Source of the DNA: Acidimicrobiales bacterium
GTDB taxonomy: Bacteria > Actinomycetota > Acidimicrobiia > Acidimicrobiales > JAMCQF01
Direction of reading: 5' to 3'
Assembly (NCBI GenBank): GCA_027366675.1
Contig: DAHXND010000034.1
Span: 1 to 41,985 of the forward strand
DNA length: 41,985 nt
Below are positions 1-41,985 of this stretch, piece by piece (position 1 is the stretch's first letter; each line of letters begins with the position of its first letter). A program made the translations under genes and the position numbers. A model generated the notes under the pieces. It did no database searches, was not told where the DNA came from, and saw only the letters and a program-made list of their open reading frames with translations.

Positions 1-1288
1 AGATGTAGGAACGCTTGGTGCCTGCGTAGATGCGGGCAAACCAGCGGACGTCGGCCGGCGGAACTTGCGTGAACTGCTGGGCGTACTCCGGCGTCCAGGC
101 AGCGACCCGCTCGGCGAGGAGCGTGAAGGCGGGACGAGCCGCCACGCCGTTCACGCTGTAGCTGCCCGTGAGCGCAGGGTGCGGGACGTTGCCGGCGGGC
201 TGTGCGCTGCTGGTGCTCGGGTCGAAGGCTAGGATCGTCTTCCCGTCGCCGGCGCGCAGGAACATCCCGTCGTCGTCGCGCACGAGGAAAGGCAGGGTGG
301 TCGCGCTGATCACGAACGCTTCGTCGTAGAGCTTCTCGGAGAGCAGCACGTTCAGGACCGAGAGCCCGAACGCGGCGTCCGAGCCCGGCCGGAGTGGTAT
401 CCACTTGTCGGCCTTGGACGCGGTGATCGAGAAGTTCGGGTCGATGACGACGAGGGTGGCCCCCCGGTCCTTCGCGTCGGCCACGAAGTGCCACTCCTGG
501 ACCATCGACTCGGTCAGGTTGCAGCCCCACATCACGGCCAGGTCGGCGTTCGACAGGTCGAGGGACTCGTTGCCGCCCATGAAGACACTCGGCAGGCCGA
601 CCTGGCCGGTGCCGAGGGGGATAGCCATGTCGATGCCCCCGGTGATGGTGGTTGCCTGGAACACGTTGGCAAGCAGGCTCGGGCCGTAGGCTGCGACCGT
701 GCCGTAGTTGCCGCTGAGCGGCCAGAAGGCGAACGCCTTGGAGCCGTAACGGTCGCGGATGCTCGCCATCGAGGTCGCGATCGTGTCGAGCGCCTCGTCC
801 CAGGTGACCCTTTTCCACCTGCCCGAGCCCCGCGGCCCGACGCGCTTCATCGGGAACTTGAGGCGCGCCGGGTTGTAGACCCACTGGGCATGGGAGAGCC
901 CGCGCAGGCAGATCCGGTTGTAGCGGGTTTCGGGGAAGGGGTTCATCGCCGTCTTCGTGAGCCGCCCGTTGCGCACATGCGCCTTGAGGTAACAGGTCTG
1001 CCAGCAGTTCACTGCGCAGACGTCGTTGAAGACCTTCTCCTCGACGCTCGTCTCGTTCGCCAGGCTCTGGTTGGTGCCAGCCAGCGCCCTCACGACCGGC
1101 CTCGATCCAGCAGCCACTGCGCCGAAGTGGGTGGCCACAGCAGTGGCACCACCTACGGCGATCGAAGCCCCGACGAACGTCCGACGGCTGAAGCGAGAGC
1201 GCGAGGAGCTTTCGCCCGGCTCGCTCGCAGCTTCCCCTGCGACAGGGGTGTGCTCCCCGGGCGTTTGCACCGTGTCGTCCGTGCTCAC
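1..1288 (-). CDS. Tat-exported molybdopterin oxidoreductase catalytic subunit, DMSO reductase family (5' part; runs off the left edge)
   Basis: Manual translation (absent from the ORF track): GTG at 1288 after RBS GAGAGGAG; MSTDDTVQ...SRRTFVGAS (twin-arginine signal); CAVNCWQTC-x27-C [4Fe-4S] motif (RICLRG); RLKFPMKRVGPRGSGRWKRVTWDEALD; WGCNLTES; VIDPNFSITASKADKWIPLRPGSD. Confidence 0.93.
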   Translation of the reverse strand, partial: MSTDDTVQTPGEHTPVAGEAASEPGESSSRSRFSRRTFVGASIAVGGATAVATHFGAVAAGSRPVVRALAGTNQSLANETSVEEKVFNDVCAVNCWQTCYLKAHVRNGRLTKTAMNPFPETRYNRICLRGLSHAQWVYNPARLKFPMKRVGPRGSGRWKRVTWDEALDTIATSMASIRDRYGSKAFAFWPLSGNYGTVAAYGPSLLANVFQATTITGGIDMAIPLGTGQVGLPSVFMGGNESLDLSNADLAVMWGCNLTESMVQEWHFVADAKDRGATLVVIDPNFSITASKADKWIPLRPGSDAAFGLSVLNVLLSEKLYDEAFVISATTLPFLVRDDDGMFLRAGDGKTILAFDPSTSSAQPAGNVPHPALTGSYSVNGVAARPAFTLLAERVAAWTPEYAQQFTQVPPADVRWFARIYAGTKRSYI

Positions 1289-1330
1289 AGGGGCGTCTCC
1301 TCTCTCAGTTGACAGCCAGTCATCTGTCCT

Positions 1331-1383
1331 TATAGGAGTATTTCTAGGACGGAGATATAGGAGTATTTCTAGGACGGAGATAT
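1331..1383. repeat. 25-bp perfect tandem duplication (TATAGGAGTATTTCTAGGACGGAGA x2) in the promoter region
   Basis: Units at 1331-1355 and 1356-1380, read directly. Confidence 0.9.
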
Positions 1384-1388
1384 GGCAG

Positions 1389-1414
1389 CTAATAGGGCCG
1401 AAAGTCCCTATTAG
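1389..1414. promoter_or_regulatory. DosR/DevR-like palindromic operator (ATAGGGCCGAAAGTCCCTAT)
   Basis: Arms CTAATAGGG / CCCTATTAG; fits the mycobacterial DevR consensus TTSGGGACTWWAGTCCCSAA; lies between divergent genes. Confidence 0.8.
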
Positions 1415-1422
1415 TCGTAAAT

Positions 1423-1548
1423 GGGTCCTGCCAGCGATCTTCCAGGGTCCTGCGAGCGATCCTTCCGGGGTCCTGGGAGCGATCTTCCCGGGAGAAGCCC
1501 AGCGCCCTATCACACCGCTTATCACACCGCCCTTCCGCCCTTCCGCCC
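1423..1548. repeat. Intergenic tandem repeats: GGGTCCTG(N)2AGCGATC(C)TTCC(N) x3, TATCACACCGC x2, CCCTTCCG x2
   Basis: 22-23-bp units at 1423, 1445, 1468; 12-bp units at 1508, 1520. Confidence 0.8.
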
Positions 1549-1659
1549 AGCATCGCGTCCCTTCACTACCACCACGATCTGCCGGTAGAATCTGCTGGGA
1601 TTCGTCGAGCATCCACTAGGCTCTCCCGGGTGGAGGCGACCCCGGACAGGGAGCTCGGC

Positions 1660-2745
1660 ATGCCTGAGATCATGATCGACGCCGCTGGCATCACGAAGTC
1701 TTTCGGGGAGACCCGTGCCCTCGACGACGTGGATCTCCAGGTGCATGCTGGCACGGTGCTAGCCCTGCTCGGGCCGAACGGCGCAGGGAAGACCACCCTC
1801 GTCCGGATCCTCTCGACGCTGCTGCTCCCGGACTCTGGCACCGCCTCGGTCGCTGGATACGACATCGTTCGCCATGCCGTGGAGGTCCGGTCGATGATAG
1901 GGCTGGCTGGCCAGTTCGCTGCGGTGGACGACATACTGACCGGCAGGGAGAACCTGGAGCTGGTCGGCTTGCTCTACCACCTGAAGAAGAAGGACCGGAA
2001 GGAACGAGCTGCTGAGGTCCTGGAGCGCCTGAACCTCACCGATGCGGCGGACCGCCTGGTGAGGACGTACTCAGGTGGGATGCGCCGGCGCCTCGACCTC
2101 GGCGCCAGCTTGGTTGGCCGTCCGAAGATTCTCATATTGGATGAGCCCACCACGGGTCTTGATCCGGTGACCAGAACGGAGCTGTGGCGCTTCATAGAGG
2201 CTCTCGTGGCAGAAGGGACCACGCTCCTTCTCACGACTCAGTACCTGGAGGAGGCAGACCAGCTCGCTGATCGCATCGTGGTCATAGATCACGGCCACGT
2301 GATAGCGAACGGGACGGCGAACGAGCTGAAGGACCAGCTTGGAAGTGACGTCATCGAGGCGACGGTTACCGATTCCGGGCAGATGGGCGAGGCGGTACGG
2401 CTGATTGCCGATCTGGGTCATGGAACCCCGATAGAGGACCCCTCCCGGCGGCTGATCACAGTTGCGACTGACGGGAAGGCGAAGACGCTTCTGGAAGCAG
2501 CGCGGCGCCTGGACGAGCATGGCATAGGTCTGGACGACATCAGCTTGCGGCGCCCATCACTCGATGATGTGTTCCTCTCGTTGACGGGCCACGGCGCCGA
2601 CGGCTCGAGCACCGGCGGTTGGAGCACAGACGCCCTGGTCACCCACGGCGCAACCACGGATGCCCGCGACAGGGACGGCGCAGGCTCTGCTATGTCCGCA
2701 GGCGCTCGCAGCGCAGCATCGAGGGGTTCAGGGCAGCAGTCGTGA
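1660..2745 (+). CDS. ABC exporter ATP-binding protein, DrrA-like
   Basis: Walker A GPNGAGKTT, signature YSGGMRRR, Walker B LILDEPTTGLD, C-terminal PSLDDVFL; ATG 1660 preceded by AGGGAG (track starts at 1630). Confidence 0.92.
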   Translation: MPEIMIDAAGITKSFGETRALDDVDLQVHAGTVLALLGPNGAGKTTLVRILSTLLLPDSGTASVAGYDIVRHAVEVRSMIGLAGQFAAVDDILTGRENLELVGLLYHLKKKDRKERAAEVLERLNLTDAADRLVRTYSGGMRRRLDLGASLVGRPKILILDEPTTGLDPVTRTELWRFIEALVAEGTTLLLTTQYLEEADQLADRIVVIDHGHVIANGTANELKDQLGSDVIEATVTDSGQMGEAVRLIADLGHGTPIEDPSRRLITVATDGKAKTLLEAARRLDEHGIGLDDISLRRPSLDDVFLSLTGHGADGSSTGGWSTDALVTHGATTDARDRDGAGSAMSAGARSAASRGSGQQS

Positions 2746-3563
2746 GTGTCGTGGAGGCCCCGGTGATTGGCGCTCCCGCCGGCGAGGCACCGCCCGGGCC
2801 GATCACGCTCGGTGTCGCGCTTGTCGACATAGCCGGGATCACGAAGCGTAACCTGCTCCGTATATACAGGACGCCTCGGCTGCTCATCTTCTCGAGCATC
2901 CAGCCGATCATGTTCGTCCTGCTCTTCCGCTACGTCTTCGCGGGGGCGATAAAGATTCCTCATGGGCTCTATGTCGACTACCTGATGCCTGGCATCTTCG
3001 TGCAGATCTCTATCTTCGGAGGGTCCTCTACCGCGGTGGGGCTGGCTACTGACCTGCAGGGCGGCATAGTGGATCGCCTGCGATCACTGCCCATGGCCCG
3101 CTCGGCGGTGCTGGCTGGGAGGACCCTAGCCGACCTGGCCCGGAACTTCCTGGTCCTCGTGCTGATGGTCGGGGTCGGCGTGCTGGTGGGGTTCAGGTTC
3201 CACGGGACAGCGGGAAGTGACATAGCAGGTCTGGGCCTGGTCCTGCTGTTCGGCTACGCGTTCTCATGGGTGTTCGCGACGATCGGGCTAATGGTGAAGG
3301 ATCCGGAGACCGCTCAGATCGCCGGTTTCCTGCCGCTGTTCCCCCTCGTCTTCGCGAGCTCTGCCTTCGTCCCGGTAGCGAGCATGCCTGGATGGCTTCA
3401 GGCATTCGCGAAGGTCCAGCCCGTGAGCGTCACTGTCGATGCAGTGCGAGCGCTCGTGTCGGGCACACCCGCTTTCCACTGGGTGTGGCAGTCGCTCCTG
3501 TGGGCGGTAGGCTTCCTCGGCTTCTTCGCAGTTCTGGCAGTGAACCGGTACCGTAAGCTCTGA
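2742..3563 (+). CDS. ABC-2 type permease, DrrB-like
   Basis: GTG overlaps the upstream stop (GTGA); about 6 hydrophobic segments; QPIMFVLLFRYVF, DRLRSLPMARSAVLAGR, SSAFVPVASMPGWLQ. Confidence 0.92.
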   Translation: MSVVEAPVIGAPAGEAPPGPITLGVALVDIAGITKRNLLRIYRTPRLLIFSSIQPIMFVLLFRYVFAGAIKIPHGLYVDYLMPGIFVQISIFGGSSTAVGLATDLQGGIVDRLRSLPMARSAVLAGRTLADLARNFLVLVLMVGVGVLVGFRFHGTAGSDIAGLGLVLLFGYAFSWVFATIGLMVKDPETAQIAGFLPLFPLVFASSAFVPVASMPGWLQAFAKVQPVSVTVDAVRALVSGTPAFHWVWQSLLWAVGFLGFFAVLAVNRYRKL

Positions 3564-3590
3564 AGCACTGCCGTGGCGATCTGTTGATCC

Positions 3591-4289
3591 TCAGGCGTCC
3601 AGGATGCGGCCATCTCGCATGTGGATAACCCGGTCGGTCACGGCTGCGACGCTGTCATCGTGAGTGACCATCACGATGGTGGTGCCCGTCTGTTCCCTGA
3701 GCCGGGTCAGGAGAGCCACGACCACCTTCACTGACGCAGAGTCCAGGCTTCCGGTTGGCTCGTCCGCGAGCAGCAGCCTCGGGTCATTCGCGAGTGCTCG
3801 GGCGATAGCGACCCTCTGGCGCTCTCCCCCGGACAGCTGTGCAGGCTTGCGATCTGCAGCGTGCGCCAGCTCCACCAGCTCGAGGAGCTGGGCTGCTTTC
3901 TCCTTGTGACTCGGGGCACCGTGCTCGTGTCTGACCATGGCTATCTCCACGTTCTCGAGCGAGGTGAGCTGGGGGAGAAGGTTATGGAACTGGAAGACCA
4001 GCCCTACCTCCTCGCGCCGGTACTTGGCCAGGTTCTTCATGCGACCGAGATCTGCTCCGAAGATCCGGACGGTACCTGATGTCGGAGTGTCGAGCGCAGC
4101 CAGAAGATGGAGAAGGGTGCTTTTCCCGCAGCCGGATGGCCCCGTTACAGCGACGAATTCTCGCTCAGCCACCTGCAGGTCCACCCCATCCAGAGCGCGG
4201 ACGTTCCCATCGCTATAGACCTTGGTCAGGCCTACTACTTCTACCGCGAGGCCCGCGCCCCGTTCGTCTACCTGGTATGCCTCGGCCAC
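3591..4289 (-). CDS. ABC transporter ATP-binding protein, LolD/MacB-like
   Basis: GPSGCGKST, LSGGERQRVAIARAL, LLADEPTGSLD, VTHD. Confidence 0.92.
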   Translation of the reverse strand: MAEAYQVDERGAGLAVEVVGLTKVYSDGNVRALDGVDLQVAEREFVAVTGPSGCGKSTLLHLLAALDTPTSGTVRIFGADLGRMKNLAKYRREEVGLVFQFHNLLPQLTSLENVEIAMVRHEHGAPSHKEKAAQLLELVELAHAADRKPAQLSGGERQRVAIARALANDPRLLLADEPTGSLDSASVKVVVALLTRLREQTGTTIVMVTHDDSVAAVTDRVIHMRDGRILDA

Positions 4290-4346
4290 CAGAAGACCCT
4301 GAAAGAAGCGGAACCTTCAGCCGCCGGAGACGCCACCAAGGCCACC

Positions 4347-5465
4347 TTATTCGTGCCCCAGTGCATCCATTGGGGAGCGCATGGCGGCGCGGACGGCTGG
4401 ATAGAGCGTCCCGAGGAAGGTCATCGCGAGAGCCGTGGCGAAGCCCGTGATGAAAGCGCTCGCCGTGAAGTGCGCATGGAGCACCCCTAACAGCTGTGGT
4501 AGCTGGGTGAGCAGCAGCACGACTATTACCGCCAGGGCTAGGCCCGCTGCAGTGCCGACGATGGCAAGGAAGAATCCTTCGCCCATTATCAGCCCTACGA
4601 TACGCTTCCTCGACCAGCCCACAGACAGCAGCATGCCGAACTCCCTGGTGCGCTCGAAGAGGGAGAGAAGCATGGTGTTCCCTATGATGATCGCCCCTAT
4701 GACCACGGCCAGTATGGCGCTGCCTGTGGCTGCTGCCTTCACGAAGACGAGCGTAAGGTCAGCCTGGCCGAACTGCGCCGCTGTGCGCAGGGCCATGAGC
4801 TCCGGCTGGGCGTAGGTGATGCGGTGCATCACTTTGCTGACAGGTACCCCATGGTCGACCTTCACGAATATCAGGGTCACGATTCCTGGCACGCGGTTGT
4901 ATCCCTGGAGCGCCGGCAGGGGGAAGAAGGCCGCGTCGTTGCCGAAGGAGCTACTCGTGGACACGATGCCGGTGACAGTGTTCACAGCTCCGTTGGCCCT
5001 GAACTTGTCACCTACGTGGAGCCCGAAGTTCTGAGCGGCGGTGTAGCCGAGCATGACCTGGTTCGTCGCGTCGGCACTATACGAGTGACCGGCCAATATC
5101 TTCACTCCGAAGGGGGCCAGGTCGGACGGGGCGATGCCCACCTCGATGAACACGGGGTTCGCTGCATTTATCTTCTCGGTCTCGACCAGCACGCCCACCG
5201 CGCTCGCGACCCCGGGGGTGGAATCGATTTTCTTGAGCGTTGGTTTGTCGATAGTGCTGTTCAAGATGTCGGAAACGCCCTTCTGGGAGAGTACGAAGTT
5301 GGCCTCTCCTATGTGCATCACTGCAGTAGCCGAGCTCTCGAGGCCGCTTCCCACCACTGTCAGAGCCACCACGGTCATCACTGCGAAAGCTATGGCAAGG
5401 GCCAGTCCGATGGATCGGGACTTCTTCCCCCAAAGGTTGCGGGCTACCAGCGCGAGAGTGGACAT
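4347..5465 (-). CDS. ABC transporter permease, FtsX/MacB-like
   Basis: N-terminal TM, large extracytoplasmic loop, ERTREFGMLLSVGW motif, 3 C-terminal TMs, YPAVRAAMRSP. Confidence 0.9.
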   Translation of the reverse strand: MSTLALVARNLWGKKSRSIGLALAIAFAVMTVVALTVVGSGLESSATAVMHIGEANFVLSQKGVSDILNSTIDKPTLKKIDSTPGVASAVGVLVETEKINAANPVFIEVGIAPSDLAPFGVKILAGHSYSADATNQVMLGYTAAQNFGLHVGDKFRANGAVNTVTGIVSTSSSFGNDAAFFPLPALQGYNRVPGIVTLIFVKVDHGVPVSKVMHRITYAQPELMALRTAAQFGQADLTLVFVKAAATGSAILAVVIGAIIIGNTMLLSLFERTREFGMLLSVGWSRKRIVGLIMGEGFFLAIVGTAAGLALAVIVVLLLTQLPQLLGVLHAHFTASAFITGFATALAMTFLGTLYPAVRAAMRSPMDALGHE

Positions 5466-5581
5466 CAGAGCTAGGAGCTTACCGGTGGCGTTCTCAGGGT
5501 GGGGCCGGGAGGCCGGCTCAGCGTGTCGCGCACCAGGTCAGCCGGCCCGGACACGTAGGGCGTCTTTCCACGAAACCGAAA

Positions 5582-5601
5582 TGAGGGACTTTCGGCCCTG
5601 G
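5582..5601. promoter_or_regulatory. DosR/DevR-like operator (TGAGGGACTTTCGGCCCTGG)
   Basis: 16-bp core AGGGACTTTCGGCCCT is the exact reverse complement of the core at 1394-1409; divergent intergenic region. Confidence 0.8.
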
Positions 5602-5764
5602 CAATCCTCTTCCTTCGTGGTGATCATGGAGGGGTGGACCGGGATCGAGGCTGTGATGGTGCCTCTGGGGGAGGATCGACTGTAGCGCCTGCTCCGGCAA
5701 GGGCCCGGTACCTGGAGGGAGACGGCTCCGGGTCGCGGGGGGAGCTGCTCGTGGCAGCGGGACG

Positions 5765-7213
5765 ATGCCGGTGGCGTTAGTGTTTCGTGATCGTAGCGAG
5801 GCTGGGCAGCTCTTGGGCCGCCGCCTGGCTCATCTCCGAGTGGAGCATCCGGTCGTGCTCGGTCTGCCCCGGGGCGGCGTCCCGGTAGCTGCCGAGGTGG
5901 CCAGAGCCCTGGATGCTCCGCTCGATGTCCTGGTAGTGCGGAAGCTCGGTGTGCCGTTCCAGCCAGAGCTCGGTATAGGAGCAGTGGCGGAGGGCGGTGT
6001 AACGGTGGTCGACAGCGACATGGCTGAGCGCTCGGGGTTGGGTCGCTACGAGATCGGGGTTGTCGCTGCCAGGGAACGTGACGAGATGGCTCGCCTTGTC
6101 AGGCTCTACAGAGATGGCATCCAGCCAATCGACATCTCCGGTCGTACCGCCGTCATCGTCGACGATGGCCTGGCAACTGGGGGTACCGCTCGAGCAGCGA
6201 TACGAGCGGTCCGTGCCAGGGGCGCGGCGAAGGTCATACTGGCTGTGCCGGTCGCACCGCGCGACACCGTGGCCGAGCTCGAGCACGAGGCGGACGAGGT
6301 CGTGTGCCTTCGAGCGCCGGGCCAGTTCCAGGCCGTGGGGCAGTGGTACGGGAACTTCTCCCAGACGACCGACCAGGAAGTGGTGGATCTGCTCGAGACG
6401 AATGGCAGCCTGGATCCGGGGGGGCTCAGGCTGGATCCGGGAGAGCTCAGCCTGGATCCGGGAGAGCTCAGCCTGGATCCCGGAGGGCTGGCATCGAGCC
6501 CTGGCAGCGCTGGGAGCGCTGGGAGTCGCCTGCCGGGGGACAGCTCTGGCGGCGGATGTGGCAGCTTCGAGAGAGATGTCGTCATAGACGCGGGCAGCGT
6601 TGAGCTAGCTGGTCGGCTGGAAGTTCCCGAGGGGGCGTGGGGGCTCGTCGTCTTCGCTCATGGTGCTGGCAGCAGCCGCCACAGCCCGCGGAATCGCTCG
6701 GTTGCTCATGCTCTCCAGGCGAGAGGCATGGGCACCCTGCTTTTCGACCTCCTGACGGAGGAGGAGGCGCTCTACCGCGCGAAGGTCTTTGACATCGCTC
6801 TCCTCTCCAGCCGCCTGGTCGAGGCCACCATGTGGGCGCGCCGCCAGCCTGGAGTTGGCGAGCTGCCCGTCGGCTATTTCGGCGCGAGCACAGGGGCGGC
6901 AGCGGCTCTGTCGGCAGCAGCGAAGCCTGGTAACTACGTGAGGTCGGTAGTCTCCAGGGGTGGTCGGCCTGATCTGGCTGGCAGCGCGCTTCCGTTAGTT
7001 CCCTGCCCAGTGCTCCTGATCGTCGGGGGAGCAGATACCGAGGTGCTGGAGATGAACCGCGAGGCGGCTGCGAGGTTGTGCAGCGTAACGCGATTGGTGG
7101 TGGTCCCAGGGGCCACGCACCTCTTCGAAGAACCCGGGGCCATGGAGCGGGTCGAGAGCCTGGCCGGCGAGTGGTTCGAGGAGCACCTGGCTTTGCAGGC
7201 GTCTCGCAGGTAG
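5765..7213 (+). CDS. Phosphoribosyltransferase + alpha/beta (dienelactone-type) hydrolase fusion, Rv0571c-like
   Basis: FRDRSEAG, LGLPRGGVPVA, PRPP loop VIVDDGLATGGT; C-terminal FAHGAGSSR, nucleophile elbow GYFGASTG, ATHLFEEPG. Confidence 0.9.
   Translation: MPVALVFRDRSEAGQLLGRRLAHLRVEHPVVLGLPRGGVPVAAEVARALDAPLDVLVVRKLGVPFQPELGIGAVAEGGVTVVDSDMAERSGLGRYEIGVVAARERDEMARLVRLYRDGIQPIDISGRTAVIVDDGLATGGTARAAIRAVRARGAAKVILAVPVAPRDTVAELEHEADEVVCLRAPGQFQAVGQWYGNFSQTTDQEVVDLLETNGSLDPGGLRLDPGELSLDPGELSLDPGGLASSPGSAGSAGSRLPGDSSGGGCGSFERDVVIDAGSVELAGRLEVPEGAWGLVVFAHGAGSSRHSPRNRSVAHALQARGMGTLLFDLLTEEEALYRAKVFDIALLSSRLVEATMWARRQPGVGELPVGYFGASTGAAAALSAAAKPGNYVRSVVSRGGRPDLAGSALPLVPCPVLLIVGGADTEVLEMNREAAARLCSVTRLVVVPGATHLFEEPGAMERVESLAGEWFEEHLALQASRR
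6406..6489 (+). repeat. In-frame 21-bp tandem repeat x4 (SLDPGEL) in the interdomain linker
   Basis: CAGCCTGGATCCGGGAGAGCT-like units at 6406, 6427, 6448, 6469. Confidence 0.9.
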
Positions 7214-7343
7214 GGGGGCGGGTCGGGCACCTGGTGAGGGTCGGTCAGGCGCACCTGCTTGACCGCCGTGAACGGTCGGGAACCCGGCAAGGGCGGTTAG
7301 GTGAGCTCCCATACAGGGGTGCTCCAGAGAGAGGAGAGAAGCG

Positions 7344-8114
7344 ATGGCAGGAGTCAAGGGCAAGACAGTCGTGGTTACTGGGGCTGGTCTGGGGATAGGC
7401 AGGGCAACGGCACTGCTCTTCGCCAAGAGAGGTGCCAGGGTGGCCGTCACGGACGTGAAGAAGCAGGAAGGAGAGGAGACGGCGAGCCAGATACTCGGCG
7501 CAGGTGGTGAGGCAGTGTTCATATCACATGACGTGTCGTCAGAGGAGCAGTGGGCACGTGCCCTGTCCGATGTCGCCGACCGTTTCGGCGGTATAGATGT
7601 TCTGGTGAACAATGCAGGTATCTACTTCATCGCCCCTATCGGGGACATCACACTGGAGCAGTGGAACCATCTGTTCTCGATAAACGTGAATGGTGTGTTC
7701 CTCGGCGCCAAGCACGTTGCACCGTACCTCGCATTGCGGGGCGGTGGCTCGATCGTGAACCTCTCATCTGTGGCGGGGCTGCTTGGTGTTGCCGGCCATG
7801 CGTGCTACGGGGCGAGCAAAGGAGCCGTGCGGATACTTACGAAAGATCTGGCAGCGGAGCTCGGTGCGCAGAACATCCGAGTGAACTCCATACACCCCAC
7901 GTATGTGAAGACTGCTATGGCTGAATACGGAGCAGCAGTGGCGGGGAAGACCCTGGACGAGCTGGGACGGGAGATGTCGGTGCTCGGCCGTATGGCAGAG
8001 CCTGAAGATGTGGCGAATGTGATCGTGTTCCTGGCTTCGGACGAGTCGAGCTACCTGACGGGGGCCGAGTTCGTTGTCGATGGAGGAGGAGGCGCGTCGG
8101 TATTGGCTGTCTGA
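7344..8114 (+). CDS. Classical short-chain dehydrogenase/reductase (SDR)
   Basis: TGAGLGIG, NNAG, catalytic S (NLSS) and YGASK, RVNSIHP; RBS GAGGAG. Confidence 0.93.
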   Translation: MAGVKGKTVVVTGAGLGIGRATALLFAKRGARVAVTDVKKQEGEETASQILGAGGEAVFISHDVSSEEQWARALSDVADRFGGIDVLVNNAGIYFIAPIGDITLEQWNHLFSINVNGVFLGAKHVAPYLALRGGGSIVNLSSVAGLLGVAGHACYGASKGAVRILTKDLAAELGAQNIRVNSIHPTYVKTAMAEYGAAVAGKTLDELGREMSVLGRMAEPEDVANVIVFLASDESSYLTGAEFVVDGGGGASVLAV

Positions 8115-8213
8115 AGCAGGGCTCGCGGGTTGGCTAGCATCGGCGTGAGTGGATGAGCGCGCTTTGCTGTGGAAGTCTTTGCTGTGCAAGAAGGCCAATG
8201 AGCGGGCTCTACC

Positions 8214-9182
8214 ATGCCTCTAGTCGACGTAGCGCTGCTCATATGTGCGGCACTCCTCACGGCAGTGGTGAGTGGATCGAACGACGGGGCGACGCTCGTC
8301 GCCCTGAACACGCGGACCACCACCATCACTCCAGGGCTTGCCCTCATGGGCCTCTCGGCATTCGTGGCCTTCGGGCCGTTTCTTGTCGGGACGGCTGTGG
8401 CGAGAACGGTCGCGCGCGGACTCGTGGCTTTCGAACAATCCGGTGGGTCGCTCGCCTTCCTGGTGGCCGTCGCCTGTGCTCTGGCTGTAGTTTTCTTCCT
8501 GAGCCATCGAGGCATGCCGACGAGCGTTACGCTTGCTCTTACTGGCACCATCGTTGGCTCTGGCCTCGGGTTTCGCCTGCCCGTTCACTGGGCGACAGTG
8601 GGTGCGGTGCTTCTGGCGGGTCTGGTTGCTCCGCTTGGAGCAGCGCTGGCCGGGTATATCGTTGCCAGTATAGAGTTGCGGCTGAAGCCCCCGGCCCTTC
8701 CTCCAAGGGCAAGGCGGAATGCTGAACGGCTCGGGTTCCTGCTCGAGTGCTTCGCATACTCTTCCAACGATGCCGAGAAGCTGGTGGCGATCATGGCGAT
8801 AGCCATAGGAACCACGAGCGGTGCCATCAGGCTGTCTCCACTCGGTCAGATCGGCCTTGGCCTATGCTTCGCTCCAGGGATATTGCTGTCGCTGCGCCAG
8901 GTGGCGAGGCGCGTCTCGGAGAGGATGGTGCAGGTGCGCTCGGACACGGTGATAGGCGTGACGTTCTGCGCCTCCGGTGTGGTTCTGGCCTGTTCGGCCC
9001 TTGGCTATCCGATATCGTCGACCCAGGCTGCTACGGCCGCGCTCGTCGGCGTGGGTGCCCGGGTCGCGCCCAGGCGGGTTCAGTGGGGCGAGGCAGCGGC
9101 TATAGGATTGGCGTGGGTGGTGACATTGCCGTTGGCGTTGGGGCTGGCTGCCGGCGCCGGCTTCGTCATAAGGGCGCTATGA
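8214..9182 (+). CDS. pit: PiT-family inorganic phosphate transporter
   Basis: Two PiT signature-like motifs (GSNDGA, SSNDAEK), PTSVT, PISSTQ; highly hydrophobic; coupled to a DUF47 gene. Confidence 0.85.
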   Translation: MPLVDVALLICAALLTAVVSGSNDGATLVALNTRTTTITPGLALMGLSAFVAFGPFLVGTAVARTVARGLVAFEQSGGSLAFLVAVACALAVVFFLSHRGMPTSVTLALTGTIVGSGLGFRLPVHWATVGAVLLAGLVAPLGAALAGYIVASIELRLKPPALPPRARRNAERLGFLLECFAYSSNDAEKLVAIMAIAIGTTSGAIRLSPLGQIGLGLCFAPGILLSLRQVARRVSERMVQVRSDTVIGVTFCASGVVLACSALGYPISSTQAATAALVGVGARVAPRRVQWGEAAAIGLAWVVTLPLALGLAAGAGFVIRAL

Positions 9183-9988
9183 GCAGGAACGCCGGAGGGC
9201 CTGAGCCGGTGGGCTCACCTGCATCTGCAGGGCCGGGGCCAGGGCCAGGGCCGGGCCGTGGGTCAGGGCAAAGCCCAAGGGAAGCAGGGCCAGGGCCAGG
9301 GCCAAGGGAAGCAGGGTCAGGGCCAAGGGAAGCAGGGAAACCATGGCAGCTAGAGCGACTCAGGGCCTTCCTGCGGAGCCTTGGCAAGGGCGCAGGTCGG
9401 GATCTGGTTGGCACGCTGGGCGAGCACCTGGACGTGGTGGAGGAGGCTCTGAGCGTCGTTACGTCGCTACTGGCTCGGGGTCTGGAGCGAGAAGATGCCT
9501 CGGAGCGCATACGGGATCTCGAGCACAGAGGCGACGATCTACGCAAGAAGCTGGTTGCCATGCTCGGTCGCGCCCTGGTTACGCCGATCGACAGGGAGGA
9601 CATCTATAGGTTGTCGCGATCCATCGACGATACCCTGGATGGGCTGCGTGACTTCGTACGTGAATGGGACATCTTCCACTTGAAGGATCCGGAAGCCCTT
9701 TCCCACGTGGTCGAGGCCATATCCCAGGCCGCGCGGGACATGCGGAGGGCGGTCGAGTGCATCGTGGATTCCCCCGAGGAGAGCTCCCCGTACGTAGTGG
9801 CCGCAGTGCGCGCGGCGAATCGTGTTCGCCTGGTTCATGAGGACGAGATAGCGCTACTGTTTGCAGGTGATCTCTCCATGAGGGTCATCAGGCAGCGCGA
9901 GCTTCTACATAGGCTCGATGCCATAGGCCTCCATCTCGTGAGGGCTGGGCAGATACTCTCGGATGCATTCGTGAAGAGAGGCGAGTAG
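9179..9988 (+). CDS. DUF47/PhoU-like phosphate transport accessory protein with low-complexity Gly/Pro N-terminus
   Basis: ATGA overlap with pit; IRDLEHRGDDLR, VTPIDREDIYRLSRSIDD. Confidence 0.85.
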   Translation: MSRNAGGPEPVGSPASAGPGPGPGPGRGSGQSPREAGPGPGPREAGSGPREAGKPWQLERLRAFLRSLGKGAGRDLVGTLGEHLDVVEEALSVVTSLLARGLEREDASERIRDLEHRGDDLRKKLVAMLGRALVTPIDREDIYRLSRSIDDTLDGLRDFVREWDIFHLKDPEALSHVVEAISQAARDMRRAVECIVDSPEESSPYVVAAVRAANRVRLVHEDEIALLFAGDLSMRVIRQRELLHRLDAIGLHLVRAGQILSDAFVKRGE

Positions 9989-10038
9989 GGTGCTGGCTGC
10001 CCGCATACAAGGTCCGGCTAGACGGGAGGAATGTAGCG

Positions 10039-10545
10039 GTGACTAGCGGAGAGGTGTCTCCAGAGAATCAGGGTTCGAGGCAGGCAGGCACGGCAGGTGG
10101 AGGTGGCTCCAAGGCGGGCCAAAGCCAGCTTATTATCGTAGTGGGACTTGATGGGTCAGACGCATCGTCCAGAGCTTTGGAATGGGCTGTAGAGGAAGCC
10201 CGCCTGCGCGGAGGTGTCGTGAAAGCCGTGCGCGTCTGGGAGCTTCCGGTGCAACCGTACGAGGCATACATACCTCCCGAGGTCTATGGTGACGCTGCCA
10301 AGGATGCGGCAGTCAGTCTGCAGGAGCAGCTCACGAAAGTGCTTGGAGCGGAGAGGCCAGTAGAGGTGCTCAGCGAGGTCCACGAGGGAGACCCAGCCCA
10401 TGTGATCCTGGATCAGAGCAGGGACGCAATGATGATCGTGGTCGGATCCAGGGGCCTGGGTGGATTCGCGGGTGTTCTGCTCGGGTCTGTGAGCAGCCGG
10501 CTGGTTCATCATGCTCACTGCCCGGTTCTCGTTGTCCGTAGCTAG
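10039..10545 (+). CDS. Universal stress protein (single domain)
   Basis: IVVGLDGSDASSRALEWA; GSRGLGGFAGVLLGSVS; HAHCPVLVV. Confidence 0.93.
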   Translation: MTSGEVSPENQGSRQAGTAGGGGSKAGQSQLIIVVGLDGSDASSRALEWAVEEARLRGGVVKAVRVWELPVQPYEAYIPPEVYGDAAKDAAVSLQEQLTKVLGAERPVEVLSEVHEGDPAHVILDQSRDAMMIVVGSRGLGGFAGVLLGSVSSRLVHHAHCPVLVVRS

Positions 10546-10679
10546 GACTCGAGAGCTGGGACTCGAGAGCTGGGAGTCGAGCCGGGCTCAGGGCCCGCGC
10601 TGCCAGGGAAGGTGACCGGCCAGGTCTTCCAGGCGGGCGCCGAGGGCTGCGGCAGGTCTTCCAGGCGGGCGCCGAGGGC
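10545..10679. repeat. Intergenic direct repeats (14-bp GGACTCGAGAGCTG x2.5; 27-bp CAGGTCTTCCAGGCGGGCGCCGAGGGC x2)
   Basis: Units at 10545/10559/10573 and 10621/10653, between convergent genes. Confidence 0.85.
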
Positions 10680-10696
10680 CCGCTGAGCCAGAGCAG

Positions 10697-13258
10697 CTAT
10701 CTCGACAGGCCAGCCAGGCGGAAGACAGGTCCCTTCATTGCCTCAGCGACGAAGAGGTAGGCCACTCCCGCTCCCATTCCCAGGCCTAGGGCAGAGAGCC
10801 CGATAGGCGTCATGAGCCACCCTCGCCAGGCCAATACACTGACTACGATAAGATCTCCGAGAGAGCTGGCACCGAGCCAGGTGCTTGGTAGCGATGACCA
10901 GAAGTGCCTTCTTTCTCGCACGGCATAGATGGTGGCCTGGGCAGATGAGACTAGCCATATGAAGGTCAGGGTCTGGAGCGCTCCAGTGTGCAGCCCGAGC
11001 CCATAGTCTCCTGCCAGCCAGATCCCGAAGGACATAACTATTAGAGGCAGGGCAAGCCCCACGGAGGCCAGTATCAGCGAGCGCACGCTCCAGCGCTCGG
11101 GCTCGCGCGGCGTGCCTACGCGGTCTGTTGCGAGCGACATCGTGGCGAAGTTATTGGCGAGAAGCAGCAGTACCACGAGCAGAGGCGTGGTGACGAACTT
11201 GCCGAAGACGATCAGGCCGATGCTCAGGAAGAACGATACCTGCAACGTCTTCACGATCTTGTTCAGTGTATAGGTGAGCATGCGCTCATGGATGCGCCGG
11301 CTCACCTCCACGCCATGCACCAGGTTGTCCAGCCCGAGCGTCGTGAGCACGAGGCTGGCTGCAGCCTTTGCGACATCGGTGGCACTGGCGACGGCTACTC
11401 CTACCTCTGCCTTCGATAGCGCAGGGGCATCGTTGACGCCATCGCCCGTCATCCCGACGACCAGCCCCCGACGCTGGAGGCGGTCGACGAGCCGGAGCTT
11501 GTCCTCAGGTAGCACCTCGGCATATACGTCGCAGGCACCGGCAGCCTCGCTGGCGGCTGTAACAGCGGGGCTGCCAGCTGTAACAGCGGGGCTGGCGGCT
11601 GTAACAGCGGGGCTGGCGGCTGTAGTTCCTCCGTGACTGGCCGCGCGCTGAGACTCGATGGCTCGAGGGTTCCCGGTAGCACTGCTCGAAGCGGCGCCGT
11701 CCCCGGCAGTGCTCGAGCCCTCGCTATCGCGCAGGACCGCGGCAGAGCAGGCCCTGCTTCCTATCCCTACCTTCCCGGCTATGGCACGTCCGGTGGCGAT
11801 TGAGTCACCTGTCACCATGATGACCCTGATCCCCAGGTCATGCAGGTCCTTCACGAGCTTCGCCGAATCTGGCCGGGGAGGGTCTGCCATCGCGATCAGG
11901 CCCAGGAAGGTGGGCGTTCCCTGCGGCTCGCCCTCGGCCACCCCGAGCACACGCGATCCACTCGAGGCGAGTCTGGTCACCTCGTCCCTAACCTGGTCGG
12001 GCGGGATAGAGCAGAGCTCGGCTACCACCTGGGGCGCCCCTTTTATCACGCGGACTTGGCCAGAGGTAGTCTCGACGATTGCCTCACAACGTTTCGTATC
12101 GGGAGAGAATGGCGTCACCTTTATTGCGTGACCCAGGGGGGTCAGGCCTTTGTCGCGTGCCGCGCCAAGCACTGCGAGGTCGAGGGGGTCCTGGGTAGCT
12201 TCGTCGCTGGCGGCCGCTGCCACCTGCAGTACCAGATCCGCCGTCGCCTTCGAGATCGGTACGGTCTCGTCCACGGCGAGTGTGTTCTGAGTGATCGTCC
12301 CCGTTTTGTCAGTGCAGAGGACCTCCATGCTGGCTGCTTCCTCGATGGCTGCCAGGTGCGTCACCAGGACTCCCTCGCCTGCGAGCTCTCTGGCGCCGAG
12401 AGCGCTTGCCAGAGTGAAGGTGGTCGGGAGCGCTATGGGGACGGCTGCTACCACCAGGATCACGATGAAAGGCAGGAGTTGCTCCCAGCCCAGGTGGCGC
12501 AGGAACCCGTCGCCGAGGGCCACGACCGCGAGGCCCACGTCCAAGATGAGTAGGGCCTTCACGAAGCCCATGATGAGTTGCTCCAGCCGGCCTGGGGCAT
12601 GCGTGGTCGCGACGAGCTCTGCGGTGCGACCGTAGTACGTGCCGGATCCCGTGCCTGTGACCTCCCCAGTCGCCTCGCCCCGTACGACGAGGGACCCCGA
12701 ATAGGCCGTGGCGCCCTGCCTGGAGGTGACGGCCAGGGATTCGCCTGTCAGGGCAGACTGGTCCAGGGACACCTCCCCGCCCTGAAGCTGCAGGTCGGCT
12801 GGCACGAGGTCTCCCTGTCTGATGTGCACGAGGTCGCCCTTCACGATCTCGGCTGCTTCGATCTCCCTCCACGAGCCGTCGCGTTTCACCCTGGCCCGGA
12901 TGGAAAGGCGTTGCTTCAGCAGCTCCAAGGCCTCTGCCGCCCCACCTTCCTCCCGGAAGGCAAGGGTGGCGTCGAGAGCGACAAGGATCGCAATGACTAT
13001 GGCCTGGGCGTAGTTGCCTAGCGCGAGCTCGAGAACTATCGCAGCTTCCAGCAGCCAGGGCACCGGCCCCCAGAGCTTCGCCAGGAAGGCAAGGAGATGA
13101 TTCTGTTTCGGATCAGGGATGGCATTCGGGCCGTCGCGCTCGAGCCTGCGGCGAGCTTCGGTGCTGGTCAGTCCTGGCGGATCGTCAGGAGGGGGGCTCG
13201 GCTGGTCCCCATGCGCTGGCTGGCCTTCCTGGTGCCAGGCGAGCTCTTCAGTGCCCAA
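10697..13258 (-). CDS. P-type ATPase, P3A (plasma-membrane H+-ATPase-like)
   Basis: DQSALTGES, VPIALP, phosphorylation site DKTGT, KGAP, DPPRPD, MVTGD, MTGDGVNDAPAL; LWGPVPWLLEAA typical of P3A. Confidence 0.9.
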   Translation of the reverse strand: MGTEELAWHQEGQPAHGDQPSPPPDDPPGLTSTEARRRLERDGPNAIPDPKQNHLLAFLAKLWGPVPWLLEAAIVLELALGNYAQAIVIAILVALDATLAFREEGGAAEALELLKQRLSIRARVKRDGSWREIEAAEIVKGDLVHIRQGDLVPADLQLQGGEVSLDQSALTGESLAVTSRQGATAYSGSLVVRGEATGEVTGTGSGTYYGRTAELVATTHAPGRLEQLIMGFVKALLILDVGLAVVALGDGFLRHLGWEQLLPFIVILVVAAVPIALPTTFTLASALGARELAGEGVLVTHLAAIEEAASMEVLCTDKTGTITQNTLAVDETVPISKATADLVLQVAAAASDEATQDPLDLAVLGAARDKGLTPLGHAIKVTPFSPDTKRCEAIVETTSGQVRVIKGAPQVVAELCSIPPDQVRDEVTRLASSGSRVLGVAEGEPQGTPTFLGLIAMADPPRPDSAKLVKDLHDLGIRVIMVTGDSIATGRAIAGKVGIGSRACSAAVLRDSEGSSTAGDGAASSSATGNPRAIESQRAASHGGTTAASPAVTAASPAVTAGSPAVTAASEAAGACDVYAEVLPEDKLRLVDRLQRRGLVVGMTGDGVNDAPALSKAEVGVAVASATDVAKAAASLVLTTLGLDNLVHGVEVSRRIHERMLTYTLNKIVKTLQVSFFLSIGLIVFGKFVTTPLLVVLLLLANNFATMSLATDRVGTPREPERWSVRSLILASVGLALPLIVMSFGIWLAGDYGLGLHTGALQTLTFIWLVSSAQATIYAVRERRHFWSSLPSTWLGASSLGDLIVVSVLAWRGWLMTPIGLSALGLGMGAGVAYLFVAEAMKGPVFRLAGLSR
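11549..11624 (-). repeat. In-frame 21-bp repeat x3.5 (SPAVTAA) inserted in the ATPase P domain
   Basis: GCTGGCGGCTGTAACAGCGGG units at 11549, 11570, 11591, partial at 11612. Confidence 0.9.
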
Positions 13259-14504
13259 CGCTGACTCCGCCCCCTCCGAGCAGCCGAGCAGCCTGGCGAG
13301 CCATGATCAGATCTTCACGTGCGTGGACGACGGCCGCGGCTGGCATCCTGCGCGGGGCTTCTGCGGCCGGGGCTGGAGCGTCGAGCGATATGATGCGGTC
13401 CCCCGAGGCATGCTCGTTCTTCCCGGCGTCGAGCTCGAAGCCTAGGAACGATAGATGCTGGCAAACCTCACGCCGAAGCGCGGCGGAGCCTTCTCCTGCG
13501 CCAGCCGTGAAGGTCAGGACGTCCACGCCGCCCATGGCTGACACCATCGCAGCTATGGCTGCACACAGGCGGTGGAGGTACAGCTCCCAGGCCAGAATGC
13601 AGCGCTCGTCTCCGGCAGCAGCGCCATCTATCACCTTGGCCAGATCAGCGTGACCGCTGAGGCCGAGCAGCCCCGACTCGTGCTCCAGGGCCTCCTCGAC
13701 GGCTGAAGCTTCCATGCCTTCTCTCTGGATCAGGTGAAGTATCACACCCGGATCCAGCGAGCCCGATCGTGTTGCCATGACCAGTCCTTCGAGCGGGGTG
13801 AATCCCATGGTCGTATCCACGGCGCTCGCTCCTACGACAGCGGCGAGCGAAGCACCGGAGCCCAGATGCGCGCTCACGATGCGCAGTCCATACGGGTCGG
13901 CACCGAGAAGCTCGGCAGTCCTCTGCGACGCCCACTGGTGCGAGAGACCATGGAATCCGTAGCGCCTGATGCCGAGAGCTCGCGTCCAGTGTTCAGGCAC
14001 TGCGTATGCTCTCGCGGCAGGGGGCATGGTAGCGAAGAATGCTGTGTCGAAGCAGCCGACTGAGGGAATGTCAGGTGCCAGCGAACGTACCTTGTCTATC
14101 AGGGCAAGAGCTGCGGGGTTATGAAGGGGGGCTAGATCAGCGAGGTCCGCGAGCTTGGATTCTTCCAAGGGATCAAGGAGAATAGGCTTCGTGAAGAGCG
14201 TTCCTCCGTGAACGATCCTGTGAGCGCTGGCTTCAGGCGAGTAAGAGGCGACCATCTCTGATAGAGCATCGCTGAGTGAGGGTGTGCCGGGTGGCGGCAG
14301 ATTCCTGACCAAGACGTCCCTGTAGGCCGTGTCCCTGTAGGCCGTGTCCCTGTAGGGCTGATCCCTGCCTGGCTCATCCCCGGGAACGGAAGCCTGGGTA
14401 GGCGAGATGCCACTCGGTTCCCCAGGCTCTGCCGACGCCTCACCTACGTCCACGATAGAGCACTTCGTAGAGCTGCTCCCGGCGTTCACCGTGAGAACCC
14501 TCAC
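13248..14504 (-). CDS. ackA: Acetate/propionate kinase
   Basis: [52 protein letters not shown]; N-terminal insert with a 15-bp repeat (YRDTA, 14316-14356). Confidence 0.93.
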
Positions 14505-17140
14505 GTGCGCTGCTCGGAGCGAGCCCCAGCTTTCTTGGCCGCCCCGCCAGGCTTCTTGGCGGACGCAGGCGCGGTCCTCTTGGCCGCCCCGCCAGGCTTC
14601 TTGGCAGGCACCCCAGGCTTCTTGGCCGCCCCGCCAGGCTTCTTGCCGGTCCCAGGCGCAGAGCGCTGGCTTGCTGCATCACCTGCCCAACGCCAGCTCT
14701 GGATCTCGGGGAGGTCCTCCCCAGTCTCGACTATGTAGCGCTCGTGCTGATCGAGCTTGTCGCGCACCCACTGCTTCGTGTAGGCGGTGTACGGTGCCAG
14801 AGATGGAACGCGCTCAGATACGTCACTGACCAGATGGAAGCGGTCCATCTCATTCGCGACCGTCATGTCGAACGGCGTGGTGACGCTGCCCTCTTCTTTG
14901 TATCCACGTACGTGAATGTTGCGATGGTTCGTCCGTCGGTAGGTGAGCCGGTGGACCAGCCATGGATAGCCGTGGAATGCGAATATGACGGGCTTGTCCC
15001 TGGTGAACAAAGCATCGAAGTCGTTGTCGCTCAGGGCGTGAGGGTGCTCGCCGGGGGGCTGGAGCACCATGAGGTCTACCACGTTCACCACCCTGATCTT
15101 CAGCTCGGGGAAACGCCCGCGCAGTATGTCGACGGCTGCCAGGATCTCGAGGGTCGGCACGTCTCCAGCGCATGCCATGACGACGTCGGGTTCCCCTCCG
15201 CCATCGCTGCTGGCCCACTCCCATATGCCGATACCGGCAGCGCAGTGCCGCATCGCAGAGTCCATGTCCAGCCATACAGGGGCTGCAGTCTTGTCCGCGA
15301 CGATCGCATTCACCTTGTTCCGCGAGGTAAGGCAGTGCTCGGTCACGGACAGGAGGCAGTTCGCATCCGGCGGGAGGTAGATCCTTACGAGGGAGGCCTT
15401 CTTGTTCACCATGAGGTCCAGGAATCCAGGGTCCTGATGGGTGAAGCCGTTATGGTCCTGGCGCCAGACATGAGAGGTCAGTAGGTAGTTCAGGGAGGGG
15501 ATGGGCCTGCGCCACGGTATCTCGTTGCACTTCGTTATCCACTTCGCGTGCTGGTTGAACATGGAGTCGACTACGTGAGCGAACGCCTCGTAGGTATCCA
15601 GCAGCCCGTGGCGACCCGTCAGCAGGTAGCCCTCCAGCCATCCCTGGCAAAGATGCTCACTCAAGACATCCATCACACGTCCGTCTTGTGACAGGAACTC
15701 GTCGGTGGCGAGGATCTCTCCCATGAACTCGTGGTTCGTTACCTCGAAAAGATGGGTCAGCCGGTTGGATGAGGTCTCGTCCGGCCCGAATATCCGGAAG
15801 CGGTCAGGGTTCGCCGTGATCACATCCCTGAGCCAGGCGCTGAGCACCCGGGTGGCTTCTGCGTCCACTTCGCCTGGGGCCTCCAGATGGACGGCATAAG
15901 GCTCTATCGCCGGCAGCACGAGATCTTTGGCCAGGATGCCACCATTGGCGTGGGGATTCGCACTCATCCGCCGCTCGCCTTTCGGAGCTAGGGCCAGTAC
16001 CTCTTCCATGGGTGCTCCGGACTTGTCGAAAAGCTCTGCCGGTTCGTAGCTCTCCAGCCATGCGACTAGCTGCTTCATCTCCGAGGTGTCCGTGCGCGGG
16101 TTCTCGAGCGGGGTCAGGTGGCAGCGCCACGTACCTTCGGCGGGCTGGCCGTTCACGATCTTCGGAGCGGTCCAACCCGCCGGCGTCCTGAAGATGATCA
16201 TCGGCCAGCGCGGGCGGGCGGGGTGTTCCGCAGGGGCTCTCAGGGCACGCTCTTTCCGCGCAGCAGATCGGGATGTGCCGCCTGATCGCAGTCCTGGTGC
16301 CCCTGCCGGGATCTGTCCCCTCGCCGAGCTCTGGATCTCGCGTATCTCTTTCACGCAACGATCCAGAGCTGTTGCCAGGAGCTGGTGCATCTCCAGCGGA
16401 TCGTCACCCTCAACGGTGATGGGTTCCCATCCATAGCCACGCATAAGGTCGTCCAGCTCGCTGGCTGGGATCCGCGCGAGGACGGTCGGGAGAGCGATCT
16501 TATAGCCGTCCAGGTGGAGGATCGGGAGGACCGCACCATCTGTCTCGGGATTCAGGAACTTGTTCGAGTGCCAGCTAGCTGCCAGCGGTCCCGTCTCCGA
16601 TTCCCCGTCGCTCACTATCGCGGCGACAACGAGATCTGGGTTATCGAAAGCGGCTCCGAATGCGTGGAGGATGCTGTAGCCGAGCTCGCCGCCTTCGTGA
16701 ATGGAGCCCGGTGTCTCCGGCGCAGCGTGGCTGGGAACGCCGCGCGGGAAGGAGAACTGCCGGAACAGCTTCCGGAGCCCTTCGCGGTCGAGGCCGATAC
16801 CCGGGTATACCTCGCTGTAGGTCCCGTCGAGGTACGCACCCGAGATCATGGAGTGCCCGCAATGGCCCGGGCCGGTTATGTAGATCATGTCCAGGTCGTA
16901 GCGGGTGATCAGGCGGTTCAGGTGGGCGTAGATGAAGTTAAGGCCAGGGGCGGATCCCCAGTGGCCGAGCAGGGTCGGCTTTATATCGGAGGTACGAAGC
17001 GGAGTCTCGAGAAGGGGGTTGCCCATCAGGTAGGTCTGCCCGAGGGTGAGGTAGTTCGCCGTGCGCCACCAGTTGTTCATGGCCCGCAGCTCTTCTTCCG
17101 CGAGGGGTCCTGGTGGGATGGTGGTTGTTCTGCTGGTCAT
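14501..17140 (-). CDS. xfp: Phosphoketolase (Xfp family), divergent, with a Lys/Ala/Pro-rich C-terminal tail
   Basis: [63 protein letters not shown]. Confidence 0.93.
14527..14655 (-). repeat. 21-bp coding repeats giving the KKPGGAA tail of the phosphoketolase
   Basis: CTTCTTGGCCGCCCCGCCAGG-like units; protein [24 protein letters not shown]...KKPGGAAKK. Confidence 0.85.
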
Positions 17141-19671
17141 GCCGTCCTCTTGTCCTTGTCTGTGTCCTTGTTCTTGCGCTGGGTGACATCTGTGCCGGTG
17201 GCACGTCCGCCGGATCTGCCCTTGCCAGGTAGGCGGGCTGCCTCGGGTTCACGACCGGCCGGCTGGGAGGGTCTCGGGCCCGCAGCCATGTGGGGGATGG
17301 CCATGGTGATGGTGGAGCCAGCCGACAGCTTGAAGCCTGTGCCATGATGTGTGATCGTAAGTGGCTCGTCACCTAGCAGAGAGTACGACGCGTTGTCGGG
17401 AGTGATGGAGACGATCACGAGGCGTCCCTGGTACGTGACACGGAAAGCCAGACTGGCGATGCCGGTCGGCAGTCTGGGCGAGAAGGAGATCTGGCCATCG
17501 GAGGCCCTCATGCCACCAAGCCCGGCTACGAGGGAGAGCCAGGTGCCTGCCAGAGAGGCGATGTGGAGCCCGTCACTCGTGTTGCACTCGAGGTCGTCGA
17601 GGTCCAGGAGGGCAGCCTCGCGCACGTAGTCATAGGCGAGGTCCATCTGGCCGACCTCTGCTGCGACTATGGCCTGGATGCAAGCTGATAGAGAGGAGTC
17701 TCGAACAGTGAGGGCCTCGTAGTAGGCGAAGTCCCTTTCCTTCTGGGAGATGGAATCCTCGGGCGTAAGCCCCTCGTAGAGAGCGCCTCCCTGGAGGAAC
17801 ATGGCAAGCACCAGGTCCGCCTGCTTTACGACCTGCTTGCGGTAGAGCTCCATGTACGGCCTGTGCAGGAGCAACGGGTACTCAGAGGCGTCGGTTGCCT
17901 CGAAGTCCCAGTGCTCGTGGCTGGTGAAAGATCGGTCCTGAGCGTGGATGGCTAGTATATCGTCATAGGGCACATATATGGAGTGGGCCTTTACCTCCCA
18001 TGCGCTCACCTCCTCGCTCGTGACCGCGAGCCGCTCGGCTTCGCTCGGATGGCGCCGGGCAGCTTGGGCGGCTGATAGTAGGTTCTGCCTGGCCATCAGG
18101 TTCGTAAAGATGTTGTCGTCAACGAGAGCGCTGTACTCGTCGGGCCCGGTCACTCCGTCTATATGGAAGGAGCCTCCAGCATCGAAGTACCCGAGGGAGC
18201 TCCACAGGCGCGCTGTCTCTACGAGGATCTCCACTCCGGCTGCCTGCTCGAGCTCCAGGTCGCCCGTGGCATCCACGTATCGGGTAAGAGCGTCCGCGAT
18301 GTCGGCGTTTATGTGCATCGCAGCAGTACTGGCAGGCCAGTAACCGGAGCTTGGTTCACCGTTTATCGTTCGCCAAGGGAACGCTGCGCCTGCCAGGTGG
18401 AGCTCCCTCGCCTGGCGCCTGGCCGACGGGAGGGTCGAGTGGCGCCAGTGGATGGCGTCTGCTGCAGCGCGGGGATACAGGTAGGTGAGCACCCGCAGGA
18501 CGAAGGTCTCCATGTCCCAGAAGACATGGCCCTCGTAGCCTGTGCCAGTCAGCCCCTTGGCCGGGATCGGGTTCCTTTCGGCTCTGGCCGCCGCTTGTAG
18601 GACGTGGAACAGGGCGAACCGTACAGCTTGCTGGATCTCTGGATCTCCGCCTACCTCGACATCTGCTCGCGCCCAGAAGTTCGCCAGGAATGCTTGCTGC
18701 TCGCCAACCAGGCCATCCCATCCGCTATCGCGTGCCGACGCGAGCGCTGCAGCCACGGCATCACGTACTGCTAGGTCAGATAGATCGCTAGAGGAGTCAT
18801 ATGCTATGAGCTTGGTGAGCACGAAGCTCTCACCAGGATGGAGGGCAGTGGTGACGGTGCAGTGACCGCGGCCTTCCTCGATGCTTGCCTCGGCGCGATA
18901 GGCGTTGGAGGCGGCGGAAGGGCCAGAGGTGCGTCGGGAGTGCCGCAAGAGATGATCAACAGAGGATACCACCCTCAGAGCGCTCGACGCGGTGCGGCAT
19001 ATCATCTCCATCCGAAAGCCCTCGATGTAGCTACTCTCTAGCACGAGGCGCGCTTCCTGCGGAGTCGCCGCCCGGGGATCGTCGGTGCTCCGTTGGGGGA
19101 CCTGCTCGTCCGCTACGAGCTCGGACTGCACGACCAGGCGGATTGCATCATCGCGTGATTGGACCTCGTGATCGTCGGATCTGGCCTTGCGCGGAATAGA
19201 TACCTCGTAGCGGATAGCTGCCACTGATCTCTGGGTGAGTGATACCATGCGGGAGCTTCGCAGCTTTACCGTGCTGCCCCCAGGCGACGTCCAAGTGAGC
19301 CTGCGGACGAGTGTGCCGTTTCGCATGTCGAGGATTCGCGAATGATTCTGGAGCGTCCCGGTACGCAAGTCAAAGGGCTCGCCGTCGACGAGTAGGCGTA
19401 TGAGCTTGGCGTCGGGGACGTTAACGATGGCCTGTCCCGTGCTCGGGTAGCCATAGGCAGGCTCCGCATTGGGGAGGGGATGGTAGTCGTAGAAACCGCT
19501 CAGGTAGGTGCCTGGAAGGGCGCTGGGACTTCCCTCGTCGAGGTTGCCCCGCATGCCTATATGCCCGTTCGCGAGCGAGAACACCGACTCCGACCTGGCC
19601 AGTAGGTCGAGGCAGAAGCTACTCTCGCGGATCGCCCAGGGGTCGACCGCGAAGGAGCTATGACGAATCAC
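17137..19671 (-). CDS. Glycoside hydrolase family 65 (alpha-glucoside phosphorylase; maltose/trehalose/kojibiose type)
   Basis: [54 protein letters not shown]. Confidence 0.93.
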
Positions 19672-20099
19672 GATTCAGCGGTAGTAGAGATCCCGAACGA
19701 GCGGCCTGTCACGTCATGAAGCGGGATGCGTAGCCAGTGCTCGTGCGCTCCAGGAACCCACGGATGCAGTGGAAGAGCACGTGCCGCCTGTGATAGCTCG
19801 TCGAGCGAGGAAGTCACGTCGAAGCAGGGTCCCTGCAGCACGACGCTCCATCCCCAGCGACCCGAAGCCTCGGCATCGTCTATCTCGAAAGCTACAGATG
19901 ACAGCGGTGCTTGATCGAGCTTCTTCCCTGGAGCGGTACGCACCACTACCGCGCCATGATCGTAGATGTAGTTCACGGGGAATATCATCGGCTTCCCGTC
20001 TATGGTAACGGCGAGCCGCCCGAGCGAGTTGTGCTCGATCAGGTCTATGCACTCTTCTCGGGTGAGCGGCCTGAGACCGCCCGCCTCTGCTCGCGTCAT
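19668..20099 (-). CDS. Pyridoxamine 5'-phosphate oxidase-like (split-barrel flavin-binding) protein
   Basis: LTREECIDLI, GRLAV, PVNY, VAFEID, GWSVV, PW, VTGR. Confidence 0.88.
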   Translation of the reverse strand: MTRAEAGGLRPLTREECIDLIEHNSLGRLAVTIDGKPMIFPVNYIYDHGAVVVRTAPGKKLDQAPLSSVAFEIDDAEASGRWGWSVVLQGPCFDVTSSLDELSQAARALPLHPWVPGAHEHWLRIPLHDVTGRSFGISTTAES

Positions 20100-20168
20100 G
20101 ATCTGTCTCTTCCGGCGTTATGGCTCATGAACTGCACTCTAGATCCTCGCACGCCAGAGGGTGGGCGT

Positions 20169-20188
20169 GTAGGGCCATTGGTCCCTAA
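20169..20188. promoter_or_regulatory. DosR/DevR-like operator (GTAGGGCCATTGGTCCCTAA)
   Basis: TAGGG.C-N4-G.CCCTA palindrome between the two divergent GH65-containing units. Confidence 0.8.
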
Positions 20189-20337
20189 TCAGGACGCGAT
20201 GCCAGCTGGTTGGTAGAGGCTTTTTGCTGGCTGGTCAATCGCTGGATCTTGCAGCGGTTCTGGCGAATGAGGAGAAGGGAGAGCGCTCTGCCTCTAGGCT
20301 GGGGTCTCAGATGGCGGCTGATCCGGAGGTGGCGGGC

Positions 20338-23300
20338 ATGGGTGTGGATTTGTTCTCCGGAGCATATCGCGCGTGCCTGTTCGATCTCGACGGGGTGCTG
20401 ACCGACACGGCTTCGATTCATGCGAAGGCCTGGAAACAGGCCTTCGACTCCTTCCTCGCGAGCTGGTGCCAGATGCATGCTGAGATCCCCACGCCTTCAG
20501 AAGGCGAGCCGTCGGAGCCCCTCCGTCCGTTCGATCTGCGAGATGACTACGACGCCTACGTGGACGGGCGCCCGAGAGAGGCGGGTGCCAGGGCATTCCT
20601 CGAGAGCAGGGGGCTGGACGTTCCATTCGGCGATCCCGCGGAAGGAACGGACGCCTTGACTGTATGTGGAGTCGCTGCTCGGAAGGACGCGCTCTTCCTG
20701 GAGATGCTGGGCGAGGAGCATATCGTGGTGTTCCCGGATTCCATGGCGCTGTTGGAGGCAGCAGTCGCAGGGGGGTTCGCGGTAGCCGTCATCTCCTCCA
20801 GCGCCAATACCAGGCAGGTTCTCGAGGCGGCAGGCATCGCTTCCTACTTTCCTGTGGTAGTAGATGGAATCCTTGCAAAGACCCTGCAGCTCCATGGTAA
20901 GCCCGCTCCAGACACCTACCTGGAAGCCGCTCTGGAGCTAGGGGTCCTTCCGGCCGAGGCCGTTGTGTTCGAGGATGCCATGGCTGGGGTGGAGGCAGGT
21001 CACGCGGGTGGCTTCGGCCTGGTGGTCGGCGTGGCGCGACATGGTCAGGGAGAGCGCTTGCTGCGTTCAGGCGCAGACGTGGCCTCTGAGCGTCTGGACG
21101 AGCTGCTTCCTGGAAGGATGCCCCTGGGTGAGGGCAGGGACGCGCCGGGTTCCCAGGCTGTCGCCAGGGACCCAGCAGGAAGGGAGCTTCTCCTGGATAA
21201 GACGTCCGTCGGTGAGCGTATCTGGGATGCCGTCGTTCTAACCGGGGAAGCGGTCGGGGTGCTGGCGGGATCGCCCCTTGCTTCCGAGGCTTCCCGCCTG
21301 GCGGGGGCGCTTTCCTCCGGTAGTGGTGTGGTTTTCATCTCGCTCGGCGATCTGGCGGCTAATCCACCCTGCGACGTTCAGTTGGCTTCCGATATGAGCC
21401 GCGCTCGGGAGATCCTGTGGGAGATGGGGGTGCCCCGGGGGAGAGCCCTCGCCTTCGGTGGTGGACCCGCGGCCGATCGCCTGCTCACGTCCCTGCTGCG
21501 TGGCCAGGTGCATGGTCGCTCGCACCTTCCGGTTCCACGGCCGGACCTGGTGGAGGGTTGGTACGTAACGGTGGATGCTTCCACCCCCGGAGGGCACCGT
21601 GCTCATGAGTCACTGCTCTCTCTGGCTGATGGGCGGATGGGCACGCGTGGGAGCTTGGAGGAGGCCGGTGAGTCATCGAGGCCGCTTGTCGTTGCCGCGA
21701 ACCTCTACATGCGCTCGGCTGACGGCTTCCAGGAGCTGGTATCCTGCCCGAACTGGGCACTGGGGATCTCCTGGCAAGACGATGATGGGTCGGGATCTGC
21801 CCACGGCGGCGGAGTAGATCCCGACCAGGCGGGTGATGCGCGTGATTGGCATCAAGCCAGCGCGCCGGGACAGATCAGGAGGGTTCTCGATCTGAGAAGC
21901 GGGCTTCTTTATCGGGAGGGCCCCTTCCAGGGACAGCGCTCCGTGCGCTTCGTATGCGCTGCGAGACCAGGGGTCGCTGTGTTGCGCGCCAGCGGTGACG
22001 CGGGGTCTATGCACGTAGGACAGGCCCTGGCTCCTGCGCTACAGCCTGCTACAGCCACACAGCTTGCTGCAGCGACCTCGAAGACCCCGCCACTCGCTAG
22101 CGGTGTGGAGCCGAGAGGCCAGGATGCAGTGCCATTCGGCGAGCGCGGCGACAGCCAGGAAGCCGTGCCATTCGCTGCGAGGAGCGAAGAGCAGGAAGCA
22201 GTCTCGTCGAGCGCGCCTCCGGGAGGGGTGGCTGCGGCAGCTCGCCAGCGCTTCGCTTCGGCTATGGGGTCTGACAGGCTGGAGCGGCTGGCCGCCTACG
22301 TGGCAAGTGCCGATGCTCCTCCCGATCCAGGATCTGCTGGCGCGAAGCTGGCAGAGGTGGCCCGGGCTGGATTCGATGCGCTTTTATCCGAGCAGCGGCG
22401 CTCCTGGGCAGCTAGGTGGGCGAATGCGGGGGTCTCCATATCCGGAGATCCGGAGACCGAGCTGGCAGTGCGCTTCGGGCTGTTCCACCTGCTCTCCAGC
22501 GTGGCGGGCGACGGCGAGGCCGCGCTCGGGGCACGTGGCCTCTCCGGCCCGGGCTATGGAGGCCATGTCTTCTGGGATGCAGACGTCTTCGTGCTCCCGT
22601 GCCTGGCAGCGATCCGCCCGCAGGCGGCCAGGGCCATGCTCGAGTACCGGATCAGGCGCCTCGAACCGGCGAGGCGGGCGGCCGCAGCCAGCGGGAGGGA
22701 GGGCGCCCGGTTCCCCTGGGAGTCCACCCGCGAAGGCATAGACGTGACCCCGCGTAAGGCCACCAGGCCGGACGGGACCGAAGTGGAGATCCTGACAGGC
22801 GAGCTCGAGGAGCATATAACCGCTGATGTCGCCTGGGCTGCATCCTGGTATGCCCGCTGGACTGGCGACGACAGGCTACTCGCAGGTACGGCCGGCGAGC
22901 TCGTAGTCGAGACGGCGCGCTACTGGGCCAGCAGGCTGGAGCGGGATGCGGACGGTAGCGCTCATATCCGGGATGTGATCGGCCCCGATGAGTACCACGA
23001 GCATGTCGATGACAACGCCTTCACGAATCTCATGGCTCGATGGAACCTTCGCTACGCTGCATCGCTCATCGATAGGGAGCCCAGCTTGGTTGGGGGCGCT
23101 CGGGAGGCGGCCCGGTTGCGCTCGGAATGGCTGGATCTCGTTGCCACGATAAAGGACGGCTACGACTCAGCTAGCGGTCTCTATGAGCAGTTCGATGGCT
23201 TCTTCGCTCTGGAGCCGCTGGTTATAGCGGAGGTAGCTGACATCCCGGTGGCTGCCGATGTGCTGCTGGGGTCGCAGCGGGTAGCTGGTGCCCAGGTGAT

Positions 23301-23871
23301 AAAGCAGGCAGACGTTCTCATGGCGCACCACATGATCCGAGAGGAGGTAGTGGCGGGCTCGCTCCGGGCGAACCTCGAGTTCTACGGCCCGCGATGTGCT
23401 CACGGAAGCACGCTGTCGCCTGCCATCCAGGCGGAGATGCTGGCCAGGGCAGGTAGACCGGACGAGGGTCTCAGGTTCTTGCGTATGGCGAGCCGCATCG
23501 ACCTCGATGACATCGGGAGCACTTCTGCCGCCGGTCTTCACGTGGCTTCGATGGGAGGCGTTTGGCAGGCACTGGCCTATGGATTCCTCGGTCTGTGGCC
23601 CAGGGGGGATGCGCTGGCTGTAGATCCACGCCTCCCGTCTGCCTGGCATGAGCTGGCGCTGGTACTCACCTTCAGGGGTAGGCGTGTGCGCGTGAGCGCT
23701 ACGAGCGAGAGGTTGGAGATCGAGATCCTGGGGTGGGACGGTAGTGGTGACGCATCACTCGATGTGGTGCTCGGGTCCGAGGCGTCGGCAAGGAGAGTTA
23801 TGGGTTCGGCGGCGTTCTTTCACGGATCAGAAGGGTGGGTCGCGGCGAAGGGAGGTGCTCTCGGTGGGTGA
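20338..23871 (+). CDS. HAD (beta-phosphoglucomutase-like) + GH65 phosphorylase fusion
   Basis: N-terminal FDLDGVLTDT, SSSAN, GKPAPD, FEDA; C-terminal ARGLSGPGYGGHVFWDAD, GPDEYHE, IKQAD, HGSTLS. Start uncertain (20224/20311/20338; the last has RBS GGAGGT). Confidence 0.9.
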   Translation: MGVDLFSGAYRACLFDLDGVLTDTASIHAKAWKQAFDSFLASWCQMHAEIPTPSEGEPSEPLRPFDLRDDYDAYVDGRPREAGARAFLESRGLDVPFGDPAEGTDALTVCGVAARKDALFLEMLGEEHIVVFPDSMALLEAAVAGGFAVAVISSSANTRQVLEAAGIASYFPVVVDGILAKTLQLHGKPAPDTYLEAALELGVLPAEAVVFEDAMAGVEAGHAGGFGLVVGVARHGQGERLLRSGADVASERLDELLPGRMPLGEGRDAPGSQAVARDPAGRELLLDKTSVGERIWDAVVLTGEAVGVLAGSPLASEASRLAGALSSGSGVVFISLGDLAANPPCDVQLASDMSRAREILWEMGVPRGRALAFGGGPAADRLLTSLLRGQVHGRSHLPVPRPDLVEGWYVTVDASTPGGHRAHESLLSLADGRMGTRGSLEEAGESSRPLVVAANLYMRSADGFQELVSCPNWALGISWQDDDGSGSAHGGGVDPDQAGDARDWHQASAPGQIRRVLDLRSGLLYREGPFQGQRSVRFVCAARPGVAVLRASGDAGSMHVGQALAPALQPATATQLAAATSKTPPLASGVEPRGQDAVPFGERGDSQEAVPFAARSEEQEAVSSSAPPGGVAAAARQRFASAMGSDRLERLAAYVASADAPPDPGSAGAKLAEVARAGFDALLSEQRRSWAARWANAGVSISGDPETELAVRFGLFHLLSSVAGDGEAALGARGLSGPGYGGHVFWDADVFVLPCLAAIRPQAARAMLEYRIRRLEPARRAAAASGREGARFPWESTREGIDVTPRKATRPDGTEVEILTGELEEHITADVAWAASWYARWTGDDRLLAGTAGELVVETARYWASRLERDADGSAHIRDVIGPDEYHEHVDDNAFTNLMARWNLRYAASLIDREPSLVGGAREAARLRSEWLDLVATIKDGYDSASGLYEQFDGFFALEPLVIAEVADIPVAADVLLGSQRVAGAQVIKQADVLMAHHMIREEVVAGSLRANLEFYGPRCAHGSTLSPAIQAEMLARAGRPDEGLRFLRMASRIDLDDIGSTSAAGLHVASMGGVWQALAYGFLGLWPRGDALAVDPRLPSAWHELALVLTFRGRRVRVSATSERLEIEILGWDGSGDASLDVVLGSEASARRVMGSAAFFHGSEGWVAAKGGALGG

Positions 23872-24790
23872 AGCGGGTAATGGAGGGCGAGGAGGTGTCC
23901 TGAGCGAAGATGCTGGCGGATCTGAGTCGAGGGGAACGGTGCTCGTTGCCCTCGACTCCTCCATGGCGGCAATGCCTGTAGCACGGGCGGCATCTGCACT
24001 TGCAACGCTGATAGGAAGCAGGCTCGAGGCAGTTCATGTAAGCGAAGAAGGCACGGGCTCGCTTGCAAATGGCGCTGCCGGCGCAGCAGGGATCTCGCTC
24101 ACGCGGCTGGAGGGGGGGAACGTATCGGCGCAGATAGCCGAGGCCGGGTCCCGTGAGCCCGTGCTGGCTCTGGTGATGGGTGCCAGGAGCTCTCCCGGGG
24201 GTCGTTACCCGGCTGGGCATGTAGCCATCGAGGTCATGTCCGGATTGGGCAAGCCAGTGCTCGTCGTGCCGCCAGAGGAGAATATGTCTGTGGTCGAGCC
24301 AGCGAAGCATGCCAACCGTTTCAAGGCTGGGGTAGGGGTGGCTTCGCCACTCATAGCGGCAGAGGGCTCACCGCTTCACGTGCTCGTAGCCCTGGACGGT
24401 ACCGAGGCAGGCAAGAGAGCGACCGACCGAGCACTCGGGCTCCTTTCCAACGCCAGGGTGGAGCTGACGGCTGTGCACGTGTTCAGCTCTGACACACTCC
24501 CGCGCTTCTGGGACCAGCAGCAGCATGCAGGCGTGTCGTGGTCGAAGGAGTTTCTCTCCCGCTATCTACAATCCTTGCCAGTGAGGCTTAAGTTGCGCAC
24601 TGGCTCGCCGGCAGGCCAGATCCTGGAGGCAGCGAGTGACGACAAGGCCGGCATGATCATCATGGGATATGGGTTGTCTGGATCGGGCAGCAAGGGACTG
24701 ACCGGCGGCTTCCCGGGAGATGTCGTGAACGAGGTGCTCAGCAGGTCGAACGTCCCGGTGCTGCTCGTTCCCGAGCTGCTCGGTTCTTAG
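23864..24790 (+). CDS. Universal stress protein, tandem domains
   Basis: VLVALDSS...KPVLVVP and VLVALDGT...VPVLLVP; GTG at 23864 after GGAGGTG, overlapping the upstream gene. Confidence 0.85.
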   Translation: MGEAGNGGRGGVLSEDAGGSESRGTVLVALDSSMAAMPVARAASALATLIGSRLEAVHVSEEGTGSLANGAAGAAGISLTRLEGGNVSAQIAEAGSREPVLALVMGARSSPGGRYPAGHVAIEVMSGLGKPVLVVPPEENMSVVEPAKHANRFKAGVGVASPLIAAEGSPLHVLVALDGTEAGKRATDRALGLLSNARVELTAVHVFSSDTLPRFWDQQQHAGVSWSKEFLSRYLQSLPVRLKLRTGSPAGQILEAASDDKAGMIIMGYGLSGSGSKGLTGGFPGDVVNEVLSRSNVPVLLVPELLGS

Positions 24791-24804
24791 CTTTCGAGGC
24801 GCGT

Positions 24805-24856
24805 ACCGGCTGCTAGCCGGCTACTGCCTCTACACCGGCTGCTAGCCGGCTACTGC
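24805..24856. repeat. 23-bp direct repeat with internal hairpin (ACCGGCTGCTAGCCGGCTACTGC x2) duplicating the stop-codon region of the downstream minus-strand gene
   Basis: Units at 24805-24827 and 24834-24856; CCGGCT/AGCCGG inverted arms; may act as a terminator between convergent genes. Confidence 0.75.
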
Positions 24857-26254
24857 TCTGGCAGCCCGGGATATGCCTTCTGCCGCCATGGGATGCTGGT
24901 CGGCGAAGCGTGCCATCTCGAATGCTGTGGCCCCAGTTGCCACAGCTATGCCGATCTCGCCGATGAGCTGAGCGGCATCGATGCCCACGACCCAACCGCC
25001 TACGATGCGCAAGCTCTGATCCTCGAAGAAAAGACGGATCTCTCCGTAGGTCTCGTCCAGTATCTGCGCTCGTGAGTCGCCTTCCAGGGAGTAGGCGCTC
25101 TCGATCACGGCCACATCATGTTCCTGAGCGCTTTTCCTGGTCAGGCCTACGTATGCTCCTGCGGGAGCAGTGAATATCGTCGTTGGCACGGACGCGAAGC
25201 TCATTCGATCCACCCCGTTGTTCCCTGCCAGGATGTTGTGAGCGGCGACCAGGGACTGTCGAACCGCCGAGTGGAACAGCATGGAGCGTCCGTTCACGTC
25301 GCCTGGTGCGTAGATGTGCCGGTGGTTCGTCTGCATGGTTGGTTCTACAGCTAGCCCATGACCTTCGAGCTCCAGTCCTATATCGGTGGCCCCTTCTGGT
25401 ATCACGGGTCGCCTCCCGACAGCCATGAGCACGAGGTCACTGTCCAGCTGCGATGGCGCGCCTCCCTTCTCGTAGAGAACCCGGCGACTGCCCCCCGATG
25501 CCTCTATGCCGGTCACCTTGGCACCCAGGATCACCTCTATTCCTGGGTCAATCCCGCCCGCAAGGAGATCCACGAAGCCAGGGTCCATTCCCCAGAGGAG
25601 CTGATCCAAAGCTTCCACGATCGTCACCTCGCTGCCTAGCGCATGCATCATGCAGGCGACCTCCAGGCCAATATACCCACCACCTATGACGGCGAGGCGC
25701 CCGGGCAGGGACGTTACGGACGCCCCCAACCGAAACAGGTCATGGCTCGTCACGCAGAGGTTCGCGCCACTTATGCCGGGCACGAAGACGTCGCTGCCGG
25801 TGGCGATTATGATGTGATCGGCCTGAAGCTGCTCCCTCCCGGAGGGGCCATCTACCTCGACGGTGTGAGGATCCATTATCCGTGCAGTGCCCTTCAGTAG
25901 CTCCAGGTGCTCTGTTAGCTCGGATAGCTCTGCATCGTGCTGGCGGTAGCGGGTCTCCTGGACGCGGTCTTTGTGGGCAAGGACAGCGCTGTAGCTGACC
26001 CGTGAAGAGGTGGGTGATGTAGTGTGCTCCGGGAGGGTGACGCCAATCCGTGTGCCCGCTGCTATGGCGCGCCTGCGCAGCTCGGCTACCTCGCGTACTG
26101 CCTTCGAGGGAACGCATCCCTCGGCAAGGCAGTTACCGCTCATGATGCCTTTCGAGTCGATCATGACCACGTGCTGGCCGGCACGGGCAAGGGCGAACGC
26201 CGCCGGGTAAGCGCCTCCTCCGGCCCCCAGCGTCACAGTGTCCAGTTTTCTCAT
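24842..26254 (-). CDS. Class I pyridine nucleotide-disulfide oxidoreductase, dihydrolipoamide dehydrogenase-like
   Basis: LGAGGG, redox disulfide CLAEGCVPSK, IATGS, IGGGYIGLE, GDV, C-terminal HPMAAE. Confidence 0.9.
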   Translation of the reverse strand: MRKLDTVTLGAGGGAYPAAFALARAGQHVVMIDSKGIMSGNCLAEGCVPSKAVREVAELRRRAIAAGTRIGVTLPEHTTSPTSSRVSYSAVLAHKDRVQETRYRQHDAELSELTEHLELLKGTARIMDPHTVEVDGPSGREQLQADHIIIATGSDVFVPGISGANLCVTSHDLFRLGASVTSLPGRLAVIGGGYIGLEVACMMHALGSEVTIVEALDQLLWGMDPGFVDLLAGGIDPGIEVILGAKVTGIEASGGSRRVLYEKGGAPSQLDSDLVLMAVGRRPVIPEGATDIGLELEGHGLAVEPTMQTNHRHIYAPGDVNGRSMLFHSAVRQSLVAAHNILAGNNGVDRMSFASVPTTIFTAPAGAYVGLTRKSAQEHDVAVIESAYSLEGDSRAQILDETYGEIRLFFEDQSLRIVGGWVVGIDAAQLIGEIGIAVATGATAFEMARFADQHPMAAEGISRAARAVAG

Positions 26255-26440
26255 GGCGCGCTTCCTCCCTCTGGCAGCCCCGTGGATTCCGACCGTGACG
26301 CCACTACGGAGCCATGGATCGCGACGCTACTTCTCCACGGAGACCGCGTCTCGGCGGGCTCGAGGAGCGCTCGGAAACGTAGTGTGGCATGGTGGTCCCT
26401 GGGAGTCGTTTCGCTGAGCTTGAAAGGATGAGGAGAAGCC

Positions 26441-27157
26441 GTGGGAACCGAAGAACCTGATAGGCCGCGAATGGGAGACCAGAAGGATGCTGGTGCCAGC
26501 TCGGGCAACGCGAACCCCGGGGATCTGGGGCGCCGTATAGCAGAACGTAGGAACGAGCTCGGTCTCACCAGGGGAGAGGTGGCTGCCAGGGCCGGTATGG
26601 ACGCTAGCTACCTGGCGTACTTGGAGGAGCGCCATAGTGCCATACCTAGTCGTTCCACGTTGCTTCGCCTGGCGGCAGCCCTGGAGACGACAGTTCCAAG
26701 GCTCGAGGGAGCGGGGATGGGGTGGCCACCTGGAGCGGGCAGCGTCCCAGCCGGTGCGCCACGGCTCGAAGCCCTCGGGCGAGAGGAGTGTTTGAACCAT
26801 ATACGCCGGGGCGGTGTAGGAAGGCTGGTATTCGATGACGAGCGCGGCCCAGTGGCCCTGCCGGTCAATTACAGGATGCTCGGGAACGATCTCGTCTTTC
26901 GCACCGGCGATGGCTCGATCGCCGCGGCGGTCGAGTCGGGCAGGCAGGTCAGCCTCGAGACGGACCACCTCGACGACGCGCTCGGGGAGGCGTGGAGCGT
27001 ACTTGTCACGGGTAAGGCTCACGAGGTGGATGACGCAGAGGAGCTCAGGCGTGTAGATGCGCTGGACATAGTGCCATGGGCTGGCGGAGACCGCCATACC
27101 GTAGTGCGGATCGTTGCCAGCGAGATAACCGGAAGGGTTATACGGCGCAGCGCGTGA
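26441..27157 (+). CDS. XRE-family HTH fused to a PNPOx-like domain
   Basis: LGRRIAERRNELGLTRGEVAARAGMDASYLAYLEE; then LGREECL..GVGRL..PVNY..AWSVLVTG..PW..ITGR; RBS GAGGAG. Confidence 0.88.
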   Translation: MGTEEPDRPRMGDQKDAGASSGNANPGDLGRRIAERRNELGLTRGEVAARAGMDASYLAYLEERHSAIPSRSTLLRLAAALETTVPRLEGAGMGWPPGAGSVPAGAPRLEALGREECLNHIRRGGVGRLVFDDERGPVALPVNYRMLGNDLVFRTGDGSIAAAVESGRQVSLETDHLDDALGEAWSVLVTGKAHEVDDAEELRRVDALDIVPWAGGDRHTVVRIVASEITGRVIRRSA

Positions 27158-27200
27158 GGGGAGACGATCGAACCGTCGAGTGAGGACACCAGAGCAGTGT

Positions 27201-27743
27201 CTAGAAGGGAGGGTGCCTGGCGTGATCACGGGCGAAGCGCAGGATCGCTATATGCTTACTCGTATCACGTTCCATCAGTTCAACGAGGAGATCCCAGAGT
27301 GTGGTATCTTTCACTGCCTTCAGCTCTTGGCGCAGGTGCTTCAGCTCACGCAGGTCGGTCTCTTCGCGTGCGAGGAGGCGATCCGTCATCTCCAACACTC
27401 CAGCCCTGTTCTCCTGGTCGAGATCTAGCCTCGGCACGGCCGGGTTCTCTATCCGCATCTCGGCTTCGTTCTCTAGTGACTCTGCGAGCTGCAGGAATAG
27501 CTCGTGATGGCGCCGCTCGTCCGCAACGAGCAGGTTTATCAGGTAGGACAGCGCCTTGGACGCTGTCTCACGGGAGGCTTCTATGTACTCCTCCAGCAGG
27601 CGTTGCTCCTCCGCAACATGGTGCCTGAGATGTTGGAAGATCTCGCGCTCCCAGACGCTCATGCCTGCTGGCACCCGAGAGGCTGTGTCCGACGGGCTGG
27701 ACGGGATAGACGAGCTCGGATCGGTCTCCATGTGAACCTCCAT
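27201..27743 (-). CDS. Ferritin-like four-helix-bundle protein
   Basis: Helical, acidic; two paired carboxylate/His motifs: AEE..., DERRHH, REE..., RDTSKH. Confidence 0.65.
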   Translation of the reverse strand: MEVHMETDPSSSIPSSPSDTASRVPAGMSVWEREIFQHLRHHVAEEQRLLEEYIEASRETASKALSYLINLLVADERRHHELFLQLAESLENEAEMRIENPAVPRLDLDQENRAGVLEMTDRLLAREETDLRELKHLRQELKAVKDTTLWDLLVELMERDTSKHIAILRFARDHARHPPF

Positions 27744-27832
27744 TTTACATAGAAAGCGGGTATCCCCGGGGGCTCCTCCAGCGCCGATCCAGGGAAGCTC
27801 TATTCGTTCCCGGGATAATGTACTGCCAGGCC

Positions 27833-27883
27833 ACTGGACCTCTCTGGTTACTGGGCCTCTCTGGTTACTGGGCCTATCTGGTC
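27833..27883. repeat. 17-bp tandem repeat x3 (ACTGGGCCTCTCTGGTT) in a divergent promoter region
   Basis: Units at 27833, 27850, 27867. Confidence 0.85.
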
Positions 27884-27964
27884 ACGGATCACTCACGTAA
27901 CGCTAGCGGATGCCAGGGCCAGGTATGTGCCTACGATCGAACTGTGGCTGTCAGCGGAGCTCCG

Positions 27965-29641
27965 ATGACCAACATCGAGCACGAGGTGAAGCTGGATGCC
28001 GGCCCGACGGTCGCGCTTCCGAGCATGGACGGCCTGGTGGAGGGGGTCTCGGCGTCCAGCCTGCCTGATCAGCGCCTGCGGGCGGTGTACTACGATACAG
28101 TAGATCTGCGGCTCGCCCGAGAGGGGGTGACACTACGCAGGCGCACTGAGCGCTCGGGTCCGGCTGAGGCCAGGTCACTTTGGACCTTGAAGCTGCCCGT
28201 CCTCTCGGGTGCCAAAGGATCGGAGCGTAAGGAGCTGTCGTGGCCGGGCAGGCACAGGGCGATGCCGCGGATGGCCCGCTCTCTCGTCCGGGCCTTCTCG
28301 CTCGACGAGCCTCTCGGTATCGTCGGAGTGCTGGTCACGGACCGGAGGAGGGTTGTCGTTCGCGGACCTGAAGGAGGGCTGCTGCTCGAGATCGACGATG
28401 ATCTGGTGTCTGTGATGGAGGGGTCCCGCATAGCTGCTCGGTTCCGCGAGGTGGAGGTCGAGGTGGTTGGCCCAGGTGGGGAGAAGCTTCTCCAACCTGC
28501 CGTCACGAGGTTACGGGTAGCAGGCGTGGTGCACGCTACAGGACGGCCGAAGTTGGTACGGGCTCTCGGAGAACGAGCCATGGAGCGGCCAGAGGTATGG
28601 CCCGTGAAGCTCGGACCTCGTTCGACCGTGCGGGAGCTTCTTGGAGCGGCCCTCGCTGACGGCTACAGGAGGTTGGTGGTGCACGACCCTGGAGTGAGGC
28701 TTGACGAGGATCCAGAGCATGTCCATCAGGCCCGGGTCGCCACGCGCAGGTTGAGGTCGGATCTGCACGCGATGCGGCCGCTCGTGGATGCGAGCTGGCT
28801 GCTGCGTGCGAGCCCCGAGCTCGGCTGGCTTGGCAAGGTGCTTGGACACGTGCGGGACATCGACGTGCTGAGCCTGCGCATCGAGGTCGGCATGGGGATG
28901 CTGGATGAGCGTGACAGGAACCTCGCCAGACCGCTTCTCGCGAATCTGGCGAGCGAGCGAAGGGTAAGGCGACGGGAGCTCGCTTCGGCCATGGATTCGA
29001 GCAGGTACACGGAGCTCCTCGGGATGCTGGCTGGCGCATCCTTGAATCCTCCCGTTGCAGATCGATGGGAGCTCTCAGCCCGCGTGATGGCTGAGTGCAG
29101 GGATGAGAAGCCGTTACCGGACATGGCCATTCCAGTTGCCGAGGCGGCCCTGCCCCGGTCAGCGCCTCTGGCAGCCGAGGAAGGGGCTTTCGCTCATGAT
29201 GTGCCGGCTGGGGAGATTCCAGGCAACGATGTGGTTGGCTGGATAGCTGCCAGTGCTTGGAATCGTCTGTCGAGGAGGGTTGGGAAGCTGGGGACGGAGC
29301 CGTCCGACGCCGATCTGCACCTGGTGCGCATAGGGGCGAAGAGGCTTCGATATGCTTGCGAGGTAGCTGCTCCGGTGGCTGGCAAGCAGGCGTCACGCCT
29401 TGCTGTGAAGGCCGCAGCGTTGCAGGATCTTCTCGGCGCGGGGCGAGACGCTCTCATGGCAGAGCAGTGGCTCAGGGCAGCAGCTCGTTCAGCGCCTCGA
29501 GATCGAGCGCTGGTGATAGGGCAGATGATCGCCTTCGAGAGGGCGAGCCAGAGGGAAGCACGAGAGCTATGGCCGGTTCTGTGGGAACGGGCACAGCTCA
29601 GAGTCAGGCGGGATCGAGGGTGGCTGCGGCCTGGCCGATGA
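27965..29641 (+). CDS. CYTH + CHAD domain protein (polyphosphate-associated)
   Basis: CYTH ExExK (EHEVK), YYDTVDLRL..GVTLRRR, WTLKLP, FREVEVE; CHAD VHQARVATRRLRS, LGHVRDIDV, LHLVRIGAKRLRY, LQDLLG. Confidence 0.9.
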   Translation: MTNIEHEVKLDAGPTVALPSMDGLVEGVSASSLPDQRLRAVYYDTVDLRLAREGVTLRRRTERSGPAEARSLWTLKLPVLSGAKGSERKELSWPGRHRAMPRMARSLVRAFSLDEPLGIVGVLVTDRRRVVVRGPEGGLLLEIDDDLVSVMEGSRIAARFREVEVEVVGPGGEKLLQPAVTRLRVAGVVHATGRPKLVRALGERAMERPEVWPVKLGPRSTVRELLGAALADGYRRLVVHDPGVRLDEDPEHVHQARVATRRLRSDLHAMRPLVDASWLLRASPELGWLGKVLGHVRDIDVLSLRIEVGMGMLDERDRNLARPLLANLASERRVRRRELASAMDSSRYTELLGMLAGASLNPPVADRWELSARVMAECRDEKPLPDMAIPVAEAALPRSAPLAAEEGAFAHDVPAGEIPGNDVVGWIAASAWNRLSRRVGKLGTEPSDADLHLVRIGAKRLRYACEVAAPVAGKQASRLAVKAAALQDLLGAGRDALMAEQWLRAAARSAPRDRALVIGQMIAFERASQREARELWPVLWERAQLRVRRDRGWLRPGR

Positions 29642-29901
29642 GGAGCCGTCGCAGCGACGACAGCCTTAGGCGGTCTCGGGTCCAGATGCCGGGCAGCATC
29701 CACGGCTCTCGCCATCTGATCTGGCGTCGAGCGCAGGAAGCCCGTGACCGTTGCGGGGGCGCAGGCAAGGCGGCAGGCACCACCACGCCGACGCGTAGAT
29801 GATTTCCCAGGGATGGGCCAGCGGCCGGAGGGCAACTGGCTATTCCGCCGCGGACTCCGGCAAGGTCATCGGGTGGAACGGCTTACGTGTTGACCTGGCA
29901 C

Positions 29902-30354
29902 TCAGCCACGGGTGACCGGGATCTGGCGGGCAGGTTCGGCCGTGCTTGCACCGGGCATAGGGATTCGCACCTCTAAGATGCCATCCTTGTACGAGGCGTC
30001 TATAGCGGACTCGTCCACGCCGTCAGGAAGCGGGATCTGGCGGGCGAAGGAGCCATATCGAAGCTCGTGCCGCCGGAAATGCCGCCCGCTGCTGCTCTCT
30101 TCTTCACTGCGCTCGGCCGAGATCTGGAGCATCCCGGCCGAGACTGTTATCTGCACGTCCTTCTCGGGGTTGATCCCAGGTATCTCTGCCCGGACAACGA
30201 GCCGGTCTCCTTCGGTGAACTCTTCTACCTGTATAAGGTTGTTACCGTCGCCGTCTTGCAGTAGATCTTCGAACCATCGCCAAGGCGTGAGCATGGAAGC
30301 TGGCCAGTCGACACGCTGCTGGAGGTTCGGGTCGGCGCGCTTTATGAGCGACAT
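29902..30354 (-). CDS. Small heat-shock protein (Hsp20/alpha-crystallin)
   Basis: ATG 30354 after AGGGAG; VRAEIPGINPEKD, ELRYGSFARQIPLP, ASYKDGILEV, C-terminal IPV motif. Confidence 0.93.
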   Translation of the reverse strand: MSLIKRADPNLQQRVDWPASMLTPWRWFEDLLQDGDGNNLIQVEEFTEGDRLVVRAEIPGINPEKDVQITVSAGMLQISAERSEEESSSGRHFRRHELRYGSFARQIPLPDGVDESAIDASYKDGILEVRIPMPGASTAEPARQIPVTRG

Positions 30355-30512
30355 ATGATTCTCCCTTCTCGTCTGCGCAGGAGAGGCATCTGGGCCGGAA
30401 CTGCGCAAGTCTCCACTTGGTAGTTCTCCTGTACTCGTACCCGCCGTGCTGACACCCGCCGTGCTGGTAACCTCGTACTGTTTCCAACTATGCGGCGGGG
30501 ATTGAGCGCATA

Positions 30513-30532
30513 CTAGGGCCGAACGGCCTGTT
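30513..30532. promoter_or_regulatory. DosR/DevR-like operator upstream of hsp20 (CTAGGGCCGAACGGCCTGTT)
   Basis: TAGGGCCGAA is identical to the 1393 site; right arm GGCCTG is degenerate. Confidence 0.65.
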
Positions 30533-30828
30533 CTGGGACGCTCGCTGGGACGCTCGCTGGTGAGGGCTTCGTAGCCTGGCGGGCTCGACCTCATGTGTAG
30601 CTGTGCCGCACCTCCAGTTACCAGGTGGACGGCGCTGACACCTAGCCCCAGGGCGGAAACGAGGAGCGCCGTGGTGGTCGGCAGGACCGCGAGAGTTGGG
30701 CATAGCTGCGCGTCTGGCCGTGCTTCCGGGCGATAGCCTGTACAGGCACAAGAAGGAGTGGCGCGTTACAGGCATGCACGAGGCCGGGAAGCCTGCGTGG
30801 AAGTGACGCCCGGCTAGGCCCTTTTGGC

Positions 30829-31635
30829 ATGCGACGGACGGAGACGGACATGATCGAGGGTCGAGACGGGAATCAGGCCGATGGGAATCAGGCCCTCGTC
30901 ACGGCTACCGGCCAGCCGGGACAGCTCCGGCTAGGACAGCTCCAGCCAGGGGACGGCCCGCCGCCGCAGGGCCCGCCGCCGCAGGGCCCTGCGTCGCAGG
31001 GATCTCATGGAGGCGAGCTGCATCGAGCCCTGTCGTCGGTGATGATAGTAATAATCGTTGGCCTGATACCGTGGACTGCTTACCTGGCGATCAGCCTGCC
31101 TGGCCATTTCCGTGCTCATGACTGGAGCGTGGCTTGGGTCGGTTTCGACGCGGCACTGATCGCAGTGCTGGCATACACAGCGTGGGCCGCATGGTTCCGC
31201 AGGCAGATCCTTGCTCCGACAGCGATTATCGCCGCGACCATGCTCCTCTGCGATGCATGGTTCGACGTGAATACCTCCTTTGGCACGGGGGGAGAAGCAG
31301 TGGCCATCCTGACTGCTGTACTGTGCAACCTGCCCCTGGCGATCTTCTTCTTCTGGCTCGCCAGGAGGATAATGCTTCGCACGGCTGCGGTTATTGCAGC
31401 GGCGACAGGTGATAGTACCCTGCCGCGGCACGTTCGTGACGTGCGTATGCCCTTCGCCCGCACCTGGTCGCATCCGTTGGCCGAAGCCCGCCCAGAGGCC
31501 CAGTCCGCAAATGCACAGTCCGCCGATGCCCAGTTCGCCGATGCACAGTTCGCCGATGCACAGTCGGCAAGTGCACAGTCCGCCGACGCACCGTCGAGCG
31601 AGCAGGGCGAGGCAGCTCCGGGCAGCCGCGACTAG
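30829..31635 (+). CDS. Hypothetical integral membrane protein (~4 TM) with repeat-rich termini
   Basis: LIPWTAYLA, WSVAWVGFD, LLCDAWFDV hydrophobic core; start may be 30850. Confidence 0.75.
   Translation: MRRTETDMIEGRDGNQADGNQALVTATGQPGQLRLGQLQPGDGPPPQGPPPQGPASQGSHGGELHRALSSVMIVIIVGLIPWTAYLAISLPGHFRAHDWSVAWVGFDAALIAVLAYTAWAAWFRRQILAPTAIIAATMLLCDAWFDVNTSFGTGGEAVAILTAVLCNLPLAIFFFWLARRIMLRTAAVIAAATGDSTLPRHVRDVRMPFARTWSHPLAEARPEAQSANAQSADAQFADAQFADAQSASAQSADAPSSEQGEAAPGSRD
31501..31590 (+). repeat. 15-bp coding repeat x6 (Q[S/F]A[D/N/S]A)
   Basis: QSANA QSADA QFADA QFADA QSASA QSADA. Confidence 0.9.
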
Positions 31636-31710
31636 TGATCACGGGGCGTTCCGAGTCCCGCGCCTAATCCGCAGATGTGTTTCCCGGCTCAGTCTGTGCT
31701 TTGGTATCGA
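31573..31710. repeat. Long imperfect direct repeat, copy 1 (3' ends of the membrane-protein and DoxX genes)
   Basis: Manual alignment to 36655-36814: 118/138 identical, excluding a 22-bp insertion. Confidence 0.9.
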
Positions 31711-32203
31711 GGGCCTTCAGTTGCCTGCGCCGCCTGCGGATCACTGCTGCAGCCCCGATCCCCGCAGTGATCAGCAACAGCGGCTTCCGCCCGGTGGGCT
31801 GATCATCCCAGCCAAGCAGGCGGTCGAGGGAGAGCGAGCCGGGCCCGCTCAAGGCCAGGCTGGTCGCCGCGACGGCGAGGGTCATCGGGAACTCGAGGCC
31901 GCGGTTCGAGTTGAAGAAGCCGTTTGGCACGTGGGTGCTTGCTGCTACCGTCATCGTAGCGGCAGCGGCACTTGCTCCGAAAGGAGTGGCAAGTCCCGCT
32001 GCGATGAGTAGTCCGCCGCCAGCCTCACCCAGGCCCGCAGCTAGCGCGCTTTGTCGGCCCGGGTGAAATCCCATGGCCTCGAATCCTGAGCCGGTAGCTG
32101 CCAGCCCGCGCCCACCGAACCAGCCGAAGAGCTTCTGGGCTCCATGGGCGAACAGCGTGAGGCCTATGCCGAGGCGCAACAGGAGCAGGCCGCGGTCGTA
32201 CAT
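31664..32203 (-). CDS. DoxX family membrane protein
   Basis: LLLRLGIG..HGAQKLFGWFGG, GLGEAGGG, NGFF..GLEFP, GPGSLSLD. Confidence 0.9.
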   Translation of the reverse strand: MYDRGLLLLRLGIGLTLFAHGAQKLFGWFGGRGLAATGSGFEAMGFHPGRQSALAAGLGEAGGGLLIAAGLATPFGASAAAATMTVAASTHVPNGFFNSNRGLEFPMTLAVAATSLALSGPGSLSLDRLLGWDDQPTGRKPLLLITAGIGAAAVIRRRRRQLKALDTKAQTEPGNTSAD

Positions 32204-32371
32204 GGTGCGAGCGGGACCAAGGGTCGCTGTTGACGGGTGCTTTGATCTGACGATAACGTCAAGTCTACCTCTTCGGCGTGACCGTCGGGCGGGCGGCAGG
32301 GCTCTTTATAGCAGAAAGGACGTACCATGGGTGGCATAGGCGATATAAGAGCCGGTTAATACTCGCAACGA

Positions 32372-35300
32372 ATGCAGCACATCAATTGGCCGAGGAGTTT
32401 CCGGAGAGCGACCGGTGCAACCAGCATCAGGGGTCGGTCGCGTCGGCACCTGCATCTCGGGATGCACCCGCGCTGGTGGCTGGAACGAGGAAGTCTTACG
32501 GCGTTCCTGTCGATAGCGGTGTTGGGCGCGACCCTGGCTGCCTGCTCGACATCTCCCGTATCGCGGTCAGGCTTTGCCAAAGCAACTTTGCCGGAGGCGA
32601 TTGCTGCTGGCTATACGCCCCACCGTCCGTCATCGTGTCCGATTGCTACGCCCGCCCAGACGGCGGATTCTCCAACGGCAGGTCAGGTCGGTAGCCTCAC
32701 TGGATCGTTTCCATGGCCTCCGCTGCCAGCTGGCCTGAAGAGCCCGTCCATCGTCGCCCAGTTCGACCATACACCCGTGCAAACGCCACCCGTCAGACCG
32801 TCCAACTGGGACAATAGTGGTGGCAACTGGATGCTCTCCAGCGCTCGCACAAGCGACAAGCATGTCAACCGGAATCCTCAGGAGCTGTGTGGAGTGAAGG
32901 GCAATAGCGTGGATTCGGCATGGCAGGTTACGACTGGGTCTCCATCTACGCTCATAGCTGTTACCGATTCCGGCATAGAGTGGTGCGATCCTGCCATAGT
33001 GGGCAAGCTCTACATCAATCCTGCTGCCCTGCCTCTACCGGAAAATGCAACAGGACAGACGAAAACCCAGCTCGAAGCGAAAGGCATCAAGTTCGCGGGG
33101 AGCAATCCCTACGACCTGAATAATTCAGGTGTCATCAACGTCTTCCAGTATGCCAACGATCCTCGCGTGGCGGCCGTAACGAGGGATTACGGGGGCTACT
33201 TTTGCTCCACTCATACGCATAATCACTACGGATATGTGGGAATATCTCCGATGGATCTCATCAGGACCTTCGGAGTTCCGACCCTTCCTGGAGGCAGCCC
33301 GAACCCGTACTACTACGGCCACTCGGGGCCCGCTGGTTTCATCGAAGCCATCTCGGGATGGAACTTCGTTGGCAACAACAACAACCCCTACGATGTAGTG
33401 CATTACGACCACGGTACCGGCGAGGCCCAGGACTCGGGTGGTGTGGCAAACTCTCTTTCTCACGAGGTTGGTGGGTGCCCGAATTGCATGATCTTGCCTG
33501 TCCGGGTAGGCGACTCCTTCATAGTATCGGGAAATACGTTTGCAGAGGGTGTGCTGTTCGCTGTGGATTCAGGCGCATCCATCGTGCAGGAGGCATTGGG
33601 CGCTATCGATGTGACCAACACCGCGCATCAGGCTGTGAACTATGCACAGGCCCACGGTGTGCCGGTAATCGCCTCTGCGGCTGATGAGGAGTCACAGCAC
33701 CACAACGAGCCTTCGACACTCGCTCATATGATAGTCGTGAACAGCATCACGAGGTCACCTACTTCGAATGGAAAGCCGGAGTTCTCGCCGGCCAGCTATC
33801 TGTACCTGAATGGCTGCACCAACTACGGTGCAAATATCGCTGTAGCCGTGGAGAGCCAATCGTGCTCGTCGGAGGCCACAGGAAAGGCATCCGGAATTGC
33901 CGGGCTCATTGAATCGGCCGCCAGTGCCGCCATGGTTCGTCACAGGATATCGCCTTATCCCGGCCTCAGGACCGTAACCGGTCGCCCCGTGGCGCTATCG
34001 GCAAACGAGGTAAAGCAGATCGTGACAATGACTGCAAGCAGCGTAAACTTCCAGACAGCTGCGCCTCCGTACGGGCCTGCAAACAACTACGAGGTAAAAG
34101 CCCCATTCCCCACCAGTAGATACCATACCCAGCCAGGATTCAATATATATACGGGATACGGTCGTATAGACGCTGCCCAGGCTGTTCGGTGGGCGAGCAA
34201 GGGCTGGATCCCGCCTCAAGCGGAGATCACTGGCATGCCATGGTTCGGACTGTACGGACCCGCGGGCACGCTCACCCTACGCGGGCTGATGGGAACTACA
34301 AGAGCATGTCCTGGCCAGCCGTCGCCGTCGCAACCCTGTCCGTGGAGCTACCAGGTACAGGTAGGCATTGGAGCGCAGCCTGAGCCATCGAGCTGGTATA
34401 CGGTCGCCTCAGGTGCTGGCAAGGGAGTCAGGAAAGGAGTATTGGCCCACATACCTCTCGGCAAAGTGGCGAAGCTCTTTCCCGCTTCCCTGCAGCGCAA
34501 TGGTTTCAAGGGCGGTCCCTCGAATAGCAATGGTTCTGCCAACCCGAATAAGTTTACCTTTACTGTTCGTGTCGTGGTCGAGGACCACTCAAAGATCCCC
34601 TTGGTGGGAATGGCACGGCGCGCGGAATTCCTCCATTCGACTTCCGATCTCCTGTACGGTAAGCCAATACACTTCAATAGCTCGATTATTACGTCGCCCA
34701 CCCTTGCCCCTATCGGCCCCCATGGTGAGAACGCACTGCTGGTGGCCACTGCTGATGGCTATGTTCATGCGCTGCTCCCGAACGGGAAAGAGCTGCCCGG
34801 ATGGCCGGTTGCCACTGGTCTCGACAGTGGAGTACACCTGCAGGAAGCTGCTTACCGTTCGGGGGCCGTATCGCCACCTCGTGCCGAACTGCTCGATGTG
34901 GGTGGGGGTCTTGCCGTGGGTGATCTTGCCAACGCTGCCGCTCCCTGCTTGCACGGCATCCACCCGAATGGCAGGTGCCTGGACATCGTAGCCACTACCT
35001 GGGCAGGCAGCGTCTATGCGTGGAATGCGCAGGGCAAGAAGCTTCCTCATTTTCCTGTAAAGACAGATCCCTCATTTTCGGCACCGGGAGTCGCGAATCC
35101 GGATAACAGGGTGCAAAGAGGCATCTTTTCGGCAGCGGCACTGGCTGATCTGCAAGGCAATGGCGAGCTCGATATTACGGCATCGGGCATGGATCGCCAC
35201 CTTTATGCCTGGCAGCCTAACGGCAGTCCAGCTCCGGGATTCCCGGTGCTTGTCGTCGATGCCGCCAAGGTGGCGAGTGTGAATCCGGCGAATAACCAGG

Positions 35301-36625
35301 TTACGTTCCTGGCTTCCTCCAATGTCATGCAAGGAACCAAGCTCATGGACACACCAGCCGTAGGTAACCTCGACGGCGGGTCGGGACCTCCTGACCTGGT
35401 CCTCGGTTCTAACGAGCAGTACGGCGGAACGCCGAACGCGAACCTTGGTGCCCTGGGAGGGCTTTTGAAGTTGGCTGGGCTCTCCTCGCGGGCCGGTAAC
35501 TCCATGCTATACGCGGTATATCCCGATGGTTCGCTTCATCCTGCCAGCCCTGGTACGCCCGATCCGCCAGGTTATCCGAACCCGGGAGCTTTCCTACCTG
35601 GATGGCCAGTCGCTATAGCCGACCTCACGCCTGGAGTGCTTCCCGACGTCGGAGATGGAATTGGCAGCAGTCCGGCTCTTGCTGGGGCTCTTGCTGCGCC
35701 ATTGGGTACCTCGCCAGGCTCTTCCAACGCGGCTGTATCATCTTCGACCTCGGGCACGGGATCATCGAGCTCGGTTGGCAATACCGGCACGGCCACCTCT
35801 TCCGGCAAGACGAGCCTCACGAGTCTCACGAGGAGGCCAACGCCTCGCGTTGGCAATTCGTCAAGCCCTCCTCTCGAGATAGGCGTCATTGCAACTGCGG
35901 GGCCGGCGTACCTACTCGACCCGAATGGTGTATCCGCTCTTGGTACGACATCAGGACTGCCAAATGTCATGGGCTTTGCCGCACCGGGCAGCGCGGCTGC
36001 AAAGGGTGCAAGCATCCAGGCAATGCTTTCCCTGAGCCTTCCTGCTCTGGGTGCACCATCCTTTGCGCATCTCGGAGGGGGGACGGGCGCTAGGCGGATA
36101 TCGGGCGGATTGGACATGATAGCCCCCGCCCTGAGTCTGGGTAGAGGACTGGACGAGGCATTGCCGGCGAACCAATCTCCCCATAGTTCCCAGTTGGATG
36201 CCTGGAATGCTGCTACCGGGCAAATGCTGCACGGCTTTCCGGCGACCGTTAACGACATGGAGTTCTTTGATCAAGCGATAGTTGCCAATCTGGTTCCAGG
36301 TCACACGGGGCCATATATTGTAGAGGGATCTAGCCTGTATGATCTGAGGGCGGTGAATGCTGAGGGTATGGCAGCGCCGGGCTATCCCAAGTTCACCGGT
36401 GGTTGGATGGTGAACAGTCCGACTTTTGGATCCTTCGGCAATCTTGGTTTCAAAGTCCTAGCAGCAGGCACCAGGGAAGGTTACCTTTTCGTGTGGAAGT
36501 CGCCGACCAGTAGCTGCGCAACCAGCGGTCCCTGGCCAATGTCGCACCATGATCTATATAACAGCAATAACCTGCAGACCACGGGCACTCCCGCTCCGCC
36601 TGCCAGTGACTGCAAGCCGAGCTGA
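32372..36625 (+). CDS. Large S8 (subtilisin-like) peptidase lipoprotein with C-terminal FG-GAP/VCBS-like repeats
   Basis: Lipobox-like ATLAAC; IAVTDSG, GWNF, DHGTG, ILPVRV, SCSSEATG, GYGRID; repeats ADLQGNGELDI, GNLDGG, PG[W/F]PV. Start may be 32462. Confidence 0.8.
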   Translation: MQHINWPRSFRRATGATSIRGRSRRHLHLGMHPRWWLERGSLTAFLSIAVLGATLAACSTSPVSRSGFAKATLPEAIAAGYTPHRPSSCPIATPAQTADSPTAGQVGSLTGSFPWPPLPAGLKSPSIVAQFDHTPVQTPPVRPSNWDNSGGNWMLSSARTSDKHVNRNPQELCGVKGNSVDSAWQVTTGSPSTLIAVTDSGIEWCDPAIVGKLYINPAALPLPENATGQTKTQLEAKGIKFAGSNPYDLNNSGVINVFQYANDPRVAAVTRDYGGYFCSTHTHNHYGYVGISPMDLIRTFGVPTLPGGSPNPYYYGHSGPAGFIEAISGWNFVGNNNNPYDVVHYDHGTGEAQDSGGVANSLSHEVGGCPNCMILPVRVGDSFIVSGNTFAEGVLFAVDSGASIVQEALGAIDVTNTAHQAVNYAQAHGVPVIASAADEESQHHNEPSTLAHMIVVNSITRSPTSNGKPEFSPASYLYLNGCTNYGANIAVAVESQSCSSEATGKASGIAGLIESAASAAMVRHRISPYPGLRTVTGRPVALSANEVKQIVTMTASSVNFQTAAPPYGPANNYEVKAPFPTSRYHTQPGFNIYTGYGRIDAAQAVRWASKGWIPPQAEITGMPWFGLYGPAGTLTLRGLMGTTRACPGQPSPSQPCPWSYQVQVGIGAQPEPSSWYTVASGAGKGVRKGVLAHIPLGKVAKLFPASLQRNGFKGGPSNSNGSANPNKFTFTVRVVVEDHSKIPLVGMARRAEFLHSTSDLLYGKPIHFNSSIITSPTLAPIGPHGENALLVATADGYVHALLPNGKELPGWPVATGLDSGVHLQEAAYRSGAVSPPRAELLDVGGGLAVGDLANAAAPCLHGIHPNGRCLDIVATTWAGSVYAWNAQGKKLPHFPVKTDPSFSAPGVANPDNRVQRGIFSAAALADLQGNGELDITASGMDRHLYAWQPNGSPAPGFPVLVVDAAKVASVNPANNQVTFLASSNVMQGTKLMDTPAVGNLDGGSGPPDLVLGSNEQYGGTPNANLGALGGLLKLAGLSSRAGNSMLYAVYPDGSLHPASPGTPDPPGYPNPGAFLPGWPVAIADLTPGVLPDVGDGIGSSPALAGALAAPLGTSPGSSNAAVSSSTSGTGSSSSVGNTGTATSSGKTSLTSLTRRPTPRVGNSSSPPLEIGVIATAGPAYLLDPNGVSALGTTSGLPNVMGFAAPGSAAAKGASIQAMLSLSLPALGAPSFAHLGGGTGARRISGGLDMIAPALSLGRGLDEALPANQSPHSSQLDAWNAATGQMLHGFPATVNDMEFFDQAIVANLVPGHTGPYIVEGSSLYDLRAVNAEGMAAPGYPKFTGGWMVNSPTFGSFGNLGFKVLAAGTREGYLFVWKSPTSSCATSGPWPMSHHDLYNSNNLQTTGTPAPPASDCKPS

Positions 36626-36654
36626 GGCGCAGGTCGCAAAGGCGCCGAGCGAAG

Positions 36655-36814
36655 GCACAGTCCGCCGAGGCCCCATCGAGCGAGCAGGACGAGGTGGCAC
36701 CGGGAAGCCGCGACCAGTGATCACGGGGCGCTCTGAGTCCCTGGCCTAATTTGCAGATGTCGTTCAGATGTCGTTCAGACGTAGTTCCCGGCTCAGTCTG
36801 CGCTTCGGTGTCGA
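36655..36814. pseudogene. Direct-repeat copy 2: relic 3' ends of the membrane-protein gene (+) and doxX (-)
   Basis: Encodes AQSAEAPSSEQDEVAPGSRDQ* on + and DTEAQTEPGTTS on -; interrupted by an 11-bp triplication CAGATGTCGTT (36754-36786). Confidence 0.8.
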
Positions 36815-36900
36815 ACGGCTTTGTAGAGTGCAAAGTGGCGATGACCGTCCCCAGCGCTACGCTGGCCTAGGGTGGCGCTTACAGTGTTGGAAGGGTAGAG

Positions 36901-37965
36901 GTGCCAGGCGCTATAGCGACCGGAGGTCCGGATATGGGCGAGCCTACGCGCGAAGAGCTGGAGGCGCTGTCTGCCATCTTCGCTGCCATCGGGGCTGCCG
37001 TTGGATCGGTGGTGCTGGGCCAGCCTGGTGCCATACGTCTCGCTGTGACCTGCCTCGTGGCGGGCGGGCACCTGTTGCTCGAGGACGTTCCAGGTGTCGG
37101 GAAGACGACCCTCGCTCGTAGCCTCGCTCAGGCCACCGGGACGTTATGGCAGAGGATCCAGTGCACTCCGGACCTTCTGCCGAGCGACCTCACGGGGGTC
37201 CACGTGCCGGCAGGGCAGTGGGATGAGCTTGCCCTGGATGACACTCCAGGAGCGAGCCAGCGTGCCGGACTCGACCACCAGGCATTCTTTGGCGGTTTCG
37301 TGCTCAGGCCCGGCCCGATCTTCGCTCAGCTCGTGATGGCCGACGAGCTGAACCGGGCGTCGCCCCGCACGCAGGCAGCCCTGCTCGAGGCCATGGAGGA
37401 GAGGCAGGTGAGCTTGGATGGCACCACGTATCGCCTGCCAGAGCCCTTCTTCGTCATAGCCACCCAGAACCCAGGTGACTTCGAGGGCACCTACCCCCTC
37501 CCCGAGAGCCAGCTCGATCGGTTTCTGATGCGTGTGAGCCTGGGATACCCGCCGGCTCGTGAGGAGGCTGCTCTGCTCGGTCGCCAAGGGGTCACTACAG
37601 CACCCGTGGTTACTCAGGTAACGACCCCCGAGCGCCTGATCGAATGCGCTGAGGCGGCTTCCAGGGTCTACCTTGCCGAGCCACTTCGGGACTACCTGGT
37701 GTCGCTGGCACGAGCCACGAGGGACGACTCGCGTCTTCACCCAGGGGCATCTCCTAGGGCCCTGCTCGGCTTGGCTGCTGCTGCCAGGGTGTGGGCGGCG
37801 TCGGAAGGGCGATCGTACGTGCTCCCCGATGACGTGATCGAGCTGGCGCCGCATGTCCTGGCGCACCGGCTGGCCCTCGGGCTCGTCGCTGATCGACTGG
37901 AGGTCATGGAGCTACTGGGTGAGGTGCTGGAGAGGGTGCCGGTTCCTCTCTCCTCTGCCCGGTGA
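36901..37965 (+). CDS. moxR: MoxR-family AAA+ ATPase
   Basis: HLLLEDVPGVGKT, RIQCTPDLLPSD, ADELNRASPRTQAALLEAMEE, ATQNP, YPLPESQLDRF, GASPRA; start may be 36934. Confidence 0.93.
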   Translation: MPGAIATGGPDMGEPTREELEALSAIFAAIGAAVGSVVLGQPGAIRLAVTCLVAGGHLLLEDVPGVGKTTLARSLAQATGTLWQRIQCTPDLLPSDLTGVHVPAGQWDELALDDTPGASQRAGLDHQAFFGGFVLRPGPIFAQLVMADELNRASPRTQAALLEAMEERQVSLDGTTYRLPEPFFVIATQNPGDFEGTYPLPESQLDRFLMRVSLGYPPAREEAALLGRQGVTTAPVVTQVTTPERLIECAEAASRVYLAEPLRDYLVSLARATRDDSRLHPGASPRALLGLAAAARVWAASEGRSYVLPDDVIELAPHVLAHRLALGLVADRLEVMELLGEVLERVPVPLSSAR

Positions 37966-37986
37966 GCGCCGGCCACGGCTGGTGCC

Positions 37987-40900
37987 GTGAGTAGAGGGGC
38001 CGCCCTTTCGTCGCAGAGAGAGGCCAGCCGGGCCCGCCGCCGGATACGTTTTTCTCCGAGTCGCCGCGGGAAGGCGCTCGCAGGCTTCGGGGCTGCCGCC
38101 GCCCTGTCGGGCGTGGCCCTCGGTGCTCGGCCCTTTGCGCTTATCGGGCTGTGCTGCCTTGCCATTGTGGTCCTGGCTCTCGGGGCAGCGGCCGTGCAAG
38201 GCGTGCGCCAGCTCGTGACTGTGAGGATATCGCCGTCATTCGTACCGGCTGGCTCTCCGGCTGAGGCTCAGGTGTTCATCGGGAAGGGCCATGAGCGCTT
38301 GGTGGGAACGATGCCACTGGACACGACACAGAGGGGCATCTTCCGGGACGCGGGCGGTGTGCTCACCTTTACAGGACCCCTTGGCCTGGCGCGTTGGCAG
38401 CCTCGGCTATCTGAGTTGTCTGAGAGCACCCTGGTTGTCCACCCAGATCCTCGCCTGCCCGCCAGGCTCGGCAGGGGCACCGAGGAGGACTGGTTCACGA
38501 GCGGCCAGCTCAGGGGGTATCGGAGAGGCGACGAGCTGAGGCGCATCCACTGGAAGGCGACGGTGAGGCGCGGGGCAGCGATGGTGATGGAGACGCCCAG
38601 ACCGGCGCCAGCGACCACCACCATCCTGCTTGACCTGAGAGGCGATAGCTACACTTCTGCTCCACCCGGTTCCCTGGAGGAGGCGGTATCCCTGGCGGCT
38701 GGGTTGTCGATGCCACGGCCGGGGGAGCCTCCCAGGCGTCTCGTTACCACTACGGGTTCGGACTCCGGTCCTCTTGCTACGAAGCAACGCTGGAGGCCTG
38801 TACTGACCTCTCTGGCACAGGCGCGGCTCGCTCCTGGAGCGACGCCCGAGGCCATGGTCGAGCGGCATCCCGTGTTGCGGCGTTCTGGTCACGTAATTCT
38901 CGTGACCACCCAAGCCGGCCTGAAGTCGCGCCCGCGCAGGATATCCCGCTTGACGACAGTTCTGGCAGGAGCACCGAGTGTGCCGGCCCCGGTTCCCGGG
39001 ATGCCCGTCTCGAAGCCTTCGGATGGCTCCGCTGAGAATGCCGCCCTGCTGACTGAGCATGCTGTCGGTGGGACCGAGGGAGCTGCCCTCGACGCCGGTG
39101 AGCACATCGCTTCGAGCAGCAGGAACAGTGGGGGAAGCAGGAGCGGCAGGAGCAGGAGCAGGGCCAGCAGCAGGAGCACGGGCGCAACGGAGCCAGCAAC
39201 TCGCATGCAGGGACGGCGACTCTCTCCTACGGGGAGCAGGTGGCTATACGGTGGAGGTTCGCTGCTTGCCTCGGCCGGTGCCGTGGTTGCCCTGGGGGGG
39301 CTGTTCTCGGGGGCAGGTTGGATCGTTCCGCTTGCTGTTGCCGTTGTACTCGGACAGTGCTGTGCGATCCTGGGGAACAGCCATGGGATCTTTGGGCGCC
39401 GGGGTGGCTTGCTGGCTCTGGCATTGGGAGTGGTCGGGTCGCTTGCCCTGGCATCGCTGGTTGCCGCGTCCTGGCGTATCGGCTGGGGTGACTTCGGTGC
39501 ATTGTTCGGTGCAGGGCGAGCATTCCCGCAGGCGCTCCGCTTCGCTGCAGTCCCGGCTCCGACGGTTCCATCGTTGCTGGCAGCGGCGACATTGGCAGCG
39601 GGGATTATCTCGCTGGCGAGCGCCTGGCTGGCCAGGCGGGGAGCTGGGCTCTCCGCCGTGGCGCCTCCTGTCGTGGCCATAGCGTTCGCCTCGGCTGAAG
39701 CGGGGAACCACTTCAGCCTTCCATTCTCTACGCTTCTCGCCGCAACTGCAGTGGCGGGCGGCCTCATGTCGGCTCTGTCGCTACCAGGCTGCTCCGTCAT
39801 TGCGAAAACAGGATCGGCAGCTCTTTCGAAGGCAGGATCACCCAAGGCAGGATCATCAGCGGGTAAGGGTGGGTGCCACGCGAGCGCCACGGTGGTCCTC
39901 AGCTCGCGCAGGCTGGGCGCCTGGAGGACATTCGGATGTCTGGCCAGCTTCGCCCTCGCTGTCGGGATCGTACCGCTTGCCGGTGGTCCGTTCATTCACA
40001 TCCATGGAGCAGGCGCGGGCGGGGTCGTCCATGTCGACCCCGAGGTATCTCTGGTGCCGGATCTAACGAACGTATCCGGGCCCGCGCTGTTCACGGTGAA
40101 GAGCTCGGTGCCGGACTACTGGCGCCTCACCACGCTGGACGTGCTGGGCGGGAATGGCTTCGTTGGCAGCGTTCCGGCGGATCCAGTCCACCCCGCCTCG
40201 AAGGGAGGGAGGGACGTCGTGGAGACGTTCCATCTCCTGCACCTGGCGAGCCGGTGGCTGCCTGTGGGCGGTGTTCCCGTGGCAGGGGCTCTGCCGGAGG
40301 GAACGACCTGGGAGCCCTGGATGGCAACCCTTGCTGTTCCAGAGGGGGAGCAGGCAGGTCCGGGTGTCACGTATCAGGTAGTGGCACGAGTGGGGGCACC
40401 GAGCCTGGCATCGCTCTTTGCCGCGAAGGTTCCTTCCGACGCGTCCTCGCTTCTCACCTACGTACCGCCGGAGCCGGAGGCTGTTCGCATCCTGGCGGAC
40501 CGTATCACGGCTGGTCTGGTCGGTCCCTATGAGAAAGCCGTGGCGATCCAGGATTACCTGAGGACGCACGAGGTCTACGATCTGCATCCCCGTAAAGTGG
40601 CAGGTAGCCCACTGGTTGCGTTCCTGTTCGATACTCACGAAGGCTATTGCCAGCAGTTCGCGACTGCCTTCGCGATCCTGGCCCGTATGGTCGGGCTTCC
40701 GACAAGGCTGGCCGTAGGATTCACCACAGGGCAACCGGGACCGGGTGGGTCCTACGTAGTGGGAACCGAGGATGTTCATACCTGGCCGGAGGTCTACCTC
40801 TCACCACTCGGCTGGGTTCGCTTCGAGCCCACGCCCGGGAGGGGAGCACCAGGGGACGCGCGCTACACGGGCGTAGCGCCAACGCAAGTGGGGACGAAGG

Positions 40901-41358
40901 GTCCGGACTCGGTAGCTCCGATAAAGACAGCAACGGCCGCCCCCCTTCCGAAGGCGAGCCCCATCCCCGTTAGCTCTCCTGCCCGTCCAGCAAGGTCTAT
41001 GACGGGCAAGGCTCCTGCTGGCGAGGGACCGCGCCTCCCGGAGGGAGCTCTGGCACTGCTCATCCTTCTCCTGGCAGTTGCGGCCATCTGGCACAGGAGG
41101 ACCAGGTGCCGGCGATTCTTCGCATCCATGCGGATGCCAGATACCCCCGGGGAAGCCGTATCAGCGTGGCGCAAGGCCAGGAAAATGCTGGATCCGCTGG
41201 TCGGGCCGGTTCGGCTGTCGGCAACTCCTCGCGAGTACGCGCTTCTCGCTGGTTCCCGGTTGGATCCCGGGGAGGCCAAGCGCCTGTCGGAGCTGGCAGA
41301 GCGCGTCTGTGGCGCCTGCTACGGCCCGCCGCCGCGACATGGCAGGTGGGAGACTTAG
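37987..41358 (+). CDS. DUF58 + membrane TgpA-like region + transglutaminase-like domain fusion
   Basis: DUF58 LRGYRRGDELRRIHWKATVR; multiple TMs; YWR; GYCQQFATAFAILARMVGLPTRLAVGF, HTWPEVY, GWVRFEPTP; C-terminal TM. Confidence 0.85.
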   Translation: MSRGAALSSQREASRARRRIRFSPSRRGKALAGFGAAAALSGVALGARPFALIGLCCLAIVVLALGAAAVQGVRQLVTVRISPSFVPAGSPAEAQVFIGKGHERLVGTMPLDTTQRGIFRDAGGVLTFTGPLGLARWQPRLSELSESTLVVHPDPRLPARLGRGTEEDWFTSGQLRGYRRGDELRRIHWKATVRRGAAMVMETPRPAPATTTILLDLRGDSYTSAPPGSLEEAVSLAAGLSMPRPGEPPRRLVTTTGSDSGPLATKQRWRPVLTSLAQARLAPGATPEAMVERHPVLRRSGHVILVTTQAGLKSRPRRISRLTTVLAGAPSVPAPVPGMPVSKPSDGSAENAALLTEHAVGGTEGAALDAGEHIASSSRNSGGSRSGRSRSRASSRSTGATEPATRMQGRRLSPTGSRWLYGGGSLLASAGAVVALGGLFSGAGWIVPLAVAVVLGQCCAILGNSHGIFGRRGGLLALALGVVGSLALASLVAASWRIGWGDFGALFGAGRAFPQALRFAAVPAPTVPSLLAAATLAAGIISLASAWLARRGAGLSAVAPPVVAIAFASAEAGNHFSLPFSTLLAATAVAGGLMSALSLPGCSVIAKTGSAALSKAGSPKAGSSAGKGGCHASATVVLSSRRLGAWRTFGCLASFALAVGIVPLAGGPFIHIHGAGAGGVVHVDPEVSLVPDLTNVSGPALFTVKSSVPDYWRLTTLDVLGGNGFVGSVPADPVHPASKGGRDVVETFHLLHLASRWLPVGGVPVAGALPEGTTWEPWMATLAVPEGEQAGPGVTYQVVARVGAPSLASLFAAKVPSDASSLLTYVPPEPEAVRILADRITAGLVGPYEKAVAIQDYLRTHEVYDLHPRKVAGSPLVAFLFDTHEGYCQQFATAFAILARMVGLPTRLAVGFTTGQPGPGGSYVVGTEDVHTWPEVYLSPLGWVRFEPTPGRGAPGDARYTGVAPTQVGTKGPDSVAPIKTATAAPLPKASPIPVSSPARPARSMTGKAPAGEGPRLPEGALALLILLLAVAAIWHRRTRCRRFFASMRMPDTPGEAVSAWRKARKMLDPLVGPVRLSATPREYALLAGSRLDPGEAKRLSELAERVCGACYGPPPRHGRWET

Positions 41359-41673
41359 CAGGATCGGCGCAGGAGACGGCCAGGATCCCTCATGCCCAGG
41401 CATTCATCTCAACGGCTCATGATGAAGCGGGCGTCGGGTCGCTCGCTGGCCCAGGTAGCGAGCTCGTCGCCCTCCAAGCCGGATCGCTCGCGAGCCCATG
41501 CGAGCAGCCGGGGGCGCACAGCGGCGCATACTGATGCGGTCGTAACACCACCGTACCGTCAGGCCATGACGGCCTCCCGCCGAGGCGAGGTCGCCACGGG
41601 ACTCCATCCCGTGAGCGCCCTCGGCAGGAGCCGGGCCAGTCCTCGGACGGGTAGTGCGGCTCAGTCGTCGACT

Positions 41674-41985
41674 TCAGCTCGCTTGATCCTCGGGTTGCGG
41701 CCTTCGCCGCAGGTACTGCTCTGGCATGGGGACGACCCGGACTCCAGCAGCCCCGGCCCGGAGGGTCATGCCCGTGTCGTCGGTGACAAGCACGACCGGC
41801 TGGCCTCCCAACCCCAGCTCGCGACAGGTATCGAGGATCTCTTGATCGGCGTCCACGGTCCGTCGTCGGGGTCCATCGTCCACGGGCACTTCGATCGTAA
41901 CTCCTGCCCGGAGCCGCGTCGGAGCGCCTGCCGTAGGCGCGAGTTGCGTGCGCAGTTGGCTCAGGAGACGGCGCGCACGATCAGC
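41674..41985 (-). CDS. PIN-domain protein, C-terminal part (runs off the right edge)
   Basis: Frame is open to the edge: ADRARRLL...DADQEILD...VVLVTDDTGMTLRA (acidic D..I and TDD motifs of PIN nucleases). Confidence 0.7.
   Translation of the reverse strand, partial: ADRARRLLSQLRTQLAPTAGAPTRLRAGVTIEVPVDDGPRRRTVDADQEILDTCRELGLGGQPVVLVTDDTGMTLRAGAAGVRVVPMPEQYLRRRPQPEDQAS

Follow-up and report, generated by a model that had tools for sequence, protein, structure and literature searches.

Putative Dev boxes mark a probable clustered DevR/OsdR-like regulon in an uncultured Acidimicrobiales bacterium

Introduction

The closest described relatives of the system considered here are those of DevR in Mycobacterium tuberculosis and OsdR in Streptomyces. 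Two or more tandem boxes are described as a hallmark of all M. tuberculosis promoters of the DevR system, where the proximal Dev box lies 33-34 bp from the transcription start, with the P box at -42.5 (PMC3177182). Within the half-site DevR contacts G4G5G6A7C8T9, of which G5 and C7 are essential, and the title of a paper cited in the same article states that K182, a residue of the EKTVKNYVS recognition helix, is needed for binding (PMC3177182). For Streptomyces OsdR, PMC5069765 gives a 16-nt consensus, AGGGCCGATCGGCCCT. Both devR and osdR are known to be autoregulated.

Here we describe four palindromes of an Acidimicrobiia genome which are very probably Dev boxes, that is, operators for a regulator of the DevR/DosR/OsdR family encoded on another contig (C2) of the same genome.

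Results

Four palindromes in divergent intergenic regions

The window (the whole stretch of DNA analysed, 41,985 nt) comprises positions 1-41,985 of contig DAHXND010000034.1 of Acidimicrobiales bacterium GCA_027366675.1, an uncultured actinobacterium with DNA derived from a mine-drainage metagenome. Gene models came from a codon-usage caller (coding fraction 88%) and were backed by Pfam. The original prediction had placed four 20-bp palindromes in this window, all of them intergenic and between divergent genes, and each was found where it had been placed (Table 1), within a gap bounded by a minus-strand and a plus-strand gene (positions 1289-1629, 5466-5779, 20100-20223 and 30355-30849 for sites 1 to 4). 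Such boxes occupy four of the seven divergent gaps of the window. The identical 16-bp core, in opposite orientation, that had been attributed to sites 1 and 2 is also present, AGGGCCGAAAGTCCCT occurring in site 1 as written and in site 2 on the opposite strand.

Table 1 Boxes, -10-like hexamers and adjoining genes of the window
Feature	Position	Strand	Remarks
Molybdopterin oxidoreductase (DMSO-reductase family, Fe4S4 domain)	2..1288	-	Truncated by contig end; possible box-1 target, borderline
TAGAAA, imperfect -10-like	1366..1371	-	20 bp past box 1, Mo-enzyme side
Box 1, ATAGGGCCGAAAGTCCCTAT	1392..1411	.	27.7 bits, top box score genome-wide; between Mo-oxidoreductase and ABC ATPase genes
ABC ATPase and ABC-2 permease	1630..3563	+	Adjoin box 1; no canonical -10 on their side
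ABC ATPase and MacB/FtsX permease	3591..5465	-	Adjoin box 2; no canonical -10 on their side
Box 2, TGAGGGACTTTCGGCCCTGG	5582..5601	.	Dev/OsdR-type, 19.2 bits
GATCAT, -10-like	5622..5627	+	Exactly 20 bp after box 2, toward PRTase operon
Predicted box-2 operon: two-domain phosphoribosyltransferase (PRTase) protein, SDR, PHO4 phosphate transporter, PhoU_div protein, USP	5780..10545	+	
Predicted box-3 operon, five genes	10697..20099	-	Gaps of at most 56 bp or overlaps
H+-efflux P-type ATPase	10697-13258	-	Box-3 operon; TIGR01647 above its cut-off
Acetate kinase	13248-14504	-	Box-3 operon
Phosphoketolase	14501-17080	-	Box-3 operon
GH65	17137-19671	-	Box-3 operon
PNPOx-like	19668-20099	-	Box-3 operon
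GAGGAT, -10-like	20143..20148	-	20 bp past box 3, toward PNPOx operon; predicted 5' UTR ~37 nt
Box 3, GTAGGGCCATTGGTCCCTAA	20169..20188	.	Dev/OsdR-type, 18.4 bits
HAD(beta-phosphoglucomutase family)-GH65 fusion, 1215 aa, and USP-domain protein	20224..24790	+	Adjoin box 3; no canonical -10
Hsp20/alpha-crystallin small heat-shock protein, 150 aa	29902..30354	-	Predicted box-4 target
CATAGT, -10-like	30487..30492	-	20 bp past box 4, toward hsp20
Box 4, CTAGGGCCGAACGGCCTGTT	30513..30532	.	Dev/OsdR-type, 17.3 bits, weakest of the four; one half-site degenerate (GGCCTG)
Hypothetical protein, 261 aa, no Pfam family	30850..31635	+	Adjoins box 4; no canonical -10 there

Enrichment of the motif

A genome scan with a matrix of the four sites had been proposed as a check, and it found the 20-bp motif enriched in intergenic DNA relative to permuted and reversed controls. 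The matrix was built from the four seed sites alone, the seeds were excluded from the counts, and intergenic DNA made up 12.4% of the genome. At a threshold of 14 bits, 12 matches were intergenic and 14 coding; raising it to 16 bits left 6 intergenic and 5 coding matches, and raising it to 18 bits left 5 and 3. The reversed matrix gave 2 intergenic and 5 coding matches at 16 bits and none of either kind at 18 bits. Sixty palindrome-preserving column permutations gave a mean of 2.15 intergenic matches (maximum 10) at 14 bits and 0.47 (maximum 3) at 16 bits. The boxes exceed chance expectation. An iterated matrix placed 13 boxes of at least 16 bits in intergenic DNA, 4 of them on the window contig, which is 1.7% of the genome (binomial P 5e-5, a generous value because the matrix was seeded from these same four sites).

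The strongest matrix columns are the GGG and the C of the half-site, which match the DevR contacts and essential bases (PMC3177182). Matches of at least 14 bits numbered 22 in the 2.48-Mb genome itself versus 36 in only 629 kb of DevR-orthologue loci, where 29 of the 80 loci had such a match; judged from this distribution, the motif travels with a DevR-type regulator.

Spacing of the boxes from -10 hexamers

Among the 26 oriented flanks of the 13 boxes of this genome, 11 have the hexamer nAnnnT at box positions 41-46, exactly 20 bp past the box. The mean is 0.8 over the 80 scanned offsets, offset 41 included, and the Bonferroni-corrected P is ~1e-8. Boxes near DevR orthologues of other Actinomycetota (35 box matches yielding flanks) gave the hexamer at offset 41 in 20 of 70 flanks and at offset 42 in 10 more, with a scanned-offset mean of 1.6. 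This box-to-(-10) geometry reproduces that reported for M. tuberculosis.

The same data bear on a reading in which the palindromes have no regulatory role and are either GC-rich inverted repeats that arose by chance or structural elements such as terminator or REP-like hairpins. In its favor, the loose pattern AGGGNCNNNNGNCCCT is not over-represented genome-wide (16 matches vs 19 for the reversed control), 6 of the 19 matches of at least 16 bits in this genome fall inside called coding sequence, at least four of the six (C228, C140, C158 and C22) looking truly intragenic, and a box between fliL and fliM (C200) that lacks a -10 at canonical spacing could be such an element. Against it, intergenic enrichment exceeds that of permuted and reversed matrices, and the distance from box to -10 hexamer is exact in this genome as well as in unrelated Actinomycetota; moreover, the boxes sit in divergent promoter regions rather than between convergent genes, site 3 has no terminator-like features and no Rfam family was found in the window. 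We disfavour this reading and consider it very improbable.

Predicted targets

If the boxes are operators, the spacing also suggests which genes they serve. By this measure boxes 2 to 4 are predicted to drive the PRTase-SDR-PHO4-USP operon, the PNPOx-GH65-phosphoketolase-acetate kinase-H+-ATPase operon and hsp20, respectively, the implied 5' UTRs of the PRTase operon and hsp20 being long (~130 nt). Site 1 has the canonical nAnnnT on neither side, and the TAGAAA facing the Mo enzyme falls within a 25-bp tandem duplication (1331-1383) that repeats it; the Mo enzyme is a borderline candidate. No canonically spaced -10-like hexamer was found between sites 1 and 2 and their respective ABC genes, on the HAD-GH65 side of site 3 or toward the gene at 30850, which leaves the ABC transporters and HAD-GH65 unsupported as box targets. 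Of the proposed extension of the regulon to a Mo enzyme, ABC transporters and a fermentation operon, the geometry supports the fermentation operon, is borderline for the Mo enzyme and gives no support for the ABC transporters. Relatives of the same family have PRTase orthologues with an upstream box and a correctly spaced -10 (G001:C193 and G002:C218), and the GH65 box of G002 has its -10 on the flank facing away from GH65, as in the window.

The DevR-regulon families named in the original prediction (USP, Hsp20, PRTase, PNPOx, HAD-GH65 and P-type ATPase) all occur in the window, with the qualification that the ATPase is of the H+-efflux subtype. CtpF is a P-type ATPase of another subtype. HAD-GH65 and OtsB1 have domains in common. 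Further targets are predicted outside the window, where similar boxes lie upstream of a 2-oxoacid:ferredoxin oxidoreductase operon, a Zn alcohol dehydrogenase gene, a USP-PNPOx unit and acyl-CoA genes. The USP, Hsp20, PRTase, PNPOx, Zn alcohol dehydrogenase, enoyl-CoA hydratase and regulator-adjacent nitroreductase families overlap the listed DevR/OsdR targets.

The regulator

The regulator had been predicted to lie outside the window, and a search of the genome for a DevR-like protein found a DevR orthologue at C2:3987-4742 of the same MAG. Its best match is M. tuberculosis DevR (PDB 3c3w; E 4.5e-70, 239 bits), VraR being next at 141 bits, and the alignment is full-length (regulator residues 30-238, 3c3w chain 2-210). 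The protein keeps the receiver Asp pocket (DD, D and T-K residues) and the EKTVKNYVS recognition helix. The MAG is 85% complete with 1.3% contamination, and the regulator and the window are on separate contigs that are alike in GC content and tetranucleotide profile, a likeness that is not proof of one shared cell. A search for RNA runs containing this DNA found none. The closest DevR-orthologue loci are those of Acidimicrobiia and Acidimicrobiales MAGs, in keeping with the non-mycobacterial actinobacterial host that had been proposed. Autoregulation was not seen: around the regulator gene no box reaches 10 bits, and the highest-scoring one (9.3 bits) lacks a correctly spaced -10.

Five genes of the genome encode GerE domains, and the main binder of the boxes might be another of these proteins. 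The leading candidate is a 102-aa receiverless paralogue (C179:29619-29927) that would act as a signal-independent repressor or competitor: it carries the regulator's recognition helix (SEKTVKNYVS), shares 52% identity with the DNA-binding domain of the regulator, counts the DevR C-terminal domain among its best PDB matches and adjoins the box-driven USP-PNPOx unit. We think this improbable, given that promoters with a fixed box-to-(-10) spacing and no -35 element, as seen here, are typically those that depend on an activator, that full-length DevR orthologues co-occur with the motif in other genomes and that the isolated DevR C-terminal domain, while binding primary sites, is defective in cooperative interaction (PMC3177182). 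As the two could well share their boxes, the small paralogue is more a complement to the C2 regulator than a replacement for it.

The sensor kinase

A GAF-containing kinase of the DosS/T type, which the original prediction had proposed to look for, was not found in the genome. The sole HisKA_3 kinase adjoins the regulator, the two genes being convergent, and has a FixL-like PAS domain that matches FixL haem domains at E ~1e-14 and FG214 (PDB 10JX) at E 1.3e-14. For its ATP-binding domain the closest counterparts are in DosT and DevS (3zxq and 3zxo). H133, invariant across the seven PAS-type DevS-like kinases aligned, occupies the position of the proximal haem histidine. The PAS domain is thus a putative haem PAS of the FixL-like type. 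Because of this resemblance to haem-binding FixL and FG214, the kinase probably senses O2, redox state or a diatomic gas.

Might the boxes be real DevR-family operators that respond to redox state, NO/CO, haem availability or mine-drainage acid stress rather than to hypoxia? The PAS domain, which stands in place of the haem-GAF domains of DevS and DosT, would allow this, as would its distal residues: in all seven kinases the position of the O2-binding Arg220 of B. japonicum FixL is an invariant Leu and that of the FG214 distal His175 an invariant Gly, whereas a Met (M149) is invariant. An H+-efflux ATPase in an operon from a mine-drainage metagenome would likewise suit acid stress. However, phosphoketolase, acetate kinase, 2-oxoacid:ferredoxin oxidoreductase, alcohol dehydrogenase and a DMSO-reductase-family enzyme fit oxygen limitation, the targets overlap the hypoxia-induced DevR regulon, and the two closest structures to the PAS domain both come from haem proteins that respond to O2, redox state or ligand. 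We regard a signal other than hypoxia as unlikely, though a serious contender.

Discussion

The preferred reading is a clustered DosR/OsdR-like regulon outside the mycobacteria, as originally predicted, and it is supported by the DevR orthologue, the OsdR-containing consensus and the intergenic enrichment. Neither of two outcomes named beforehand as refuting it, a genome devoid of a DevR-like regulator or a motif no commoner in intergenic DNA than expected, was observed. A dimer of the phosphorylated regulator would occupy a single 20-bp box through its GGGNC half-sites. This box would stand in for the -35 element with its proximal edge 20 bp from the -10 hexamer, which would put the box center at about -42.5, and class-II-like recruitment of RNA polymerase would follow. 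In the window the targets would be the PRTase-SDR-PHO4-PhoU-USP operon, the PNPOx-led fermentation operon, hsp20 and possibly the molybdoenzyme. Failing respiration would then give way to maintenance metabolism, in which phosphoketolase would cleave sugar, acetate kinase would yield ATP, the ATPase would expel protons and the chaperone and USP proteins would protect. The signal would enter via the adjacent PAS-HisKA_3 kinase.

As DevR-type boxes front stress and fermentation genes and the regulator is present, the system seems to be a known oxygen-stress circuit in an ordinary, though well-preserved, related form having a different kind of sensor. On the sensor side it appears, from the PAS match and the aligned proximal haem histidine, to be akin to rhizobial FixL-FixJ and to other haem-PAS sensors (E. 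coli DosP and Fimbriimonas FG214), and FixJ is a response regulator of the GerE type, as is DevR. Unlike FixL, the kinase core is a HisKA_3 of the DevS/NarX/DesK type, and Leu and Gly take the places of the distal Arg of FixL and the distal His of FG214. Unlike FixJ, the output regulator is a DevR orthologue and scores far below FixJ-specific models.

Relative to M. tuberculosis, the regulator is likewise a NarL/GerE-family protein, alignable from end to end and identical in its recognition helix, the 20-bp palindromic box has the same GGGNC half-sites, and the boxes lie in divergent intergenic regions with the proximal box ~33-34 bp from the inferred start (center ~-42.5). By family, the regulons have in common USP, alpha-crystallin, an Rv0571c-like PRTase, an OtsB-like HAD-GH65, a P-type ATPase and a regulator-adjacent nitroreductase, and the kinase ATP-binding domain is like those of DosT and DevS. 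In contrast, one FixL-like PAS domain replaces two GAF domains, kinase and regulator are convergent instead of co-transcribed, the regulator gene has no box and the ATPase is of the H+-efflux type. Single boxes replace the tandem P-S arrays: the matrix found no secondary box beside the window sites, and in this genome only C181 has two, 40 bp apart, although cryptic weak secondary boxes may be present. The predicted regulon also differs in having phosphoketolase-acetate kinase, 2-oxoacid:ferredoxin oxidoreductase and alcohol dehydrogenase.

OsdR-OsdK of S. coelicolor (SCO0204/SCO0203) differs in that OsdK shares 41-42% identity with DevS and DosT whereas the present kinase is PAS-type, in that osdR has its own box at -81 whereas none was seen at the regulator here, and in that OsdR also controls development genes, which are without counterpart here. 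The iterated consensus, ATAGGGCCGATCGGCCCTAT, contains the published OsdR site (PMC5069765), and USP, zinc alcohol dehydrogenase, PNPOx, nitroreductase and enoyl-CoA hydratase, families among the predicted OsdR targets, adjoin boxes here. As with OsdR, the host is a non-pathogenic, environmental actinobacterium, and the regulon genes, several USP genes among them, are clustered on the chromosome.

The four window palindromes belong to a genome-wide intergenic motif

The Acidimicrobiia metagenome-assembled genome (MAG) that contains the window carries a DevR/OsdR-type regulon, and the original prediction of a clustered DosR/OsdR-like regulon in a non-mycobacterial actinobacterium was essentially right. 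The MAG has 2.48 Mb in 234 contigs (85% complete, 1.3% contamination). Genes (2158, 88% coding) were called by a simple codon-usage model trained on the long open reading frames of the genome with a Pfam cross-check, gene starts being those of this crude caller. The only sequencing run found to contain this DNA was a mine-drainage metagenome DNA run, which may be its source; no RNA run containing it was listed. The regulator and its predicted targets are on separate contigs; in GC content and tetranucleotide profile the window, the regulator contig (C2) and the further contigs that bear boxes were consistent with the bin.

The four 20-bp palindromes were present as claimed, each in a divergent intergenic gap (see table), and occupied four of the seven divergent gaps of the window. 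The core AGGGCCGAAAGTCCCT is common to site 1 and to site 2 read as its reverse complement; it is the identical 16-bp core in opposite orientation that had been noticed. Site 4 has one degenerate half-site. The 627-bp divergent gap at 32204-32830 contained no box.

Following the suggestion that a matrix be built from the four sites and scanned over the genome, we counted matches with those four sites left out, and found the motif to be enriched in intergenic DNA, which makes up 12.4% of the genome. At thresholds of at least 14, 16 and 18 bits the intergenic/coding counts were 12/14, 6/5 and 5/3, against 6/19, 2/5 and 0/0 for the reversed matrix. Sixty permuted palindromic matrices gave a mean of 2.15 intergenic matches (maximum 10) at the lowest threshold and of 0.47 (maximum 3) at the middle one. 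The loose core AGGGNCNNNNGNCCCT was not over-represented in the genome (16 copies versus 19 of its reversed control), and its numbers were likewise close to the reversed control in the 30 relatives (31 genomes counted), so it is useless for correlating the motif with the presence of the regulator. The signal resides in the full 20-bp matrix together with location.

Iteration of the matrix gave the consensus ATAGGGCCGATCGGCCCTAT and, at 16 bits or more, 13 intergenic sites and six sites called as coding. Two of the latter are gene-start artefacts (C166:306, upstream of a glyoxalase domain, and C70:7319, at a MazG start) and the other four, on C228, C140, C158 and C22, seem truly intragenic. The intergenic sites, the four in the window plus nine more, fit a palindrome of about 20 bp with GGGAC-type half-sites. 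Four of the 13 are on the window contig, which is 1.7% of the genome, a clustering figure that is generous because the matrix was seeded from the window sites. The iterated consensus contains the OsdR consensus for Streptomyces, AGGGCCGATCGGCCCT, which is said to conform to that of Mycobacterium tuberculosis (PMC5069765). Its best-conserved columns are GGG and the half-site C; in the account that PMC3177182 gives for DevR's C-terminal domain the dimer contacts G4G5G6A7C8T9 of each half, and the 18-bp motif has G5 and C7 as essential positions.

-10-like hexamers recur at a fixed distance from the boxes

The strongest new evidence is the spacing between box and -10. For the 13 intergenic boxes with the best scores, the flanks on either side were aligned by the box edge to give 26 oriented flanks, over which 80 offsets were scanned. 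A -10-like hexamer (nAnnnT) began at position 41, that is, 20 bp past the box, in 11 of the 26, the mean over the 80 offsets (position 41 included) being 0.8 (Bonferroni-corrected binomial P ~1e-8). Window sites 2, 3 and 4 comply with this spacing and site 1 does not strictly do so. With the hexamer at -12 to -7 the box centre would fall at about -42.5 and the box edge 33–34 bp from the start, positions derived from spacing to a -10-like hexamer rather than to a mapped start. According to PMC3177182, in all seven start-mapped promoters the distance between the proximal Dev box and the transcription start was 33 or 34 bp, and the P box of tgs1 was at -42.5.

The same geometry was seen in other Actinomycetota. 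Boxes of at least 14 bits were present at 29 of 80 loci that encode DevR orthologues (L026–L105; 36 matches in 629 kb), a density about six times that of the present genome (22 matches at this threshold). In the flanks of 35 of the 36 boxes nAnnnT began at position 41 in 20 of 70 and at position 42 in 10 of 70, the mean being 1.6. Hence, the box-to-promoter spacing is kept across the phylum to within 1 bp, and it provides a practical criterion for deciding, in any MAG, which gene of a divergent pair is under the control of a box.

Genes predicted to be under box control

Boxes, associated genes and other features of the window and of other contigs
Feature	Contig	Coordinates	Genes or product	Hexamer at position 41
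Site 1	window	start 1392; gap 1289-1629
Site 2	window	start 5582; gap 5466-5779	operon 5780-10545: two-domain PRTase protein, SDR, PHO4 phosphate transporter, PhoU_div protein, USP	GATCAT
Site 3	window	start 20169; gap 20100-20223	operon 20099-10697: PNPOx-like protein, GH65, phosphoketolase, acetate kinase, P-type ATPase	GAGGAT
Site 4	window	start 30513; gap 30355-30849	hsp20	CATAGT
Box pair, 40 bp apart, one in each direction	C181		2-oxoacid:ferredoxin oxidoreductase operon; hypothetical gene	spaced -10
Box	C85		Zn alcohol dehydrogenase	TATAAT
Box	C179		USP-PNPOx	correctly spaced -10
Box	C53		hypothetical gene, then GNAT/CoA-ligase-type protein	correctly spaced -10
Box	C6		acyl-CoA dehydrogenase and AMP-binding enzyme	TACTGT
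Box	C127		TIG-domain protein	TATCCT
Box	C166		off-contig gene	correctly spaced -10
Box, 19.9 bits	C99 (L010)	1050-1069	between enoyl-CoA hydratase gene and TetR(MftR-like)-PNPOx-P450 unit	none; TACGAT 4 bp further
Palindrome, 20.3 bits	C200 (L008)	20882-20901	between fliL and fliM	none
Regulator	C2	3987-4742	DevR orthologue, 251 aa
Kinase	C2 (L002)	2695-3873	PAS-HisKA_3-HATPase_c, 392 aa
Nitroreductase	C2 (L002)	1380-2543	Acg-like nitroreductase-family protein, 387 aa
Receiverless paralogue	C179	29619-29927 (L001:5620-5928, minus)	GerE domain alone, 102 aa
Phosphate genes	window	8214-9988	PHO4 transporter and PhoU_div protein
CYTH-CHAD protein	window	27944-29641
Divergent gap without box	window	32204-32830
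Gene row	window	32831-41358	subtilase (S8), MoxR AAA+ ATPase, transglutaminase-like protein (1123 aa)
25-bp tandem duplication	window	1331-1383	also a Tandem Repeats Finder row
Other tandem repeats (Tandem Repeats Finder)	window	1423-1492, 6406-6489, 11549-11624, 14532-14661, 31498-31595

The original prediction had extended the regulon to a molybdoenzyme, ABC transporters and a fermentation operon, and the spacing sorts these three. The fermentation operon holds up by virtue of the -10 of site 3. Consensus and terminator scans at site 3 gave neither a full sigma-70 promoter nor a terminator, and the former result fits an activator-dependent promoter without a -35 element. The molybdoenzyme is borderline, since TAGAAA is the sole candidate on that side of site 1. 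It is located within a 25-bp tandem duplication, which doubles the putative molybdoenzyme -10. On the sides of the two ABC units, of the gene at 30850 and of HAD-GH65, no correctly spaced hexamer was found; all these genes may be unregulated or use another arrangement, and the ABC extension is thus unsupported rather than refuted.

Relatives of the same family show comparable arrangements. In G001 a 16.3-bit box on contig C193 has TAGGGT at position 41, and a leaderless transcript is suggested by the distance of 53 nt between box start and PRTase start; the second PRTase copy of that genome, on C154, has no box. In G002 a 14.3-bit box on C218 with TACCCT at position 41 faces the PRTase orthologue, and the -10 of the box beside the GH65 orthologue is on the flank that does not face that gene, an arrangement shared with the window. 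The P-type ATPase of the site 3 operon passes the NCBIfam equivalog model TIGR01647 for plasma-membrane H+-efflux ATPases (649.7 bits versus a cut-off of 615.5), and the HAD domain of the neighbouring fusion protein matches TIGR02009 above its cut-off. The PHO4 transporter and PhoU_div protein encoded in the site 2 operon, and the CYTH-CHAD protein encoded nearby, hint that phosphate or polyphosphate is connected with the stress response.

Two other intergenic matches lack the spaced hexamer. The C99 match, a candidate box, has no nAnnnT at position 41. The palindrome between fliL and fliM has no canonically spaced -10 and is unlikely to be a Dev box; its location shows that flagellar genes are present in this Acidimicrobiia MAG.

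Short tandem repeats are unusually common across the window, in intergenic and coding sequence alike: Tandem Repeats Finder gave 29 rows over the 42 kb, the periods ranging from 8 to 45 bp. Many of the coding periods are 15, 21 or 45 bp, by which the reading frame is kept. The repeats near sites 1 and 4 were considered as extra half-sites and rejected, because repeats are found throughout the window, coding DNA included, and hence are a trait of the genome rather than part of an operator. An Rfam scan of the window matched no family, which leaves riboswitches or thermometers in the long leaders without support. The subtilase, MoxR ATPase and transglutaminase-like genes that lie in a row in the window are unrelated to the boxes.

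The regulator is a DevR orthologue

The genome has five GerE-domain genes, and the search for a DevR/NarL-family regulator succeeded on C2. The C2 protein aligned over its whole length with M. tuberculosis DevR (PDB 3c3w; E 4.5e-70, 239 bits), the lesser matches being VraR (next best, 141 bits) and NarL (126 bits). Conserved in the alignment are the DD of the acidic pocket, the Asp of AVLDV that accepts the phosphoryl group, and the receiver Thr and Lys. The recognition helix EKTVKNYVS is identical to that of DevR, in which Lys179, Lys182 and Asn183 contact the bases. The importance of K182 is attested by the title of a paper cited in PMC3177182. NCBIfam has no DevR-specific model, and none of its models matched the PRTase, USP or PNPOx proteins or the nitroreductase. 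Orthologues of 56–67% identity were found in about two-thirds of 30 same-order relatives, and the closest named records came from Acidimicrobiia and Acidimicrobiales MAGs, with those of Streptosporangiaceae, Kitasatospora and others next.

Directly upstream of the kinase-regulator pair is the gene for the Acg-like protein, which has no box upstream and resembles in its placing the Acg-type nitroreductase that adjoins devRS in M. tuberculosis. The C179 contig encodes a small protein that consists of a GerE domain without a receiver and has 52% identity to the DNA-binding domain of the regulator, with the recognition helix SEKTVKNYVS kept. Its gene directly follows the box-driven USP-PNPOx pair, and this paralogue might compete for or tune the same boxes.

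The neighbouring kinase has a PAS domain

The GAF-containing DosS/T-type kinase that was to be sought along with the regulator was not found: neither of the genome's two GAF matches belongs to a HisKA_3 kinase, although with the bin 85% complete such a kinase could be missing from the assembly. The sole HisKA_3 kinase found in the genome is encoded beside the regulator, in convergent orientation. Its ATP-binding domain is closest to those of DosT (3zxq) and DevS (3zxo), and its PAS domain to the haem-b PAS of Fimbriimonas FG214 (PDB 10JX; E 1.3e-14), followed by the FixL haem domains (E ~2e-14) and, more weakly, E. coli DosP.

Such kinases also occur elsewhere. Among 80 loci encoding DevR orthologues, 53 contained a total of 54 open reading frames for kinases with a DevS-type core. 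Pfam assigned the 50 submitted to it as 43 of GAF type, six of PAS type (L027, L031, L040, L051, L089 and L097) and one with neither domain; several of the six come from MAGs that carry the label Acidimicrobiia or Ilumatobacteraceae. The PAS form, though in the minority, is not unique to this genome.

In an alignment of the PAS pockets, the PAS-type kinases have an invariant Leu153 at the position of the O2-binding Arg of FixL. His133, invariant in all seven PAS-type kinases (the C2 kinase included), lines up with the RSRH histidine of FixL and with FG214 H156; in FG214 the proximal haem ligand is reported to be H156 and the distal one H175 (bioRxiv 10.64898/2026.03.15.711900). The position of the distal FG214 histidine is an invariant Gly152, and Met149, also invariant, could, as a speculation, be the distal haem ligand. 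With the proximal histidine kept and the distal residues of FixL and FG214 not conserved, haem binding by the PAS domain is likely on sequence grounds.

Discussion

Read from annotation, the gene set would serve a switch to non-respiratory maintenance. GH65, which would split a disaccharide, and the beta-phosphoglucomutase-family domain of the neighbouring fusion protein could supply hexose phosphate to phosphoketolase, and the acetyl phosphate formed would yield ATP via acetate kinase. Ferredoxin-linked 2-oxoacid oxidation and the alcohol dehydrogenase might dispose of reductant, the H+-efflux ATPase might hold pH and the proton-motive force, which is plausible given the mine-drainage metagenome, and the USPs and alpha-crystallin would provide protection.

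We consider it possible, if somewhat short of probable, that these elements form one scheme: in a minority DevR lineage a FixL-like haem-PAS, fused to a DevS-type kinase core, would have taken the place of the haem-GAF sensor of DevS/DosT, its pocket (His133, Met149, Leu153) being unlike that of FixL or FG214, and in this acid-mine-drainage organism the new sensor would act through single-box class-II-type promoters on a self-contained anaerobic maintenance module, with the receiverless paralogue perhaps tuning the same boxes. The points of interest are the direction-assigning spacing rule, the haem-PAS-type sensor in place of GAF and the fermentative/H+-ATPase operon under a box. The sensor swap and the operon of phosphoketolase, acetate kinase and H+-ATPase offer ideas on how acidophilic actinobacteria survive anoxia. 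None of these findings overturns current knowledge. We found no paper linking DosR with Acidimicrobiia, and none that describes a PAS-type DevS partner in its title or abstract.

The system departs from the known ones in three respects. The kinase has a PAS domain rather than the haem-GAF of DevS, DosT and OsdK. Unlike the autoregulated DevR and OsdR systems, there is no convincing box upstream of the regulator: C2:1-9000 has no box of 10 bits or more, and the best candidate (9.3 bits, 225 bp upstream) lacks a -10 at the right spacing. Finally, promoters with two or more helically phased tandem boxes each are described as a hallmark of M. tuberculosis (PMC3177182), whereas here, the C181 pair excepted, the 60 bp around each of the 13 boxes contained no further site above 4 bits, a weak negative since the secondary sites of M. 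tuberculosis are poorly conserved.

The gene families overlap with those of the known regulons. The OsdR target table (PMC5069765) includes a USP, zinc alcohol dehydrogenase, PNPOx, nitroreductase and enoyl-CoA hydratase, families that this genome has in common with it, and the DevR table (PMC3177182) includes a USP, hspX, Rv0571c, otsB, ctpF and nitroreductases; the comparison in both cases was one of families, not of orthologues. DevR/DosR has mostly been studied as the tuberculosis dormancy switch, and a complete and well-preserved copy of regulator, box and exact spacing in an uncultured mine-drainage Acidimicrobiia bacterium supports the idea of an old, phylum-wide response to oxygen or redox stress.
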